Positions 1 to 64,000 of a DNA stretch of 64,000 nucleotides are shown here, piece by piece; within the stretch, counting starts at the first letter, position 1, and each line of letters begins with the position of its first letter. A program made the translations under genes and the position numbers. Origin of the DNA: an uncultured Clostridia bacterium (GTDB lineage: Bacteria > Bacillota > Clostridia > Christensenellales > UBA3700); NCBI GenBank assembly GCA_947175555.1, contig CAMWNK010000003.1, positions 4,540-68,539 on the forward strand, given 5' to 3'. The notes under the pieces were generated by a model. The model had not been told where the DNA came from and made no database searches. It saw only the letters and a list, made by a program, of their open reading frames with translations.

Positions 1-241
1 TTATACCCTTTACTTTATTGGCGGCAATGGATATACCGATGCCCGTACCGCAAAGGAGTATACCCTTATCGCACGCGCCCGAAGATACATCTTTAGCTAC
101 CGCGAGCGCATAATCGGGATAATCTACGGACTCGCCGTTACAGCCCTTATCCGCAACTTCTATTCCTCTATCTTGCAACAGCTTGATTATGCCCTCTTTG
201 AGCACGTATCCGCCGTGGTCGCAACCTATAGCTATCTTCAC
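1..241 (-). CDS. rpiB: ribose-5-phosphate isomerase B (RpiB/LacAB family), N-terminal ~80 codons; the 3' end lies outside the window
   Basis: Absent from the ORF track because it runs off the window. The reverse complement from GTG at 241 reads VKIAIGCDHGGYVLKEGIIKLLQDRGIEVADKGCNGESVDYPDYALAVAKDVSSGACDKGILLCGTGIGISIAANKVKGI. AGGAG lies 6 nt upstream of the GTG. Confidence 0.8.
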   Translation of the reverse strand, partial: MKIAIGCDHGGYVLKEGIIKLLQDRGIEVADKGCNGESVDYPDYALAVAKDVSSGACDKGILLCGTGIGISIAANKVKGI

Positions 242-318
242 GATTTGCTCCTACCTTTATAATATACAATTATATCACTATTTTTAATTCTAATCAAGCC
301 CAAAAAGTAAAAACAAGG

Positions 319-771
319 TCAATCGCCGCTATGCAGTCTATCTCGGATAAAGTCCGCGACATAGTCCAGCGCCTTATCGATTGCCTCTAAGCATCTGCGA
401 TAATCCTCTATGCTCCCGCCGTAAGGATCGGGAATATCTCCATAAGGAGTTATCTCCCTCATACTGTAAAGTTTATCTTCTTCTACAAACGGCGCAAGCG
501 CGGCCTTATGCTGCCACGTCATAGTAACAATCAAGTCGTATCTGTCAGCAAGGTTTTGAGTAACGGGCTGCGAGCGGTGGAACGAGTGTATTCCCCTCTC
601 GGAAAGCGCAGCTGCGGCATTGGCGGAAATAGGATCTCCGAATCCGCAGTGCGCGCCTGCGCTCGCTACTTCTTCTACTTGCAAGTTCCTTGCGGCAAAC
701 TTGACTTTCGCAAGTTCCTCCGCCATCGGAGAGCGACACGTATTGCCGCTGCATACAAAAAGCACTCTCAT
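319..771 (-). CDS. low-molecular-weight protein phosphatase (LMW-PTP, YwlE-like arginine/tyrosine phosphatase)
   Basis: 150-aa ORF with the P-loop CSGNTCRS (C-X5-R-S) near the N-terminus and a DP motif (IPDPYGG). Its ATG overlaps the tsaC stop as ATGA at 768-771. It lies in tsaC-ywlE-rpiB synteny. Confidence 0.85.
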   Translation of the reverse strand: MRVLFVCSGNTCRSPMAEELAKVKFAARNLQVEEVASAGAHCGFGDPISANAAAALSERGIHSFHRSQPVTQNLADRYDLIVTMTWQHKAALAPFVEEDKLYSMREITPYGDIPDPYGGSIEDYRRCLEAIDKALDYVADFIRDRLHSGD

Positions 772-1757
772 ATTATTTTACCTCCGGCAGATTTATTTAC
801 TCTGTTCATGACGGATGCAAGCACGCCGCTATGTCCTAAATCCTCGCATATTATGCAGTCGTATCTCTTCTCTGCGCCGTGCATCGCAGCATAAATATTT
901 CTGCATATCTCATCCTCTCCGCTGCCCAAGTCGACGACATCGAAGCCTGCATATATGCCCATATGCTCCCTTATGCACAGTATCACTGGATTGCCGCCCG
1001 CCGCCGCACGTCTGCCGTATTCTTGCATCGCGCTATCGGGACTTGAGGCAACAACGCAGTCGCATGACGGCGCGTAATGCTTATATTTCATCCCCGGCGC
1101 GGGAGCTGCCGCTATCACCTTGCCGTCGTGAGTCTTTACTTGCCCGAGCACGCTTGCAATCTGCTCTGCCGTTACCGCCCCCGGGCGAAGGATTACGGGG
1201 ACGTCTCCCGTTATATCGAGCACGGTGCTCTCTATCCCCACGTCGCAGTCTCCGCCGTCTATTATCAGCGGTATCCTGCCGTTCATATCTTCAAATACGT
1301 GATACGCCGTAGTCGGACTTATCTTAGTAGACAGATTGGCAGAAGGCGCGGCTATAGGCACACCGCACGCCGATATAAATTCTCTTGCCACTGCGTGCGA
1401 AGGAACACGTACGCCCACGGTGTCCAGACCTGCCGTTACGCAGTCGGGAACGTCGCCGCGTTTCTTTACGACCAACGTCAGCGGACCGGGCATAAACTTT
1501 TCTATCAACGGCTCGTAACGACTGTCATAACCTGCGCTCACGTCCGAAATATCTTTACTGTCTGCAAGATGGACAATCAGCGGATTATCCATAGGTCTGC
1601 CCTTGGCGGCAAAAACTGCGGATATCGCCTCTGCATCGTATGCGCACGCGCCCAATCCGTATACCGTCTCTGTAGGGAATGCCACAATTCCGCCCGATTG
1701 TATAATACGCGCGCCGCGCTCTATAGCTGCCCTGCCGCTGTCGATTAGCGTCTCCAT
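768..1757 (-). CDS. tsaC: L-threonylcarbamoyladenylate synthase, long Sua5/YwlC type
   Basis: 329-aa ORF with YrdC/Sua5 motifs KGRPMDNPLIVH and APSANLS, plus a C-terminal Sua5-type extension. It starts 1 nt downstream of the ZIP gene. Confidence 0.85.
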   Translation of the reverse strand: METLIDSGRAAIERGARIIQSGGIVAFPTETVYGLGACAYDAEAISAVFAAKGRPMDNPLIVHLADSKDISDVSAGYDSRYEPLIEKFMPGPLTLVVKKRGDVPDCVTAGLDTVGVRVPSHAVAREFISACGVPIAAPSANLSTKISPTTAYHVFEDMNGRIPLIIDGGDCDVGIESTVLDITGDVPVILRPGAVTAEQIASVLGQVKTHDGKVIAAAPAPGMKYKHYAPSCDCVVASSPDSAMQEYGRRAAAGGNPVILCIREHMGIYAGFDVVDLGSGEDEICRNIYAAMHGAEKRYDCIICEDLGHSGVLASVMNRVNKSAGGKII

Positions 1758-1758
1758 A

Positions 1759-2508
1759 TCAATGCACCCCCGCTATAAGCAATCCGAGCAACACTCCTAT
1801 CGCTATGAATAGCGAAACGCTCTTACTCTTAGCTTCCTTGTACGCGTCGGCGAGCATATCTCCGAAAATTATATACAGCAACGCGCCTGCCGAAAGCGCG
1901 GTGCATATGCCCGAAAACATTGCCGATATTCCGCTGATATAATATCCTATTACCGCACCTACCACGGTAACTGCGCCCACGCCTACGGTTATCAAGACAG
2001 ACTTAACTCTGCCCAAGCCGCCTTTGCACAGCAAGACAGTCAATGCCATACCCTCGGGAATATTGTGCCATGCCACCGACAGGGCGAGCATAGCTGCATT
2101 ATCAGAGCCTGCGATACTGCCCATCGCCATGCCCTCGGGCAAGTTGTGCAACGTCAATGCTATTGCAAAAATCAATCCGGCGCGTCTGCACTCGGCGCAG
2201 GCATCGCTGTGCGTCGACTCGTGCTTGTGCTTGCGAGAGCGAGACAGCAGCGCGCTTGCTCCCCATACGGCGGCGCAACCGATAGTAGCCACGCCTACGA
2301 CGACGGCTACACCGCTGTCCTCGATAGCTTCGGGAATCATATCGCCGAATAAAACGACAATGATAAAGCCTGACGCGAGCCCCATTACGGAGGGCATAAA
2401 GTCTCCGTACTTATCCTTATCTCCCGTCAAAACGGCTAATAATGCGCCGCAAAAAGTACCGACCACACCGCCGATTACGCTCCAAAGAATTGCGCTAAGC
2501 ATATACAT
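1759..2508 (-). CDS. ZIP-family divalent metal (zinc) transporter
   Basis: 249-aa polytopic membrane ORF with paired HNxPEG motifs (HNLPEGMAMG, HNIPEGMAL) and a His/Cys-rich loop (RKHKHESTHSDACAEC). Confidence 0.8.
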   Translation of the reverse strand: MYMLSAILWSVIGGVVGTFCGALLAVLTGDKDKYGDFMPSVMGLASGFIIVVLFGDMIPEAIEDSGVAVVVGVATIGCAAVWGASALLSRSRKHKHESTHSDACAECRRAGLIFAIALTLHNLPEGMAMGSIAGSDNAAMLALSVAWHNIPEGMALTVLLCKGGLGRVKSVLITVGVGAVTVVGAVIGYYISGISAMFSGICTALSAGALLYIIFGDMLADAYKEAKSKSVSLFIAIGVLLGLLIAGVH

Positions 2509-2635
2509 ATTTTATAACAATAATGCTTGCTTTGCAAGTAAATATTTTATATAACAATGCGCGTACAACATATATCGATTTACATTTTTTTACAGTAAAT
2601 TTTGACTTATTAAGCAATATTATCGGCGCTATTAA

Positions 2636-2664
2636 TTTACTTTAGAATAATTTGCTGTTATAAT
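2636..2664 (+). promoter_or_regulatory. candidate sigma-A promoter for the 2698 gene
   Basis: TTTACT (2636-2641), a 17-nt spacer, then extended -10 TGtTATAAT (2656-2664). GAGGAG lies 7 nt before the ATG at 2698. Confidence 0.4.
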
Positions 2665-2697
2665 ATATATAATTAAAAGTAATTCGAGGAGAAATTA

Positions 2698-3999
2698 ATG
2701 GACAAATTTGTTGATTTTATGACAAGATCGGTTACTCAAATAGGTTCCTTCGACCTTAAAGTATGGTACCTTATCCTTGCAGCCGTAGTCATCATTCTGG
2801 TTATCGTCGTAGCAATAACCGCCTCTGAGGTAACCCGTAAAAAGAAGAAGAAAGCCAAAGAAGAGGCTATGGTCGCCGAGAACGAGCAAAAGTTAGCCGG
2901 AGCGGATATCGGCAACGAGCATATCGCGCCCGCCAACGAAGAGGAGCCCGTCGTAGCCCCTGTCGCGCAGGAAGAGCCTCAAGAGGAAGCAGCCGACGAG
3001 AGCGCCGAGTATGTAGAAGAGTATGTCGAGACCGTCGAGGAAGTCGAAGAGACTCCCGAAGAGGAATACATAGTATACGAAGAAGTAGAACCCGAATATA
3101 TCGAGGAGTACGTCGAAGACAGCGCTGCGCCCGCGCAAGAGCCCGCACAGCCCGCCCCTGCCGTCGACGATAACGCAAACAAAGACAACGGCAAGGACGA
3201 AATTGCCGCTGAAGAAATCAAACCTGCTAAGAAAGTAAAGGAGGAAAAACCCGTGGCAACAACCAAAAAGACCGCAGAAAAGAAGCCGGCAGCAAAAGCC
3301 GCTCCTGCAAAAACCACTGCCGCGACTAAACCTGCTGCCGCAAAAGCAGAGGCTAAGCCCGCAGCTAAAAAGGCAACCGAGACAAAGCCCGCTGCTAAGA
3401 AGCCCGCTGCCGCCAAGGCAGAGCCTGCCAAGAAGGCAGCTCCCGCAAAGACCGAAGCTAAGCCCGCTGCTAAGAAGACGGAGACTAAGCCTACAGCTAA
3501 AACTGCTGCCGCAGCAAAGCCCGCTCCTGCAAAGAAGCCTGCTGCTAAACCCGCTCCCGCTAAGGCAGCTACTAAGCCTGCAGCTAAAGCTGCTCCCAAG
3601 CAAAACGAAGACGACAACATCATCTTGCTCGGCAACGAGCCCGCTACCCCCAGCAACGGTAAGTTCGTTATCGTAAAGGGCGACAACCCCATCAAGCCTT
3701 ACGTATTCCAGCTTAAAGCTAATAACGGTCAGGTATTGTATGAGTCGGAAGGCTATAAGATTAAGCCCAAGAAGGCGTCTATCGTAGCTTTCAAGAAAGC
3801 TGTTCAGAACGGCGAGATAGCTATCGACAGAGAAAAGAACGGTACTTTCCGTTACAAGCTGTATAAAGAGGACGGCTCTCTGCTCGGCGTAGGCGAAAGC
3901 TACAAGACTTGGGACAGAGCCGAGAGCGCGGCAGAGTCGGTCAAGACATTTGCTCAGAGCGCTAACTTCATCGAGGACCTCAGCGGCTCCAAGGACTAA
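2698..3999 (+). CDS. membrane-anchored protein: N-terminal TM, acidic block, Lys/Ala/Pro-rich basic repeat block, tandem YegP/DUF1508-like C-terminal domains
   Basis: 433-aa ORF with a good SD. The TM segment VWYLILAAVVIILVIVVAITA is followed by RKKKKKAKEE. An E/Y/V-rich acidic stretch comes next, then KPAAK-type repeats. The C-terminus reads GKFVIVKGDNPIKPYVFQLKANNGQVLYESEGY and GTFRYKLYKEDGSLLGVGESY, which resemble YegP repeats. Confidence 0.75.
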   Translation: MDKFVDFMTRSVTQIGSFDLKVWYLILAAVVIILVIVVAITASEVTRKKKKKAKEEAMVAENEQKLAGADIGNEHIAPANEEEPVVAPVAQEEPQEEAADESAEYVEEYVETVEEVEETPEEEYIVYEEVEPEYIEEYVEDSAAPAQEPAQPAPAVDDNANKDNGKDEIAAEEIKPAKKVKEEKPVATTKKTAEKKPAAKAAPAKTTAATKPAAAKAEAKPAAKKATETKPAAKKPAAAKAEPAKKAAPAKTEAKPAAKKTETKPTAKTAAAAKPAPAKKPAAKPAPAKAATKPAAKAAPKQNEDDNIILLGNEPATPSNGKFVIVKGDNPIKPYVFQLKANNGQVLYESEGYKIKPKKASIVAFKKAVQNGEIAIDREKNGTFRYKLYKEDGSLLGVGESYKTWDRAESAAESVKTFAQSANFIEDLSGSKD

Positions 4000-4020
4000 T
4001 AATCATACCGCTAATAATCA

Positions 4021-4051
4021 AGCGCCGCATTTCAAGTGCGGCGCTTTTATT
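4021..4051 (+). terminator. rho-independent terminator, possibly bidirectional (also lies downstream of manA)
   Basis: A 9-bp stem AGCGCCGCA / TGCGGCGCT with a 7-nt loop, followed by TTTTATTAT. It sits between convergent genes ending at 3999 (+) and 4089 (-). Confidence 0.75.
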
Positions 4052-4088
4052 ATATAGACAAACTTTTAATAACAAAATTTAATTGAAT

Positions 4089-5039
4089 TTATATCTTCGC
4101 AGAAATAAGTTTCAGCTGACCTATTATCTCTACTCTCCCCACTCCCGCAGGCAGAAAATAAGTTTCGCCTTTATTAATCTCGTATCTTACGTCGCTATAA
4201 GCGATATATCCGCATCCTTCTACGGCGGTCAAAGATACAAAGCTGTCTGTAACATCTACGCAGTACGAGCCTTTAATGCTGAGCTCGTTTACGTCAAAGT
4301 ATTTACATGAGGCAAGTTCTCTTACGCTCTCCCCTACTGATTTTACGCCGCTATTTTTTACGCATACGCTCTTATAGTCTATTACGTCTACTGCCTTATC
4401 AATATGCAGCTGTCTCTTATTGCCCGACTTATCTACTCTGTCGTAATCATACAGACGATACGTTAAAGACGAATTCTGCTGAATCTCGCAAATCAGCAGA
4501 CCTCCGCATATTGCATGCACCGTGCCGGACGGTATGAATATTACGTCGCCTTTGCTCACCTTTATAAAGTTGAGATAATCGGTAATCTTTCCGTGATTGA
4601 GTATATCGACAACTTCCTGCTTGCTCATATCGCCGCTTTTGAATCCGCAATATACTCCTGCCCCGTCGTCTGCCTCAACGATATACCACATCTCTGTTTT
4701 ACCGTATTGACCTTCGTGCGCAAGAGCATACTCGTCGCCCGGATGCACCTGTATGGATAGGTTGCTCCTTGCGTCGATCAGTTTAATGAGAATAGGAAAG
4801 AAATCGAATCCATCGCACCTACTGCCCTTGTAATCGGGATTGGCATCCAATACCTCGGCAAGCGTCTTGCCTTCGTACATTCCGCCTGCAATAATACACT
4901 GCCCGTCCTTATGACAAGATAGCTCCCAACTTTCCGCTATCGTATCGCTGAGGGAGAGCTTGCCCCATTCGCTTTTGAGCTTGGTTCCGCCCCATACGTA
5001 ATCCTTGACGGACGGCAATAATTTCATAGGATACTTCAT
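4089..5039 (-). CDS. manA: mannose-6-phosphate isomerase, class I
   Basis: 316-aa ORF with type I PMI motifs: SIQVHPGDEYA, GKTEMWYIV and GTVHAICGG. It overlaps the upstream kinase gene by 4 nt. Confidence 0.85.
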   Translation of the reverse strand: MKYPMKLLPSVKDYVWGGTKLKSEWGKLSLSDTIAESWELSCHKDGQCIIAGGMYEGKTLAEVLDANPDYKGSRCDGFDFFPILIKLIDARSNLSIQVHPGDEYALAHEGQYGKTEMWYIVEADDGAGVYCGFKSGDMSKQEVVDILNHGKITDYLNFIKVSKGDVIFIPSGTVHAICGGLLICEIQQNSSLTYRLYDYDRVDKSGNKRQLHIDKAVDVIDYKSVCVKNSGVKSVGESVRELASCKYFDVNELSIKGSYCVDVTDSFVSLTAVEGCGYIAYSDVRYEINKGETYFLPAGVGRVEIIGQLKLISAKI

Positions 5040-6781
5040 TGTTTATCTCCTTCGGCATACAGCGGCAAAGATACCGTAAATATCGAGCCTTCGCCCGGCG
5101 CGCTTTTCAGCGTGATAGAGCCGCCGTGAATATTGACTATGATATGCTTCACTATCGCAAGCCCCAGACCTGTGCTGACTTCGTCGCTTCTGGTCCTTGC
5201 GGAATCCACCTTGTAAAATCTCTCGAATACTCTGTCCTTATTCTCGTCGGCTATACCTATGCCGTTGTCTTTAACTTCTATTACCGCATTGCCGTCTTGT
5301 GTGAAAACTTTTACCCAAACGCGTCCGTTTGCCTTATTGTATTTGACCGCATTGCTCACAAGATTGGTAATAGCCGTGGCAATCATCTTGGGATAGCATT
5401 CCGCCTGCGCGCTCCCCTCGTAATGTATCTTTACGCCCGATACCGCAGCCGATATTGACATCTCATCGCAGATCTCTTTGCTCAAATTGCCGAGGTCTAC
5501 CGTCTCTATCTGCTCGCTCTTGATATTGGCGTCCAATCTGCTTATATACAACATATCGCTTATGAGCATGCTCATCTTGGACGCGTTGGAATTGATTTCT
5601 TCGGCGCACTTTGCAATCTTCTTCTCGCCTATATTAGGCAATGCAAGCAGCTCCGAATAGCCCTTAATTACAGTAAGCGGAGTCTTAAGCTCGTGCGATG
5701 CGTTGGCAAAAAATTCGCTTCTGATATCGGCGGACTTTATCTCCTGCGTAATATCGGTAAATAGCAACATCAGGGCTATACTGCCCAAGTTTTCAAACCA
5801 TGTAGTATGAGCAAGTCTCGTCTCTACTCTGTATATTTTACCATTTAGTCGCATCTCGCACTCTTTGTCGCAGGACTCTTCAAGGGCGCAATTGATCATA
5901 GACAATACACTCTTGTCGCTGACAAGCGTGGAAATGGGCACGCCTACGGTATTGTAATCTACTCCAAATATTCTCAGCACTGCGCTGTTATTGAGCATTA
6001 TGCTCAGATTTTCCGAAAGCGCGACTATTCCCTGCCCTATGTTGTCAAGTAAGAAATCCGTCTTTTTCTGCTCGTACTGAGTATGGCTGAGCATGTCTGA
6101 TATGCGTCCGCCCACGTCGTTGATTTGACTGATTATCCCTTGATATTCTTCATAATCTGTAGAAATCTCGCTCTTACGGTAATTACCGTTATTGATTTCT
6201 TGCAAGCCTTTCTGTACCGCTTGCAGCGGCTTCATAGACCGCTTAATATACATCTGCAACAGCAGACACGCAAATACTATCAATACAAGCGCCGCAATAA
6301 TTGCGCTGCAACAGAATATCCAGAATTTGGGTGTGGAATAAGATACGGGCAAACCGCACTTTACGTACACGTATCCCGAGCGGTCCACCATGGGAGAGAC
6401 CTTTACCCTCTCGGTATAAAAGGTGATATGCTTGCCTGCTACTTTCTTAGTGCTGTATGAATAGCCGCGCTCGTTGACTTGCTGTAACTCCTTGAGGTCA
6501 GCTTGCAACGCCACGCTGCTATTGGTGGATATGAATGAGCCGTCTCCGGAATAAATGACTATAACGTTAATAGATTCTTCATAGTTATCTACGCTGCTGA
6601 GCAGATCACCTCTGTCTCTGAACTCCGATATATGCTTGCCGTATGCGCTCACGAAGTTTTTAATATTAGTACGCGTACTGTTGTATCCTGCCAGCAAGAA
6701 ACCTGCGCAGCTGAATACAACCACCAATACCAAAGTAATGGATATTACCGCTATTATCTGCCTCGAGAGCTTACTTCTCAT
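5036..6781 (-). CDS. sensor histidine kinase (two TM segments, HAMP/PAS-like linker, HisKA plus HATPase_c)
   Basis: 581-aa ORF with H-box FFANASHELKTPLTVIKGY, N-box NAVKYN, G1 DNGIGI and G2 GLGLAIV. Its start overlaps the stop of the response regulator (TAATG). Confidence 0.85.
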   Translation of the reverse strand: MRSKLSRQIIAVISITLVLVVVFSCAGFLLAGYNSTRTNIKNFVSAYGKHISEFRDRGDLLSSVDNYEESINVIVIYSGDGSFISTNSSVALQADLKELQQVNERGYSYSTKKVAGKHITFYTERVKVSPMVDRSGYVYVKCGLPVSYSTPKFWIFCCSAIIAALVLIVFACLLLQMYIKRSMKPLQAVQKGLQEINNGNYRKSEISTDYEEYQGIISQINDVGGRISDMLSHTQYEQKKTDFLLDNIGQGIVALSENLSIMLNNSAVLRIFGVDYNTVGVPISTLVSDKSVLSMINCALEESCDKECEMRLNGKIYRVETRLAHTTWFENLGSIALMLLFTDITQEIKSADIRSEFFANASHELKTPLTVIKGYSELLALPNIGEKKIAKCAEEINSNASKMSMLISDMLYISRLDANIKSEQIETVDLGNLSKEICDEMSISAAVSGVKIHYEGSAQAECYPKMIATAITNLVSNAVKYNKANGRVWVKVFTQDGNAVIEVKDNGIGIADENKDRVFERFYKVDSARTRSDEVSTGLGLAIVKHIIVNIHGGSITLKSAPGEGSIFTVSLPLYAEGDKQ

Positions 6782-7473
6782 TATTTATTTTTAGAAAACT
6801 TGTAGCCCACTCCTCTAACGGTGTGAATATATTGCGCTTCGGTGAATTGAGCGAGCTTACTCCTTAAAGACTTAATGTGCATATCAAGCGTGCGCGTCTC
6901 GCCGAAATACTCGTAATCCCATACTGCCGTAAGTATCTTTTCCCTCGTAACGACATTGTCGCAACGCTCCATAAGCAGCTTAAGCAACTTGTATTCCTTA
7001 AGAGTCAACTGCACCTCGTTGCCCGCGACCAAGACTCTGTGCTCGGCGTTGTTTACGGTAATCTCTCCTACGGAGATTATTTCGCCGCCCGCCAAGGTAG
7101 ACTTGCGAATATTGGCTTTAACTCGAGCAATCAATTCAAGCATGCCGAAGGGCTTGGCTATGTAGTCGTCCGCGCCGAGATTAAGTCCCTCTACTTTATC
7201 CTTTTCGTCTCCCTTTGCGCTGACTATAATAATGGGTATACTCTTGGTGCTCTCGCCTGCCTTAAGTAGCTTAAGCGCATCAAGTCCGTTCATGCCCGGC
7301 AACATCAAGTCAAGAATGATGATATCGCATTTCTCTTGCTTTTCAAAAGCGCGGAACATATCTTCCGCCCTTTCAAAGCACTCCACTTCAAACTCTTCGC
7401 TATCAAAAGCAATCTCGTAAAGTCCGCTTATGCTTCTGTCATCTTCTACTACAAAAATCTTATGTTTGTTCAT
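6781..7473 (-). CDS. OmpR/PhoB-family response regulator
   Basis: Receiver motifs (VVEDD, IIILDLMLPGMNG, KP) and a winged-helix output domain (TLDMHIKSLRSKL, VRGVGYKF). The ORF track starts at 7485. I prefer the ATG at 7473 because GGAGG lies 5 nt upstream of it. Confidence 0.85.
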   Translation of the reverse strand: MNKHKIFVVEDDRSISGLYEIAFDSEEFEVECFERAEDMFRAFEKQEKCDIIILDLMLPGMNGLDALKLLKAGESTKSIPIIIVSAKGDEKDKVEGLNLGADDYIAKPFGMLELIARVKANIRKSTLAGGEIISVGEITVNNAEHRVLVAGNEVQLTLKEYKLLKLLMERCDNVVTREKILTAVWDYEYFGETRTLDMHIKSLRSKLAQFTEAQYIHTVRGVGYKFSKNK

Positions 7474-7491
7474 AACCGCCTCCATGTCAAA

Positions 7492-7520
7492 ATTATATCA
7501 CAGACTTTACATAATGTAAA
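7492..7520 (-). promoter_or_regulatory. candidate promoter of the RR-HK-manA operon
   Basis: The minus strand reads TTTACA (7520-7515), a 17-nt spacer, then extended -10 TGaTATAAT (7500-7492). The predicted TSS falls at about 7485. Confidence 0.5.
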
Positions 7521-7609
7521 ATGCAACGTGGATCATTTGCCTTATAATAGACATATTTGACGACATTTTTACATAAATTGCCGATAAATTGCATTATTTA
7601 ATTTAATTG

Positions 7610-9286
7610 TCAACCTTGACTTTTCAATGAATATACCGCTGCCTCATAAGGTCTCAATCTCATATTGGGCATAAATATGCCGCCTCCGCGGTAATTGCTC
7701 AGCTCAAGCTCGGCTTTACTATTGGCATATTCCTCAGGCAAATTGAACTTTACGGCTTTATTCTTAAAGTTGACTATTACCAACAGTCTTTTTCCGCCGC
7801 ATTTGCGCTCGTAGGCAAATATATTTCGGTTATTAGGACATATATCTTTATAGTCTCCGTCGATTATCGCTTCATTGCCCTTACGGTATGCGTGCAACTT
7901 GGCATAAAATTTATATATCGACTTCTCCTCGGCTAAGTCCTTATCTACATTGATAAACTTATAATTGGGATTGACCTTCATCCACGGCTTGGCGCTAGAA
8001 AAGCCGGCATTCTCTCGCGCATTCCACTGCATAGGCGTGCGCGCATGATCTCTTGCCCTGCGCGAAAAGCAGTATCTGGCAATACTCTTACCAAAGGGGA
8101 TATACTTGACAATATTCATGATTTGTCTGAACATTATGTCTTGATATTCGTCATCTGTAAATCTACAGTTGGTCATGCCTATCTCTTGACCTTGATATAC
8201 AAAAGGCGTACCTCTTTGCAACTGCATAGCTACCGCAAGCGCAGTTGCCGCCTCGTACCTATGTCCGCTGTAGTTTCCGGTAAATCGACCTAATGAACGA
8301 GGCTGGTCGTGGTTTTCAAGGAAAAGCGTATTCTGACATGTGTTAGGTAACGCCTGCCACGAATCGAGAACTTTCTTGAATTTAGTCAAAGAAAATCTGT
8401 GCGGTATAACCATGAAATACATATCAACACACAGGTGTTCAAAAGAAAATACCGTATCGAGCTCAGCTACGCTCTCGTCGATACAGTCATAGGCGTTGGA
8501 TAGCGTAATACCCGCAGCTTCGCCTACAGTAAAGGAATCGTACTTGCTCCACGACTCGGCATTCAATTCTTTAATATACTCGTGATACCTCGGTCCTACG
8601 ACATACTGCTCTTCTCCGCAGAAAATCAAGTTGAATTTGCCGTCGGGCAAGCCGCTCTTTTTAGATATATAGGTGATGACGTCGCACCTAAAGCCGTCTA
8701 CTCCCATATCCATCCAGAAATTGCAAATATCGGCTATCTCCTTGCGGACTTTAGGGTTTTCCCAATTCAAGTCGGGTTGCTTGCGGCTGAACAAATGCAG
8801 ATACCACTCCTTGGTAGTTTCGTCATATTTCCATGCGCTCCCGCCAAAGCTGGACGTCCAATTATTAGGCGGCTTTCTGCCGTCTTTCCCTCTGCCTTTG
8901 CGCCATATGTAATAATCTCTATAAGGATTGTCTACGCTCTTTCTGCTCTCGCTAAACCAATAGTGCTCGTCAGAGGTATGATTGGCAACTAAATCCATTA
9001 TCAGCTTAATGCCTCTGCTATGCAAGCCGTCGAACAACTCCTTAAAATCGCTCATCGTGCCGAACTCATCCATGATATCTCTATAGTCGCTTATATCGTA
9101 GCCGTTGTCGTCATTTGGCGACTTATATATAGGAGACAGCCACACTGCGTCGACGCCGAGACCTTTGATATAGTCGAGCTTGGATATTATACCTCTCAAG
9201 TCGCCTATTCCGTCGCCGTTGCTATCGCAAAAGCTCCTTGGATATATCTGATATACGACAGCGTCTTTATACCATCTCGTCTTCAT
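7610..9286 (-). CDS. GH13 alpha-glucosidase (oligo-1,6-glucosidase / trehalose-6-phosphate hydrolase-like)
   Basis: 558-aa ORF with the N-terminus WYKDAVVYQIYPRSFCDSNGDGIGDL and GH13 conserved regions DLVANHTS, GVDGFRCDVI, GEAAG and FLENHDQPR. Confidence 0.85.
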   Translation of the reverse strand: MKTRWYKDAVVYQIYPRSFCDSNGDGIGDLRGIISKLDYIKGLGVDAVWLSPIYKSPNDDNGYDISDYRDIMDEFGTMSDFKELFDGLHSRGIKLIMDLVANHTSDEHYWFSESRKSVDNPYRDYYIWRKGRGKDGRKPPNNWTSSFGGSAWKYDETTKEWYLHLFSRKQPDLNWENPKVRKEIADICNFWMDMGVDGFRCDVITYISKKSGLPDGKFNLIFCGEEQYVVGPRYHEYIKELNAESWSKYDSFTVGEAAGITLSNAYDCIDESVAELDTVFSFEHLCVDMYFMVIPHRFSLTKFKKVLDSWQALPNTCQNTLFLENHDQPRSLGRFTGNYSGHRYEAATALAVAMQLQRGTPFVYQGQEIGMTNCRFTDDEYQDIMFRQIMNIVKYIPFGKSIARYCFSRRARDHARTPMQWNARENAGFSSAKPWMKVNPNYKFINVDKDLAEEKSIYKFYAKLHAYRKGNEAIIDGDYKDICPNNRNIFAYERKCGGKRLLVIVNFKNKAVKFNLPEEYANSKAELELSNYRGGGIFMPNMRLRPYEAAVYSLKSQG

Positions 9287-10043
9287 TGTTACCGACCTCC
9301 GACTTTAATTTGTATGATGTGGCGGCATATGCCAGCACTGTTACTTTAGATGCTCCGCACTTATACACGGCTTGAGCTATCGCGCTTGCCGTAGAGCCCG
9401 TGGTAAGCACGTCGTCTATTATCAATACTCTCTTGCCCTTGAGCAATGCCGCTGCTTTGCCCGCCCCGTATACGCCTACGGCATTATTCTCTCTTTCTCT
9501 TGCGCCGAGTTTGGCTTGCTCCTTATTATTAATGAGCTTAACTATAGCCTCATCGGTATAATCCAATCTCAGCCTATCCGCAAACTCTTGCGCCAGCAGC
9601 GCCGCGTGATTGAATTTCCTTTGCCTTCTTACCGCTTTATGCATAGGCGCGGGGATAGCGATATCGCAAGCCATATCTTCGTCAAGATACTTGTCAATCA
9701 TCGGCATAGCCATGTAATAAGAGTAATACCTCTTGCCTCCGAACTTGAGCCCGTGAACAAGTTTCGACGCCAATCCGTCATACACGTAACACTCGCGGGC
9801 ATAATCGAAGTGCCTTAGATTATTCATACAAGTTGTGCAATACTCGGACTCGTTGGCTATTGCTCTGCCGCACTTAGCGCATCGCAGCGACTCTATCGGT
9901 ATCAGTTGCTTCTTGCACGCATCGCACAGTCCGCTACCGTCTTGCTCAAAAAGTTCTTCATCGCAACTAATGCAACTGAATTTGTCGACAAATATCTCTC
10001 GCATCACGCGATAAAATTTCTTTATACCCTCTGACATCGCCAT
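9267..10043 (-). CDS. comFC: ComF family protein (ComFC-type phosphoribosyltransferase with N-terminal zinc ribbons)
   Basis: Cys pairs CISCDEE...CDAC and CAKCG...CTTC, plus the PRTase motif VLIIDDVLTTGST. The ORF track extends to GTG 10064, but that codon lies upstream of the predicted -10. The start is set at ATG 10043 and is uncertain (10037 is also possible). Confidence 0.75.
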   Translation of the reverse strand: MAMSEGIKKFYRVMREIFVDKFSCISCDEELFEQDGSGLCDACKKQLIPIESLRCAKCGRAIANESEYCTTCMNNLRHFDYARECYVYDGLASKLVHGLKFGGKRYYSYYMAMPMIDKYLDEDMACDIAIPAPMHKAVRRQRKFNHAALLAQEFADRLRLDYTDEAIVKLINNKEQAKLGARERENNAVGVYGAGKAAALLKGKRVLIIDDVLTTGSTASAIAQAVYKCGASKVTVLAYAATSYKLKSEVGNNEDEMV

Positions 10044-10047
10044 AAAT

Positions 10048-10076
10048 ATTATAACACGCAACACCTCATGAGTAAA
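10048..10076 (-). promoter_or_regulatory. candidate promoter for comFC-GH13
   Basis: The minus strand reads TTTACT (10076-10071), a 17-nt spacer, then extended -10 TGtTATAAT (10056-10048). The ATG begins 5 nt downstream, so the leader may be absent or very short. Confidence 0.35.
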
Positions 10077-10101
10077 TACGTAAATTTACAATTATTACGG
10101 T

Positions 10102-10134
10102 AAAAAAGGCGGTCTCCATATCGAAAACCGCCCC
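10102..10134 (-). terminator. rho-independent terminator after the 4,477-aa gene
   Basis: The minus strand reads GGCGGT-loop-ACCGCC followed by TTTTTT (plus-strand stems at 10108-10113 and 10127-10132, A-tract at 10102-10107). Confidence 0.6.
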
Positions 10135-10159
10135 TTGGAAATTAATTCTTATCGATTGA

Positions 10160-13100
10160 TTACCAAGTATACTCGGCGACCAATTCTATCTTGAAAGATT
10201 GATATGTGTACTCAATAGTCATCGACTGCAAGTGCATGGTAGCGCAATCGGCAACTGCCGTAATTGTAGCATTTCTGTAATTGCTTGCGGCGCTGTCGCC
10301 CTCCCAAAAACCTCTCGCGTCGATTATATCTCCTTTATACGTGCCTACGCTACCCTCAAATGTCGTCTCGGTCTCGTTGAAGTAATTAGCACTGAAGTTA
10401 AATCCCAGCGTTCCGTCAAACGACGGCACCACGCCGCTGATTACACCTTGCAGATGCTCGTTGACTGTAACTTTACCGTCCTTATAAGAATAAACAACAG
10501 TATTGCCGTCCGAGATTGTATACGATACATTGGGAGCAGCGCCGTTGAGCACAGCCGACGATGCCGCGGTAAGAATGGTATTGGAGTCATACGTCTCCTT
10601 ACATCCTACCATCACAAAGGTGAAAGCAATCACTATGCACACAACTGCAATCAGCACCGCTATAGTCTTACTCTTACGAGCCTTTACGCTCTTAACCTCT
10701 GCCACATCGCAAGCTCCTTCTCTTTTCTTTCTGCGACCTACAAGCATAACGCCCGCCACAGCAACTGCCGCTGCGCTAACAGTAACCGCCGTTCCGACCG
10801 CCGCGGCCGTATCAGCTCCGGATATAGACTTGCTTGCCATCCTATCCGCAGTAGAATTAGCGGATGCAACGACAGAGTTGAGCTTTGCGACATAAGACTC
10901 GTAAGACGACGTCGCAGCAGCTACCGAAGCATTGAACTCGGACGTCTTCTCGGCATCTGCGACACGGTTGACGTCGCTGAGCATCTTAGCGTATTCGGCA
11001 AGAGACGAAGCTCTGAAAGTGCTCTTCAATCTATCGGCTACCGTAGTAACTTTAGACGGTGCGAGCGTTGTCTTAACGCTTATGCTCTTCCACAGCTGCG
11101 AATCGCTGATATCGTTAGCGTAGTTGCTATCGTTGATTCTGAATATGATATTGTAGTCCTTATCATCGTCAAGTCCCTCGACGACGCTGCCCGAGAATAC
11201 GCTCCAAGTATTGCCGCCGTCTATCGAATACTCGTAAGCTCTCGTCATACCTGAGACAATCGCTATATCAACTCTCGTCGACCTTATACCCGACACGGAA
11301 ATCCTGAAATTGTAATCGCTGCTCTGCGCCACGGTAAGCGACGTAGTCAAGGAAGATCTTACGGTATCCGCGCCCGCAAGGGTTGCGTCATACTCGACTT
11401 CGACTCTGTAAGTGCCTACAGGCAATCCAGCAGTAGATGTAAATCTCAATGTCCTCGCCTCGGTACCTTGACCTACTATCCATACAAACTCTCTCGCACT
11501 TGCAATCAGCGCTATGCTACCTTGCTCGGTATATGCGGTAATCTTATTGATATGAACAGTCAAATCACCGTCGAGCTTTGCGCCGGGATCGAGCGAGGAA
11601 ACTCTCAAATCGATATCTTGAGTAATATTGTCTCCATACACGATAGAACCAACCGACTGAGGCATAGCCACGGATGCGCCTATATAGTAGGTGATAACAT
11701 AGTTGTTATCCGCATCCAAGAGATGTCCCTTGAAGTTATTATCACCTGTTACCGATACGGCGTGCGTACCCGTCTTGGTGTGAGGGGTAGTATTATTGTA
11801 GGTGTAATCAGTCCTTTCGGTAAGTATATTACCGTTGAAGGAAATCACCAATCCGCGCAATTCTATAGGCTCGCCGGTGTATGCGTAAGACTTGATATAA
11901 TCGACAGTCAAATTACCCGACAAATATGCCTGCTGCAAATCTGCCGCCTCGATAACAAAGTCATGCACGACAAACGAACCGCTGTAATTGCCGACGAACG
12001 TAACTACCGCGTCGAACTTGCCTGCGTTGACAGTGTCTGTACCGAAGTCGACAGTATAGTCGCTGCTTGCCACAAGCCTTCTGCTCTCGGATACCCAAAT
12101 ATCTATTGCAGGCGTCTGCGCCTTGCCGTTGTATGTAGCATAATCAAGAGTTACGGACGTGTTGTAAAGCGCGCCTCTGTCTACTGCTTTAACAGTAGAT
12201 ACGTTGCTGACGTCGAAGCGCTCTATCACATACTTATACTCGACGTAATTCTTATCGGCGTCGAGGTCGAAGCACCAGTTGGAGTACGCTGCGATTGTGA
12301 ACCTTACGGTGTATACGCCTGCGTCCTTGACCGTGCTTACGATATTGCCACCTTCATCCCTTACCTCGGTGATAAGGTCGGCGCTGGGAGCCTTACCGTA
12401 TATACCGTATATTGCGGTAAAGCCGAAGTCGCTGCTCCTCTTTTCCAAAGTATCGTACACCTTCGTGAATACGTGATCATCGTCGGTGTCATGATTATCG
12501 TCGAACCAAGTCGTGATCTTAAGATCGCCGCCTACGTCGTGATTTTTGGTAATTACTACGTTCATCACGTAATCCGCGCTTGCGCCGTTGACCTTGACAT
12601 CGTAGTTATTGCTGTTCATGACAAGCGAAATTCCGCTGTACGCACCGGGGAGCGTAGGCTCGACATTGGCGCCGAGATTAATGCTCCACATTGTATTTCT
12701 GTTACCGTTAACGACGTTTACATCGTTGGTTATATCTTTTACGTCAAAGTAATCTGCAAAGTTGAACGCCTTGCCTACATACTGCAACGTAAGCTCATGA
12801 AGCTCGGCATTATAACCCTCTCCGTCCTTGAAAGACAGCGCGTCTTTAAGCTGAACCTCGACGTCCGCCTTCGCAATATTGAGCGTAACGGCTATATCGA
12901 CAAACTCATCTGCATTGATAAACTCATAATTGGTCGTATCTCTGAGCGCCATGGAGAATGTCGCAGTTACGCTGCCCACGTCGGTAAGCGAGTAAGTCGC
13001 AACTGCGGGAGGCACGATAATGCTGTTGTACAGATTCTTATCGGCGGTGATAACTCCGTCCGCATCCTTGTTGAACGCACCGTCATAAGTCAACGTGATA

Positions 13101-16100
13101 TCGGAGTACGCGCTGCCGCTGTATATTCTGTCTATCGTCGCCTTGCCGTCTATTATCTGAACGCTTAGCGCGCTTGCGCCTTCGCTGCCGAGATATGCGG
13201 ACATAGCCTTAGTATCAAGCACGAACTTCTGTCTTGCCACATAGAGGTCTATCTCCTCATATACCAGTTCAAGGTAATAGTTGTCATTGACGGCGCTGTG
13301 AGACAGCTCGCCCTGCACGTAATACGCTCCCGCATATTCGCCTGCATTGCTGTAGGCATGATAAGAGGTATCGAGGTCAGCCACGGTCCATACTACTTCG
13401 GGAGTAGCATCGCCTGCAACATAGCCGACAACCTCATAATACGTGCAACCTGCCTTGTTAAATTCGCTTTGTATATCGGCGGCATTGATACGCGCATCGC
13501 CGTATGTGAGCCAATAAGACAGACCGCCGACTACGTTGACCGATATTGCCCTCTTGTATATTTCAACGGTAGGCAACGACGTTCCGGATACGATATTGAC
13601 GGAATAATCGACGTTATCGTCTCCCAGATACATCATGATAGGATAATATTTGCCGACGTTGGATATACCGCTATCCGTCTTGTAGTATGCTACTTCGGGA
13701 TGATTAGCGTCGAGCCAATCGGTGATATAAGCATTGTTGCCGTCGCGAACTGCCTGAGCATATTCGGCAACTATTGCCGTCGCTTGACTGCTGCCTGTAT
13801 CGCCCCAAGCATTGTTGCCTATATACAGTATATATTTACCCGCATCGCTTGCGCTGTAGACCTCGCCGTTAAGCAAAATCGTAGCGACATCGTTGGGCGC
13901 GATATTATACTTACCGTTGTATTCCTTTCTGTCGACATAATCGCTGTTATAGCTGATATCGACATTCGCCTTATTGACGGTGAACGTAGCCGTTACCACA
14001 TCAGACTTAGCATAATCGTCGGTTTCGTCAACGTACATCTCAATCGTATAATTGCCTGCGTCTACAACTCTATCGACGATGCTTCCATCCTTATAATATA
14101 CGATGTGAATTTCATTAGGCTCGAACTCTGCGGTAATATCCCTGTTGATAGAGCCTTCGGGCGTGGTGATTCTATACGAAACGTTCCATACCCTTGCGTC
14201 GTACACCTTAGATCCCGTCTGTCCGATTTCTACATTGGCAATCGCCTTTGTAACCTCGAAGTCGATTACGAAATCGCAGCCTGCGATATTTGCATCAGTC
14301 ATATTGACGCTTATCTTATACTTACCGACGGAATATATGCCGTCCACTATCGCATAGTCGCCTACGCCGTTCCTGCTCCACGTGTAGGAGAGGTCATAGC
14401 TGCCGACTGTATACTTCTCGCCGGTGGTAATAGCATTGCCCGACTCGTCGAAGTAAGTCATCGTTATTTCGATACTGTTTTTAATCTCCTGCTCCCAAGC
14501 TGCCGAAGTAACCGCTGCGGAGAACTCTTTGCTCTTGGGCAACGCGTCTGTATTGAGCGAGGAATTGACACCCGAAACAAGTTGTACCGGCTTGACCGTG
14601 ATACTGGTCTTGGAATCGGCACTGGAGAGGTCAATCAACTCTACGTTGTTGCGTATCGCGTTGTTGGATGCAACAGCCCACGTCCAGCCGTAGAATATCG
14701 TATACTTACCTACGGGAGACGTATATCCTTGATAAGTGCTCTTACCCTCGTTCCTTACGGTAATCAAGTTACGCACGTTATTCTCGAACTGAGTATTCTT
14801 ACCTCTGCCTTCTACGGGGCTGATATCGTGCCCTATAGACATCTTGCTGACGTCGAAAGCCGTACCGAACTCAGTCTCGTATTCCTCGGTGCTGTCGCTG
14901 ATCAGCTCAAACCAATACTCGGCAGGTCTGATTATATACTCGATAACCCATGTCGCGGCGTTGTATCTGACTTGGTCGCCTGCATAAGTAACGCGGATAT
15001 AATACTTACCGGCATTATATATGCTATTTCTTGCGATAGCCGTAGTGCATGCCCTGTCCGCAAAATACTCAATCGTGAGGTCGGATGAAGCCATGTCCTC
15101 ATATCCGTCGTTATCGGCATCGGTAAAATGCTTATAATCCCTGTTGTTTAACTTAATAACGTCGCCGCTGTCCTCGCCCGCGATTCCGTGGAAACTATGC
15201 TTGGGATCGCTGGACCTAAGAGGAGCGTTGCTTGCGGTGAAGTCATTGAAGTATGTCAGTCTGTCAGCCTCTGCAATGGAGAAAGACGTATTATTGAGCG
15301 TAATCGTAGCTCCGCCGCTCGCATGGTGATTGACGTTCTGCTCGCTGCTGTTGCCGTCGTCGTCAAAGACCAACTCTCTTGCCTGACTGTAGTAGCTGTT
15401 GGTAGAGTTATCGATTTCGATATCTATCTTATATCTACCCGCGAACGAGAAGTCGAACACGCCCATATAAGGACCGGTCTGAATCTCTATACCCAACTCA
15501 CCGCTGGAATAGTAGTGCTTGACAGGCTTATTGGCTTCAATCATGCCGTCGAGGGCATTTCCGTTAGAGTCATAACGCTGACTTGTATTCCACGTCCAGC
15601 GATACAGCCTTGTATAAATATCTTTTTCGCCGTCGTTACCTACATAGTAGCTTACGTCGATGGTAATATTACCGAACTTATAATCGTAAGCTCCGGCTAT
15701 GGAGATGATTTCGTCGTTGATATACCATACGCCGCTCTCTTCGTAGATTACGTCCTTGCCGTTGATACCTACGACACCGTCGTACTGCTTCTCGATATTC
15801 CTTGTAGCAGATACCGACATTATACCCTTTCTGACGGTATACACGCCGAGGTCCGCACCCGAATTGATAACGTAATAAGCATCGATATCATTGACGAAGT
15901 TGCCGTCGTTGATCTGGTTGATACGCAACATTACGTAGTACTCTCCGGGCTTAGCGACAACGCCTGTTATCGGAGGATTGGATACGGCGTAGGTATACGT
16001 CTTATTGTTGTAAGTAATAGTAGACGTATTGTTTCCGCCGTTGCTCTTTTCGTAGAAGAATAGCGTAGCATCGATATCCGAGCTGGGATACCTGATAGTC

Positions 16101-19100
16101 TTAGCCTGGTCGGTACCCGCAAGCAGCGTGATGAGTATATTGTCGGGACGCTGCGAGTTACCGTTATAATACTGCTCGGCTGTAGAAATGCTGACGGAAA
16201 TCTTATCCGAACGGTTGATTGTATACGTCCAGTACGTATCTACCGCATTGACAACATACATATAATCGTCATAAACGTAGTTGCGGCTGTCAAAGGTCAA
16301 CTTGATTGTATAGTCGCCCGCATTAATAGTGTCATCCCTAAGCTCGAGGTTGAGTATGATAACCTCGTAATACTCAACGCTTATGCTGCCTACTATACCA
16401 GACTTAAGCGTAACGTCGGGGTGCTGAGGCAACGCGTTATAAGTATATCCGCCCGCAGGAGCATTGACGGTAACGTAATTATATATATCGTCCCTTGATA
16501 TCTGCGCGGGAGTTACGTTGAGCGTTATATTGCTAAACGTTGCATCGGCGAAGTTATCGGCATTGGATACGGTAACCGTTACCGTATATATACCTGCATC
16601 AAATACTTGAGAAAGTCTTGTCGAGGTATCTTGATTCCAAACCGCGCTGATAGTTATTATCAAAGCGCCGTGAACGTCCACGTCGTATACATTGCCGTTG
16701 TTAAACGTAAAGCTGAGCGCAGAGGCGTCGAACAACTTATTATCGGCGCTACCGCTATACACTGCTGTGCCGTTGAACGAAGAGTCATATCCCGCAATCG
16801 CCGACAGCGTAAGATTAGCCTTAGCAACGCTGAACTGCGACCAGCCTATCTCTGTAAGGCTGTAATTGTTGACATCGGCTGCGCCGCCGTTAACAGACGC
16901 AAGACGAGCCATAGCCCAGTAGTCGCCCACTGCGGCAACTGCAACGGCATTGGTATCTGCCGTTACGTCCTCTCTGGACGCATAATACTTGATCTGCCAT
17001 ACGAGCTCTTCACCGTTAGGAATATTGATATTATCCGATACGTTAAAGGTGAATATGCCCGTTATCTCAGAGCCTGTATACGAAGGCTCGAACGCCTTAA
17101 CATAGCTACCGCGCAACACGACGGGGGTAACGGTGTACTTACCTCTTGTCTGCGAAGTTACGCTATAGTTGCCGCTGATGTCTACGCCGTCCTCATCCTT
17201 AAATACTATATTGCTGTATTCGTAAGTATAGCTGCCTACGGACAAGGTCGCAATATCCGTAATGGGAGCGCCCGCATTGTATGCCACTGCGCCTGATACC
17301 GACGAAAGGCTGTCGCCTGCGATGAGCGTCGTATTCATAGAGAATGCGCCGAGAGGGATATCCGCCGTGCCGTATACGCCCGTCCTATCGCCCCAAGTGA
17401 TAACTACGGGCTTAGCCGTTACGGTAACATCGCCCTTCTTGACTGTTACGAAATTAATATTCGTACCGGGGTTGCTGTACCTGGGCTCTATCATACCCGT
17501 ATGAGTACCCACGTTGGGATTATCACGGTCTGTATTAAACACCAAAGATATAAATCTCGATATCAACTCCGCATGATCGGTGCCGTCGCAGAAATCGGGC
17601 TCGTTGGTATATTCTATTGTAAGCAAGTTGCTTACCAATCTATTGTAATCCGTACCGTATACGAACTCAAGATCGCCTACGCTGACATTGACGTTGAGTT
17701 TCTCGACTATGATTTTACCTTCATTCTCATGCAGGTCATAGTCGCTGAGTATGAGTGTCTCGCCTGTATAATCGGGATCGATGGCAAGCTCAGCCGTGTA
17801 CATATACTCGCCTACATTGGGCATAGTGCCGAGAACATCCGAAGAGTACGTTATGGAAAGTCCTCTGTGCTGCGAGATGTAGGATAACTCGTCGCTATTG
17901 ATACTCTCCAACAACGCCTCATCGATAACGTGGTGATAAGGTATGACGATATCCGCAAGCTCGCCGTCGGGAGTTACGGGGACAGGATTGATAATCAGTC
18001 TTGTGGTAGTCTGCATAATCCATGTCGAAGGTACCGTACCGCCCTGAGGAACAGAACTTACGTTGAGTATATAATTTATATTGTACACGCCTGCGTGCGT
18101 AGGCTTAACTCTGCCGGTAAGACCGAGTATACCGTCGCCGTCATCCATGAAGAAGTTGGTGAAGTCGCTACTGCCGGGCGTCAACAATATACTCTCTGCA
18201 AAAGGTGTATTCTTGCCTATCCTGCCGGTAACGGAAATCTGCAACGAGAGCACGCTGTCTATACCCTTATAATCGGTATTGGAATGATTAATCTCACCGT
18301 TGATAGCGTCGATTGTCGCATCGTAGGAATTATTGGCGTTGTACGTGAACAGTCTGAAGCCAATCTTGAAATTGCCTCCGTCATAAACGCGCGTGATATC
18401 CTTATTGCCGTCCTCGCCGTCGACGGTAATCATAATACCCATCTGCATTATGGTTATGTCTATGGCATTGAGGTGCGTTGTTACGTCTGTCGCCACATCG
18501 TAATTGCCGCCTGCAAACATCTCCAATTGCAATACTGCTGCATTGACAAGAATATGCAAGTGCAATTCGCCGCTATAATCGTCGTATTGATTGATTATAT
18601 CGGTTATAGCAGTCGTATGCGAATCATTGCTATACAGCTCGAATACAAATCCGTCATATGAGCCTGACGTCTGATGCGACTGCATTATCATATCAAGCTG
18701 CTCGCTTGTAAATGCGGTGCCGTCGGCATCGAACATACGTATCGACTCCGTTATCCAACCGATGTAATCGTCATGCGTATACATGCCGCCGTTACGTAAA
18801 GCATACGAATAGCGCGTAAGAGCATCGACTGACAGAATATACTTTTCGATAGTCAAATCATATCCTATCGTGCTCATAGTGTAATTGGTATACGACGAAG
18901 GCAGCGAAACCTCTACCCTGTAAGACCTGTACGTTCCGTCCGACCTCTTGGTATTGGCGTTGATAGGCGCAGAGCCGAGCGTAGCGCCGTCCTCGCCCTT
19001 AAATACGAATGTGGGAATTACGCTTTCGCCCGCCAGCACGCCAATGAGCGAGTAATCCGCCTCGTATACCGCCTTATTGTACGTGCGGACCTCTTTGCGC

Positions 19101-22100
19101 GAATCCGCTATGTTATTGCCCTCGCTATCATACAAGGCGAAGGTCAAGACCTTAGGATTGACGGTAACATTGATGCTTGCGGAAGCTGCATTTCTGTTAA
19201 CCGTACCGGTATAGCTCACCTTCATGATATAGTTGCCTACCGACTGAGCCGAAGCAACCTCGTTACCGTTAAGGTCGGTGAATACCGTAGATACGAGATT
19301 GGCCTGCAAATCGGGAGTATTGACATTGACTCCGGAATTTTTACCCGTTACCGTTACCGTAACTACAGGCAAGATATTGGCGTTATACTCTTTAACGAAG
19401 TCTTTACCGCCGTTGATGACGATCTCCATATCTTCCTTCTTAATCTCGAAGGTAAGCCCCTGCTTATAGACAGACTCGTAATTATCCGTCTCGTCGAGAT
19501 AAAGAGTAACGTTATACTTACCTGCGGTCTCTACGCCGTTGACCTCGTGCGCGCCGTTATACTCGACGATGATTTTCTCAAAAAGCTCTTGAGCATCGCT
19601 GTCGTTTAGCGCGGTAATATTATCGCGAGTGAACGCAAACTTCTGCAAATCGTCATTATACGTAACGATCTGATCTACTTGCAAGTCAACGAATGCAATC
19701 GCCGCCTTGAGCACCTCTATACTGTCGACCTCGTTGCCGTTAACGTCAAGCAGCGCGTCAAAGACATAGGAGCCGTCGGTAGATACTTGCTCGCTGCTGC
19801 CGTCGGACTTGACAGCTTCATAGCTGCCGGTGAAAGATGCCGACAGATAATACTTGCCTACATTTTCTATATCGGCGCTTTGAGTAAGGTTGATATCCTT
19901 ATAAGAAAGCAATTGTATAGGCGTCTTGACATCGTCTGTAGGATAAGCCAAATCTTGACTTGCTATATGCGTATTAAACGCCCAAGCAGAGCCTTTATAT
20001 CTGTAGACGGTGCTTGTGTCGATATCGGTATGGAGATTGATATGCTTTGCCGCAATGTTATACTCCGTACGCATATTGGAATCGGGATATACGTAATTGC
20101 CGCTTTCCGAAGAAACGAGCACCCCGCCTATCGAGAAATCAACAAGGCTTACGGTGTGCTTACCTGCGGCTCTGGGAGGCGCAACGTATCCGATACCGTT
20201 GCTTGCCAAGTCGTATATCCACTTCTCGCTGGAGGCGTCTATGTTATCGCCGTACATCAATCCCGTAATCCTATAAGTAGGATTGCTATAACTGTCGCCG
20301 TACACCAATGAAGTAGGCATAGTTACCTGCGAGAGGGTGAGCGTAGCTTGATTGACGTACAAAGTACCCCTTGCCGCGCCCGACGTCGAGGGATTGAGAA
20401 CATCGTTGATTACGTTATAGTTGCCGCGCTGTGTTTCGCTCTCAAAAGTAATACCGCGCAGATATATAGGATAAGATCCTGCGTTAAGCCTTCCGCTGTA
20501 ATGAGCGTTGCCTGTACCGAATAGATATTTACCCTCCTCAATCATAGCGTCAAACAACATATTGACGCCGGAAGGCAATGCGGTTATATCCGTAGGATTG
20601 CCGTTGCGGTCGGTAATCTTATACGTATAGCCGGTAAACTCAGCCTGCGATGCAATGGTATCGCCGTAATTTACGACAATGGATCCGGGGGTAACCTGCA
20701 CGTTGACGGGATGGACGGTGAAGTCCTGTATCGCGTCTATGGTGTAATTGTTGGCAGACTCGCCTACAAGTCCTCTGACGCTGAGTCTATACGTAGCCGC
20801 ATCTACCGCTTGCGAGATAGATGTGCCGTTGGCATTGTAATAACCTATCTTGGTAGGATCTGCCTTAACGTCGTCGCCCGACAGAATACCGGTGATAGAG
20901 TATCTTGCTCTCGCGCTCGGATTGTCTGCCGAATACTGGAAGTTAACGCTATTGCCGTTGTAATTGATATCGGGAGTCTCGACATTGATACCGAGAGTCT
21001 TGGGCGTAACAGTATACTCAAACGAGGAATCTCCGTCGGGAGTCAACAACATATAATATGTAGTCGAACCTGAAACAATCCTCATTGCTATATAAGCGCC
21101 TGCCGACGTAACGTTAAACTTATATCTACCCGCATCCTTAGCGAGCTTTCTGCTCGACTCTGCCGTAGCATTATCGCTATCATCGACATTGGCGAACAAT
21201 CCCGAAGTAGAGATATACTTCTGAACAGATGTGTACATATTGGCAAAGTAAGCATGCCCGATAGTCTCTCTATTGGCATTCAAAGAGCTATGCCATGAAT
21301 ACGTCCTGCCATTGTAAGAAGATGAGAATACGTTGTTTCCGCTTGAGTTAAGAATGCTCGGACCGACATTGCCGATAGTTGCCCCATCGACAGGCAGATG
21401 CATAGTAACGCCGCTGTTGCCGTTGAATATCTGCTGGAAGTCCTGATTGTAGCTGTTGTTGCTTGCCATCTTAATCCTCAGGTCGGGATAATCGATAGCC
21501 TTGCCGTTATATTCCTTAGTAATACTTCCGCTGTCAAAAGAGTATGTGGCAGAATCGCCCTTGGATATATTGAGAACCAAGTTACGACCGTTTGCGTTGG
21601 TGCCGTCAAATCCACCGTAAGCCTTGAGCTTGACTCCGGAATTGGCATTCTGCACATATACGGGATCGTATACCGTATGACCGCTTGTTGCAGTATTAAA
21701 TACTGTGCCGTTCTTATTATTCCACGTAGCATCCCATATGATACCGTTGCCGCTTGCGGCAATCTCTATCATATAATTTGCATCTTGCGAAAAGCCTATA
21801 GACGTAATATCATCCGAGCATACCGTAAAGGGCGTAATGGTGGAGTCGTCTGTATCAAATGCAAGAGGCATGGTTATTTCTGTAGCCGCAGCATGGCTAC
21901 TATTGCTTGATACCGAGCCGTTGTCAAGATATGTAGGTCCTGTATATCCCGGAGCCCACTTATACTGAGTGCCGTTGCCGACAGCGTCATACTTATTGGT
22001 AGGCATACTGGAATCTTCTATACCGGTAAATAGATTGTTGGTCAAATAGATGTCTCTATATGTAAGGCTGAAATTAGCACTTGATACCATAGAGCCTCTC

Positions 22101-23593
22101 TTACCTACGAAAATTCCTATTTTGTTATTATCACCTGCGTTGAATACGTTACGATACCATACGTTCTTATACGGAAAGTCTAATATTACTCCGTCCACCG
22201 TAGTAGCGCGCGTAATCTGTCCGAATACTATACCCGTAGCAGAAGCGAAATCGTTTCCGGATCTACCGTTGTTATTATTAGTCATATACCAGTCAGAGAA
22301 CAACTGACCGGAGCCGCTGACTATTACCTTCTTAAACGTGCCACTATACGCCGATACGCCGCATACGCCGCCAAGTACATCATACTTAGTGCCATTCGTA
22401 CTCCAATCCACCAAACTACGTCCGTCTCTTAACGCATAAGGACTTATCCTGCCGTCAATGGTAACGGTAAGATTATCGATATTGCAGTTGGCGTTGAAGC
22501 CGACAGCACCGCCCATAATCAAAGACGCCATCAACTTACTACCATTGCGGGTGAACATTGTATGCTCGCCGCTAATATGAAGGTTGACGTTATTGATATT
22601 GGAACGCGCGGAATTGGAGTAATTATAAGGCTTATTGGGATCGCCGTCTGTATTAGCAGCCGCAACATTATCATACACGCCCGCTACGCCTACGAGAGCA
22701 CCGTAAGCTGCGGCTACTACGGTAGCATTGCCGCTTGCAGTAGTATTATTGTGCTGTATTATACGCACATTGTTGCCGCCGTCGTCGAGGGTGAAATTCT
22801 TGAGCGTACCTCTGCCCATATTACCTATGAACATGCTGTGCGCATTGTAAGTATAATCGGAATAGCCGTGCGCAGCCTGAGAGCCCCACTGGATATAAGG
22901 CTTGTTGAGTCTTGAGCCGGCATTGTCGCCGTTGATTGTCAAAGACATCTCGTATGACTCGTTAGCGGTTATCGAATGTCCCGCTCCGTCAAGAGTCGCA
23001 TTAAAGTTGTATGGAGATACAGTAGTCTCATTATAGGTCTGACTATTGATTGTCTTAGGAGAATAAGTAACGTCTTCCTCAAGCAATGCATACGTATTGG
23101 CAGAAGTATATACATTGGGAGTAGTGAGGAATAAGTCCATCGTAAAGCAACTGGCCGACGTACTTGCACGAGTAATAGGTACGACGTAGGTTACGCCGCC
23201 CGACTTGAACGACCACCAGAAATGATTGCTCAACAAATTAACGGTTTGCTGACCGGCCTGCAAGCTCGGCTGAGCTTTATTAGTGCCGGTAGTATTGATT
23301 ATGTATATATTAGTACTGGAATTAGCCTTGGAGGTATACCATACGGAGGGAGAGCCGTCGGATAATACCCTCTCTTGAGGAGTCCTGTATAACGCAAGGA
23401 ATTCCTTAACTAAGTAATCGTTATCTACCTTACCTGCCGTAGTCTCAACAGTCGTGGCTGCGCCCGAGACATATGCGTCCCCATTGCCGCCTAAACTATT
23501 GCCGTCCGTAAGCAATACAACAGCTACGGTGCATACTATCAGTACCGCCACCGTAATCGCCGCTATCAAAGCATAACGTCTGCTCTTACTCAT
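10160..23593 (-). CDS. giant (4,477 aa) membrane-anchored repeat protein: N-terminal signal-anchor, GLUG-motif/beta-helix-like head, dozens of MBG/Ig-like repeats, FN3-like domain, helical stalk, C-terminal TM pair plus ~146-aa terminal domain
   Basis: - The ORF is uninterrupted over 13.4 kb.
- The N-terminus MSKSRRYALIAAITVAVLIVCTVAVVLL is a signal-anchor.
- GLUG-like strands YGALVGVAG, MGGAVGFNANCNIDN and LGGVCGVSAYSG lie at about 22300-22750.
- Recurring ~80-90-aa units contain YNG/YGD...Y..TG...GD and TV.P/TVTPK junctions (e.g. YTVTPKTLGINVETPDINYNGNSV, VNYGDTIASQAEFTGYTYKI).
- YEYSIDGGNTW (FN3-like) lies at about 11070-11320.
- GGAGG lies upstream of the ATG. Confidence 0.9.
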   Translation of the reverse strand: MSKSRRYALIAAITVAVLIVCTVAVVLLTDGNSLGGNGDAYVSGAATTVETTAGKVDNDYLVKEFLALYRTPQERVLSDGSPSVWYTSKANSSTNIYIINTTGTNKAQPSLQAGQQTVNLLSNHFWWSFKSGGVTYVVPITRASTSASCFTMDLFLTTPNVYTSANTYALLEEDVTYSPKTINSQTYNETTVSPYNFNATLDGAGHSITANESYEMSLTINGDNAGSRLNKPYIQWGSQAAHGYSDYTYNAHSMFIGNMGRGTLKNFTLDDGGNNVRIIQHNNTTASGNATVVAAAYGALVGVAGVYDNVAAANTDGDPNKPYNYSNSARSNINNVNLHISGEHTMFTRNGSKLMASLIMGGAVGFNANCNIDNLTVTIDGRISPYALRDGRSLVDWSTNGTKYDVLGGVCGVSAYSGTFKKVIVSGSGQLFSDWYMTNNNNGRSGNDFASATGIVFGQITRATTVDGVILDFPYKNVWYRNVFNAGDNNKIGIFVGKRGSMVSSANFSLTYRDIYLTNNLFTGIEDSSMPTNKYDAVGNGTQYKWAPGYTGPTYLDNGSVSSNSSHAAATEITMPLAFDTDDSTITPFTVCSDDITSIGFSQDANYMIEIAASGNGIIWDATWNNKNGTVFNTATSGHTVYDPVYVQNANSGVKLKAYGGFDGTNANGRNLVLNISKGDSATYSFDSGSITKEYNGKAIDYPDLRIKMASNNSYNQDFQQIFNGNSGVTMHLPVDGATIGNVGPSILNSSGNNVFSSSYNGRTYSWHSSLNANRETIGHAYFANMYTSVQKYISTSGLFANVDDSDNATAESSRKLAKDAGRYKFNVTSAGAYIAMRIVSGSTTYYMLLTPDGDSSFEYTVTPKTLGINVETPDINYNGNSVNFQYSADNPSARARYSITGILSGDDVKADPTKIGYYNANGTSISQAVDAATYRLSVRGLVGESANNYTIDAIQDFTVHPVNVQVTPGSIVVNYGDTIASQAEFTGYTYKITDRNGNPTDITALPSGVNMLFDAMIEEGKYLFGTGNAHYSGRLNAGSYPIYLRGITFESETQRGNYNVINDVLNPSTSGAARGTLYVNQATLTLSQVTMPTSLVYGDSYSNPTYRITGLMYGDNIDASSEKWIYDLASNGIGYVAPPRAAGKHTVSLVDFSIGGVLVSSESGNYVYPDSNMRTEYNIAAKHINLHTDIDTSTVYRYKGSAWAFNTHIASQDLAYPTDDVKTPIQLLSYKDINLTQSADIENVGKYYLSASFTGSYEAVKSDGSSEQVSTDGSYVFDALLDVNGNEVDSIEVLKAAIAFVDLQVDQIVTYNDDLQKFAFTRDNITALNDSDAQELFEKIIVEYNGAHEVNGVETAGKYNVTLYLDETDNYESVYKQGLTFEIKKEDMEIVINGGKDFVKEYNANILPVVTVTVTGKNSGVNVNTPDLQANLVSTVFTDLNGNEVASAQSVGNYIMKVSYTGTVNRNAASASINVTVNPKVLTFALYDSEGNNIADSRKEVRTYNKAVYEADYSLIGVLAGESVIPTFVFKGEDGATLGSAPINANTKRSDGTYRSYRVEVSLPSSYTNYTMSTIGYDLTIEKYILSVDALTRYSYALRNGGMYTHDDYIGWITESIRMFDADGTAFTSEQLDMIMQSHQTSGSYDGFVFELYSNDSHTTAITDIINQYDDYSGELHLHILVNAAVLQLEMFAGGNYDVATDVTTHLNAIDITIMQMGIMITVDGEDGNKDITRVYDGGNFKIGFRLFTYNANNSYDATIDAINGEINHSNTDYKGIDSVLSLQISVTGRIGKNTPFAESILLTPGSSDFTNFFMDDGDGILGLTGRVKPTHAGVYNINYILNVSSVPQGGTVPSTWIMQTTTRLIINPVPVTPDGELADIVIPYHHVIDEALLESINSDELSYISQHRGLSITYSSDVLGTMPNVGEYMYTAELAIDPDYTGETLILSDYDLHENEGKIIVEKLNVNVSVGDLEFVYGTDYNRLVSNLLTIEYTNEPDFCDGTDHAELISRFISLVFNTDRDNPNVGTHTGMIEPRYSNPGTNINFVTVKKGDVTVTAKPVVITWGDRTGVYGTADIPLGAFSMNTTLIAGDSLSSVSGAVAYNAGAPITDIATLSVGSYTYEYSNIVFKDEDGVDISGNYSVTSQTRGKYTVTPVVLRGSYVKAFEPSYTGSEITGIFTFNVSDNINIPNGEELVWQIKYYASREDVTADTNAVAVAAVGDYWAMARLASVNGGAADVNNYSLTEIGWSQFSVAKANLTLSAIAGYDSSFNGTAVYSGSADNKLFDASALSFTFNNGNVYDVDVHGALIITISAVWNQDTSTRLSQVFDAGIYTVTVTVSNADNFADATFSNITLNVTPAQISRDDIYNYVTVNAPAGGYTYNALPQHPDVTLKSGIVGSISVEYYEVIILNLELRDDTINAGDYTIKLTFDSRNYVYDDYMYVVNAVDTYWTYTINRSDKISVSISTAEQYYNGNSQRPDNILITLLAGTDQAKTIRYPSSDIDATLFFYEKSNGGNNTSTITYNNKTYTYAVSNPPITGVVAKPGEYYVMLRINQINDGNFVNDIDAYYVINSGADLGVYTVRKGIMSVSATRNIEKQYDGVVGINGKDVIYEESGVWYINDEIISIAGAYDYKFGNITIDVSYYVGNDGEKDIYTRLYRWTWNTSQRYDSNGNALDGMIEANKPVKHYYSSGELGIEIQTGPYMGVFDFSFAGRYKIDIEIDNSTNSYYSQARELVFDDDGNSSEQNVNHHASGGATITLNNTSFSIAEADRLTYFNDFTASNAPLRSSDPKHSFHGIAGEDSGDVIKLNNRDYKHFTDADNDGYEDMASSDLTIEYFADRACTTAIARNSIYNAGKYYIRVTYAGDQVRYNAATWVIEYIIRPAEYWFELISDSTEEYETEFGTAFDVSKMSIGHDISPVEGRGKNTQFENNVRNLITVRNEGKSTYQGYTSPVGKYTIFYGWTWAVASNNAIRNNVELIDLSSADSKTSITVKPVQLVSGVNSSLNTDALPKSKEFSAAVTSAAWEQEIKNSIEITMTYFDESGNAITTGEKYTVGSYDLSYTWSRNGVGDYAIVDGIYSVGKYKISVNMTDANIAGCDFVIDFEVTKAIANVEIGQTGSKVYDARVWNVSYRITTPEGSINRDITAEFEPNEIHIVYYKDGSIVDRVVDAGNYTIEMYVDETDDYAKSDVVTATFTVNKANVDISYNSDYVDRKEYNGKYNIAPNDVATILLNGEVYSASDAGKYILYIGNNAWGDTGSSQATAIVAEYAQAVRDGNNAYITDWLDANHPEVAYYKTDSGISNVGKYYPIMMYLGDDNVDYSVNIVSGTSLPTVEIYKRAISVNVVGGLSYWLTYGDARINAADIQSEFNKAGCTYYEVVGYVAGDATPEVVWTVADLDTSYHAYSNAGEYAGAYYVQGELSHSAVNDNYYLELVYEEIDLYVARQKFVLDTKAMSAYLGSEGASALSVQIIDGKATIDRIYSGSAYSDITLTYDGAFNKDADGVITADKNLYNSIIVPPAVATYSLTDVGSVTATFSMALRDTTNYEFINADEFVDIAVTLNIAKADVEVQLKDALSFKDGEGYNAELHELTLQYVGKAFNFADYFDVKDITNDVNVVNGNRNTMWSINLGANVEPTLPGAYSGISLVMNSNNYDVKVNGASADYVMNVVITKNHDVGGDLKITTWFDDNHDTDDDHVFTKVYDTLEKRSSDFGFTAIYGIYGKAPSADLITEVRDEGGNIVSTVKDAGVYTVRFTIAAYSNWCFDLDADKNYVEYKYVIERFDVSNVSTVKAVDRGALYNTSVTLDYATYNGKAQTPAIDIWVSESRRLVASSDYTVDFGTDTVNAGKFDAVVTFVGNYSGSFVVHDFVIEAADLQQAYLSGNLTVDYIKSYAYTGEPIELRGLVISFNGNILTERTDYTYNNTTPHTKTGTHAVSVTGDNNFKGHLLDADNNYVITYYIGASVAMPQSVGSIVYGDNITQDIDLRVSSLDPGAKLDGDLTVHINKITAYTEQGSIALIASAREFVWIVGQGTEARTLRFTSTAGLPVGTYRVEVEYDATLAGADTVRSSLTTSLTVAQSSDYNFRISVSGIRSTRVDIAIVSGMTRAYEYSIDGGNTWSVFSGSVVEGLDDDKDYNIIFRINDSNYANDISDSQLWKSISVKTTLAPSKVTTVADRLKSTFRASSLAEYAKMLSDVNRVADAEKTSEFNASVAAATSSYESYVAKLNSVVASANSTADRMASKSISGADTAAAVGTAVTVSAAAVAVAGVMLVGRRKKREGACDVAEVKSVKARKSKTIAVLIAVVCIVIAFTFVMVGCKETYDSNTILTAASSAVLNGAAPNVSYTISDGNTVVYSYKDGKVTVNEHLQGVISGVVPSFDGTLGFNFSANYFNETETTFEGSVGTYKGDIIDARGFWEGDSAASNYRNATITAVADCATMHLQSMTIEYTYQSFKIELVAEYTW

Positions 23594-23699
23594 AATTTCC
23601 TCCCTGTGATATATCGCTATATCATCCTGCTTATCTGTCGCCTTTCCCCTGCGCCGCGACCGCGCCGTATCAGTCCGATAAATGCAAAAATCGGCATCT

Positions 23700-23750
23700 C
23701 TATACGGAGCTACCCGTATAGATTATAGCATACTTGTCTCTCATAAGAAA
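23700..23750 (-). promoter_or_regulatory. candidate promoter of the 4,477-aa gene with an 8-6-8 palindrome over the predicted TSS
   Basis: The minus strand reads TTTCTT (23750-23745), a 17-nt spacer, then extended -10 TGcTATAAT (23730-23722). It is immediately followed by the perfect inverted repeat CTATACGG-N6-CCGTATAG (23700-23721). Confidence 0.35.
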
Positions 23751-23776
23751 GCCCTTATTGAAAATTTCCTCATTTT

Positions 23777-23807
23777 TCCGCGGCGAAAAAGGCTTTTCCG
23801 CCGCGGA
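23777..23807 (-). other. GC-rich hairpin 10 nt downstream of the 7,246-aa gene stop, with no U-tract
   Basis: A 9-bp stem TCCGCGGCG / CGCCGCGGA. On the minus strand it is followed by AAAAATGAGG, so it is not a canonical intrinsic terminator. It may be a weak terminator or a processing/stability element. Confidence 0.35.
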
Positions 23808-23816
23808 TTTCATCAA

Positions 23817-26800
23817 TTAGACAAGGCTCCTTACGTCTTTAGTGATAATGAAGGCTTGCTTGAAGCTGTATCCGTCATAGTCGCAGATATTTAGGCTGTT
23901 AGCCCTGTATGCCGCAACGTCATAACCGATATAACCTACAAGTCTGTTGCCGATGGTGTCGATAGCTACAGGCAAGATCATCTTATATCCGCCCGAGAAC
24001 TCTACCTCTGCGTTAAGCTGTCTCCTCGCTGTGCTATCGGGAGTAGCGGACTCGTATATTCCGTCTCCGTCAAGGTCGAACGCCATTCCGACGACACGTC
24101 CCGACTCCATCCTGTAATTGATTATCTTGTTGCTCAATTCGTCTCTGCCGTATACCCAGTGGAACTTCTGATATATTACCTCGTCGTTCTCCACATACAG
24201 CTGTCCTTCCGCACCCATAGTATTCCAACCGGTGATTATCGAATTGGAGCGAACATAACTGCCGTCGGTGCTCTTCCACCTTACGGATATGCTCTCTGTG
24301 GTGCCGTTAGCGTAATGAGCAGTTACGTTGCCGGGCAACGCCGCAAGGCTATCGTCCCCGTTGACGAGCGACATGTAGTGCTCGTAAGGGTTGACAACTA
24401 TCGTATCTGCCTCGCCGTCTCTTACGGTAATGTACTCGGGCAGCTTGGTAGCTATGTTGATCACGATAGTCGTGGACTGGCTCAGTCTGTTGCTACCCCA
24501 ATCGGAAGCGTTCTGGCTGACGGATGCGGGGATGTAAATCGTATCACCCTTGATATCCAATACGCCGTTTGCCCAGCTGTTCAAAGCTATCCAACGTCCC
24601 GCCTTGGTCGAGTATATCTGCATAGTGCTACCACTGCCGCCGTTGCCCAGTACCATATTGTCGCTGATAACTGCATCGCCGTCGGCATAGGTTACCTTAA
24701 TCCTATCGATAGCATTGACAACGTCGTCGATGTTATTGAACGAGTACAGGTCAAGCTCATTGATGTTCTCGAGGCTCAAAGTAGAATCCTCGTATTCAAT
24801 CTCGAGCAGATTGGATATCGTTCCGTCGGCGAAGGTCAACTTAGCATTGATTGTCGCGCCCTGAGCAGCCGATACCGCCGCAGGATCGTAATCGGTAAGC
24901 AATACCTTATTCTCGTCGCCTGCCTTGTTGCGGTCGGTGGTTACGTCATACTTCTTGCGCTTTCCTTCGCTGGTCGTTACAACTACATACTGAGGCAACG
25001 AGTCGAAGTAGTGCATCTGTACCTTATCAATAGATACTATAGTAGACCTATTGCGGTGTATTACTATATTCAACGACTTAGAGCCTATCGAGCCGCCGAA
25101 CGTCGCCGTTGCGACAACAGTGATTTCGTCAGCGCTGCTGCTAAGCGCAGTAGCAAGATTGGTTGAATTAAGCGTGCCGCCGTTGATAGCGTATGTTATC
25201 TGACCTCTTGCAAAGTTGGAGCCTTGCTGATATCTTGCGGTAAGTCCCGATGCAAAGTACCTGCTGATAATCAGAGGCGCCGCCGCAGAAGGAGCTCCCA
25301 TCGAGAGAGGATCGTACTCGATATATGCAGGCAATCCGCCCCAACTTACGATACCTGCGGTATGGTCCGTGGTGGTAGACGAGCTACCTACGGACGCGCT
25401 ACCGTTGTAGATATCTATCTTGGTATGGAAAGGAGCTACGTCGCCCTGTCCTACTACGAAGGTGCTTCCGTTAGGCTTACCCCACAGCGAGGAGTCGCTG
25501 CCGGTATTGAATCCGGAGCCGCTCTGCGTCGACCTATTGACAATCGCGCTGCCGGTACGCACGTACGTGAAGTTCATGTTCATACGGCTGCCGCTTGTAC
25601 CTGCGGTATTGGTGGTAGCTCCGCTATACTGCAAGCCGCCCGTATTGGAGCCTGCCACACCCGCGGCATTGTAAGTAACCGTGTAGCCGTAAGCGGTATA
25701 TGACTTACCGTTCCTGACCACGGTAGAAGTCTTTGTGCTACCGTTTGACGTCAGCTTCTTAACGCCGCCCATTGCGGAGAGATTGCTGTACGTGAAGTCG
25801 TCTGTCCTACCGGTGTCGTAATAATACTGATCACGGCTCTGACCGCTGTTATACTTACCGTAGAAGGTCTGTACCTCATGCGTAAGCACTCTGCCGTTCT
25901 CGTCCCTGACTGCAAGTCCGAGGTCCTCGCCGTCGAAGGAGATATTGGCTATAGTACCGTCTACCAAGGATACGTTGAGCTTAGCCGTGTTCCACACCGC
26001 AAAAGGCAGCAGGTGCATGAATATACGGTTGAGGTTGCTCATGGTATCATGCCACTTAAGGCTGTCGTCCGCCTCTCTTATCGCAGGACCGTTAAGTTTA
26101 ACCTTTATAGCAGGTCCTACATTGACGTCGATATTGATATTGATCAACTCGAGCGCATCTGCAAGCAGCGGTACAATCTGCACAGCCAACGAGTCAAGAG
26201 TAGACGTAGGATCGTACTGCATACCCAGACGCAAGTCGTTGCCGCCCAAATCCATGGTGTTCAACCACGTAGAAGAGCGCGACGTCCTATCCCACCATGT
26301 GTGAGCAAGGTAGTTGTGTCTCAATCCCATAGAGCTCAAGTCAAGTATCGTATTGGCACCGAATATCAGATCCATTACGTCGTCGATGAGCTTATTGAGG
26401 TAATACGTATCGAAGTCTACGCTCAGGTTGAAGTTACCCGTTCCGGACAGCGAAGCCGTTATGCCGAAGTCATCTTCAGTCCAAGCCTCCGCCGTAGGAT
26501 ATGCTCCGCCTGTAGGCAATGTAGCCGCGTTGCTTCCCTTACGGTTGCCGCCGAGCAATGCCCAGAAATCAAGCTCGCCGAATACCTTATCAAAGCCGGT
26601 CTTGTTCATATAACCTTCAACCACTATACGATAATCTTCGTACCAGTTAAAGTTAACGTTATAACCGTAATTACCACTCGAAGTAGTCGCGCTTGCGGGA
26701 TAAGTTGTATCAAGCAAGACGTATCCGTCCGAACGCATTACTCTGAGGTTGTATCCGTCGAATGCTACGCCGTCCGCATTGGTGGCTGCATTGTGCACTA

Positions 26801-29800
26801 TTCTAAACGTGCTTCCCTCAACAACGGGGTTGGTGGAGTTGTACGCATATACCTTAATGCCGTAATCGACAACGGACTCTCCGGTACCGGAAGAGGTATC
26901 GTCGCCCGCAGTGGTGTCGTCAGGATTGGTATTCGCGCCGCTCTCATCGCCGATAATCATATTGATTATGTTATCGAGCAGTCCGCCCAATGTATTCATT
27001 ATACCGAGGTTGGGCACGCTAATGGTTACGGGGAAGGTACCGTCAGGTACGAATCCGCGTATCAAGCTCTGCATAGACGATGCGTACAGATTATCTCCGA
27101 GGTCAACCGTTACCGTGATGCCGATTGCACTTGCATTGATAACAAACCATCCCTTGGCGAGCTTAACCGTAAGCGAATCGTCGGGCGAGATGTATATGTA
27201 TGCAAGAGGCAACGTGCTACCGGCGCCCTTGGTATTGTACTCGGCGGTATCCATACCTATCAAGGTAACGAGCAATCCGCCTCTCTGTACTTGGAGCGAA
27301 CCGTTAAGATTTTCCGTGATAGTACGGTCCTCGTTAAGCGCCTCAACGCTGATACGCAGCGACGCAGGATAACCGAACGTATACGCGTTGTCCGCAGTGT
27401 AATTGTAGTATGCAATGCTCTCTACAGACGCGTTAGCCAAGTCTATCGACAGATTGATTCCGCTGCTGGCAATTAAAGACATCGCAAGCTGCGTACCGCT
27501 GTTCTGCTCGACGTTGAGGTCTATAAAGTTCATCGAAGGTATGACGAGGTTGCTGTAGTCGCTGCCGTCGTTGATATGCAAGTCAAGCTCGGCATTGACC
27601 GTAACGTTATCGATACGCAGCGACGCCGCTATATCGCCGCTCAGTATTCCGAGCAATACGGATACGTCTACGTCAAGTCCCAACTCTACGCCCAGCAGAT
27701 CTGCTACTATCGTATCGATTACCGAAGAAGTAGCATTGACAAGCAACGACGAATTCTCAAGCGAAAGCACGCCGAGCAGCTTAGTAACGATATAGCCGAT
27801 ATCCATATCCTGAACGCTCTCGTCCTTAGCCATAGTCTGCAACTCGTCTACATCCATAGTCGCGCCGCCTACGATGACACTGCCGAGGTCTATCTCTGCG
27901 TATTCGCCGAGGAGCGCCTTAATCAACACGCCGAAGTTAATGCCTTCGCCCGCGTCTACACCGAGAGCGCTGTCTATAGTGTCGTCCAACGTATGCGACA
28001 GGTTGTCGAGCAACGTGTAAAGCGTGCCCGTAAGATTGTTAATCATCCTGTTGGACGTCATCTTGATATTGAACAAGCCAAGTCCCTGCAACGCTACATA
28101 GAAGGAACGGTCTTTCAGGTAGAAGCCGAGCAACGTCTTGGTGTTATTGCCCTCGTAGTAGTTGAGCTCAGCCTTAAGAGTCGTGCCCTGCGCGTTAATA
28201 CCCGTAACCATCTGCGTGGTGCTGTTGCGGGTATAGTCGAGGTGCCACTCGAGATTGAGCGTCATGCCCATATCGCGTATGCCCTTGACGTCAAGTCTAA
28301 TGGGCGCGCCTATAGGCGACGTACCGTTGATGGCGTTGAACACAGTATTTATCATATCCGCCATATTGATGACGGTCTGCGTCGCGGACAAATCGAGCTT
28401 AAGTCCAAGACCTACGTCTTGCAGATAATTGAATATCAACATCCTGACAGTCGTAGCGTAATCGCCGCTGAAGTACGAGTTAGCCTTGCTGTCTATGATA
28501 TTGCTCAGTCTGTTGTAATCGCTGTCGCCGCCGCCTATAATGATGTCGTCGTACGATATCGACGCGCTGATATTGAAGTCGGACTTGCCGCCAACCTCGA
28601 CGTGCGCGCTATAGATGTCGGGCAACATATTGCCGTCTACGTCATAGCCTCTGACTATCACGTCATAAGAGCCTGCGTGATTGAGCGTTACGCTGTGCAC
28701 GGTTCCGTTAAGTCCGTCATACACTGCGCTCTTGACAATCGTTCCGTTTACTCTCTCGCAGATATCCAATCCGTATGTATGAGCATTGCTCATCGCATTC
28801 CAGTATATCAACCTGCCGTCGGAAGTAACGCCTATCTGTCCAAGGACCTTACCGACGCTGTTATTAAGATTGCCGCTTTCGTCAACGGTGAACATCACCT
28901 GTACGAACTTACCTGTAGACGTTCCGTTGCCTGCGGTAACGGTAACGAGATACCAACCGGCATCAAGCGGCAACGAGCTCAGCACCGAAGTGCCTGTCGC
29001 GCTCTTTGTTTCGGTCGCATTGGGCGCGCCGCTGACCGACAAGTCGGCGAAGTAATCTACCCTTACAGTATAATTGCTTGCGTTGTCGATAGCAGACCAT
29101 GTGTACGACAGTGCGCCGGAAGAAACCGTCGCGGATACCGTTCCGCTTGTCTCGTTGGCATTGACTACCGCGCCCGCCGTATTGGCATTCTGCATCAGAT
29201 CGCCCACTATATCGAGACTGTATCTCTTGAGCGTACGAACCGTCGTATTGACGACCTCGACTCCGCTTGCGTTGATTACAGAGAAGTTGTACTCGCCAAG
29301 CGCATTCATAACGTAGCTTACATCGAGCTTACCGCTGTAATCGGCAATCAGCGTATATTCTTTTACGCCGACAAGGCTGCCTTCGTTGGTGTGCGTAACC
29401 TTTACGGTATACGCCGCACCGATATCCATGCCCTTCAAGTGCGCGCCGTAGACGTCTATACTGTCTATATACCCGCCGCCGATATCGCCGGAAGTCGTTA
29501 CGCGCTCCACGTAGGTCTTAAGTCCGACAGCAGCTTCAATATCAAGCGCGCTGAGGTCAAATGCACCGAGCTTGACGCCAAACGCATCGAGTATCGCCGC
29601 CACAGCATCGAGCTGGACTGCTATACCAAGCTGATCGGCCTTTGCGATTATCTCTATTACAGCCATAGGCACAAGTTTATTGCCGTTAGCCTTGATAGAG
29701 TTGGCTATTACCGTATATCCGATAATGTTGCCGTACGTATCGTACGCGCAAAGCTCGATATTGTAAGTTCCGGAATAGTCAACATTGTATATATTGACGA

Positions 29801-32800
29801 AATTGCCATTCACCAACAGATCGTTTATGGTGTATCCTGCCGCACTTGCAGAACTCTTGCCTACTGCGATGTAATCCACGCTCATACCCGAAGAGGATAT
29901 ATTGTTGCGCGAGTAGTAAGGCAGTACGCTATACTTAACAGCTCCGTCGAAGTTATCCCAGCTGATTATATAGTTGCCGCTACCTGCCGACGCGCCTACT
30001 TTAGGTATGAAGTTGGCATTGATTGCTCCATAGCTGTTGGCTGCGCCTCTTGCTACAAGAGCATAGCTGTCTACGGCAGGAGTTTCGGGCTCTTCGGCCT
30101 CTTTAACATTGCCGTAGCAGTTGACTACGATATAATAACCGTAATAGTCGTCCGCGCTGTTTGCATTACCGATTGAAGGCGCGGGAGCGCTCAATCCCGA
30201 TGCGAACATCGTCTGATATCTGCCCATTGCGCTGATAGCAGCCGTAAACAACGGAGTGGTATCTATCTCTACGGAAATCTCGGTGCCGGGCTTAATGCCG
30301 TCGCCGTTGATACCGAGAGTATCGTATCCCTCGACTCTGCCTGCGCCTACGACAGTAGCCTTGCCTGTCTCGACAGCATTCGACATAGGAATTCTTGCGC
30401 CTGTGCCCGTGGACACGAGATAAATCTCATACGCCACTACGCCTTCGAGAGCAAGCCAGCTTGCACGAGTCTTGTTGAGTCCGATATACTCGAGTTTTAC
30501 GGTGTCAAGCACCTGCAATCCCTTATCCTGAGTATCCTTTATTATATCTTCTGCCTCATGAGCCGTTACGTCGGCGTGAGCGGACAGATCGATATCGGAG
30601 GTGCTCTCCGCAACGACTCTGCGCGCGGGCCTTCCGTCGGATAAGGTATAGTCGAAGTATGCCGTAATGCTTACTCTCATGCGGTTGACTACTTTATCGC
30701 GAGTAAGCAGGTAGCTTGTATCTACGACATTGTTGCCATTTAAGAACTCGCTGCCCTTTATGCTTACTATCTCTGCATTATTGTCGGCGTTGACTACGGT
30801 GAAGTCATATTTAATCTGCTCTCCGCCGAACTCTCTGGCTTCCCAAGACAATATCATGTTGCCTCGATCGTCTGCCTCGTAGCTTACCTCGGGCTTATAC
30901 TGACCGGTAATCTTAGCTGCCAAGTCGTATATCTCGTTGATTATCATCCTATCGAAGTTATACTCCGCCCTGAGTACGGGAAGCGGTATGCCGAGGATGC
31001 TGAATCCGGACAAATCGAGGTATATATACGAGTTGCCGTTGGAATTGGACCTACCGAACACGCTGATGATAGACTCGCCTGCGTCGATACGGAACTCGCC
31101 GTAATTCTTGCCGCCAACGTTGACTGCGGGGAATATTATATCCTTACCCGCTTTTATGTCGAGCAACAGCAAGCTGTCGTTGTAGGCATTGGGCGAAATC
31201 CTCGCGCTCAACTCCAAGGTGAGCGTAATCTCGGTATTCTGATTGAACGTCCAATACAGGTGCGTATCGCCGAGTATATCCAATCCAAAGCTCTTGATAA
31301 GCTCTGCAAGGTCATAAGTACCCGCGTTGAACGCTACGGTTATATCTACCGCAAGAGAGGACGTCGACAATGCGCTGAATATAGCATTGGCTATTCTTCC
31401 CGCAGGATCGCCTACGCCGAGGTCTACTACGGTAACATTGCCTATTGCATTCAACGACTTCTGAATAACAGTGTCGGGATCGGATATACCCGTGGTGCTG
31501 TCTATGCTGTACAGCTTAGGCGACATGCCGAGTCCCAGCGTCGCGCCGAGGACGAGATTGTTAACAACCGCTCCCGTCTCACCCTGCTTGAGGACGAGGT
31601 TGATCTTAGCCTCTGCGTTGCCGTTGAATATATCTATATTGGCATCAAGCGAATCGATAGGATCCGTATTAATGCTGATATCTTTAAGTACGGTAGAGAG
31701 CAACGTATCCAATATCTCGCTCGTAATGTCGAGTCTGATAATGGAATTGTGCAACGACAGGGCGTTAAGTATCGATGCGATAACGCCGTTGGTACCTCTG
31801 TTGCCTACGGCTATAAGTACGTCGTCTGCATTGTACGCCTCAACCTTTACATTGTAAGGCTTGCCGTAAACGGCTGCATCGGATACGAATTCGTACTCGT
31901 TAGCGCTCAAAGTTACCTGCGTCTCGCTGCCGTCGTCTGCGGGCATGGTCAACACGTACTTGACTGCGCCGTCCACCGCGCCCCACTTCAGAGTAGATAT
32001 TCTGCTACCGTCATTGTCGTAGGAATTAACCACGCGTACGCTTATTGCAGGCATGGTATCTCCGCCGAGCACGCTGTCGCCTATAGAAGGAGTATCTCCC
32101 GCTACATCGTCGTTACCGGTCTTGCTATCGGTCTTGGGATTGAGCAATCCGTCTATAATCTTGCTGATGTCTATCTCGATATCGCCGATGAGACCGTCAA
32201 TCAAACCGAACAGCTCTTCCTGCAAAGATACGATGTACTCGAGATTGCGTATTTCGTATGCTCTCAGACCTATAGCGCGCATATCCACTACCAACTTGTT
32301 GTTGTAGATATACAGGGCAAACAGCACATCCTTATTATTTCCGCCGATTACAGAGCTAAGCTGTATTACGATATTGGTATCGGCAGGGCTGTTCTTGTCT
32401 ACGTTCAACATTATATCGAGCGCGACGGTTGTGGCATCCGTGCTCAAACGCAAGTCGAGCGCATCGGTAAGCTCGCTGACGGATATTCCCGTAGAGCCGA
32501 GCAACAAGTTGCCCACCATTACAGACAATACCTCGGATACGCTGAAGCCATCCACCTCGCTGAAGTCGAGCGCAATGCTCAGGCTGAGGTTATATATCTT
32601 ATCAAGCAATCCTGCAATGAGCTTGGAGCCGTACTCTTCCTTAGCCTTATCTATATCGATATCGCTAAGTATCTCGTCAATCTCTTCGGGCACTTTGTTC
32701 ATGTCGTCGGGATTGAGCAATTTCTCTGTATGAAGTTTAAGCGTTACGTTGAGAGGATTATCTATAATTCCTACAACGCTCCAGCTGCCGCCGTTGGGCG

Positions 32801-35800
32801 CAAGCACAGCCTGCGTGAATATGCTGTCAAACTCCACGTGCGCGCTATTAGTATCGCTCTTGGCTGTAGCGACCGTACTACCCGTAGCGTTCTTAATAGT
32901 CAACTCGTAACCGTTAGCCGCATCGATAGCATCCCAAGTGAACGTTACGCCCTGCGCATCGTCGTCTATAACGTAGCCGACGTTGTTGCACGCCACGTTG
33001 ACGGGTGTAAAGTCGGTTCCGAACAAGTCGCCTTGCAGCTTGAGCGTAAGCGCTTCTTTAGCCTGCCACTCGCCCACCAATCTGAGATCGAACAATCCGA
33101 GGATATCGGTTATCGATGCTATAGTAGAGTTGCCGGAGAGGAAGCTGGACAGCAGCGACGCAACGGCCTTAGTCGTAACTTCTACCTGCAACTTATCCGA
33201 AGAAATACCGAGCATGATAAGATGTCTCATATCAAGCGTATCGATATCGTCGGCAAGACTTACCCTGCGCTCTTGCGCGCTTTCGCCGCAGACCTTGCTG
33301 TCCTTAGCGATTTCCGCGCCCGTAGCGTCGAGAGCCGTAACTTCCACCATGTAGTGTCTGTCGGTACCGACAAGGGACGTAATATCCGCTCTCGTCGCGC
33401 CGGCTTGAACGGTTACGAATCCTGCGCTCGTCCAAGACATGCTGTCTGCAGCGTATACAGGTTTGAATACTTCTACCTTATACTCGTCGGACTTGCTGTA
33501 GTTATTCCACAATGCATAGGTGTTGCCGTCTGCATTTCCTTCCACGTTGACCGACAGTCCTTTGCCAAGTATCGAGAAATCGAAGTCCTTGAACAGATTG
33601 TCAATCATATCGGTAAGCACCTGGTGTACGTCTATATCGAAGGTATAGCAAGGCATCTGAATACCGAGCAACGTGATATTGCTCAAGTCGACGAAAGCCT
33701 TACCGTCCTGATAATACAATCCAAGCAACGTACCTGCGTTGATGACGCCTATAGTCGTACCGTCAGCCTCGTTAAGCGACAATCCGCTGCTGGAGAGCTC
33801 GAGTACGAACTTGGTATCCTCCGCGTTTACGCCGAGACTGAAGAGCAACTTAAGCTCTATAGTAAATCTCAAGTCATCGGTAAGAGTCCATACGATACCC
33901 GACTCATCCAATCCCTCGACGTTAAGATTGAGCTTTTCGAGCAGATTGTTGATAAGCGAGCTGATATTATACGAGCCCCTTGCTATGAATATATCAAGCG
34001 AAGCCTCGAGTCTGATGACCGAGAGCAGTCCTTCTACAAACTGCTGTATGCTTGCGCCGTTTATCTCATTGATAGAAGGTATCTCGGGCGCGATGGTATA
34101 GTCGCCGAACTCGCCGAACTCCACCAAAATTCCGTTATCCTTCATTGCCTCGACGGCTTTATCTCTGCCATCGCCGCCTGTGGTAAGTGTAAGACCTATT
34201 ACCGCAGTATTTACGCTATCGAATATAGCAGTTACTCTATAGCGCAATTCCTTGCTCAACAGCCAAGGGTAAGCAGTAGCGTCTACGCTGTAGCTTGCTC
34301 TGTTGCCGCTGACAGTGATATCGAAATCGTGTACCTGCACGGTATCTATCTTATCCTTGCCGTTGATATCGGTAATATCGATTTCATAATAATCGGCATC
34401 GGCTACGACATCCCATCCAAGCTCTACGGAAGCAGTATCCTTGGTCAGCGTAATATTATCGGCTATGACAGATCTCTCTCCGTCGCTTACGGTAAAGTCG
34501 AGATTGCCTATACCGTCGAAGAGGTCGATATCGAGCACAACACTTGCCCAGTCGAAGTTGATGCCAAGCGTACCTGCGAGCAACTTGTTGATAGTCGCCG
34601 CGGTTGCGGTAAGGCTTATTCTGTCATTCTTAATCTTAACCATACTCAGTATGCTCTTGAGCACGCTGAAGTTGGTATAACCTCCGTTGATGACCAAGCC
34701 GTCTTCGTTATATACAGGCTCTACGGAATCCGCGCCGTACTTACGTACCGCCTCTACTACTAAATAGTAATATCCCGACTGCAAGACTCCGTCGAAAGGC
34801 GACATAGAATCTTTAATCAATCCTATCTTATTAAGAGCTTCTGTATTGAACGTAACGCTCGTGCCTCTTATGGTATTGCAGATATCCAGTCCTTCGGGCA
34901 TGAATTCGGCTTCCCTAATGAGGTTGGTCTTGTTTGCGAGATCGTATCCCGAGTACAGCATGAGTCTGTATCTCATAGCCGTAGGTACGCTATCCCACGA
35001 GAACGTCGTCGTACCGGCGTTGGCATCCGTGCTCACTCTTACGGCAATGCTGTGCGTACCCGCAGGCAAGTTGCCCTTTTCGGCAGAGCTGTCGAGGCTG
35101 ACTGTCTCATCGCTCTGAGCGGGAGTCTTATCGACGAGCCCGTAAAGCATGTCGAGGAGTCCGTCCATGTCGGTAGCGTCGCGCAATCCCTTGATGGCGT
35201 TGTTAAGCGTATCGAACAAGCCTTGGAACAACTGAGCGCCCTCGATAGCATATCTTCCCAGCGCAATTCCCGTCGCGTCGATGATGACCTTACCTTGATG
35301 CAGATATATGCCGAGTAAGTTGCTCTTTCCGCCGCGCATATCGTTGAGAGCGATAGCGATAACGGTATTGTCGACAGAGGACAAATCTATACCGATATTG
35401 AGTGCAAGTTGCAGGTCGAGACCGGACAACTCAAGCATTATATCCTCGGTAATGCGCATATCCTTGATCTGGTCAATCTGCGCAAATACGGCGTTGAGCA
35501 CATTTCTGAGGTTGAGCGCGGTATCGCCGGTAACCTTGATGTCCAATGTCGCAGACAGATTGAGCATCTTATCAAGCAAGCCGTCTACGATATTGCTATA
35601 TGCCATATCCTTCTTCTGAGCAAGAATATTCCATACAGCGTCGTCTGCAAGCGACTGCTTAAACGCATCGGCGTTAGCACCGTTGTAGATATCGAATACG
35701 CTCAGCGCTATCTCGCCCGAAGCGTTAGTGCCGCCGTATGCCTCGCCGAGATTGCTCTCGAAGCTGAGCGAGAGCCAATCTTGATTGGGCTTGAGCGTGA

Positions 35801-38800
35801 GGTCGATTACCGCATCGTAACCGCCGAGCGCGCCATCGAGATTGAGCGCCTGCAAGATTGCCTGAATAGCATCAAGCGACAGCTTAATATTTATCTGATC
35901 TCTCGATATTCCCATGAGGAATAACTCGTTGACGCCAAGGTCGTTGATACCCGCTACGGTACTGATTGCCGCCTGCGAAACCTTGTATGTTACGCGACCG
36001 ATATAATCGTTAACAGCGCAAGCCGTCTCGCCCGATTTCTTATAAGGCGTAACGTCTATCACCTCGCCGCCGACGAGATTGTCAATCGCAACGGAGGTGT
36101 CTTCGGTATCGATATATTTCACTCCGTTGACACTTACCGTATAGTACTGAGCACCGCTTATACGGTCCCAAGCGAATATGGCTCTGCCGTTTTCGCCGTA
36201 CGATGTATATATGTCGAAAGCATTGGTATATCTACCCGTGCGTCCGCCCATCGCTACGTAGTTATCGTTTCCTTCAACGGTCTTCTTAACCATAGGAATG
36301 ATTTCTACGGTGTAGACATCCGTCAAATCCGCCTTATCGAGCGTGTAGGAGAACTTACCGTTGACTTCGCTATCGGCAAGCAGCATCGCTACCTTATTGC
36401 CGTTGACGTTGACGACGTAAGCGTCTGCTCCGTCAACTTTATTCCATACCAAGTTGGTCTCGGTATCGCTATACTCTGCATTGACAGCGAACTCACCGAA
36501 GATCATGCTGTCCAGTCCGCCTATCAACTTGTTAAGCACATAGTTGATAAAGCCTTGAATATTGAAGTTAGCGGTATAATATACAGGCAACTCTATACCC
36601 AAAAGCGTAAGCGAACTCAAATCAACGTACAGCTCCGAGCCCTTGATATATATGCCGAGTATTCTGTCTCCGCCGTGGAATACGATATTATCCTGTCCGT
36701 CCACAGCTCCGAATACGGCGTCGGAGTTCATAACCACTTCAAGCATAATAGCCGTATTATTGTGATTATCGTAATCGAATGCCGCCTTAGCTATGAGCGA
36801 AGCGTCAAGTCTCATATTGCCGCCGCTTATAATCAATTCAAAAGCGTTGGCGTCGGCAATATTTATACCGAATCCGGTGAGCAGATCGCCTATACCGAAT
36901 ACACCCTCGGGCAACTGCAACTTCACGTCAAGCTGCAAGCTCATGCCGCCGAGCACATCCAATACGGTCTGAGCCAACGTCTTACCGCTTGAGAAATCAA
37001 GCTCTACAGCAGTGCTCTGAGCGTGCTGTATCGCATCTGCAAGCGTAGTCGTTTCATCTATACCGTTCTCGGCAATGGAAAGTCCCAATCCTACGGTAAG
37101 CGCCTTGCCGTCATAATCGTAAATGTTAGCATTGAGCTCTGCCTTTCCGTTAATCAGATAGATAGCGCCGTCAACGCCCACTACGTCGAGGTGCACGCCC
37201 ATCAAGCTGTACAGCAAGGAATCGATTGTATCCGTGCCCGCCTCAAGCGCAATGGAAGAATTGTGCAATCTTACTATCTTAGCTACGCTCTTAATCAATT
37301 CCGCAATATCAAGCGAATTAGATTCAGCCGTCGCTGCAGGAGCAAGAGCGACATTGCTTGCCGCGCTCGCCGCCTTAGGCGCAATATTGATAATAGTATT
37401 CAAATCAAAATCAATACCCGACAGCAGCTTATTGAGCGTATCCGACAGTATATTCATTACGGCAGAATTGCTTACCTTGATTATGTTTACGTTGTGGAGC
37501 AATGCAGACAGATCCGCATACAAATCACCCGAATCGACGTAAAGCGCAATTATCTTATTGTTAACGTCGTTGCCGAGATAATTCTTGTATACAGAATCTA
37601 TACGTATCATTGCAGAAAGCGCGGACAAGTCGTCAACCTTGCCGTTGAGCGTGATAGTCAGCTCGAGACGATCGAGGTCGGATACGTCTATGTTAAACGC
37701 CTTTTGACTGTCTAATCCTTGACTTCCCGTAGCAAGCATACCTATCAACTGCGACAAAAGTCTTGATATATTGAACTTATCCGCATCGCTATGCGCGCTT
37801 ATGCTCAACTTAATCGTGCTATTGAGCACCTTATTGAGTATCGCATCGACTACTTTGCTTGTGCTGTCGGCGTATCTGCTATCCGCATTTTTAGCCATTG
37901 CAAGCATGTCTTGGCGCTCCTTATCGGCAGACTGCTCGGCATCTCCTTGCAACTTCACGCCGAGCGTGAGCGCAGCGTTGAATCCGATAACGGGCGTAGC
38001 CGCTCCATTGTGCTCTATCGCTATCTTAAGCAATCCGTTCTGCACTCCGGTAGTAGCGACTATATCCCAGTCGAGGTTGAGCGCGGTCAAGTCGATTAAG
38101 CCCATTTCGTTAAGCAGCGACATTACCGCCTTGATACCGATATTGAAAGTAATATCCTGACCGATGACGATACTGCCGTCGGTATTATTAGCCAATGCCA
38201 TGGCGGAATTATTCTGAGTTACGACTCCGCTGTTGTCATCGGTTACGGTATCGTCTGTGCCGATTACCTTATCAACGGCTTGCTTGATATCGCCGACAAT
38301 GCTCGACAGATAGGACATTACGTTGAAGTTATCCGCACGCAGTATCGGCAAGGTAAGTCCGAGTATATGTACCGCGGAAAGGTCTATATAGAGCTTGCCG
38401 CCCTTAATAATAAGGTAAATGCCATCGCCTTCCTTGATAATAACCTCGCGGTTGCTATCGGATACGTCATATCCTATAGTCAAATCCTTACCCGCAATAA
38501 TTCCAACTACGACAGAGCTGTTCTTCTCGTCGATTTGCTCTTGAGAATCAACCGTTACGGTCTTGATATCCGTAGCCAATTTAAGTTTAAGGTTGATATC
38601 CGTTGCGGTATCAAGCTGCCAGCGGAAACCTTCTGCGCCAAGAGCTTCGAATACGTCGTTAATCGCTCCGTCCGCCTTAACAACGGAAGTCAAGATTACT
38701 CCGAGCACATCCCAGAGGTTGACGTTGTTATTGCCGCTGAAGTTGACGTCCAACTCCAAGGACAAATCGAGTCCGTTGAGCAGATCGGCTATACTGCCTA

Positions 38801-41800
38801 CCATATTGCTCAAATCAATCGCAATTCCGTCAAACGAATTAACTCTGCCCGTGAGGTCGGTAGTAAGAGCGGTAAGCTCGGCATTAGTCATCGTATTGAT
38901 AGACAATCCCAACGACAGCGTAATAGCCTTGTCTGCATTATCCTTAAGGCTTACATTAATCTGAGCCTCTCCGTTGAATATATCGATGTCTCCGTCAAGT
39001 TCGATGTTGAGGGAGATGGAGAAGAATTGGTTGAGCAATCCTTTAATCATCTCGCTCGTAGCATACAGCTTAACTACGGAGTCGTTAAGAGCTACCATAT
39101 CGATAATAGCAGCTATCAAAGACGAGGTATCTATCCTCATACCCGCCTTGGCAGCATTATCGGATGCTCCGTTATCGGCATAAGCTGCTACGTTGCTTTG
39201 CTGACTGCCGATGCCGAGCAAGCCGTTGAGCGTCTCTTCTATATCGATTTCGATATTACCGATTAAGCCGTCGAGCATACTCTTGATATTGGCGGTAAGC
39301 GGGGTGCGGCTATCCGTAACTTTAATTACGCCTGCGCCTATTCCCGACAGGTCGAGATATACGTCCCCGTCTTTAACTACCAGAGCTATCAGCTCTCTGC
39401 CGATATAATTAAGCTGCAAAAGCATCGCTACGTTTTCGAAATCAGAATACGAGCCGCTTGTGGTCAGCTTAAGCTCAAGCAACTTATTACCGCTATTATT
39501 ATTGATAATAGTATCCAAGTTGAGCGAAGACAAATCTATCTTGTCCCCGATAAACATATTGAGTACGTCAATGATGTCGAAGTCCTGCTCCGCCGCCAAA
39601 TCGATATACAAGCTGAACGAGGTATTGAACAGCGAATCGAGCAATCCCGATATCAGCTTGCTGCCTGCGTTATCGGCGGAAGCAATGAATGCGGCATATT
39701 TATCACCGATATTGAGGTTCTTGACAGCCGCGCCGGAATCCATATACAGCTTAAGCGAAAGCTCTAAAGTAGAGTCGCTGCCGACGTATCCCTCGGGCTT
39801 AATCAAGTCGCCTACAACCTTAAGCAATATTCCGGTAACGCCGTCTATATTGCCTATCTCGCCGAATATGGTGAGGTCGAGGTCGGGCAAATCAATGTCG
39901 ATTTTATCGCCGAATACGAGTTTTATTATTGACAGCAACGCCTGAGATGTCATCATCAGACTCAGCTTATCCTTAGATATCATCAAGGATACGTCTTCGC
40001 CCTGAGCTCTCGCCATCTGCGCTTGACTGTCGTTGAGCTCGAAAGTAAGCTCGCCGTCGACTATCTTAGCGTAATAGATAGCGCTGGCATATGCGTTGCC
40101 CATAGTATCGAGTACGTTTAAGGTAACGTTGTCGCCGTCCTTCAATCCTGTTACGTCTATAGCAGCAGACGTCGTATTGCTTCCGAGTTTAACCTCTTCG
40201 GACGCGTCCGCTCCCATCCTATTAACTACATAGCTGTATTCCTCGGCGCCGATATAGCTGTTCCACTTGAGGTTAAGCACCGAAGTACCGCCTGTGGTTA
40301 CTACTGTGGAATTAGCAGTATCAATAACCAATCCGTTGGGATTGTACTGTCCGCCGATAAGCTGCTCCAACTTCAGTAGATAACCGTTAAGGAAACCGAA
40401 GAAATCAAAGCCTTCCGCCCTATACTTAGGCAGCGTCAAGCCGAGTATGCTGATACCCGACAAGTCTATTGACAATCCCTCGTAATTAAGGAATACGTCT
40501 ATTGAAGAATTGGGCTTGATAGCAACGTCATTGCCGAGCACAAGACCTTGAGGGAAACCTATGCTCAACATTATCTGCGGAGCCTTAAGCATACCCTGAG
40601 GGAGCTTCTTCTGCGCTTCTGTGCTCAGCTTCGTAACGTCGTCCAAAGCAATGGCAAGTTTCAGCTCAGCCTTGACAGACGTATCTTTCTCGAACGTCCA
40701 TACAGGTCCGGACTCAAGCATCTTGGAAATATTCTCGCCGAACATCGCAAACAGCTTGCTGAGGTTGTAACTACCCTTTACGAACTTGAGCTCAAACTCC
40801 GCGCCAAGCATTACACCTTCGTCAAAGATATCCCATATACCCTTAACGACGTTGCCGCCGTATGCAAAGTCTATCTCCGAATAGCCCGAATTGGGCGCGT
40901 TCATATCATCTACCTTTGCGGCAAGTTCTGCCGTATCGGTAGGAGAAATAGCTATGCCTGCGCTAATAGATATATTACCTGCATCCGAACTTACCGAATC
41001 ATAGATATTCAATACCAAATCCGCTGTACCGGTAAATATATTTACATCCTTAAGAGCTACGTCGAGTATCTCTATTCTGAAATTCTCGCCTACGAGATTG
41101 GCAAGTATGTCTCCGAATACCTTTCCGGTAATCTCAAGACCGATTATGCCGTTGTTGATAGTAAGTCCCGACAGCAGAGCATCTATTATGTTATAGCTGG
41201 TCCTCGATACTCCCTCGGTAATCTTATTGCCTTGCGCATCGTATGCAACTACAGTAATGGCATAGTTCTTGTACTCGTTATACCACTTGGTTGTAAGATT
41301 GCCGCCTGCGGACACTCTCGTCGTCCACTCTGCGGTAGCAGCGCCCGACAAGGAGAGAGATACTTCGTAATAGGCAGCTTTGTCCACGCTGCTCCAAGAT
41401 ACCGACTTGGCTACGCCGTTGATAGCGACGTCTATAGCCGCGGGACCTTGAGGCACATCGGACTCAACCTTAGTAACGACGAAAGTGAAGTTTTCTACCG
41501 TTATATCGGAGCTTGCGCCTACGCTCTCCTTAGGAATATATACTCTTACGTTATAAGATACGACGCCTGTTGCATCGGCAGTGAGCTTGAACACTCCGCC
41601 ATCTATTACGGCAGAAGTTACGTCTACTTCCTTGCTCTGTCCGTCTGCGCCTATCTGCTGCAATACATATCTATAATTGGCGTCGAATATGTTCCAAGAT
41701 ATATGCGTAGACTTGACGTCGTCGGTATACTCGGCTTTAGCATTGTAATCGAATGCGCTTGCCGTCGTAGTTGCGGATACGATTATCTTTTCGTTGCCGT

Positions 41801-44800
41801 CTTTAACCGTGCATACGTCGACTCTGTAATGGCTGTAGTTACTATCGCCATCAATGATAGTGAACCTGCCGTCGACGAAGATTGCAGCATCTTTATGCGT
41901 TACTCCCAATGCAATAGCATCGATGCGGTCAGCCGCGCCGCCCACGCCGGGCGTTACTCCATATACATTATAATATATATCGTTGGCGCTGCCGTATCTG
42001 TTCCACACTATCGTAGTGCCTATGTTATCGGACGTAACAGCCTTGAGCGATATGGATTTACTTACGTCGAGCAAGCTGTCGAGATTGAGCAATCCCTTAA
42101 GGCTTATGCTCTCGCTGAATCCGTCAAGCAAGTCCGTAAGCATACCCATAATGCCTGTATTGCTTACCTTATACTTGCCAAGTCCCAGTACGTTAAGGTC
42201 TATGTATGCGTTGTTTTGATCGAGATACAGGCTGAACAACACGTCCGCGCTGCCCGTCTCGCCGGCGATCAATTCAATGCCGAGTATAGGCTTATTGCTA
42301 TCGGACATAGCCAGCTTGATATTTAACGTAGCCTCGAGTGAATCCGTACCGATACTTCCGTCAAGCTCCAAGTCGGACAAACTCACGTTGACCTTTAAGG
42401 TGTCAAGCAAATAGTCAACGAGCTTAAGCACGTCGAGTTTTCCCTGCTTGAGCATTATTTTCATGGATATCTGAGTATCGAGCACAGCGTTAAGCAAGCC
42501 CTTGATTACGTAATCGTCGAGCTCTTGATTATTATAATCGCTGCCTATATCGTCTACTTTATCCTTTATTTCCTTCTTGCAACCTGCGATATTGACGTCT
42601 GCAAGGTCAATGCCCAAGGACAGCTTAAGATTGCTGTCTTTACCATCGACTGTAGAGAGCAGATTGGCCGTTACCTGCAAGGACAGCTGACCGTCTTTGT
42701 ATGCAATTTCTATCGGAATTTCGCCCTTTATATATTGATCTATATCGAATCCGAGATTTACGTTGAAACAGTTGAGCAACGTAAATACCGCTCCCACCGT
42801 TGCGGAGAGCTTAATCGCATCGCTGCCGAGATACAGAGCTATAGCGCCCGCATTGGATATAGCCTGCGAAGTAGAAAGCACGCCTGCGCTATCCTTGGTA
42901 ATCTCTGCAAGCGCGGCGGCAGCTTCCGCCTCGCCTTCGCCCGCGTTGGGATTACCCTTTATAGAGTTGATAACTCCGCTGAGGTCGAGACTCAAGTTGA
43001 GCTCGGGAAGCTGAGCAAGCAACGCCTCGATAGCAGAGCCTACGCCCATGTTATTGAGCTTGTAGATAGGCATCTCGAGGTTGAGTATCTTAAGGTTGGA
43101 CGCATCGAGATAGATAGCGTTCCTATATAAATATATACCTAATATAATACCTTCATCTATTAAAGCGGTTCCGCCGTTGGGATCTTCCAGATATACGGGC
43201 TCTCTTGCTACCAATTCGAGATAGAGAGCGCTGTCCATATCGGGATTGTTCTCGTCTATATACAGACCGAAGTCTAATCCAAGCGCAATCTTTGCGTTGG
43301 GATTGTCTATCTTAATCTTAATATCGCCCAGCGACAGTCCGAACATTGCCAGAAGCTGCGATATATTGTATTCTCCGCCGCTGAAAGACAAGTCGAGATT
43401 GATGCTGCCCTTAATGCCGCCGTTAAGCACGTTGTTGATGAGCTCGTTGATACTTGTCGTATATCCCGAGTCATCGCCTATGCACGAATCTATGTACGAC
43501 GCAAAATCTTGCTTTGCATCCGTGTCGCCGAACATAATAGGTTGCAGCAGCAAGAAATCGCTCAGACTCAGTCCGAGATTGATGCCGCCTATATTATGAT
43601 CTATACCTATAGATTCAAGGCCGTGTTTATTAACCTTAATAAAGAGTTTACCCTCGCCGATGTCGGGTATATTGATACCATCGGCAAGACCGGGGACAAA
43701 GCCGCCTATCGCCGTCAAAATGGAGTCGATAAGATTATTGTTGAGAGTAAGCGAAAGCTCGCCGCCGTTCGCCGAATTGGTAACGTTGACGTAGTCTCCC
43801 TCTATCTTCAATACCTTAAACAGCATGGAGATAAAGTTGCCCCATCCCGGAGAGATATATGTATTGCCCTCTTCGTCAACGGACAATGCCATTACGGAAT
43901 CGGACTGCGAAAGCAACTTGAGCGTGCTTTCCATACCCGACTTTTCTATCTTACCGTGATCGGTGCCGAACAGCTTATCTATTTCGCTTACCGCGCGCTG
44001 CTTGATTGCTCCGACAAGCTCGTTGAGATTAATGCCGCTTATCTTGATTCCCTTACCGCTCCACAGCTTGGCTATCTCGCCGTTGCCGCTTGCAGAAGGC
44101 AATTTATTAAGTATATTACCTATATTGATATACAGCGAGCCGTTCCTGTAATAGACGCCCAATATCGCATTCTCCGAGCCGTACTGACCTTTCTCAAACA
44201 GCTCTATTGCGATAAGATTGTTATCAACGTTAGGATCGGCCTGCTTGATGTCTATATCTATAATAGCATCGAGGCGGTAGCCGATATTGGCATCCAAAAG
44301 TATAAGACCTTGAGGAAGCGTACCGGGGACGAACGTATTGATCAGCGCGCCGACGTCTACGTTATTGCCCGAAGTGCTCAAGTCCAGATTGGCAGACAGC
44401 TTAATATTGCCCAAAGACCACGCTACGTAATCATTAATCTTATCGGGTACCAAAGAGAGATTGTCGCCGTCATATACGCCGTGCGTCAACTGCGCGGTAG
44501 TATATGTAAAGGTGGACTCTCCTACGGAATTATCTATGAGGTCGAGCTCGATATTGCCCGCAAGCTGACCTGCGGAGTTAATACCCGCTCTTACGATGAA
44601 GTCTACATCGGGGACGTTTTCCTTAAGCCAAGAAAGCAAAGGATTGAGATCTATGCTGCTAAGCAATCCGCCTACTACGCCGGATATGATAGGATTTTCC
44701 AACAGACCGGTAAGACCGTTGACCAACTTAAGGGGAGATATGGTGATGTCATAGTTGGTAATGCTTCCCGACGTGGTGGTATTGACAGACATAAACATGG

Positions 44801-45557
44801 AGAGAACGACGCTGTCTACAATACCGCTAATCATCGACTGCGAATTGAGTAAATCCTGTAAGAATGCAGGAAGTTTCTCGGCAACGCTGAGAAGATAATT
44901 CATGTTGAAATCTTCGATATATATGGGTTTAGCATCGGGATCCGAAGGATTAGTATCTATAAACAGGCCGCCGGCAGCTCCTTGGATATCCACAATATAT
45001 ATACCGAGCTTGGGCTTTCCGTCTTCAGTCAACTGGAAGCCCAAATCGTAATCAAGCGCGTTATCGCCGATTCCACGGCTCACGTTGGATACGAATTCAA
45101 GACCGTACTCCTTTCCGCCGGAAATACCCGATCCCTTGAGATGAGTATTGATATTATCTCCTTTGGATATACTGTTGAGTACAGTAAACAGCGGAGACAG
45201 TATGCCCGAGCTGCTACTGGAAGAACCACCTCTCCACTTAGCAGTCAGCTTGATAACTCCGCTGGCATTGGAAGGTACGGTATACTCATCGGTGTACGAC
45301 ATCAAAGACTCGTCGTCCCATCCGACTAACCTCTGCCCTCCGTTCTTAGGATTGTAATCCTTGAGATTGATGACGGTACCGGGGGTAACGTTGTTAAGCG
45401 TCATGACGCTGTTACCGCTCTCGAAAGTACCTGCGCCGGCATCAAAAACGACCGTTACGCCGGAGTCGCATGCAGACAGTATCAATGCACCGCTGAGCGC
45501 AACCAACATAACGAGTACCGTTACCAACGCTAAAAATTTGCCTTTCTTGCTTCCCAT
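23817..45557 (-). CDS. giant (7,246 aa) predicted lipoprotein: Sec/SPII signal, Listeria-Bacteroides (Flg_new)-like domain, seven ~0.6-1 k-aa super-repeats of an unassigned module interleaved with >=16 FN3-like domains, non-repeat C-terminal region with Ig-like domains
   Basis: - The ORF is uninterrupted over 21.7 kb, with GGGAGAG before the ATG.
- MGSKKGKFLALVTVLVMLVALSGALILSAC carries the lipobox LSAC.
- VVFDAGAGTF...GQRLVGWDDE...IKLTAKW is Flg_new-like.
- The LGIY...LYVDLS motif recurs 14 times.
- There are 16 W-x2-[VI]-x-GA-x-Y FN3-type signatures.
- The C-terminus has LPGNVTAHYANGTTESISVRWKS (Big-like).
- There is no C-terminal TM and no LPXTG. Confidence 0.9.
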   Translation of the reverse strand: MGSKKGKFLALVTVLVMLVALSGALILSACDSGVTVVFDAGAGTFESGNSVMTLNNVTPGTVINLKDYNPKNGGQRLVGWDDESLMSYTDEYTVPSNASGVIKLTAKWRGGSSSSSSGILSPLFTVLNSISKGDNINTHLKGSGISGGKEYGLEFVSNVSRGIGDNALDYDLGFQLTEDGKPKLGIYIVDIQGAAGGLFIDTNPSDPDAKPIYIEDFNMNYLLSVAEKLPAFLQDLLNSQSMISGIVDSVVLSMFMSVNTTTSGSITNYDITISPLKLVNGLTGLLENPIISGVVGGLLSSIDLNPLLSWLKENVPDVDFIVRAGINSAGQLAGNIELDLIDNSVGESTFTYTTAQLTHGVYDGDNLSLVPDKINDYVAWSLGNIKLSANLDLSTSGNNVDVGALINTFVPGTLPQGLILLDANIGYRLDAIIDIDIKQADPNVDNNLIAIELFEKGQYGSENAILGVYYRNGSLYINIGNILNKLPSASGNGEIAKLWSGKGIKISGINLNELVGAIKQRAVSEIDKLFGTDHGKIEKSGMESTLKLLSQSDSVMALSVDEEGNTYISPGWGNFISMLFKVLKIEGDYVNVTNSANGGELSLTLNNNLIDSILTAIGGFVPGLADGINIPDIGEGKLFIKVNKHGLESIGIDHNIGGINLGLSLSDFLLLQPIMFGDTDAKQDFASYIDSCIGDDSGYTTSINELINNVLNGGIKGSINLDLSFSGGEYNISQLLAMFGLSLGDIKIKIDNPNAKIALGLDFGLYIDENNPDMDSALYLELVAREPVYLEDPNGGTALIDEGIILGIYLYRNAIYLDASNLKILNLEMPIYKLNNMGVGSAIEALLAQLPELNLSLDLSGVINSIKGNPNAGEGEAEAAAALAEITKDSAGVLSTSQAISNAGAIALYLGSDAIKLSATVGAVFTLLNCFNVNLGFDIDQYIKGEIPIEIAYKDGQLSLQVTANLLSTVDGKDSNLKLSLGIDLADVNIAGCKKEIKDKVDDIGSDYNNQELDDYVIKGLLNAVLDTQISMKIMLKQGKLDVLKLVDYLLDTLKVNVSLSDLELDGSIGTDSLEATLNIKLAMSDSNKPILGIELIAGETGSADVLFSLYLDQNNAYIDLNVLGLGKYKVSNTGIMGMLTDLLDGFSESISLKGLLNLDSLLDVSKSISLKAVTSDNIGTTIVWNRYGSANDIYYNVYGVTPGVGGAADRIDAIALGVTHKDAAIFVDGRFTIIDGDSNYSHYRVDVCTVKDGNEKIIVSATTTASAFDYNAKAEYTDDVKSTHISWNIFDANYRYVLQQIGADGQSKEVDVTSAVIDGGVFKLTADATGVVSYNVRVYIPKESVGASSDITVENFTFVVTKVESDVPQGPAAIDVAINGVAKSVSWSSVDKAAYYEVSLSLSGAATAEWTTRVSAGGNLTTKWYNEYKNYAITVVAYDAQGNKITEGVSRTSYNIIDALLSGLTINNGIIGLEITGKVFGDILANLVGENFRIEILDVALKDVNIFTGTADLVLNIYDSVSSDAGNISISAGIAISPTDTAELAAKVDDMNAPNSGYSEIDFAYGGNVVKGIWDIFDEGVMLGAEFELKFVKGSYNLSKLFAMFGENISKMLESGPVWTFEKDTSVKAELKLAIALDDVTKLSTEAQKKLPQGMLKAPQIMLSIGFPQGLVLGNDVAIKPNSSIDVFLNYEGLSIDLSGISILGLTLPKYRAEGFDFFGFLNGYLLKLEQLIGGQYNPNGLVIDTANSTVVTTGGTSVLNLKWNSYIGAEEYSYVVNRMGADASEEVKLGSNTTSAAIDVTGLKDGDNVTLNVLDTMGNAYASAIYYAKIVDGELTFELNDSQAQMARAQGEDVSLMISKDKLSLMMTSQALLSIIKLVFGDKIDIDLPDLDLTIFGEIGNIDGVTGILLKVVGDLIKPEGYVGSDSTLELSLKLYMDSGAAVKNLNIGDKYAAFIASADNAGSKLISGLLDSLFNTSFSLYIDLAAEQDFDIIDVLNMFIGDKIDLSSLNLDTIINNNSGNKLLELKLTTSGSYSDFENVAMLLQLNYIGRELIALVVKDGDVYLDLSGIGAGVIKVTDSRTPLTANIKSMLDGLIGNIEIDIEETLNGLLGIGSQQSNVAAYADNGASDNAAKAGMRIDTSSLIAAIIDMVALNDSVVKLYATSEMIKGLLNQFFSISLNIELDGDIDIFNGEAQINVSLKDNADKAITLSLGLSINTMTNAELTALTTDLTGRVNSFDGIAIDLSNMVGSIADLLNGLDLSLELDVNFSGNNNVNLWDVLGVILTSVVKADGAINDVFEALGAEGFRWQLDTATDINLKLKLATDIKTVTVDSQEQIDEKNSSVVVGIIAGKDLTIGYDVSDSNREVIIKEGDGIYLIIKGGKLYIDLSAVHILGLTLPILRADNFNVMSYLSSIVGDIKQAVDKVIGTDDTVTDDNSGVVTQNNSAMALANNTDGSIVIGQDITFNIGIKAVMSLLNEMGLIDLTALNLDWDIVATTGVQNGLLKIAIEHNGAATPVIGFNAALTLGVKLQGDAEQSADKERQDMLAMAKNADSRYADSTSKVVDAILNKVLNSTIKLSISAHSDADKFNISRLLSQLIGMLATGSQGLDSQKAFNIDVSDLDRLELTITLNGKVDDLSALSAMIRIDSVYKNYLGNDVNNKIIALYVDSGDLYADLSALLHNVNIIKVSNSAVMNILSDTLNKLLSGIDFDLNTIINIAPKAASAASNVALAPAATAESNSLDIAELIKSVAKIVRLHNSSIALEAGTDTIDSLLYSLMGVHLDVVGVDGAIYLINGKAELNANIYDYDGKALTVGLGLSIAENGIDETTTLADAIQHAQSTAVELDFSSGKTLAQTVLDVLGGMSLQLDVKLQLPEGVFGIGDLLTGFGINIADANAFELIISGGNMRLDASLIAKAAFDYDNHNNTAIMLEVVMNSDAVFGAVDGQDNIVFHGGDRILGIYIKGSELYVDLSSLTLLGIELPVYYTANFNIQGFINYVLNKLIGGLDSMIFGEFAVNAEYSDTETNLVWNKVDGADAYVVNVNGNKVAMLLADSEVNGKFSYTLDKADLTDVYTVEIIPMVKKTVEGNDNYVAMGGRTGRYTNAFDIYTSYGENGRAIFAWDRISGAQYYTVSVNGVKYIDTEDTSVAIDNLVGGEVIDVTPYKKSGETACAVNDYIGRVTYKVSQAAISTVAGINDLGVNELFLMGISRDQINIKLSLDAIQAILQALNLDGALGGYDAVIDLTLKPNQDWLSLSFESNLGEAYGGTNASGEIALSVFDIYNGANADAFKQSLADDAVWNILAQKKDMAYSNIVDGLLDKMLNLSATLDIKVTGDTALNLRNVLNAVFAQIDQIKDMRITEDIMLELSGLDLQLALNIGIDLSSVDNTVIAIALNDMRGGKSNLLGIYLHQGKVIIDATGIALGRYAIEGAQLFQGLFDTLNNAIKGLRDATDMDGLLDMLYGLVDKTPAQSDETVSLDSSAEKGNLPAGTHSIAVRVSTDANAGTTTFSWDSVPTAMRYRLMLYSGYDLANKTNLIREAEFMPEGLDICNTIRGTSVTFNTEALNKIGLIKDSMSPFDGVLQSGYYYLVVEAVRKYGADSVEPVYNEDGLVINGGYTNFSVLKSILSMVKIKNDRISLTATAATINKLLAGTLGINFDWASVVLDIDLFDGIGNLDFTVSDGERSVIADNITLTKDTASVELGWDVVADADYYEIDITDINGKDKIDTVQVHDFDITVSGNRASYSVDATAYPWLLSKELRYRVTAIFDSVNTAVIGLTLTTGGDGRDKAVEAMKDNGILVEFGEFGDYTIAPEIPSINEINGASIQQFVEGLLSVIRLEASLDIFIARGSYNISSLINNLLEKLNLNVEGLDESGIVWTLTDDLRFTIELKLLFSLGVNAEDTKFVLELSSSGLSLNEADGTTIGVINAGTLLGLYYQDGKAFVDLSNITLLGIQMPCYTFDIDVHQVLTDMIDNLFKDFDFSILGKGLSVNVEGNADGNTYALWNNYSKSDEYKVEVFKPVYAADSMSWTSAGFVTVQAGATRADITSLVGTDRHYMVEVTALDATGAEIAKDSKVCGESAQERRVSLADDIDTLDMRHLIMLGISSDKLQVEVTTKAVASLLSSFLSGNSTIASITDILGLFDLRLVGEWQAKEALTLKLQGDLFGTDFTPVNVACNNVGYVIDDDAQGVTFTWDAIDAANGYELTIKNATGSTVATAKSDTNSAHVEFDSIFTQAVLAPNGGSWSVVGIIDNPLNVTLKLHTEKLLNPDDMNKVPEEIDEILSDIDIDKAKEEYGSKLIAGLLDKIYNLSLSIALDFSEVDGFSVSEVLSVMVGNLLLGSTGISVSELTDALDLRLSTDATTVALDIMLNVDKNSPADTNIVIQLSSVIGGNNKDVLFALYIYNNKLVVDMRAIGLRAYEIRNLEYIVSLQEELFGLIDGLIGDIEIDISKIIDGLLNPKTDSKTGNDDVAGDTPSIGDSVLGGDTMPAISVRVVNSYDNDGSRISTLKWGAVDGAVKYVLTMPADDGSETQVTLSANEYEFVSDAAVYGKPYNVKVEAYNADDVLIAVGNRGTNGVIASILNALSLHNSIIRLDITSEILDTLLSTVLKDISINTDPIDSLDANIDIFNGNAEAKINLVLKQGETGAVVNNLVLGATLGLGMSPKLYSIDSTTGISDPDTVIQKSLNAIGNVTVVDLGVGDPAGRIANAIFSALSTSSLAVDITVAFNAGTYDLAELIKSFGLDILGDTHLYWTFNQNTEITLTLELSARISPNAYNDSLLLLDIKAGKDIIFPAVNVGGKNYGEFRIDAGESIISVFGRSNSNGNSYIYLDLSGFSILGIPLPVLRAEYNFDRMIINEIYDLAAKITGQYKPEVSYEADDRGNMILSWEAREFGGEQIKYDFTVVNADNNAEIVSIKGSEFLNGNNVVDTSYLLTRDKVVNRMRVSITAYFDYTLSDGRPARRVVAESTSDIDLSAHADVTAHEAEDIIKDTQDKGLQVLDTVKLEYIGLNKTRASWLALEGVVAYEIYLVSTGTGARIPMSNAVETGKATVVGAGRVEGYDTLGINGDGIKPGTEISVEIDTTPLFTAAISAMGRYQTMFASGLSAPAPSIGNANSADDYYGYYIVVNCYGNVKEAEEPETPAVDSYALVARGAANSYGAINANFIPKVGASAGSGNYIISWDNFDGAVKYSVLPYYSRNNISSSGMSVDYIAVGKSSASAAGYTINDLLVNGNFVNIYNVDYSGTYNIELCAYDTYGNIIGYTVIANSIKANGNKLVPMAVIEIIAKADQLGIAVQLDAVAAILDAFGVKLGAFDLSALDIEAAVGLKTYVERVTTSGDIGGGYIDSIDVYGAHLKGMDIGAAYTVKVTHTNEGSLVGVKEYTLIADYSGKLDVSYVMNALGEYNFSVINASGVEVVNTTVRTLKRYSLDIVGDLMQNANTAGAVVNANETSGTVSATVSSGALSYTWSAIDNASNYTVRVDYFADLSVSGAPNATETKSATGTSVLSSLPLDAGWYLVTVTAGNGTSTGKFVQVMFTVDESGNLNNSVGKVLGQIGVTSDGRLIYWNAMSNAHTYGLDICERVNGTIVKSAVYDGLNGTVHSVTLNHAGSYDVIVRGYDVDGNMLPDIYSAHVEVGGKSDFNISASISYDDIIIGGGDSDYNRLSNIIDSKANSYFSGDYATTVRMLIFNYLQDVGLGLKLDLSATQTVINMADMINTVFNAINGTSPIGAPIRLDVKGIRDMGMTLNLEWHLDYTRNSTTQMVTGINAQGTTLKAELNYYEGNNTKTLLGFYLKDRSFYVALQGLGLFNIKMTSNRMINNLTGTLYTLLDNLSHTLDDTIDSALGVDAGEGINFGVLIKALLGEYAEIDLGSVIVGGATMDVDELQTMAKDESVQDMDIGYIVTKLLGVLSLENSSLLVNATSSVIDTIVADLLGVELGLDVDVSVLLGILSGDIAASLRIDNVTVNAELDLHINDGSDYSNLVIPSMNFIDLNVEQNSGTQLAMSLIASSGINLSIDLANASVESIAYYNYTADNAYTFGYPASLRISVEALNEDRTITENLNGSLQVQRGGLLVTLIGMDTAEYNTKGAGSTLPLAYIYISPDDSLTVKLAKGWFVINASAIGITVTVDLGDNLYASSMQSLIRGFVPDGTFPVTISVPNLGIMNTLGGLLDNIINMIIGDESGANTNPDDTTAGDDTSSGTGESVVDYGIKVYAYNSTNPVVEGSTFRIVHNAATNADGVAFDGYNLRVMRSDGYVLLDTTYPASATTSSGNYGYNVNFNWYEDYRIVVEGYMNKTGFDKVFGELDFWALLGGNRKGSNAATLPTGGAYPTAEAWTEDDFGITASLSGTGNFNLSVDFDTYYLNKLIDDVMDLIFGANTILDLSSMGLRHNYLAHTWWDRTSRSSTWLNTMDLGGNDLRLGMQYDPTSTLDSLAVQIVPLLADALELININIDVNVGPAIKVKLNGPAIREADDSLKWHDTMSNLNRIFMHLLPFAVWNTAKLNVSLVDGTIANISFDGEDLGLAVRDENGRVLTHEVQTFYGKYNSGQSRDQYYYDTGRTDDFTYSNLSAMGGVKKLTSNGSTKTSTVVRNGKSYTAYGYTVTYNAAGVAGSNTGGLQYSGATTNTAGTSGSRMNMNFTYVRTGSAIVNRSTQSGSGFNTGSDSSLWGKPNGSTFVVGQGDVAPFHTKIDIYNGSASVGSSSTTTDHTAGIVSWGGLPAYIEYDPLSMGAPSAAAPLIISRYFASGLTARYQQGSNFARGQITYAINGGTLNSTNLATALSSSADEITVVATATFGGSIGSKSLNIVIHRNRSTIVSIDKVQMHYFDSLPQYVVVTTSEGKRKKYDVTTDRNKAGDENKVLLTDYDPAAVSAAQGATINAKLTFADGTISNLLEIEYEDSTLSLENINELDLYSFNNIDDVVNAIDRIKVTYADGDAVISDNMVLGNGGSGSTMQIYSTKAGRWIALNSWANGVLDIKGDTIYIPASVSQNASDWGSNRLSQSTTIVINIATKLPEYITVRDGEADTIVVNPYEHYMSLVNGDDSLAALPGNVTAHYANGTTESISVRWKSTDGSYVRSNSIITGWNTMGAEGQLYVENDEVIYQKFHWVYGRDELSNKIINYRMESGRVVGMAFDLDGDGIYESATPDSTARRQLNAEVEFSGGYKMILPVAIDTIGNRLVGYIGYDVAAYRANSLNICDYDGYSFKQAFIITKDVRSLV
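26950..45100 (-). repeat. in-frame protein-level super-repeat region of the 7,246-aa gene (diverged, not identical at DNA level)
   Basis: Flavour-a motif copies lie at about 44941-45020, 43081-43160, 40441-40500, 38335-38425, 36600-36680, 33640-33735 and 30960-31035. Flavour-b copies lie at about 44101-44175, 42181-42245, 39320-39400, 37470-37560, 35235-35325, 32245-32330 and 28050-28135. The two flavours alternate strictly. Confidence 0.7.
45468..45557 (-). other. lipoprotein signal peptide of the 7,246-aa protein (Cys30 lipidation site)
   Basis: K-rich n-region, hydrophobic core LALVTVLVMLVALSGALI and lipobox L-S-A-C, with the Cys codon at 45468-45470. Confidence 0.75.
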
Positions 45558-45607
45558 AATTTTCTCTCCCTACGATGTAAGCAATCAGGTCGTGCCTGTT
45601 TTAAGTT

Positions 45608-45636
45608 ATTATAATAATATACACGCGCATTGTCAA
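45608..45636 (-). promoter_or_regulatory. consensus sigma-A promoter of the 7,246-aa gene
   Basis: The minus strand reads TTGACA (45636-45631), a 17-nt spacer, then TATAAT (45613-45608). The predicted 5' UTR is about 45 nt and ends in GGGAGAG-N6-ATG. Confidence 0.55.
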
Positions 45637-46753
45637 TACCATAGCAAAACTAAATAAATACTCACAATATTTCTAAAATTGGCTGATTTTCCTTAACATT
45701 TTTTCCCATATCGACACATTTTAAGAAAATTCCGACCATGACTTTAAGGCAAATCCAACAAGATTTTTAATGTAAAAATTATGTAAAATCGTAATTTAGC
45801 GTGATTTTTCAGAAGTTTTTGTTCTATAGTTTGATTTTTGCAAGCAGCTCGCACTGATTTGCATTTTCAAATATCCGCATCGATATCTGCTCTAAAACGC
45901 AGCATGAAAATAAAACTTGCAGACACGAAATCGCCGATTTCACTATACATAGCACAGCCATTTATTTTCCATTTTATCATTATAAGCGCGTCAAAGCATT
46001 TTGCTCATCTGAAAAGTAAGGTATAGTCGATAAGTTGTTAATCAGACGATAAATTTCAGTTATGATCAAGGAGCTTACTATCCGCTCTTCACTATTCGGA
46101 AATAATTCATATATCCAAATGCTTAAAGAGTGATGATTTCCTTTACAAGCGGATAATTACTACATGCAATATATCTTTTCCGTCTACAACGTATCACTAT
46201 AGCCTAAAGTTATAGTTGATTGATTACTGCATTATTGATTATCAGCTATTGAAAATTGTGCGATACAATCGATAACTAAATAGACATTACAGTATCGTCC
46301 TATGACCGATAGTTTTTTGCATAAATCGCGTTAGGCTCAAGCAATATAGTATCAGATTAGTGCGAAACATAATTAACTGATAAGTCATAGGCAATCACAT
46401 GCTAAGCAGCAGAAAGTATAATTATTGCTATATAGAAAACCGCCAAAATGATATCGTAAAATATGTAAAAGTGCACAAAATAGGCATATATGATTAGCAT
46501 ATTTTCCCAGTTGATTATTTCCAATATTTTCCTTGAATATGTCGATAATGCACAAAATATACATATAAATTTTATATCATTATCACATACAGTATACAGG
46601 CTGCTTGGCAAAAGCGGATAACATATATTTTGACAATCAAGCATTGCTTATTATGCCCATAATTCTCGCCGCCAAATAAGTAAAAATCTATGCCGTGATT
46701 ATAATCAGTAAAATGCAATATACTAATGTCATACAAGGAGGTATTCATATAAA

Positions 46754-46978
46754 ATGGAACACAACTTAAACGGCAAAGGCTACTTTGGAATGGCATGGCT
46801 ACTGAACTTGATATTGGCTATAATACCCGTATCCAATATTATATTAGGTATAGTAATAAGAGCTATGCGTCGCAACTATCTCGGCGCGGTGCTCAACTTG
46901 ATACTTGCGCCTGTATTCTACGTGATAGACCTTATTACGATACTCTTCACCAATGACTTAAAATTGCTTGCAAGATAA
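46754..46978 (+). CDS. small (74 aa) two-TM membrane protein, function unknown
   Basis: AGGAGG lies 12 nt upstream of the ATG. There are two hydrophobic segments (WLLNLILAIIPVSNIILGIVI and AVLNLILAPVFYVIDLITILF). A terminator follows. Confidence 0.55.
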   Translation: MEHNLNGKGYFGMAWLLNLILAIIPVSNIILGIVIRAMRRNYLGAVLNLILAPVFYVIDLITILFTNDLKLLAR

Positions 46979-46998
46979 ATAAAGTAAACATTATCCTA

Positions 46999-47026
46999 AG
47001 GCGGCGCTAAGCCGCCTATTTCATTT
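46999..47026 (+). terminator. rho-independent terminator
   Basis: A 7-bp stem AGGCGGC / GCCGCCT with a 5-nt loop, followed by ATTTCATTT. Confidence 0.55.
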
Positions 47027-47059
47027 ACACTCATTTTACAAAATACTACATCTAAAAAT

Positions 47060-47102
47060 TTGACACAACATATCAAAAATCATATAATGTTAGCACACTA
47101 AC
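47060..47102 (+). promoter_or_regulatory. consensus promoter plus candidate MarR operator
   Basis: TTGACA (47060-47065), a 17-nt spacer, then TATAAT (47083-47088). The inverted repeat GTTAG-CACA-CTAAC (47089-47102) directly abuts it and covers the predicted TSS. Confidence 0.55.
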
Positions 47103-47128
47103 TAAATATATTGACAATATTGAATCAT

Positions 47129-47581
47129 ATGCAACGCGAAATTGGATACGAAATACGCAACCTCAACAACCTGATAGACAAAGAATTCAATACTCTTACG
47201 TCTCGTGGTGGGGATATTGATTACAACCAAAGCAGGCTCCAAGGCTGGATTATCGGCTATCTTTGCTTGAAAGAGCGCAAAGGAGAAGCGGTATATCAAA
47301 GGGATATCGAAAATGAATTCAACATCAAGCGTCCGACCGTTACTCAGACTATCAATGCTATGGTCAAAAACGGCTATATAATTCGCGAAAGCGTGATTGA
47401 GGATGCAAGGTTGCGCAGGCTGGTACTCACCGACAAAGCTCGCTCACTCCACGCCTCACATCTGAGAGATATTGAAAGAATAGAAAGCACTATGCGCACC
47501 AATCTGTCCCAAAGCGAGCTCGATGCCTTTTTCTCGACGGTGGATAAGATCAAATCCAATATCGAAAATCACAATTTTTGA
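47129..47581 (+). CDS. MarR-family transcriptional regulator
   Basis: Winged-HTH region QRDIENEFNIKRPTVTQTINAMVKNGYIIRESVIEDARLRRLVLT. The ORF track starts at TTG 47111; ATG 47129 is preferred. Neither start has a clear SD. Confidence 0.8.
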   Translation: MQREIGYEIRNLNNLIDKEFNTLTSRGGDIDYNQSRLQGWIIGYLCLKERKGEAVYQRDIENEFNIKRPTVTQTINAMVKNGYIIRESVIEDARLRRLVLTDKARSLHASHLRDIERIESTMRTNLSQSELDAFFSTVDKIKSNIENHNF

Positions 47582-47627
47582 TTATTAGGGCGCGTCTCAA
47601 TACATATTTATTATTATAGGTGAATGT

Positions 47628-49409
47628 ATGGTAAAAACACTGGCTAAAAGTATACGTAATTACAAACGGGCAAGTATAATCACCCCTATTACCGTATCAA
47701 TAGAGGTTATACTTGAGGTATTAATCCCTTTTGTCATGTCCGACCTTATCAACTACATGGAAAAGACTTCTCCCATGAAGATAACTACCGTCGTAGCATA
47801 CGGAGCGATATTGCTTGTTATGGCAATGGTCTCGCTGATAATGGGCATGCTATCGGGCAAGTATTGCGCTACGGCGTCGGCAGGCTTTGCAAAGAATCTG
47901 CGTCAAGACATGTTCTATAAGGTACAGAGCTTCTCATTTGCCAATATAGACAAGTTTTCTACTTCGTCTTTGGTTACAAGAATGACTACGGACGTTACCA
48001 ACGTGCAGATGTCTTATATGATGATAATAAGAGTTGCTGTAAGAACTCCGTTGATGTTGGTATTTTCTCTGATAATGTCCTTCTTTGTCAACGTATATCT
48101 TGCTCTCATATTCCTGATAGCTATACCTATCGTAGGACTGTGCCTTGCCGTGATTGCGCTTAAAGTACGCCCGATATTCATAAGAGTGTTCAAAAAGTAC
48201 GACCGCCTAAACGAAAGCGTACAGGAGAACGTCCGCGGCGCGCGCGTAGTTAAAGCATACGTCAGAGAGGACTACGAGAAGAAGAAGTTTGTCGTAGCGT
48301 CCGACGATATTAAAGGCGACTTTACCCGCGCGGAGAAACTTCTTGCCATAAGCACGCCCGTAATGCAATTTTCTATCTACATAATAATGATACTTGTAGC
48401 CGTACTCGGCGGCATGATTACGGTAAAATCGCTCGGAGGCGTAGACGGGACGTATTGGTTTGGCGCAATGGATACGGGTAAATTGATGAATCTGATATCC
48501 TATGCGTTCATGATACTGCAAAGTCTGATGATGCTTGCAATGATACTTGTCATCATATCCATGTCGGTTACCAGCGGCAACCGTATAGCGGAAGTTCTCA
48601 ACGAAGAAAGCACACTGCATAATCCCGACAATGCCGTTACCGAGGTCAAAGACGGCTCGATAACGTTCAACGACGTATCTTTCAGCTATAAGGACGACTC
48701 AGGCAAGTACTGCCTTACCGATATCTACTTGGATATACCATCGGGCTCTACGATAGGCATACTCGGCGGAACAGGCGCGTCAAAGACAACTCTCGTACAG
48801 TTGATACCCAGACTTTACGACGCTACTAAAGGCAGCGTAAAAGTCGGCGGAGTCGACGTGCGCGATTATGAACTCGACGTACTGCGCAACAGCGTTGCCA
48901 TGGTATTGCAGAAGAATACGCTATTCAGCGGCACAATCAACGAGAATATGCGTTGGGGCAATCCCGATGCCACGCAGGAAGAAATACGCGAGGCTTGTAT
49001 ACAGGCTCAAGCCGATCCCTTCATAGAGACATTCCCTAAGGGATACGATACATATATCGAACAAGGCGGAACCAACGTCTCGGGCGGACAGAAACAGCGT
49101 CTGTGCATAGCGCGCGCTCTTCTTAAGAAGCCTAAGATAATTATCTTCGACGACTCGACCTCCGCCGTCGATACTAAGACAGACGCGCAGATACGCAAGG
49201 CTTTAGCGGATAATATCCCCGGGACTACCAAGATAATAATCGCTCAGCGCATCTCTTCGGTACAAGAAGCGGATAAAATCATCGTCATGCACGGCGGCAA
49301 AATTGCCGAGATGGGCACTCATGAGGAGCTGCTGAAAAAGGGCGGCATCTATAACGAAATATATGACGCTCAAATCAATAATAAGAAGGAGGATGGCGAA
49401 AATGAGTAA
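47628..49409 (+). CDS. ABC exporter, fused permease/ATPase (heterodimer subunit 1)
   Basis: 593 aa with a six-TM N-terminal half. Walker A GGTGASKTT, signature VSGGQKQR, Walker B IIIFDDSTSAVD. GGTGA lies before the ATG. Confidence 0.9.
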   Translation: MVKTLAKSIRNYKRASIITPITVSIEVILEVLIPFVMSDLINYMEKTSPMKITTVVAYGAILLVMAMVSLIMGMLSGKYCATASAGFAKNLRQDMFYKVQSFSFANIDKFSTSSLVTRMTTDVTNVQMSYMMIIRVAVRTPLMLVFSLIMSFFVNVYLALIFLIAIPIVGLCLAVIALKVRPIFIRVFKKYDRLNESVQENVRGARVVKAYVREDYEKKKFVVASDDIKGDFTRAEKLLAISTPVMQFSIYIIMILVAVLGGMITVKSLGGVDGTYWFGAMDTGKLMNLISYAFMILQSLMMLAMILVIISMSVTSGNRIAEVLNEESTLHNPDNAVTEVKDGSITFNDVSFSYKDDSGKYCLTDIYLDIPSGSTIGILGGTGASKTTLVQLIPRLYDATKGSVKVGGVDVRDYELDVLRNSVAMVLQKNTLFSGTINENMRWGNPDATQEEIREACIQAQADPFIETFPKGYDTYIEQGGTNVSGGQKQRLCIARALLKKPKIIIFDDSTSAVDTKTDAQIRKALADNIPGTTKIIIAQRISSVQEADKIIVMHGGKIAEMGTHEELLKKGGIYNEIYDAQINNKKEDGENE

Positions 49410-51309
49410 AAAGCATAGCAAATCGACGGCACTGTCAAGAGTATTTCGCGAGCTTTTCGCAAGATATAAGTGGCAACTCATACTTATTATCTTCTGTATA
49501 CTGCTCAGCTCCGCCGGCTCTATATCAAGTTCTATTTTTATAGCAACGCTCGTAGACGACTATCTCGAGCCCATGATTACCTCCGCTGTAAACGGCGCGG
49601 CGTACAGCTTCTTACCTATGCTCAAGTTTATAGGCTCGATGTCTTGCATATTCGCAGCCGCGATAATAGGCTCGTTCATCTATACAAGGCTGATGGGCGT
49701 AGTTACTCAGCACTTCCTTGCCGATATCCGTAATACGATGTTCGGTAAAATGCAGACGCTGCCTATACGCTACTTCGACACGACCAAGACGGGCGATATA
49801 ATGAGTATATACACCAACGACGTAGACGCTCTGAGGCAGATGATAGGCATGAGCTTCCCTCAGCTTATCTCTTCATCGGTAACAATCATATCGTCGGTAG
49901 TATTGATGCTCTATTACAGCATATGGCTATCGCTTGTTGTTATGGTTGCCGTTACGGCAATGGTGCTGATATCTCGCCATATTGCAGGACACAGCGTACG
50001 CTACTTTATCAAGCAGCAGCACGCAATGGGTAGCGTAGACGGATACATCGAGGAATCTCTATCGGGTCAGAAAGTTATCAAGGTCTTCTGCCACGAAAAG
50101 GAAGCGAAAGAGGCTTTCGATAAAGTAAACGAAGAGCTGTTCAACGCTACAGAGAACGCCAACAAGTACTCCAATATATTAATGCCGATACTGGGCAATA
50201 TAGGAAATCTATTGTACGTCGTACTTGCATTAGTAGGCGCATCGCTCTTCTTATCGGGCGCAAGCAACGTAAGTCTGCGCGGACTGGAAGCGCTCAGCAT
50301 AGGCGTAGTTGTCGCATTCCTCAGCATGAGCAAGATGTTCACTCAGCAAGTAGGCATGGTATCCCAGCAGGTCAACTCCATTGCAATGGGTATTGCGGGC
50401 GCGCAGCGTATCTTCGACCTTATAGACGAGACGCCCGAGCAAGACGAAGGCTACGTTACTCTTGTCAACGCGAGGTATGACGAGAGCGGCAACCTTACGG
50501 AGTCGGAGACGCGCACAAATATATGGGCTTGGAAGCATTATCATAAGGCTGATAATACCACTACGTACCAGCTGCTGCAAGGCGATATATACATAGAGAA
50601 TATGGACTTTGGATACAATCCCGATAAGTTGGTTCTTAAGGACGTTTCGCTGTACGCAAAGCCCGGGCAGAAAGTAGCGTTCGTAGGAGCAACGGGAGCA
50701 GGAAAAACTACTATAACCAATCTGCTCAACCGCTTTTACGATATTGACGACGGCAAGATACGCTACGACGGCATCAACATCAATAAGATAAAAAAGCCCG
50801 ACCTGCGCCGCTCTCTCGGTATAGTGTTGCAAGACACCAATCTGTTTACGGGCACTATCATGGAGAATATACGCTACGGCAAGCTCGATGCTACAGACGA
50901 AGAATGTATTGAAGCGTCTAAGATTGCCAACGCATACGACTTCATTACTCGCCTGCCCGAAGGATTCGACACCATGCTCGAAGCAGACGGAGCCAATCTC
51001 TCTCAAGGACAAAGGCAGCTGCTGTCTATAGCTCGCGCCGCCGTAGCCAATGCTCCCGTGATGATTCTCGACGAAGCCACGTCGAGTATAGACACTCATA
51101 CGGAAAAGCTCGTACAAGACGGCATGGATAAACTAATGCAAGGCAGGACGGTATTCGTCATAGCGCACAGACTGTCTACGGTAAGAAACTCCGACGCAAT
51201 TATGGTCCTCGATCACGGCAAGATAATCGAGCGCGGCTCGCACCAACAGTTGATTGATAAAAAGGGCACGTACTATCAGCTCTATACAGGAGCGTTCGAA
51301 CTGGAGTAA
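49402..51309 (+). CDS. ABC exporter, fused permease/ATPase (heterodimer subunit 2)
   Basis: Walker A GATGAGKTT, signature LSQGQRQL, Walker B VMILDEATSSID. The start is set at ATG 49402, with AAGGAGG 9 nt upstream. It overlaps the upstream stop by 8 nt. The ORF track start at 49363 has no SD. Confidence 0.9.
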   Translation: MSKKHSKSTALSRVFRELFARYKWQLILIIFCILLSSAGSISSSIFIATLVDDYLEPMITSAVNGAAYSFLPMLKFIGSMSCIFAAAIIGSFIYTRLMGVVTQHFLADIRNTMFGKMQTLPIRYFDTTKTGDIMSIYTNDVDALRQMIGMSFPQLISSSVTIISSVVLMLYYSIWLSLVVMVAVTAMVLISRHIAGHSVRYFIKQQHAMGSVDGYIEESLSGQKVIKVFCHEKEAKEAFDKVNEELFNATENANKYSNILMPILGNIGNLLYVVLALVGASLFLSGASNVSLRGLEALSIGVVVAFLSMSKMFTQQVGMVSQQVNSIAMGIAGAQRIFDLIDETPEQDEGYVTLVNARYDESGNLTESETRTNIWAWKHYHKADNTTTYQLLQGDIYIENMDFGYNPDKLVLKDVSLYAKPGQKVAFVGATGAGKTTITNLLNRFYDIDDGKIRYDGININKIKKPDLRRSLGIVLQDTNLFTGTIMENIRYGKLDATDEECIEASKIANAYDFITRLPEGFDTMLEADGANLSQGQRQLLSIARAAVANAPVMILDEATSSIDTHTEKLVQDGMDKLMQGRTVFVIAHRLSTVRNSDAIMVLDHGKIIERGSHQQLIDKKGTYYQLYTGAFELE

Positions 51310-51330
51310 ATCAAGATATAACATGCGTTT

Positions 51331-51362
51331 AGGCGGGCACAAGCAATGTGTCCGCCTTTTTT
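51331..51362 (+). terminator. rho-independent terminator of the MarR-ABC operon
   Basis: A 10-bp stem AGGCGGGCAC / GTGTCCGCCT with one G-U pair and a 7-nt loop, followed by TTTTTT. Confidence 0.8.
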
Positions 51363-51383
51363 ACGTTGCCATAGGATAGACTT

Positions 51384-51812
51384 GTGCATTATAATAGGTG
51401 CATGGACATTCATTACGAAGTAGTAGGCGCAATCTTTATATCAGACGGCAAAGTCTTGGCATTCAAGCGCGGCGCGTCTTCAAATCCTCTCGTAGCATAC
51501 AAATGGGAATTTGCGGGAGGCAAAGTCGAGCGCGGAGAAGACGAAAAGTCCGCGCTTGAACGCGAGTTAAAGGAAGAATTAAACCTTACATGCCTTGTCA
51601 AAGACAAGTTTATGACCACCGATTATACTTATCCCAAGTACAGCGTAAGGCTGCATTTATACCGCTGCGATATGCTGTCCGACTTCACTTTGAGGGAGCA
51701 CGTTGCTTGCCGTTGGATGGCGGCGGAAGAGCTCAATCAAGACGAGTGGGCGCCTGCGGACATACCCGTCATAGACAGGCTGAAATCGGAATTAGCTTCT
51801 ACTGCGAAATAA
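51384..51812 (+). CDS. NUDIX hydrolase (MutT-like)
   Basis: Nudix box GKVERGEDEKSALERELKEEL (G-X5-E-X7-RE-X2-EE). GTG 51384 has AGGA 7 nt upstream. The alternative ATG at 51402 has poor spacing. Confidence 0.8.
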   Translation: MHYNRCMDIHYEVVGAIFISDGKVLAFKRGASSNPLVAYKWEFAGGKVERGEDEKSALERELKEELNLTCLVKDKFMTTDYTYPKYSVRLHLYRCDMLSDFTLREHVACRWMAAEELNQDEWAPADIPVIDRLKSELASTAK

Positions 51813-51874
51813 TATAGGGCGCGGACGCGAGATTGCAAACTTGCATCAGTATCGAATGCAGCCGCTTGCGCCAT

Positions 51875-52810
51875 TTACATCTCCAGATAAAAGTCTGTCC
51901 TTTTCAACCTTGAGCCTACTTGTTGCGTCAATTTCAGTTTTTGCTTTTCCGTGCTGTGAGCGTATCTTGCAAGCGTAACGGTAGGACTGCTATGACCGAG
52001 CATCTCCGACAGCGTCTTCATGTCCGCGCCCGACTCGAGCGCCCTTGTCGCATATGTATGCCTTAAGCTGTGGAAGCCCTTGTGCGATATCTTGAGGTAT
52101 TTCAATATCTTACCGAATGACTTTTGATAGCTATTGACCTGCACGTATCCGCCCTTGATAGTCGATATCACATACTCCCCGCCCGTAGACTTAAGCAGGC
52201 GAAACAGCGGAGTGAGCTGCTTGGGATATGGGATTACTCTTACTCCCGCCGCCGTCTTGGGAGTACCGAGATACGGGTTCTTCTCTCCCTTGCTTATCCT
52301 CAGATTGCCCACCGTCTTGCTTATAGAAAGCGTTGCGTTGCGCATATCCACGTCGTCCCAAGTAAGAGCAAGCAACTCGCCTATGCGCAGCCCCGTATAC
52401 AACGCAATGAGTATGCCGTAATTTCGCGCCCTGCCGCTCTTCATTATAAATCGCTCCAGCTTCTTTTGCTCGCGCTCTGTAAAGGCGTCTATCTTCTTTT
52501 GCCTGTGCTTAAGAGTTATATCAAGCGTAGGATTAGTCTTGATGATTCCTCTGCTCGTTGCTTGCTTAAATGCGCGCTTTATGACGCCCACTATCTGCAA
52601 TACGGAATTATCCGCAAGTCCCGCTTGACATTGCAGATATTCCGAGATATATCTCTCCACCATCTCTTTAGTAACTTTCCTGATGGGCACTCCGTCGAAC
52701 GACGGCTTAATGTGCGTGGCAATCAACTCATCGTAACGATTGTGCGTACGCGTCTTGATTTTGCCCTCCTGCTCCTTCAACCATTGATTGAAGTATTCGT
52801 CTGTTGTCAT
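51875..52810 (-). CDS. tyrosine-type site-specific recombinase / integrase
   Basis: Catalytic motifs TGLRIGELLAL, HSLRHTYAT, LGHSS and RYAH (R..HxxR..H..Y). The start is set at ATG 52810, with AAGGAGG 7 nt upstream. The ORF track extends to 52840. Confidence 0.9.
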   Translation of the reverse strand: MTTDEYFNQWLKEQEGKIKTRTHNRYDELIATHIKPSFDGVPIRKVTKEMVERYISEYLQCQAGLADNSVLQIVGVIKRAFKQATSRGIIKTNPTLDITLKHRQKKIDAFTEREQKKLERFIMKSGRARNYGILIALYTGLRIGELLALTWDDVDMRNATLSISKTVGNLRISKGEKNPYLGTPKTAAGVRVIPYPKQLTPLFRLLKSTGGEYVISTIKGGYVQVNSYQKSFGKILKYLKISHKGFHSLRHTYATRALESGADMKTLSEMLGHSSPTVTLARYAHSTEKQKLKLTQQVGSRLKRTDFYLEM

Positions 52811-52920
52811 TATATAACCTCCTTGTCTGCCTGTACGCACTCAAGGAATGTCAAACGAAACCGACGCCCTGAAGCGTCGGCAATTTTTTATTATACCAAC
52901 CCCTATAAACCAACATTTAT

Positions 52921-53202
52921 TTAACTGATTAATCCGTAAGATTTCACTGATTGGGATATCATCGTATCGGCGGCGATTACTTTATCACTACCGCGCAAAA
53001 AAGCAGCCTCTGCGCGCCGCAATTTGACAACTATCTTATCGAGCGCCATATATAACAACGAAACCCCAAAACTAAAAGGATAATATTTCTGTCTTTTGAT
53101 AACATTTGGCAGCGACCGTAAATGCCGCAAGATAGCATCGTTATTATTTATCTTCATTGGCAATAATCTTGTCAATCGCTTGCTTATCTTCATTAGAAAC
53201 AA
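52921..53202 (-). CDS. hypothetical protein (weak call)
   Basis: 93-aa ORF directly upstream of the integrase, with no recognisable motif. Its 5' end overlaps the preceding ORF. Confidence 0.25.
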   Translation of the reverse strand: MFLMKISKRLTRLLPMKINNNDAILRHLRSLPNVIKRQKYYPFSFGVSLLYMALDKIVVKLRRAEAAFLRGSDKVIAADTMISQSVKSYGLIS

Positions 53203-53659
53203 GTTTGTCTATATTCAATAATTCGTTTACCGCCTCGTTTATCTCATTGTCTGTTGCGCCGCTTGACTTCATTTTCTTTTTTATCGATTCCGTAATGCTT
53301 TTTCGAGACTCTGTATCCACACTGTAATCTTTTGCATAATTAAACAAGTATTCCTTAGGAATATCGTAGTATTCCATATAGCTCTTTACGGCCTCGGGGA
53401 TAGACATCCCAAGTTTAGTTAATTTGAACGTAGCCTTTCCGCCCAGTTCCGTTTTATAGTACCAATCCTTATTTTTCATGAAGTATGACGTGGCAGAATA
53501 GATATCGCTATCAGTTTGAGCGATTTGACTTTTATCAAGATTCATTGCGATGAGCTCGGCAGCTTTCATACATTCATCGATTGATATGGAAAAATTGTCA
53601 TTGCTACCGCTTGTCTCGAATTCGATAATCCCATCATTGCTGCATTTATCTTTGCACAC
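53144..53659 (-). CDS. hypothetical protein. It is either a separate gene (start probably ATG 53569, forming an ATGA overlap) or the C-terminal part of a frameshifted 53144-54048 gene.
   Basis: 171-aa ORF from GTG 53659. The internal ATG at 53569 overlaps the stop of the upstream ORF as ATGA. The acidic/Lys-rich C-terminus has no known motif. Confidence 0.5.
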   Translation of the reverse strand: MCKDKCSNDGIIEFETSGSNDNFSISIDECMKAAELIAMNLDKSQIAQTDSDIYSATSYFMKNKDWYYKTELGGKATFKLTKLGMSIPEAVKSYMEYYDIPKEYLFNYAKDYSVDTESRKSITESIKKKMKSSGATDNEINEAVNELLNIDKLVSNEDKQAIDKIIANEDK

Positions 53660-54048
53660 CTATCCAAGAGACCTTTTCCTTTTGCCCGCAAAACTCTAAA
53701 ATTCGCAATATCCTTGAAAGCAACGGTAACAAAAGCTGCTTTGAACAGTTTCTTCTCCCTTATTAATATCTGCAAACTGTCATCATAAACAACCAGCGCG
53801 ACTTTACCATTGAAATACACGTCGTTTAGTCCCGACAGTAATAATTTTATCATAGCAATTCCAATGATAAGCATTGCAATATCTGCTATTATAACACAGC
53901 CTACTTCTATAGCTCGAAGCGCAGAATAGTCTACTAATATAGAAAGAAGAATTACAGCAACAAGCATTACTAAAGCTAAAATGCCCCCACCGTATGTTTT
54001 AATGAATATACAACGCCTTTTTGCTTTGAATTGTATTCCCAACCCCAT
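53566..54048 (-). CDS. membrane protein with two TM segments followed by a bacterial PH-like (bPH_2/DUF304-like) region
   Basis: 160-aa ORF. Its TM segments are GGGILALVMLVAVILLSILV and VGCVIIADIAMLIIGIAMIKLLL, followed by beta-rich KVALVVYDDSLQILIREKKLF. Confidence 0.55.
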   Translation of the reverse strand: MGLGIQFKAKRRCIFIKTYGGGILALVMLVAVILLSILVDYSALRAIEVGCVIIADIAMLIIGIAMIKLLLSGLNDVYFNGKVALVVYDDSLQILIREKKLFKAAFVTVAFKDIANFRVLRAKGKGLLDRCAKINAAMMGLSNSRQAVAMTIFPYQSMNV

Positions 54049-54328
54049 ATCAAAATTATATCATAACAAGACGATTGTAACAAATAATTAATATAATATC
54101 GCTTATACGATTTAACGCTCTAAGCTGTTTAACTTATTCGCAATATTTGCCATATTAATCGCATAAGCTCGCAATCACATCTTACAGTTTGAATTCTCAG
54201 TATGCTATTACTCTGTAGTTTTCACGCTTTATAAATGCAGTTTTTATAAGTTTGCGTTCGCTTTCTCTCAAATAACGCAACATCACTTCTTGATACTACA
54301 TGTATTAGCGTGCATTATAGATAAAAGG

Positions 54329-54357
54329 TTGATTATTTTGAAAATCCGTGTTATACT
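54329..54357 (+). promoter_or_regulatory. candidate promoter driving a ~185-nt structured leader
   Basis: TTGATT (54329-54334), a 17-nt spacer, then extended -10 TGtTATACT (54349-54357). Confidence 0.45.
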
Positions 54358-54520
54358 GTGTATTGCCAAACAATCTTAATAATTGTGGTATATTTTAGCA
54401 CAATTTTTCACAGTATTACTATAGGCATAGTAGTACCTAATTTCTGTGAAATTTTTGTGCATTACTTTAATTCCGCAAAACCAGAAAAGATTGTTTGGCG
54501 ACTGTTAGGGTACTTCATGC

Positions 54521-54551
54521 GGGCAACCTTAACGGTTGCCCTTATTTTTTT
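54521..54551 (+). terminator. intrinsic terminator located between a promoter and the LRR gene start (attenuator or sRNA 3' end)
   Basis: An 8-bp stem GGGCAACC / GGTTGCCC with the 5-nt loop TTAAC, followed by TTATTTTTTT. It ends 25 nt before GTG 54576. Confidence 0.7.
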
Positions 54552-54575
54552 GCCCGCAAAAAAGCGAGGTGAAAA

Positions 54576-56393
54576 GTGGAAAAAAGGAAGAAGAAAAACC
54601 TACTCATTGTTATAGCGTCTGTTTTAACTATCGCTATCATTATACTTGTCATTTGCCTAACGGTCATACCAAGCAGTACAGAGCCTGACAATACAGACGT
54701 GCCTGACCTAGGTCAAGACGGCGAAATTACAGGCGATAACACCCCGGATGATACACAAATCGGCGGAGATAATGGACAAAACACCGGCGGAGATAACGGA
54801 CAAGATTCAGGCGGCAATACGGGCAGCACTCCTCCCGACGGCGGACAAGAGGATGTAAATAAAGGCGACGGCGATAAGGAAGAAACCCCGCCGATTCATG
54901 AGCACGATTACAAGACGACGGTGGTATCCCCCACCTGCACAAGCAGCGGATATACCACATATATATGTTCCGGTTGCAAAGACAGCTATGTCAGCGATTA
55001 TGTTGATGCGACAGGGCACACCGAAAAGACGATTACAGGTACTCCAGCCGGCTGTTTGCGCCCAGGCAAAACCGATGGTATAAGCTGCGGCGTATGCGGG
55101 ATAGTATTGGAAAATCAAACTGATATAGAGCCTTTAGGACACTCTTATACAAGCTACGTTTGCATACGCTGCAATGCCATTGACCCCAACATGCCCGAAT
55201 CTTCAGGACTCGAATTTGAATATAACTACAGCACCGGCAGTTATACTTTAACGAACATAGGCGAATGCCCCGATAAAAACATAAAAATTCCTGCCGAGTA
55301 TAAAGGACGCCCTGTAACGGCAATAGGTCCGTATGCGCTTACCTATTCAGGCGCAAAACACGTTTATTTACCCGACAGTATAACCGAAATACAGGACCAC
55401 GCCTTCTCTACTTGTTCCGAGCTGATTAGCGTGAACTTACCTGCGGGTGTTTCTATCGGCGAATCAGCTTTCGGCGCCTGCTATAAACTGGAAAGCATAG
55501 AAATACCTGACGGCACTACTTATATAGAAAATTATGCTTTCCAAAACTGTACGTCTTTAAAGAGCGTGAAGCTCGGAAAGGATGTTACGGGCTTTGGCAC
55601 CTACACATTCGATCGTTGCGAAGCACTTGAATATTTTGAGGTTTCGCCTGATAACACAGTCTACTCTTCAAAAGACGGCATCATTTACAACAAAAGCCAG
55701 ACTGTTATGTCATTTATCCCCAATGCTTTAAGCGGCGATGTAGTAATTCCCGATACGGTATGGTCAATCATGAGCTTTAAATACAAGACCAATCTAATAA
55801 GTGTAAAACTTCCCAATGGATTGAATTCAATAGATTCTTCCTTATTTGAAGGTTGCACTTCTTTAAAAAGCGTTACTATCCCTGACGGAGTAAAAACCAT
55901 CGGCAGTAATGCGTTTAAAAACTGTTCCGCGCTTGAAAGTTTGACAATCCCCGACAGCGTTACATCAATCGCAAGGGACGCATTCTGTGGCTGCACCAAC
56001 ATAATTAACTCCGAAAACGGAATACTATACGTCGGTAATTGGGTTGTCGGCAATGATGGCGGCGTAATCGATGTGGTGCTGCCCGACACCATAAAAGGTA
56101 TAGCAGACTGGGCATTCTATGGTTGCAAAACACTTGAAAGCATAGTTATCCCCGACGGCGTTACAAGCATCGGCATTTGGGCGTTCTACAATTGCTCAGC
56201 GCTTAAAACAATAACCATACCCGAAAGCGTAACATCTTTCAATTCTATGGCGTTTTATAATTGCACCAAACTTACCGACATATACTACGACGCAACAAAA
56301 GCAAGTTGGGATGCTATACAAAAAGCCAATTCTTGGAACAGCTATACAGGGAATTATACTATACACTGCATAGACGGGGATATATCTAAATAA
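54576..56393 (+). CDS. cell-surface leucine-rich-repeat protein (BspA-type LRR_5) with N-terminal TM, G/D/N-rich linker and Cys-rich module
   Basis: 605-aa ORF with GAGGTG 4 nt before the GTG. The TM is LLIVIASVLTIAIIILVICLTVI. The Cys-rich region reads HDYKTTVVSPTCTSSGYTTYICSGCKD...CGVCG...CIRCN. There are about 10 repeats of the IPDGVTSIG..AF..C..L.S[VI] type. Confidence 0.85.
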   Translation: MEKRKKKNLLIVIASVLTIAIIILVICLTVIPSSTEPDNTDVPDLGQDGEITGDNTPDDTQIGGDNGQNTGGDNGQDSGGNTGSTPPDGGQEDVNKGDGDKEETPPIHEHDYKTTVVSPTCTSSGYTTYICSGCKDSYVSDYVDATGHTEKTITGTPAGCLRPGKTDGISCGVCGIVLENQTDIEPLGHSYTSYVCIRCNAIDPNMPESSGLEFEYNYSTGSYTLTNIGECPDKNIKIPAEYKGRPVTAIGPYALTYSGAKHVYLPDSITEIQDHAFSTCSELISVNLPAGVSIGESAFGACYKLESIEIPDGTTYIENYAFQNCTSLKSVKLGKDVTGFGTYTFDRCEALEYFEVSPDNTVYSSKDGIIYNKSQTVMSFIPNALSGDVVIPDTVWSIMSFKYKTNLISVKLPNGLNSIDSSLFEGCTSLKSVTIPDGVKTIGSNAFKNCSALESLTIPDSVTSIARDAFCGCTNIINSENGILYVGNWVVGNDGGVIDVVLPDTIKGIADWAFYGCKTLESIVIPDGVTSIGIWAFYNCSALKTITIPESVTSFNSMAFYNCTKLTDIYYDATKASWDAIQKANSWNSYTGNYTIHCIDGDISK

Positions 56394-56413
56394 CTCATAT
56401 CCGCAACTACATG

Positions 56414-56460
56414 TATAAACCGCCACAGGCATAAGCGTGAGGCGGTTTATACGCGTTTTT
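56414..56460 (+). terminator. rho-independent terminator after the LRR gene
   Basis: An 11-bp stem TATAAACCGCC / GGCGGTTTATA (56414-56424 and 56441-56451) followed by CGCGTTTTT. Confidence 0.55.
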
Positions 56461-56734
56461 CTATTTGTAGGAGAAAGTATATTTCATTGCAAGGCGATGA
56501 CGTAAAAGAATATTTAGATTACTTCTTCTACTACGATAGAATCTTTGACGCAATAAAAAGCAAGTTACTCGTCAAAAAAAGTTAACCGATAATATATAAG
56601 TCAGTGCGTGCACTCGCCTTATTAGGCTATTCAAAAATTCAACTGTTATGCCACAAGACAGCAAGTAAGATAAAGCTCAAATAGCCGCTTTGTGGGTAAA
56701 CAAAATTTTTCTAAATTATAAATAATTGACTATT

Positions 56735-57178
56735 TTAAGCATTCGATTTTTTCCAAGCATTGTATCTTATGCAGTAGCATATAAGCACCGCAATACCTAA
56801 GCAAGTAATTATAGAGCCAAGCAATGCCGCAAATATTATAAACACATCATTGCTTGAAGCAACAAAAATGCAGTCATGCGGATTTAGAGGATTATAAGCA
56901 ATCTTTATTGAGTCTCCGATATCATTTGCTCCATAAGTCGAACTTATGCTGTTGGTAGCAGTATACGTTACACCGTCCACTTCAAACTCGGCAATTTCGG
57001 CATATCCGTATACCTTGTGTACCTCCCCTTTATTCATAGTAGTAACTTTATAATCTACTATCGTGCCCGTAGTTATAATATATCGACTAATCTTAGCTGT
57101 TTCTTGACTGCGATGCACCGATATACCCACAATCATTCCTATCCCAATGCAAAGAAATACAAAATAAAAATAAAACAT
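56735..57178 (-). CDS. DUF3592-like membrane protein
   Basis: 147-aa ORF with an N-terminal TM, a beta-rich middle (TGTIVDYKVTT...EFEVDGVTYTATNSISS...IKIAYNPLNP) and a C-terminal TM, which is the DUF3592 layout. Confidence 0.65.
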   Translation of the reverse strand: MFYFYFVFLCIGIGMIVGISVHRSQETAKISRYIITTGTIVDYKVTTMNKGEVHKVYGYAEIAEFEVDGVTYTATNSISSTYGANDIGDSIKIAYNPLNPHDCIFVASSNDVFIIFAALLGSIITCLGIAVLICYCIRYNAWKKSNA

Positions 57179-57338
57179 TTTTTTGTAGGCTTGCTAACGT
57201 ATCTCGCTGCACTCACTTCTTTATTTCCCATCTCTTATTTTAATCTGCTACATTATAACAAAATCGTAATACCTTCTCAAGTACATAAATAATTACAGCA
57301 CTTTTTTTATATTAATAATTTTATTAAACCGAATTTTA

Positions 57339-57409
57339 TTTGAACATTGTTCAAAAACAATTTGACAATTTTGCAGCGATTGAATATAATATATTTGAAC
57401 AATGTTCAG
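57339..57409 (+). promoter_or_regulatory. consensus promoter flanked by two copies of a 17-bp palindrome (candidate TetR operators)
   Basis: O1 is TTTGAACA-T-TGTTCAAA (57339-57355). The promoter is TTGACA (57362-57367), a 17-nt spacer, then TATAAT (57385-57390). O2 is TTTGAACA-A-TGTTCAG (57394-57409), with the ATG at 57402 at its centre. Confidence 0.6.
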
Positions 57410-58001
57410 TGGCGGTGTTAATTTGGATAATAAAGAAGCAATCATAGAAGCTACAATCGAGTTAATTGAAGAAAAAGGCGAGCAAATAGATGCGATTACT
57501 GTTCGTGAAATTTGCAAGAAAGCAGAGGTCGGTTTAGGGCTTGTAAATTATTATTTTGAAAGCAAAGAAAAATTAATATCCTACTGCGTTGAAAAAATCA
57601 TTAACGGCATCGTGGAAAAATTTGCGCTCATTTGCGAACAGACCAACCACTTTACCCCGTTTGAAAAACTTGAATATCTTGGCAATATGACGTTTGATTT
57701 TTTATTTGACCACTATACGGTATCCAAAATTTCGATACTGAGCGATATGCATACGCCAAAGGAGAACGACAACACGCATAGGACTTATGCGGCATATCTT
57801 CCGCTCATTTCCTCTTGCCGTCCCGATTGGAATGAGGACAAAGTAAAACGGATAACTTATAGTCTGATAACAACTATGCAACAGGCGTTTTTAAGAAACG
57901 AAATTATTTTACTTTCTCAAGGTGTAAATTTGCACAATAAATCGGAGCGATATCAATTCCATAGACAAATGCTACAAGATATATTAGGAGTTATGCAATG
58001 A
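57402..58001 (+). CDS. TetR/AcrR-family transcriptional regulator
   Basis: N-terminal HTH KEAIIEATIELIEEKGEQIDAITVREICKKAEVGLGLVNYYFESKEKL. There is no SD before ATG 57402. The alternative start is TTG 57423 after GGTG. Confidence 0.8.
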   Translation: MFSGGVNLDNKEAIIEATIELIEEKGEQIDAITVREICKKAEVGLGLVNYYFESKEKLISYCVEKIINGIVEKFALICEQTNHFTPFEKLEYLGNMTFDFLFDHYTVSKISILSDMHTPKENDNTHRTYAAYLPLISSCRPDWNEDKVKRITYSLITTMQQAFLRNEIILLSQGVNLHNKSERYQFHRQMLQDILGVMQ

Positions 58002-58723
58002 ATATAACGGTAATCAACGGGACTGAAAAACGCGGAGTTACTTATAAGCTAAAAGAGATATTCTTAGAGCGCTTCAAAACAAATTCCGAAATAACAGAAT
58101 ATTATCTGCCGAAAGACTGTCCTAATTTTTGCAACGGTTGCGCAAGTTGCTGTCTGAAAGGCGAACAGACTTGTAAAGATTATTCATATGTACAATCGAT
58201 AGAGAAATCGCTTTTGCAAGCGGATTTAATAATTATGACTTCGCCCGCCTACGTCATGCACGTTAGCGGAGCAATGAAAACGCTCTTGGATCATCTTGCG
58301 TATCGTTGGATACCGCACCGCCCTGCCGCCAATATGTTTGGTAAACGCGCCGTTGTTATAACGCAATGCGTAGGAGCGGGAGCAAAATCAACTGCAAAAG
58401 ATATTAAACATAGTTTATCTTGGTGGGGAATATCCAAAATAGGCATATTTACAGGCACACTTATGGACGATATCGTTTGGGATAACTTGAGCGAAAAACG
58501 ACGTAATAAACTATCAAAGCAGATTCTACAACTTTCTGATAAATTCTCGAAAATCAATTATAAAAAGCCTGCTCATACGAAAATACTAACAAAAATCAAA
58601 TTCGGATTTTGCAGACTTATGCAAAAGAAGTCATACAAAATCAATCCCGAATATACTGATGCGCAGTATTGGCATCATCAAGGGTGGCTCGACAAAAACC
58701 GTCCTTGGCATAAAACAAAATAA
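57998..58723 (+). CDS. flavodoxin-like NAD(P)H-dependent FMN reductase / iron-sulfur flavoprotein-like
   Basis: 241 aa. The flavodoxin-fold N-terminus is MNITVINGTEKRG. The Cys cluster CNGCASCCLKGEQTC has C-X2-C-X2-C-X7-C spacing, as in Isf proteins. It overlaps the TetR gene as ATGA. Confidence 0.7.
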   Translation: MNITVINGTEKRGVTYKLKEIFLERFKTNSEITEYYLPKDCPNFCNGCASCCLKGEQTCKDYSYVQSIEKSLLQADLIIMTSPAYVMHVSGAMKTLLDHLAYRWIPHRPAANMFGKRAVVITQCVGAGAKSTAKDIKHSLSWWGISKIGIFTGTLMDDIVWDNLSEKRRNKLSKQILQLSDKFSKINYKKPAHTKILTKIKFGFCRLMQKKSYKINPEYTDAQYWHHQGWLDKNRPWHKTK

Positions 58724-58956
58724 TTTGTATATAGAGTTATATATTACGAAGGTGAAAAATAAGAAGTCCGTTGCAACGTAACAGACTTCCCCAAGTGTTC
58801 ATTCTACACACAACTTACAATGCGACAACAAAAAAACTCTGATGCGATTTTTTTACTGGGATGACGATGTAGACATACTCTATGGTAAACAAACTTTGAC
58901 CTAAATCAAGCCGCTAAAACTTGCGCGCAAGAAATGTTGAACAAATAAATTGCAGT

Positions 58957-59304
58957 CTATTGTTTAACCTGCCGCATATAGACAGCGTTTCCATCAGGAT
59001 CGTAAAAACTCATATTGATTGCACCCCACGGACGAACAGTCGGCTTTTCAATAAACTTCACACCTGCTGCAGAAAGACGCTCATACTCTGCGTATATGTC
59101 CTCAACAGTGAACGCAAGGCACATCATTTGATTTTTGAGTTTCTTTTCTGTTCCGCCATTAAAGACGGTCAAAGCCGTCTCCTCCGAGAGAATAAACTGA
59201 TGGACAGCATCATCGCTTCTGTTATCCACGCCAAGCAGAAATTTATAGAAATCTGCCATTTGCTTAACGTCGTTAGTCAATAAACTCACTTCTCCGATTT
59301 TCAT
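58957..59304 (-). CDS. VOC-family protein (glyoxalase/bleomycin-resistance fold)
   Basis: 115 aa from ATG 59304, with GGAG 6 nt upstream. It has the beta-alpha-beta-beta-beta pattern, with FTVEDIYAEYERL...GVKFIEKP...PWG...FYDPDGN. Confidence 0.75.
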   Translation of the reverse strand: MKIGEVSLLTNDVKQMADFYKFLLGVDNRSDDAVHQFILSEETALTVFNGGTEKKLKNQMMCLAFTVEDIYAEYERLSAAGVKFIEKPTVRPWGAINMSFYDPDGNAVYMRQVKQ

Positions 59305-59352
59305 GATTTTCTCCACTAGATTACTGTATATCGTAGAAAGATTATATCTTAA

Positions 59353-59553
59353 TTATATATATAAAAGCAAGTATCGAATACAAAGCATATATCCTTGAGA
59401 TTGTCTTGACAGCGAGCGGCTACGCCAAGCGAAAAGGGCGCTTTCTAAATTAAAATCGAAATTCGACTTCTTTATCCGTAAAATGAAGTACCCAATTACA
59501 ATTGCTATTAGTAGGACTATTATTAACCACGACAAACGTTTTATTGTTTGCAT
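59353..59553 (-). CDS. small single-TM hypothetical protein (weak call)
   Basis: 66 aa from ATG 59553, with GGGGGC 7 nt upstream. The TM is LSWLIIVLLIAIVIGYFIL. The C-terminal half is low-complexity and AT-driven. Confidence 0.3.
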   Translation of the reverse strand: MQTIKRLSWLIIVLLIAIVIGYFILRIKKSNFDFNLESALFAWRSRSLSRQSQGYMLCIRYLLLYI

Positions 59554-59634
59554 TATAAAAGCCCCCAAATAATATATCTAAATAATTGTTTTTTCATTTA
59601 AACCACCGTCATTTTTAATTTTATTCATCAAAGA

Positions 59635-59761
59635 TTGACACAAAACTCTAAACAGCGTATACTGATAATAAGGAAGCGAACTCAATCTTTATGAGATTGT
59701 TTATGTCGGCATTGTTCCGACCCGCAAGTTAGGGGCAATTTGTTTGCCCTTTTTCTTTTTT
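59635..59761 (+). ncRNA. candidate sRNA cassette 1 (own promoter, two hairpins, own terminator)
   Basis: TTGACA-17-TATACT lies at 59635-59663. Hairpins are CAATCT/AGATTG and GTCGG-N7-CCGAC (59705-59721). The terminator GGGCAA-TTTGT-TTGCCC is followed by TTTTTCTTTTTT (59731-59761). Confidence 0.4.
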
Positions 59762-59945
59762 CGACGAACAACTCTTCCAGTATGTACAAGCGTACGATTC
59801 AAATCATGACTACCCAACTTAAACCGCGATTGAGCTTCTGGAAAATTTCTTTATTTGTTATCTTCTTCATATTAATTACTCTCTCTTTTTTATTGTATCT
59901 GCTACAAACCTTATAACGCCCCTATCATCCTAAAAGGCAACAATA

Positions 59946-60053
59946 TTAACCATACAATGCTTTAACAAAAGCGACTATAATCGGCGCAAGTATAGGCAAA
60001 AGAAAAAACAGAAGCAATAATGCAGCTATAACGCCAATACTATCTTTAGCCAT
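59946..60053 (-). CDS. 35-aa hydrophobic peptide ORF (speculative)
   Basis: MAKDSIGVIAALLLLFFLLPILAPIIVAFVKALYG. GGTGG lies only 2 nt before the ATG, which is poor spacing. The ORF is below the track cut-off and sits between sRNA-like cassettes 1 and 2. Confidence 0.2.
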   Translation of the reverse strand: MAKDSIGVIAALLLLFFLLPILAPIIVAFVKALYG

Positions 60054-60175
60054 TTCCACCAATCAGGGCTCGTCAGCTCAATGCTCGGCGAATATCCTGA
60101 CCAATGATCTACAGGCGACATGACAAAGCTAAGAGTAGTTAAATCGCCGTCCTTATTGTCTCGTTATATAATGAA

Positions 60176-60290
60176 TTGACTTTTGTCGCATTACCAATTA
60201 TAATAATGTTGTGAGCGTCGGGTATTTCCGACCGTGATATATAAATCCCACTCACAAAGAGAGCAATTTATTTGCTCTCTTTATTTTTTT
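60176..60290 (+). ncRNA. candidate sRNA cassette 2
   Basis: TTGACT-17-TATAAT lies at 60176-60204. The outer helix GTGAG...CTCAC encloses GTCGG-N6-CCGAC. The terminator has a 10-bp stem AAGAGAGCAA / TTGCTCTCTT followed by TTATTTTTTT (60257-60290). Confidence 0.4.
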
Positions 60291-60361
60291 GGTCTATCCT
60301 TCATACTAATTCTTTTCATATCCCATTTTCAAGCCGTGTTTTTGTCTTGTTATATAATCAA

Positions 60362-60480
60362 TTGACTTTTGCTGCGCTATACTTTATAATAACTAATAGG
60401 TAAGCGGCTTTCAGCGCGTTTACACCTGCCGATATTGGATTGCGGCATTGCCCCGAACGGATAGTTTCGGGGAATTTTTT
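60362..60480 (+). ncRNA. candidate sRNA cassette 3
   Basis: TTGACT-17-TATAAT lies at 60362-60390. There is an internal hairpin TGCCG...CGGCA. The terminator CCCCGAA-N8-TTCGGGG is followed by AATTTTTT (60451-60480). The 30 nt spanning the -35 match cassette 2 at 28 of 30 positions. Confidence 0.4.
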
Positions 60481-60603
60481 ACCCTTTTTACCGCGAAATT
60501 TATTGATACGTTTTCTATTCTTTTGCATAGGTTTTGAGTGATTAAAAACCGTATCAATAATTGTGTCTACGTCTTGCCGCGATACGTCAATATTCGGGTG
60601 ATT

Positions 60604-60861
60604 TTACTTGAGTTTTCGATTTACCTGTATCAAGTTACCCTCGTCGTCCATAATTTCAACATAATGCTTAAATCGTGATTGCCCTTGCTGATAGTTTTTC
60701 AACCATGTACGGTTTTTACCGTCGCGGCTTGATAACTGCACTACGGCAAGGTCGTTACGGGCGTTTGTTTCGATTACGACAACGGGGCGTTCCTTTTCAG
60801 GCTGTTTCGCCTTTTTGTCTAAATACTTATCGCGCGTGGTAAGCGTTCTGCCTTGCGGCAC
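60604..60861 (-). CDS. hypothetical protein, possibly a gene remnant
   Basis: 85-aa ORF from GTG with no SD. The reading frame stays open for 23 more codons upstream without a start codon, which suggests a truncated gene. The basic N-terminus is followed by RPVVVIETN...LAVVQLSS. Confidence 0.35.
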   Translation of the reverse strand: MPQGRTLTTRDKYLDKKAKQPEKERPVVVIETNARNDLAVVQLSSRDGKNRTWLKNYQQGQSRFKHYVEIMDDEGNLIQVNRKLK

Positions 60862-61227
60862 TCTGCCGCTTGCCGTTCTACCTCGATTTAATTTCTTTGT
60901 AAGCTTTGTTGCCCCATTTTTAAGGGCAGCTTAATCGAATTTCTATCTTGACAAATCAAACAACATCCTTTTTGAAAGCGTACTTCCAATTTTTGTTATA
61001 AAATAGTTTGACAGTTTCCGTGCCATATGATAAACCAATTATAAGTAACGATGATTTCATTTTGAAATCGGGGCTAATGGCATTGCAGGTTTGGCACGTC
61101 GTTACTTTTTTTGTGCCTTTTTCTACCCCAAATACTTTTGCTTCGCCCTGTCATATAAATTTTTGCTTGTGCATAATCTTTCGGAGTCAAATAAAGGCGA
61201 TGTTTTGACTACAAAAAGGAGAGCAAA

Positions 61228-61625
61228 ATATTAATAAATCTTTCTGGCTTTTCTATCAACGCTAAGCCACGAAAAGACGGACGATACCAAGGATATATTG
61301 TACAAAACGGCAAATAAAGATATATATATGGAAAATCGCGCGAAGATGTGGCTGCAAAAATCAAAACAATTATTCATGAACGATTGACACATAAAAAGAA
61401 AAAAAACATTGCACTATAACTTTTAGAAGCTATGTTGAAACTTGGATTGAAATATACAAAAAACCAAATCTGAAACCAGCTAGTATTGCGAATACATTAA
61501 GCGCTATTAAGCATGCAATTAATAACTTTGGAGATAAACCTATAAATAATATATCTACAGATAGTGTGCAGATATTACTTCTATCAATGCGTGCAGAACG
61601 AATGCGTAATCTATGCAAAACATAA
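61228..61625 (+). pseudogene. tyrosine integrase remnant: arm-binding and SAM-like N-terminal domains only, with an in-frame stop, a frameshift and a missing catalytic domain
   Basis: Reads INAKPRKDGRYQGYIVQNGK-TAA(61315)-RYIYGKSREDVAAKIKTIIHERL. The frame then shifts inside the A-run at 61393-61406, continuing TFRSYVETWIEIYKKPNLKPASIANTLSAIKHAINNFGDKPINNISTDSVQILL and ending at TAA 61623-61625. There is no start codon and no R..HxxR..Y domain. Confidence 0.6.
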
Positions 61626-61640
61626 TCGGATAGTCAGAGC

Positions 61641-61681
61641 GAAACAAAAGAAATACGCACACTGCTCAAAAGTGTGCGTAT
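61641..61681 (-). terminator. rho-independent terminator downstream of tRNA-Ala
   Basis: The minus strand has an 11-bp stem ATACGCACACT / AGTGTGCGTAT with a 7-nt loop, followed by TTCTTTTGTTT. Confidence 0.65.
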
Positions 61682-61691
61682 ACCCCTCGTA

Positions 61692-61767
<76 letters not shown>

Positions 61768-61817
61768 TGATTGCGATATAAGTATATCATATCAAAATCA
61801 GCGGTGTCAAAATAAAA

Positions 61818-62693
61818 TTAAAGCGATTTAGCAATTTGCGCCATTTTAGCTCTGCCCTCATCGCTAATAGGACGGAAAGGTCTGCGGCAATCGCCCATAG
61901 GTATACCCAAAGCATCAAGGACTGCCTTCTCCGCAGCAAAAGTACCGTACTTAATAAGCTCTGATATTATGGCGTTGGCCTCAAGCTGCTTAGCCTGCGC
62001 GGCGCGCAAATCTCCCTTTAGGAAATAATTGTAGATATCGATAAACTTATCCGCCATGAGGTTATAAGTAGAACCGATGCCGCCGTCCGCACCCATACTC
62101 AAGCCTGCGATAAACATCTCGTCCCAGCCGTTGTAAACTACGGGATTAGCTGACATGCCCTTAAACTGTTGCAGCATAAACAAGTCGGACGTAGTATGCT
62201 TAATACCTATAAATCTGTCAGATGCGGCAAACAGCTCTTCCGCGATGGCCTTAGTAAAGCTGAATCCGCTTGCATTGGGGAAATTATAAATTATCATAGG
62301 GACGTCGACGCTATCGACTATATCAAGATAATAGTTCTTGATTGCTTCATAGCTGAATGCGTAATAAAAAGGCGCAACCGCCGATATGGCGTCATAGCCG
62401 ACCTCCTTAGCATATTTAGCCAATTCGACAGCGTGATCGGTGCAAATTGCCCCCACGTGCGCTATCATAGTCGTCCTGCCCGCATTAGCCTCTGCCGCCG
62501 CCTTAAAAAGCTGCTTGCGCTCCTCTATAGTAAGGAGCAGCCCCTCGCCTGTAGAGCCTCCGACGTAAAATCCGTTGACGCCCTTGCCGATATTATATTC
62601 CACAAGTTTTGCAACCGAATCGTCATTGATGCTGCTATCCGCCTTAAACGGCGTAAGCAGCGCGGGGAACACGCCCTTAAATTTGTTATCCAT
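61818..62693 (-). CDS. nanA: N-acetylneuraminate lyase (DapA/NanA family)
   Basis: Motifs FPALLTPF, GGSTGEGLLL and GIKHTTSD (Schiff-base Lys context). The start is set at ATG 62693, with GGGAGG 4 nt upstream. The TTG at 62705 is part of that SD. It is adjacent to nanK and nanE. Confidence 0.8.
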   Translation of the reverse strand: MDNKFKGVFPALLTPFKADSSINDDSVAKLVEYNIGKGVNGFYVGGSTGEGLLLTIEERKQLFKAAAEANAGRTTMIAHVGAICTDHAVELAKYAKEVGYDAISAVAPFYYAFSYEAIKNYYLDIVDSVDVPMIIYNFPNASGFSFTKAIAEELFAASDRFIGIKHTTSDLFMLQQFKGMSANPVVYNGWDEMFIAGLSMGADGGIGSTYNLMADKFIDIYNYFLKGDLRAAQAKQLEANAIISELIKYGTFAAEKAVLDALGIPMGDCRRPFRPISDEGRAKMAQIAKSL

Positions 62694-62749
62694 ATAACCT
62701 CCCAAAAGACTACGCTTTCAAAAAAAATTGTTTTTTATATTATTACCGC

Positions 62750-63646
62750 TCAATATATACCGTTTTGTATGCCGTAGCGTCCGTTGAGCGCGGCGAACAC
62801 GCTACCAAGCAGCGCCGCCCTATTGCCTAACTTAGCCTTAACCAACTTGCAAGCTATATTTTTGTCGCAAATAGATACGAGGTCATCCCACCAATACTGC
62901 GACATCTCGACCACACCGCCGCCTATAATGATGTTTGTGGGGGAATATCTATCGCAGGCGACTTCCAACACGCTCTTGAAATCGGCAAGGAACTCCCTTA
63001 CCGCAGCTCTGCTCTTATCGCTTGAAAGTATCTCTTCCACTCTGTCCATACCTGCGTTAAGTTTAAGCCCCGTAGCAGAAACATATTGCTCCGCACAGCC
63101 CTTCAAGCCGCACTTACACTGCCGTCCGCCGTCATGCAGCTCTATGTGTCCCAATCTTATATTTTCTATGCTGCCGCTGCCTAAGGGCTTGGAAATATCC
63201 TCTATCATCGCACAGCCTAAGCCGGTGCCCAGCGTAAGCATCATAGGTCTGCCCTTCAACGAATTGCCTACGTACGCCTCGCCTACAAGCGCCGCTACCG
63301 CGTCATTGACCAAGTTAACTCTCTTGCCGAAGCGCTCTGCCAGCAACTCGCGCAGCTCAAGTCCCGTAAACCCGGGGAGCGCATCCGTAGCAAAAGTAAT
63401 TACTCCGCATGTATCGTCGATATCTCCTGCCGATCCTACGCCGATAATCGAGGCGTCGGATTGCGCGATAAACTTATCTATCGCAACGCAGATGTTGTCT
63501 ATCACCTTATCCCTGCCCTGCTTGCCGTCGGTATGAACGGACGCTCTTTCTATAATCCTATAAGATGCCGCATCGTCGGGCGCGCCGCACTCTATGAGCG
63601 CGGATTTTATCCCTGTGCCGCCTATATCTACGCCTACTATCCTCAT
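62750..63646 (-). CDS. nanK: ROK-family sugar kinase, probably N-acetylmannosamine kinase
   Basis: 298 aa. The ATP-binding N-terminus is MRIVGVDIGGTGIK and the ROK zinc motif is CKCGLKGCAEQY. It overlaps nanE as ATGA. Confidence 0.75.
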   Translation of the reverse strand: MRIVGVDIGGTGIKSALIECGAPDDAASYRIIERASVHTDGKQGRDKVIDNICVAIDKFIAQSDASIIGVGSAGDIDDTCGVITFATDALPGFTGLELRELLAERFGKRVNLVNDAVAALVGEAYVGNSLKGRPMMLTLGTGLGCAMIEDISKPLGSGSIENIRLGHIELHDGGRQCKCGLKGCAEQYVSATGLKLNAGMDRVEEILSSDKSRAAVREFLADFKSVLEVACDRYSPTNIIIGGGVVEMSQYWWDDLVSICDKNIACKLVKAKLGNRAALLGSVFAALNGRYGIQNGIY

Positions 63647-64000
63647 TTAATCACCTGCACAAATCTTTTGGTTATATCCATAGGTCTTGTTATTGCCGTA
63701 CCTATTACTACCGCGTACACTCCGAGCGACCATACCTTTTCCAGTTGCGCGCTCTCCCATATCCCGCCTTCCGCTATTATGCGCCTATCGGGATATCGCC
63801 TGACAAGCTCGCTTATAAAATCGTAATCGGGGATAGACACGCCCTTACTCGCCTGCGTATATCCGCGCATCGTGGTGCCTATATAGTCAAAGCCCAGCCT
63901 GTCCGCCTCCGCTGCGCTCTCGAGATTATCGCAATCAGCCATTATAGCTACCTCGGGCGCATTGGCGCGGATATATTCAACCAGCTCCTGCAAAGACTGC
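63643..64000 (-). CDS. nanE: N-acetylmannosamine-6-phosphate 2-epimerase, C-terminal part; the 5' end lies outside the window
   Basis: Motifs FDYIGTTMRGYT, IAEGGIW and AVVIGTAITRP. The reading frame stays open to the window edge. Confidence 0.8.
   Translation of the reverse strand, partial: QSLQELVEYIRANAPEVAIMADCDNLESAAEADRLGFDYIGTTMRGYTQASKGVSIPDYDFISELVRRYPDRRIIAEGGIWESAQLEKVWSLGVYAVVIGTAITRPMDITKRFVQVIK

Follow-up and report, generated by a model that had tools for sequence, protein, structure and literature searches.

Megadalton-class surface proteins are known from Staphylococcus aureus, where proteins of the Ebh/Mrp type are exported by Sec, consist of repeats, and end in a C-terminal transmembrane (TM) helix with a basic tail rather than in an LPXTG signal. 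For Staphylococcus Ebh, a role as scaffold or spacer of the envelope has reportedly been proposed. A tandem arrangement is found in Mycoplasma mobile, whose Gli349 and Gli521 are giant TM-anchored surface proteins that act as one gliding machine. The locus described here combines a tandem of giant genes with predicted lipid anchoring of one of the two products, and ordinary bacterial lipoproteins are far smaller than the family to which this product belongs (2,000 to 7,900 amino acids).

We analyzed a 64,000-nucleotide (nt) stretch of DNA from an uncultured Clostridia bacterium, called the window in the following, in which two adjacent genes, A and B, encode a giant lipoprotein and a giant membrane protein, respectively. 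On balance, we consider it likely that A and B form a conserved and probably cotranscribed cassette, whose two products are exported by Sec, stay tethered to the membrane as giant extracellular proteins, and jointly build a surface structure of the fiber or adhesin type.

Two intact giant genes occupy more than half of the window

Genes A and B are intact open reading frames (ORFs) on the minus strand, separated by a spacer of 223 nt and together covering 54.96% of the window. Gene A (23817..45557, minus strand, ATG start) encodes a lipoprotein of 7,246 aa (774 kDa, pI 4.3) with a collinear orthologue, P0002; gene B (10160..23593, minus strand, ATG start) encodes a membrane protein of 4,477 aa (487 kDa, pI 4.5). 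Coordinates and lengths agree exactly with an earlier reading of this DNA (the sequence-only reading), which had claimed two uninterrupted ORFs on the same strand with 223 nt between them and a share of 55% of the window. The flanks are likewise as it had described them: a ComFC-like gene and a GH13 gene adjoin the pair on one side, and the other side holds a noncoding stretch, a MarR gene, and two ABC genes. A BspA-like LRR protein is also encoded within the window.

One explanation to be weighed is that the giant ORFs are artifacts of assembly or gene calling, such as would result from a chimeric MAG contig, from repeat collapse, or from gene fusion. The window does stem from a metagenome-type assembly, a low-coverage ENA contig has gene B in pieces, and the only exact match, in the NCBI MAG contig GCA_029058825.1, shows 100% identity along 17.4 kb and is thus not independent evidence. 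However, A is collinear from residue 1 to residue 7235 with the 7,116-aa P0002, at ~30 to 33% identity, and the 90% cluster of P0002 comprises 30 members; the full-length ones measure 7,104 to 7,128 aa, and a contig of ~1 Mb carries one of them. For B, collinearity with its orthologues extends beyond 3,000 aa, and a dN/dS of 0.08 was obtained for its C terminus. Between 10 and 46 kb, no DNA tandem repeats able to cause assembly collapse were found, and BLAST self-comparison detected no internal protein repeats, those described below becoming visible only with motif-seeded HMMs. Based on the collinear orthologues, the lack of DNA tandem repeats, and the dN/dS, misassembly was rejected, and we regard an artifact of any of these kinds as extremely unlikely.

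Another explanation places the pair in a mobile element (a prophage, an ICE, or a defense island) or makes it a polymorphic toxin. An integrase gene (51875-52840) and a low-GC stretch that reaches a tRNA gene (61695-61767) are indeed located ~6 kb from gene A. However, the GC content of A and B (0.46 to 0.52) is near that of the housekeeping flanks and unlike that of the nearby low-GC island, which supports a native origin of both genes, and the MarR and ABC genes separate the pair from the integrase. In addition, no toxin, Rhs, phage, or defense family was found in A or B, Foldseek returned no matches among viral structures, and the loci in other genomes lie in housekeeping contexts that differ from one locus to the next. 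On these grounds, mobile element and toxin were both rejected as very unlikely.

The pair and its gene order are conserved

In all four genome loci with an orthologue of A, an orthologue of B is found 70 to 85 nt downstream, and its identity to B amounts to 24 to 28% along an aligned length exceeding 3,000 aa wherever the locus extends that far. A search started from B yielded a single metagenome locus, again with an A-like gene upstream. Altogether, pair and gene order recur in five orthologous loci at ~25 to 33% identity, and relatives of the host lineage are labeled Christensenellaceae, Clostridia bacterium, or Ca. Alloclostridium. The arrangement extends to smaller lipoproteins that contain the module described below: in each of the eight examined, a gene for a B-like protein follows at -4 to +90 nt, with the 4-nt overlap between lipoprotein and partner gene occurring at locus L016. 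The eight partners are all large and begin with a basic N-terminal TM anchor; most feature MBG-like repeats, and the seven complete ones end in a C-terminal TM helix and a basic tail, while the eighth runs off its contig. Partner lengths covary (Pearson r = 0.93, P = 0.001, n = 8; r = 0.69, P = 0.09 when the window pair is left out), where the loci, being phylogenetically related, do not represent independent points.

In five other loci, the A-B pair is preceded by a two-component system. The response regulator and histidine kinase genes of the window (5036-7485) were considered as orthologues of this system and rejected, given identities of 22 to 33%, compared to 37 to 57% among the others.

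Alternatively, A and B could be independent giant adhesins that merely adjoin, without a functional partnership. The two share no sequence similarity in BLAST, a hairpin and a promoter-like element are located between their genes (see below), and gut Firmicutes have many large surface proteins, such as the BspA-like LRR protein mentioned above. On the other hand, orthologues with identities of only 25 to 33% and all eight smaller members examined retain the adjacency and its order, spacers are very short or even overlapping, and partner lengths vary together, so that we consider mere neighborhood distinctly improbable. The sequence-only reading had suggested that A and B may act jointly and that related genomes be surveyed for the pair and its order; at the sequence level, the conserved adjacency and order strongly support a functional partnership of A and B.

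Protein A carries 13 divergent copies of a ~300-residue module

Protein A starts with MGSKKGKFLALVTVLVMLVALSGALILSAC/D, which features an SPase II signal (residues 1 to 30; 45468..45557, minus strand) with the lipobox LSAC, as had been claimed for the upstream product. This signal, MGSKKGK-FLALVTVLVMLVALSGALI-LSAC, is composed of a basic n-region, a hydrophobic h-region, and the lipobox; the same succession, with a lipobox of the form [LVI][ASTVI][GAS]C, opens nearly all full-length members of the family. A is thus predicted to be a lipoprotein with its lipid anchor at Cys30.

Shortly after the signal, residues 35 to 107 (45237..45455, minus strand) resemble the Listeria-Bacteroides repeat (Flg_new), a subthreshold Pfam match with an E value of 0.014 that spans profile positions 2 to 65 of 65. 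The body of the protein (27942..44915, minus strand) harbors 13 divergent copies of an apparently new alpha/beta module of ~300 aa, which were detected with motif-seeded HMMs and are 15 to 26% identical to the reference copy. Modules 1 to 7 correspond to residues 215-522, 532-870, 864-1170, 1410-1743, 1773-2120, 2116-2439, and 2436-2730, and modules 8 to 13 correspond to residues 2726-3026, 3175-3474, 3583-4001, 4258-4479, 4537-4886, and 5564-5872; short inserts that look like Ig or FN3 domains lie between copies. The hallmark of the module is the motif LLGIYxxxGxLYxDLSxxxLLGIxLPxY, and all 13 copies obtain E values from 1e-52 to 1e-86 against the iterated HMM, the LYxDLS...LLGIxLPxY part included. 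The array is followed by a conserved nonmodule C-terminal region of ~1,370 aa (residues 5873 to 7246; 23820..27941, minus strand), which is common to many family members; when aligned, 10 sequences of this region diverged too strongly to serve as the seed for finding further loci. Within it, residues 7072 to 7097 (24267..24344, minus strand) give a partial match to the Ig-like Big_4 domain that covers 26 of the 59 positions of the profile; no other Pfam family exceeds its threshold in A. The NCBIfam scan of A and B gave no matches, and the search against PDB sequences gave none at an E value of ≤0.1.

When 1.84 billion protein representatives were searched exhaustively, 68 proteins matched the module at an E value of ≤1e-3, including 38 at ≤1e-30; a word-indexed homologue search with shorter queries found only one or two close fragments. 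The full-length carriers are nearly all giant lipoproteins. The module is recognized neither in Pfam and NCBIfam nor among PDB sequences, and in the literature searches made, module and giant-lipoprotein family are undescribed. A first AlphaFold model of the module, derived from 13 sequences, was poor (pLDDT of 53). A better model reached a mean pLDDT of 74.7, which corresponds to moderate confidence overall, with values of 45 to 70 in the N-terminal half, and Foldseek found no match for it in the PDB and BFVD at an E value of ≤0.001 (TM-scores of ~0.1). Together, these searches suggest that the module is new and that the giant lipoproteins marked by it form a family that is rare yet coherent. 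The sequence-only reading had named matches of tiles to well-characterized adhesin families throughout as speaking against its proposal; in Pfam, whole proteins and tiles gave only the partial Big_4 match in A and no family at threshold in B.

Protein B has predicted membrane anchors at both ends

Protein B begins with a basic region and a 22-residue TM helix, a predicted signal anchor at about residues 8 to 29 (23507..23572, minus strand), which had been noted from the sequence before and which orthologues retain although their identity elsewhere is ~25%. Then follows a head region (residues ~60 to 860; 21014..23416, minus strand) with a conserved DGKVD motif and GLUG-looking repeats (GGxVG), for which no Pfam family matched, and a long region (12209..21013, minus strand) in which an HMM detects at least 15 MBG/YDG-like Ig repeats of ~95 aa each, interspersed with other segments. 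The repeats are ~90 to 100 aa long and share the signature ...YG/YNG...AGxYxV...NY.... With this HMM, for which an MBG_2-like segment served as the seed, 15 repeats were detected in B and 7 in the partner protein of locus L010, where it has to be considered that an iterated HMM can drift.

The sequence-only reading had held that domain families can be named for the smaller protein. This did not hold, since B reaches the threshold of no Pfam or NCBIfam family and shows only subthreshold MBG/YDG-like signals. B matches Pfam neither whole (E value of ≤0.01) nor as tiles (E value of ≤5), and it never reaches the gathering threshold of any MBG-type model (PF17883, PF18676, PF18887, and PF18657). 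Single repeats obtain E values of 0.0037 for YDG (17.9 bits at a cutoff of 25), 0.016 for MBG, and 0.048 for MBG_2. The orthologues of B match MBG_3, MBG_2, and MBG at ~1e-4, which is below the cutoff, and the L010 partner matches MBG_2 and MBG_3 at ≤1e-5.

Toward the C terminus, an Ala/Ser/Lys-rich stalk (residues ~4170 to 4255; 10829..11086, minus strand), which looks helical by eye and has the same layout in partner proteins, leads to a predicted TM anchor (residues 4263 to 4285; 10739..10807, minus strand) followed by the basic tail RRKKREG. Partner proteins elsewhere end at this point, and TM helix and basic tail are conserved in P0071, P0072, and the partner proteins. The statement that the pair has no anchoring partners was therefore wrong for B, whose own C-terminal anchor had been missed. 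In the window, B continues with a basic, putatively cytoplasmic loop and a second TM helix that ends in the lipobox-like VMVGC (Cys4331; 10601..10738, minus strand), and then with an extra C-terminal domain of 146 aa (10163..10600, minus strand) under strong purifying selection (dN/dS of 0.04). Besides the window, only the two recovered close relatives of its organism show this domain, the C termini of the distant B orthologues lying outside the sample. At the DNA level, GAAGGAG is found 8 nt before an in-frame GTG at residue 4297, which makes this codon a possible internal start. The idea that the 146-aa domain derives by fusion from the small lipoproteins encoded 3' of the L010 and L015 partner genes was rejected, as there is no detectable homology.

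Signs of other routes of export or anchoring, which the sequence-only reading had reported missing, were indeed not detected. The last 400 aa of A and B contain no LPXTG-like motif, with only a hydrophobic stretch and a basic tail in B; no sortase gene is present in the 64,000-nt window; and Pfam and NCBIfam yielded no SLH, choline-binding, RTX, autotransporter, or T7SS (WXG/LXG) family in either protein. The possibility that A or B is a substrate of a T1SS, T5SS, T7SS, or sortase was rejected given the absence of the required motifs and families.

Transcription signals around the pair

A perfect sigma-70-type promoter (TTGACA-17-TATAAT, 12/12) lies upstream of gene A (45608..45636, minus strand), whose ATG is preceded at a distance of 8 nt by the ribosome-binding site GGGAGAG. 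Right after the stop codon of A lies a GC-rich hairpin (CCGCGGCG...CGCCGCGG; 23778..23806, minus strand), found by eye, which is not followed by a T tract, and the scanner reported no canonical terminator between the two genes. The spacer also contains an extended -10-like element, TGcTATAAT (23722..23730, minus strand), seen by eye and not reported by the scanner, that could be an internal promoter of B. Downstream of B, a terminator-like hairpin (GGGGCGGT...ACCGCC) with a T6 stretch (10102..10134, minus strand) was likewise recognized by eye, the scanner having missed it because its loop is long. These elements match the earlier description of promoter-like sequences before each gene and a terminator after the second gene only. 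The strong promoter ahead of A and the lack of a canonical terminator between the genes suggest that A and B are probably cotranscribed, while the hairpin and the extended -10 element in the 223-nt spacer leave room for separate transcription of B.

Discussion

In the arrangement that we propose, A would be lipid-anchored at Cys30 and from there project an acidic chain of 13 alpha/beta modules of ~300 aa each, ending in the conserved ~1,370-aa region as a tip with its Ig-like (Big_4) match. B would be inserted through its N-terminal signal anchor, carry the head region, the MBG-like Ig repeats (at least 15), and the helical stalk, and be fixed at its C terminus by the TM helix and the basic cytoplasmic tail; in the lineage of the window, the second TM helix, ending in a lipobox, would return the 146-aa domain to the outside of the membrane. 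Exported by Sec and possibly in physical contact, A and B would act together as a long surface fiber in an uncultured lineage of gut Clostridia. Compared with the membrane-tethered, two-component surface structure put forward by the sequence-only reading, the tethering is supported at the sequence level by the lipobox of A and the TM helices at both ends of B, and the surface structure itself, with its suggested role as fiber, adhesin, or spacer, is something that the pair may form. No recognized adhesive, enzymatic, or binding domain was found in A or B, so that the term adhesin reflects an analogy of architecture alone. Furthermore, if the N-terminal TM helix is not cleaved, B would be anchored at both ends, which fits poorly with a simple adhesin that exposes a head at its distal tip.

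It is tempting to speculate that A and B instead constitute a scaffold or spacer of the envelope, i.e., membrane-anchored giants that span the wall or an outer layer, or organize it, and determine how thick it is, and that are no adhesin. The TM anchors at both ends of B and the lipid anchor of A, the lack of a recognizable ligand-binding domain in either protein, and their strongly acidic character (pI 4.3 to 4.5) would agree with this, and the covariation in length would suit a ruler or spacer. However, the sequence does not separate such a role from adhesion, and the 7,246-aa chain of A would probably exceed the thickness of a monoderm wall by far; we therefore rate the scaffold as a fairly unlikely alternative to the fiber or adhesin-type structure. 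Bolder still, the pair could be a length-matched two-protein envelope machine on a new fold, serving motility, a cell-cell junction, or an exoskeleton-like function, that is organized like Gli349/Gli521 instead of being a passive adhesin, and in which, in the lineage of the window, processing of B at the internal lipobox or translation from the internal start would yield a third, lipid-anchored subunit. This seems quite unlikely to us.

Whichever function applies, ~1.26 MDa of protein encoded by one putative operon is invisible to current annotation, as the bodies of A and B have no counterpart among Pfam and NCBIfam models, solved structures, or predicted viral structures. The module defined here, together with its rare giant-lipoprotein family (68 representative clusters among 1.84 billion proteins), gives access to this material: no family member examined lacks a giant partner with TM helices at both ends, and longer lipoproteins go with longer partners. 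This raises the question of how surfaces are built and how attachment and aggregation take place in uncultured, host-associated Clostridia related to the Christensenellaceae, and of how the Sec/Lgt/Lsp pathway handles a lipoprotein of 7,000 residues. The internal lipobox of B, if used, would be an unusual route to a lipoprotein.

With regard to known systems, the A family shares n-region, h-region, and lipobox with ordinary lipoproteins processed by Lgt and Lsp, whereas its body is made of a module without a match in Pfam, NCBIfam, the PDB, or BFVD. Like Gli349/Gli521, A and B are adjacent, membrane-tethered proteins of several thousand residues with few recognizable domains. However, neither matches the NCBIfam model glide_Gli349 (3,169 positions), no motor genes (p42/F1-like ATPase) are found near the pair, and the host belongs to a walled Clostridia lineage. 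The only match to this model was a trivial partial one, to an unrelated LRR protein at 54576-56393. With the MBG/YDG repeat adhesins of Firmicutes and Fusobacteria, B has repeat size and signature in common, but its repeats stay below the Pfam gathering score, and it features TM helices at both ends in place of an LPXTG signal or an autotransporter barrel. As in Ebh/Mrp, B and all complete partners end in a C-terminal TM helix and a basic tail. In contrast to Ebh, whose FIVAR/GA repeats and YSIRK signal were not detected in B by Pfam, B consists of MBG-like repeats that are rich in beta structure and has a giant lipoprotein as its constant partner.

Two adjacent giant genes

Gene A (minus strand, 23817 to 45557) and, downstream of it, gene B (minus strand, 10160 to 23593) are uninterrupted open reading frames encoding 7,246 and 4,477 amino acids, respectively, which are separated by 223 nt and together fill 55% of the window. 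No DNA tandem repeats were found across 10 to 46 kb and no BLAST-detectable repeats in either protein, so that repeat collapse is not a concern. Residues 1 to 7235 of protein A are collinear, at ~30 to 33% identity, with a 7,116-aa orthologue (P0002), whose 90% cluster comprises 30 members; the full-length ones measure 7,104 to 7,128 aa, and one of them sits on a contig of ~1 Mb. For B, comparison of the C-terminus with a 79%-identical relative gave a dN/dS of 0.08. The exact B sequence also occurs on the NCBI MAG contig JAIDXL010000061.1 (GCA_029058825.1), which matches the window at 100% identity across 17.4 kb and is therefore not independent evidence for the reading frames; to judge from sequence comparison, it is the orthologues that provide such independent support. 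Given the end-to-end collinearity of A with P0002 and the lack of DNA tandem repeats in this interval, we rejected misassembly and conclude that A and B are two real giant genes. Their GC content (0.46 to 0.52) is near that of the housekeeping flanks and differs from that of the low-GC stretches at 46 to 48 kb and 52 to 62 kb.

Protein A is built from a new module

Protein A (774 kDa, pI 4.3) has a textbook lipoprotein signal at its N-terminus, with LSAC as the lipobox. A Pfam scan yielded only a partial Big_4 match near its C-terminus, while an NCBIfam scan and a PDB sequence search gave no match. On reading through the sequence, we noticed that the motif LLGIYxxxGxLYxDLSxxxLLGIxLPxY recurs, and HMMs seeded on it and then iterated delimited 13 copies of a ~300-aa module between residues 215 and 5872 (57% of the protein), which share just 15 to 26% identity with a reference copy. 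Short segments between the copies look like Ig or FN3 domains, none of them reaching the Pfam threshold, and the first domain past the lipobox bears a resemblance to the Listeria-Bacteroides repeat Flg_new (E of 0.014 over the full profile length, below threshold).

Run exhaustively over 1.84 billion protein representatives, a profile made from the 13 modules retrieved only 68 proteins at an E value of ≤1e-3, 38 of them at ≤1e-30. Almost all complete module proteins are 2,000 to 7,900 aa long with 2 to 15 module stretches, and nearly all full-length ones begin with a lipoprotein signal. Since conservation in many of these proteins extends to the last 1,370 residues of A (5873 to 7246), here called the tip region, the family layout consists of a lipobox, a variable number of modules and a conserved tip region. 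AlphaFold2, run on one module with a 48-sequence alignment (mean pLDDT of 74.7, above 85 in the C-terminal half), predicted an alpha/beta fold that combines long antiparallel strands with a closing helix of ~22 residues. Foldseek returned no match for this model in PDB or BFVD at an E value of ≤0.001, with TM-scores of ~0.1; our literature search found no description of the module lipoproteins, and relatives are labeled “hypothetical protein” at NCBI. The module family is new.

Protein B has predicted membrane anchors at both ends

Protein B (487 kDa, pI 4.5) matched no Pfam or NCBIfam family, whether scanned whole or in tiles, and nothing in a PDB sequence search. At its N-terminus, MSKSRRY precedes a hydrophobic segment of 22 residues that has no AxA cleavage site nearby and is far better conserved among orthologues than the remainder of B, which together point to an uncleaved signal anchor. 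A DGKVD motif is conserved in the head of the protein, which also has GGxVG repeats; by eye only, these appear to be of the GLUG type. Orthologues of B gave sub-threshold matches to MBG_3, MBG_2 and MBG (E of ~1e-4), and an HMM seeded on one MBG-like segment picked up 15 or more ~95-aa repeats in B that carry the signature ...AGxYxV...NY.... Single repeats scanned separately reached at best E values of 0.0037 (YDG), 0.016 (MBG) and 0.048 (MBG_2). Because of these weak scores, and with MBG membership of B failing at the Pfam threshold, we call the repeats MBG-like rather than members of the MBG family.

The sequence-only reading missed the C-terminal layout of B: an Ala/Ser/Lys-rich stalk leads into a TM segment (residues 4263 to 4285), then a basic stretch (RRKKREG...KARKSK), another hydrophobic segment with VMVGC at its end, and a final domain of 146 aa. 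Two relatives, 79% and 51% identical, keep this layout in frame, with LAGC and LTGC as the lipoboxes, and the final domain has a dN/dS of 0.04. Within 10601 to 10738 (B codons 4286 to 4331), GAAGGAG precedes an in-frame GTG (codon 4297) by 8 nt, and a lipoprotein-like signal comes next, made up of KARKSK, a hydrophobic stretch and VMVGC; this arrangement, too, is conserved in the 79%- and 51%-identical relatives. With these elements, it is conceivable that B gives rise to a separate small lipoprotein by either of two routes, through Lsp cleavage at its internal lipobox or because translation also starts internally. As predicted from sequence, then, A carries a lipobox and B a TM anchor at each end.

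The two-gene cassette is conserved

Scanning GTDB species genomes with the tip region of A identified four loci at 32 to 33% identity, in two uncultured Clostridia MAGs, one uncultured Christensenellaceae MAG and Candidatus Alloclostridium intestinigallinarum. In each, a second giant open frame follows 70 to 85 nt after the A-like one, of no less than 3,295 aa in three cases and 1,890 aa or more in the remaining one; these downstream frames are collinear homologues of B at 24 to 28% identity. Conversely, a metagenome scan starting from the head of B found one locus, with an A-like gene directly upstream. We also looked up eight smaller module lipoproteins (1,953 to 4,300 aa) on their own contigs: in every case a gene for a large protein, the partner, comes next on the same strand at a spacing of −4 to +90 nt. 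The partners have a basic N-terminal TM anchor, most show a DGKVD-type motif and detectable MBG-like repeats, and one matches Pfam MBG_2 and MBG_3 at E values of ≤1e-5. All seven complete partners end in a TM segment and a KKRKK-type tail just before the stop codon; the eighth runs off its contig. The A-B cassette is therefore conserved across deep divergence.

Lipoprotein and partner lengths co-vary, from 7,246 and 4,477 aa in the window through 4,300 and 2,384, 3,758 and 2,254, 3,500 and 2,042, 3,383 and 3,064, 2,605 and 1,890, and 2,320 and 1,681 to 1,953 and 1,501 aa (8 pairs; Pearson r of 0.93, p = 0.001; Spearman rho of 0.86). Leaving out the window pair lowers the correlation to r = 0.69 (p = 0.09), and because the loci are related to one another, this co-variation is only suggestive.

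Some of the contig loci with smaller module lipoproteins (among them L010, L011 and L013 to L016) hold additional genes. In L011 (23622 to 27818) and L014 (26662 to 30503), the first B-like gene is followed by another whose product likewise has the N-terminal TM segment and MBG-like repeats, so the partner gene can be duplicated in tandem. Small lipoproteins of 334 to 367 aa are encoded after the B-like gene in L010 (30288 to 31391) and L015 (22025 to 23029 and 23174 to 24196); they align with each other over their whole length across these two lineages. No similarity was detected between them and either the C-terminal domain of B or the modules of A, and they may represent a third component. 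An OmpR-type response regulator lies directly upstream of the pair in five of the eight smaller-family loci (L011, L013, L014, L015 and L016), beside a histidine kinase in three of these. The five regulators share 37 to 57% identity among themselves; the window's own regulator and kinase (5036 to 7485), at 22 to 33% identity, were rejected as their orthologues. Upstream of the cassette in L010 (4814 to 7710), genes for a sigma-70 family factor and for an RsgI_M anti-sigma-like protein form a pairing reminiscent of SigI/RsgI-type sensing of extracellular polysaccharide.

Expression signals and flanking genes

A sequence scan placed a perfect promoter, TTGACA-17-TATAAT, ahead of A (45636 to 45608, minus strand), whose ATG is preceded at 8 nt by the ribosome-binding site GGGAGAG. 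By eye, the A stop codon is followed by an 8-bp GC hairpin lacking a T tract, and then by an extended −10 element (TGcTATAAT) and a good ribosome-binding site for B; the scanner reported no terminator in this spacer. After B, a hairpin followed by T6 (10134 to 10102, minus strand) was likewise read by eye, the scanner having missed the hairpin.

The flanks proposed from the sequence alone, ComFC-like and GH13 genes on one side and non-coding DNA and MarR/ABC genes on the other, were borne out. Downstream lie a ComFC-like gene (9267 to 10064) and a GH13 gene (7610 to 9286), which overlap by 20 nt (9267 to 9286) and share the strand of the giant genes, then a response regulator and a histidine kinase; the related ENA contig L006 has the same ComFC-like, GH13 and response-regulator order after B. 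Upstream, the interval 45640 to 47020 comprises ~1.1 kb of AT-rich non-coding DNA beyond the A promoter and, after it, a 74-aa, two-TM ORF (46754 to 46978, plus strand) with its own terminator (46999 to 47017). Neither a convincing ORF nor an Rfam match turned up in the AT-rich part, which may be regulatory or decayed. MarR and two ABC exporter genes come next.

Farther away, 51875 to 61767 resembles a genomic island of low GC (0.36 to 0.43), with a tyrosine integrase (51875 to 52840, minus strand), a BspA-type LRR_5 surface protein (54576 to 56393) and TetR plus an FMN reductase (57402 to 58723), ending near a tRNA (61695 to 61767). At the other end, where AT skew is strong (0.24), a gene at 2698 to 3999 (plus strand) encodes a 433-aa protein with two DUF1508 repeats at its C-terminus; its central part gave a weak match of the histone H1 type.

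A putative surface structure and its analogues

Both proteins would be exported by Sec, A being lipidated through the Lgt/Lsp pathway, and by the positive-inside rule the RRKKREG loop of B would be cytoplasmic, with the final domain of B on the outside of the membrane. Together, A and B would form a long, acidic, membrane-tethered surface structure. A role in adhesion or aggregation is our preferred reading, because signal, head, Ig-like stalk and anchor correspond to the layout of Gram-positive adhesins. Alternatively, the pair might act as a spacer or scaffold, as the anchoring of B at both ends and the matched partner lengths would allow. We rejected readings of the pair as a toxin or as of mobile-element origin. 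Readings as sortase, T1SS, T5SS or T7SS substrates were also rejected. The window contains no genes for a sortase, a secretion system or glycosylation.

In organization, we take the nearest analogues to be giant C-terminal-TM-anchored proteins such as Ebh and the tandem Gli349/Gli521 of Mycoplasma mobile; for the repeats of B, they are the MBG-repeat adhesins. Among the features compared for membership, anchor style is the only one that the pair clearly has in common with these systems. We rate the pair as belonging among giant membrane-tethered surface proteins, its new parts being the module and the apparently obligate two-gene architecture.

Follow-up and report, generated by a model that had tools for sequence, protein, structure and literature searches.

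The window (the whole stretch of DNA that was analysed, 64,000 nucleotides) carries, at 23817..45557 on the minus strand, a single intact open reading frame (ORF) encoding a giant lipoprotein of 7,246 aa, whose source is an uncultured gut Christensenellales bacterium. A/B modules, repeated in two flavours, cover ~4,000 of the 7,246 residues and match no described family or solved fold among the databases searched. We consider that this is probably a giant, N-terminally lipid-anchored and acidic fibrillar surface protein, whose stalk of A/B modules and FN3-like domains would present the C-terminal region in an adhesive role.

Gene, lipid anchor and map of the protein

The ORF check upheld the first-pass annotation, which had claimed a 7,246-aa lipoprotein at this locus, and the window was 100% identical to the NCBI MAG contig JAIDXL010000061.1 across the shared 33.4 kb. 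The N-terminus (MGSKKGKFLALVTVLVMLVALSGALILSAC followed by DSG) ends in the lipobox LSAC, which agrees with the pattern [LVI][ASTVI][GAS]C. The signal peptide is the only hydrophobic window of transmembrane strength in the whole protein, and an equivalent lipobox was found in nearly all full-length relatives. As read from sequence, the giant protein is most likely a bacterial lipoprotein (a predicted Lgt/LspA substrate) with an N-terminal lipid anchor. Its composition (0.2% Cys, 8.4% Asp, net charge -429) includes a Cys content and a charge that would suit a protein outside the cell in an anaerobe. The features are as follows, from the promoter-like sequence to the C-terminus:

45608..45636, minus strand: promoter-like TTGACA-17-TATAAT, a perfect sigma-70-type consensus ~50 nt 5' of the start codon (consensus match alone)
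23817..45557, minus strand: whole ORF, 7,246-aa giant lipoprotein (ORF; identical to JAIDXL010000061.1)
45468..45557, minus strand: signal peptide with lipobox L-S-A-C, Cys30 (sequence; hydrophobicity)
44859..45467, minus strand: N-terminal region, with a weak Listeria-Bacteroides-repeat-like domain (Flg_new E 0.025, under the Pfam cutoff) and then the a1 core, aa ~175-225 (a1 motif read)
43869..44858, minus strand: unit B1, aa 234-563 (B-half HMM, 258 bits)
42993..43868, minus strand: unit A2, aa 564-855 (A-half HMM, 280 bits)
42018..42989, minus strand: unit B2, aa 857-1180 (A/B HMMs)
41235..42017, minus strand: three FN3/Ig-like domains, W motifs at aa 1185, 1288 and 1388 (W motif, alignment, PDB profile search)
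40347..41234, minus strand: unit A3, aa 1442-1737 (A/B HMMs)
40056..40325, minus strand: one FN3/Ig-like domain, W at aa 1765 (W motif)
39165..40055, minus strand: unit B3, aa 1835-2131 (A/B HMMs)
38250..39164, minus strand: unit A4, aa 2132-2436 (A/B HMMs; in AF2 model)
37326..38240, minus strand: unit B4, aa 2440-2744 (A/B HMMs; in AF2 model)
36492..37334, minus strand: unit A5, aa 2742-3022 (A/B HMMs; in AF2 model)
36012..36491, minus strand: two FN3/Ig-like domains, W at aa 3038 and 3130 (W motif, alignment)
35082..36011, minus strand: unit B5, aa 3183-3492 (A/B HMMs)
34707..35060, minus strand: one FN3/Ig-like domain, W at aa 3521 (W motif)
33567..34706, minus strand: unit A6, aa 3618-3705 and 3790-3997, with an FN3/Ig-like insert at aa 3706-3789 (two matches, A-half HMM positions 7-98 and 104-288)
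33303..33560, minus strand: one FN3/Ig-like domain, W at aa 4017 (sequence, alignment)
32085..33302, minus strand: unit B6, aa 4086-4190 and 4262-4491, with an FN3/Ig-like insert at aa 4191-4261 (A/B HMMs)
31830..32045, minus strand: one FN3/Ig-like domain, W at aa 4525 (W motif)
30888..31829, minus strand: unit A7, aa 4577-4890 (A/B HMMs)
27942..30887, minus strand: run of FN3/Ig-like domains (W at aa 4906, 5034, 5200, 5487 and 5586) and unit B7 (W motifs, A/B HMMs)
within 27942..30887, minus strand: unit B7, head aa 5301-5350 and body aa 5622-5872, with inserted domains between (A/B HMMs)
26958..27821, minus strand: degenerate terminal A-type unit A8', aa ~5913-6200 (weak A-half match; LENSS/hairpin submodule aligned)
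23820..26960, minus strand: conserved C-terminal ~1,050 aa, with the family signature and a partial Big_4 (family conservation; Big_4 30.4 bits)

Detection and order of the repeat units

Whole-protein self-BLAST gave the identity match alone and was replaced by BLAST of 250-aa chunks against the same protein, which gave 61 off-diagonal HSPs with E down to 3e-17. An HMM of the super-repeat matches every period, and when the A and B halves are given an HMM each, the units read B A B A B A B A B A B A B A' along the protein. In an all-against-all Smith-Waterman matrix, the A-A values (87-247) and the B-B values (44-212) both exceed the A-B values (37-123). The strict alternation of seven B and six A units has a chance probability of 1/1716. 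Unbiased detection by these means reproduced the strict a/b alternation that the first-pass annotation had claimed. Comparison by hhalign shows that A and B are homologous (97.5%, E 7e-12), which makes the basic unit ~300 aa; seven B-A pairs in strict order give a super-repeat of ~600 aa. B7 is followed by A8', the 15th unit, and B1 is preceded by the short a1 core.

The same annotation had listed 14 motif copies, and all were found in their places: seven a-type (aa ~185, 805, 1690, 2385, 2966, 3944 and 4845) and seven b-type (aa ~465, 1107, 2056, 2680, 3414, 4412 and 5809). The measured a-to-a spacing of 1.74-2.96 kb agrees with the ~1.75-2.9 kb given there. The motif as it had been written fared less well: read literally it matched three copies and when loosened eight of the 14 (against counts of 0 and 0.02, respectively, in 1,000 shuffles of the protein), and all 14 could be recovered with profiles only. 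It is therefore a consensus and not a working pattern.

The two flavours also bear on the possibility of a multivalent binding platform, in which every A or B module would bind a ligand or partner (glycans, proteins) in the manner of cohesin/scaffoldin systems, so that the repeats would serve avidity and not length. Two alternating flavours could mean two specificities, some related proteins carry A-only or B-only arrays, and the neighbouring genes include those for an alpha-amylase and a BspA-type LRR protein. However, paralogous units are 20-30% identical and share no conserved surface motif; the columns that hardly vary hold Gly, Pro, Tyr and Leu, which are structural positions with no polar pocket and no catalytic-type residues; and neither the families nor the folds of cohesins, CBMs or lectins were matched. 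We regard such a platform as quite unlikely.

At least 16 small FN3/Ig-like domains, putative beta-sandwiches, lie between the units, as had been annotated, but they also occur inside them: three units (A6, B6 and B7) are interrupted at a homologous loop. The domain alignment has an invariant W and Y and a Y-x-V-x-V strand. The best PDB profile match was 3mpc ('Fn3-like protein', E 0.009), with a monobody at E 0.42, whilst Pfam fn3 (PF00041) was silent both for pieces of the region (E<=1) and for 15 single domains (E<=5). An iterated HMM of these domains recovers 7 of the 16, and they are thus very divergent; that the inserted domains are FN3-like, as first proposed, is weakly supported by their sequences.

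The C-terminal ~1,000 aa are conserved across the family, with the signature FD[PT]Yx2NKLIDD...NYLx3WxR. Searches with the C-terminal 1,047 aa gave no adhesive domain and no PDB sequence match; Pfam gave Big_4 (PF07532) alone, at aa ~7072, with 28.5-30.4 bits against a gathering cutoff of 22.1, this match covering only positions 14-39 of the 59 in the profile. Pfam and PDB searches with the N-terminal region gave nothing informative.

Known folds, predicted structure and family range

Searches with the A/B module in Pfam-A 2025, NCBIfam, PDB sequence profiles, PDB by Foldseek and BFVD were all negative, in line with the initial view that the modules could be placed in no known family. Cohesin/scaffoldin, beta-helix, Big/cadherin stalk, TULIP/START-like and porin-like folds were each considered and rejected, with no profile support and no meaningful Foldseek probability. 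When double super-repeats or mixed fragments were aligned with MAFFT, the rows were shifted by one repeat or the fragments were scattered; collinear A-B-A rows alone aligned cleanly, and these are the basis of the 33-row family alignment. For a single super-repeat, with an alignment of just six paralogues, AF2 reached a pLDDT of 41, which was unusable. The AF2 model of A4-B4-A5 is of medium confidence (pTM 0.52, mean pLDDT 64.7) and has ~15 strands and ~6 helices per ~300-aa unit, as expected from the beta-rich architecture with helices that had been predicted. The pTM hints at a defined packing between the units in this model.

We used these data to weigh a likeness to repeating beta-groove (RBG) proteins that had been raised at the outset. 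Here, the A/B modules would join into one continuous amphipathic beta-groove (AsmA/TamB/YhdP/VPS13-like) that carries lipids or other hydrophobic cargo along the protein and away from the membrane. Like the RBG proteins (AsmA, TamB, YhdP, VPS13 and ATG2), the window protein is very long, is anchored to the membrane at one end and has repeated beta-rich units with amphipathic strands in an alternating hydrophobic pattern. The pTM would suit units that pack as one body, and the low-probability Foldseek matches in the PDB (<=0.15) include LptDE, porins, a fatty-acid-binding-type protein and helix-grip proteins. Solved structures of the AsmA/TamB/VPS13 type exist and are to be expected in the PDB copy searched, yet there was no credible fold match. 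AsmA, AsmA_2, TamB (DUF490) and Chorein_N were absent from Pfam searches of the whole protein, of six super-repeats (E<=1) and of 33 divergent family fragments (E<=1), and NCBIfam gave no AsmA/TamB-type family in the giant lipoprotein. The ~6 helices per unit and the globular domains inside and between units, which would be expected to break a continuous groove, also count against a conduit, as does an anchor that is a lipobox rather than a transmembrane helix. Moreover, Christensenella minuta is among the Bacillota that lack LpxABCD, LptA, OmpH and BamA (PMC11448272), so there would be no outer membrane to reach and no second membrane to bridge if the gene content reported for that species applies here too. 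A lipid conduit is very improbable, and the supposed likeness found no support.

A word-indexed homologue search (with aa 1840-3030, and also with the 33-row alignment) returned no relatives. We take this to reflect a limitation of the tool and not an absence of relatives, since 63 were found when 1.84 billion proteins were searched exhaustively with an HMM, all unnamed and nearly all lipoproteins of 2,000-7,900 aa. A degenerate DNA pattern for FD[PT]Yx2NKL[IL]DD was used on genome contigs to find related loci. Every one of the 18 genomic loci recovered is from Christensenellaceae or Clostridia MAGs. The family shares a common plan of a lipobox, an N-terminal region, 4 to 14 A/B units and the conserved C-terminal region; the number of units differs at least 3-fold between species whilst both ends of the protein are constant. 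Aligned in full, the family amounts to ~170 units. One true member, MDE6188862.1 (uncultured Clostridia, 'hypothetical protein'), likewise has the lipobox, A/B modules and C-terminal signature, but with B-A-B-A' only in 2,583 aa, where the window protein has 14 units and FN3-like inserts. In the orthologue P0001 (~30% identical), all 13 testable units best match their positional counterpart, the A6 split included. As unit order is kept at this level of identity, the layout must be old, with both length and order conserved. We found no giant lipoprotein of Christensenellaceae or Firmicutes described in the literature.

The next gene encodes another giant envelope protein, of 4,477 aa and without a Pfam match, for which Pfam and PDB searches gave nothing informative; the pair of giant envelope genes is conserved in a Christensenella sp. 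MAG. Such a conserved, adjacent pair would suit an envelope scaffold or surface-layer part, in which the protein would not project as an adhesin but lie along the cell surface and, perhaps with its 4,477-aa neighbour, organise the thin wall or an outer layer of protein. The extreme acidity is compatible with a cation-mediated lattice or with wall binding, and the perfect promoter consensus suggests strong expression. Christensenella has an atypical thin-walled envelope and stains Gram-negative (PMC11448272). Against this, searches of Pfam and NCBIfam gave no wall-binding domain, whether SLH, CWB or another, and the variation in unit number between species fits an adjustable stalk better than a lattice. 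S-layer proteins are also usually far smaller. A scaffold is unlikely on this evidence, although it deserves to be taken seriously.

Role at the cell surface

The reading we favour is the lipid-anchored fibre, which was suggested by the first-pass annotation and is the most plausible reading of the repeat array; it is from this reading that we infer surface exposure, fibre shape and adhesive function. In brief, the protein would be processed by signal peptidase II and tethered through Cys30 to the outer face of a single cytoplasmic membrane. The other ~7,200 residues would make up a largely rigid stalk, long and highly acidic, of fourteen ~300-aa alpha/beta modules of a new family, in alternating and diverged flavours A and B, with the FN3/Ig-like domains spliced between modules or into one permissive module loop. 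The conserved ~1,000-aa C-terminal region would be held by this stalk well away from the cell, through and past the wall, and may there attach the protein to other cells, to mucus or to particles. The alternation is most simply accounted for as the trace of duplication of a B-A pair, and may have been kept because neighbouring domains of low identity misfold into each other less.

The closest known systems are the fibrillar adhesins (Ebh, SasG, SiiE, LapA-type). Like them, the window protein is predicted to be secreted and envelope-anchored, is several thousand residues long, has long tandem arrays of structural domains including FN3/Ig-like ones, has a distinct conserved region at the end distal to the anchor, and belongs to a family in which the repeat number differs between species. 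It differs in its stalk unit, which is a ~300-aa alpha/beta module matching no known stalk domain, in its two strictly alternating flavours, and in that no known adhesive domain was found. The anchor is also different: where those proteins have an LPXTG at the C-terminus or a T1SS retention module, this one has an N-terminal lipobox. In Gram-positive bacteria, sortase usually anchors fibrillar adhesins by the C-terminus, and the topology here is reversed. The Ig/FN3 super-repeats of titin offer another parallel, being hierarchical, with two flavours, a fixed alternation and low identity between neighbours, but titin is unrelated in domain family, organism and location, and a benefit of alternation in the window protein would be by analogy.

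Cultured Christensenella species flocculate and their flocs hold Methanobrevibacter smithii, with no adhesin named (PMC7002349). This leads to a more specific proposal, that the A/B module is a new fold which stacks head-to-tail within the chain into a semi-rigid filament of >100 nm, acting in Christensenellales as a cell-to-cell tether or conduit with a periodic A/B binding or transport surface, e.g. to hold hydrogen-consuming methanogens in the flocs of the Christensenella-Methanobrevibacter partnership. In this full form we judge the proposal decidedly improbable.

The giant lipoproteins defined here form a family restricted to one clade and nameless in the sources searched, and their main block matches no described domain. 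The A/B module is a new domain family for the databases; it offers a natural two-flavour, strictly alternating super-repeat, the order of which was kept while identity fell to ~30%, and a defined, permissive loop into which domains can be inserted. Should the protein prove to be ordinary structural padding, the value would lie mainly in annotation. Few gut taxa are tied as consistently to host genetics and leanness as the Christensenellaceae, and the giant lipoprotein is a candidate for the aggregation or adhesion apparatus of this clade.

Repeat architecture of the giant lipoprotein

The 7,246-aa lipoprotein is the product of one uninterrupted ORF (window 23817-45557, minus strand), for which sequence matching gave a putative promoter:

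45636-45608, minus strand: perfect match to the promoter consensus TTGACA-17-TATAAT

A lipoprotein signal peptide forms the N-terminus (MGSKKGKFLALVTVLVMLVALSGALILSAC|DSG) and is the sole segment of the protein with membrane-spanning hydrophobicity. The composition includes 0.2% Cys and 8.4% Asp, with a net charge of -429. Across 33.4 kb the window is 100% identical to contig JAIDXL010000061.1 (NCBI assembly GCA_029058825.1), which terminates within the giant gene. The opposite strand (window 24159-44852, +) carries numerous long ORFs of up to 1,167 aa, e.g. 31260-34763; these are most likely shadow ORFs arising from the codon usage of the giant gene rather than genes.

The first-pass annotation, read from the sequence alone, had located 14 copies of one motif in this protein, and we found all 14 in those places. 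Its written motif failed as a literal pattern, recovering 3 copies (8 when loosened), and holds as a consensus; in 1,000 shuffles of the protein the literal and loosened motifs gave counts of 0 and 0.02, respectively. When 250-aa chunks were searched by BLAST against their own protein, there were 61 off-diagonal matches (22-46% identity, E down to 3e-17), and a profile built from two periods matched all the remaining ones. Removal of the inserted domains left seven super-repeats of ~600 aa, alignable over their full length. The sub-modules reported between the motifs reappear there as conserved columns: L-x-N-S-x-I-x-L-x-A-T...LL; D-I-F-N-G; G-x-Y-N-L-S-x-L...FG; and the core hairpin.

When profiles of the first (B) and second (A) halves of the super-repeat were compared, 225 columns aligned, at 97.5% probability (E 6.6e-12); this brings the basic unit down to ~300 aa, in two flavours. 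Their alternation, also claimed in the first pass, was reproduced by independent A and B HMMs, which read B A B A B A B A B A B A B A'. In a Smith-Waterman matrix cross-flavour scores were below same-flavour scores, and the chance of 7 B and 6 A units alternating strictly is 1/1716. The array ends in a short A-type motif (a1 core) before B1 and a degenerate A-type unit (A8') after B7. The conserved positions of the units are residues of structural type.

Sixteen W-x2-3-[VI]-x-[GD]-A-x2-Y signatures each mark a ~90-aa domain. As described previously, these occur between units; by our count each group has 0 to at least 3 of them. Some are inside units (three cases: A6, B6 and B7), all at one common loop after the D-I-F-x-G hairpin (HMM positions ~70-105). 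Because Pfam fn3 did not match these domains, and a profile of 15 of them had as its best PDB match the 'Fn3-like protein' 3mpc at E 0.009 (next Hoc and monobody, E 0.15-0.4), their earlier FN3-like label becomes a plausible, weakly supported FN3/Ig-like assignment.

Comparison of the A/B module with known folds

Searches of the whole giant lipoprotein against Pfam-A and NCBIfam gave nothing beyond a partial Big_4 match (aa ~7072) and a sub-threshold T9SS match. No common Pfam family was present in six super-repeats or in 33 divergent family fragments, even at E<=1, and profiles A1 and A2 (A2 here denoting the A-B-A alignment, not the unit) had no match among PDB sequences. With six paralogues as the alignment, AF2 modelled a super-repeat at pLDDT 41. 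With a 33-row alignment made up of paralogues and of collinear A-B-A segments taken from 20 family proteins, the model of aa 2132-3022 had a mean pLDDT of 64.7 and a pTM of 0.52. In this model each unit comprises ~15 strands together with ~6 helices. Its most confident part (pLDDT 83-88) holds the core motif, folded as a beta-hairpin that leads into the L-P strand and then a long helix. Foldseek found no credible match to this model among 350,542 PDB chains or in BFVD, all long alignments having probability <=0.2 and TM <=0.3. The modules thus remain unassigned, as first described, against all of these resources.

A resemblance to groove-forming repeats had also been raised as speculation; on such a reading the modules would build a groove or bridge. 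This we consider very improbable: these searches gave no profile or fold match, each unit has numerous helices, globular domains are inserted, the anchor is a lipobox and not a TM helix, and Christensenella minuta is listed with the Bacillota that have no LPS and outer-membrane genes (PMC11448272). Giant repeat surface proteins are a known kind; what is new is the A/B module, along with its alternating register and the inverted anchoring.

Family range and age of the layout

Searching 1.84 billion representative proteins exhaustively by HMM returned 63 cluster representatives at E<=1e-3, including 36 at E<=1e-30. A word-indexed protein search gave zero matches, missing even close orthologues; the word index may be poorly suited to very long repetitive proteins. 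The only name across the sources searched was 'hypothetical protein [Clostridia bacterium]'. Complete members nearly all span 2,000-7,900 aa and begin with a lipobox at residue ~24-28. In the smallest, the lipobox leads into an N-terminal region that includes an a1-like core, after which come B, A, B, early A' and the C-terminal region. The C-terminal ~1,000 aa are kept family-wide, with the signature FD[PT]Yx2NKLIDD...NYLx3WxR. A degenerate DNA pattern of this signature occurred at 18 loci in 185,579 species genomes (by our own calculation, ~0.1 matches expected by chance), every one in an uncultured Christensenellaceae, Christensenella, Clostridia or Clostridiales MAG. At one, in Christensenella sp. 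MGBC120929, an 82.5%-identical orthologue of the giant lipoprotein precedes a 75%-identical orthologue of its 4,477-aa neighbour; the gene pair is conserved.

Other family members have the (B-A)n arrangement, P0006, P0007 and P0009 have A-only arrays, and distant members of 6,500-7,900 aa have B-like matches only. Judged from these matches, strict alternation is a property of one subfamily. Family proteins bearing on its limits fall into two sets, P0006, P0007, P0009, P0026, P0030 and P0032 on the one hand and P0041 and P0054-P0063 on the other; some relatives carry tandem runs of up to ~9 A-type units.

One family protein, P0001 (7,116 aa), is collinear with the giant lipoprotein at 30-33% identity. 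Because all 13 testable units scored best against their own positional counterparts (232-594, versus at most 247 for any paralogue), and the A6 split is common to both proteins, we infer that the order of the 14 units, together with one or more of the domain insertions, was in place before the two lineages diverged and has persisted.

Genomic surroundings and proposed surface role

Directly downstream lies a second giant ORF (4,477 aa, window 10160-23593, minus strand), which matches nothing in Pfam and shows no resemblance to the giant lipoprotein. A signal anchor sits at its N-terminus, and a hydrophobic C-terminal segment precedes RRKKRE. Past this, a second, lipoprotein-like signal lies in frame (…IAVLIAVVCIVIAFTFVMVGC|KE, aa ~4310-4332), reminiscent of an in-frame fusion with a small lipoprotein gene. 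Upstream, ~1.5 kb of AT-rich DNA (window 45600-47100, GC ~0.40, no ORF >80 aa) separates the giant gene's putative promoter from a divergent group (47111-51309, plus strand) comprising a small ORF, which looks MarR-like by eye, and, after it, two ABC exporter genes (ABC_membrane + ABC_tran). Three further features share a lower-GC stretch (0.37-0.42) that may be an integrated element:

51875-52840, minus strand: phage-type integrase
54576-56393, plus strand: BspA-type leucine-rich-repeat surface protein
61692-61767, minus strand: tRNA-Ala(GGC)

Elsewhere, window 2698-3999 (plus strand) encodes a protein of 433 aa that Pfam matches only at the C-terminus, through two DUF1508 repeats.

On balance, the giant lipoprotein is probably a lipid-anchored fibrillar surface protein, of which the A/B modules would form a new stalk element. 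This reading fits the anchor, the acidity and lack of Cys, the structural-type conserved residues, the FN3/Ig-like and Big_4 domains, the variable unit number between constant ends and the conserved distal region; no adhesive domain was identified in the protein. Christensenella species flocculate in culture and hold M. smithii inside the flocs, in a study that names no adhesin (PMC7002349). This flocculation with M. smithii may offer a testable biological context for the giant lipoprotein family.
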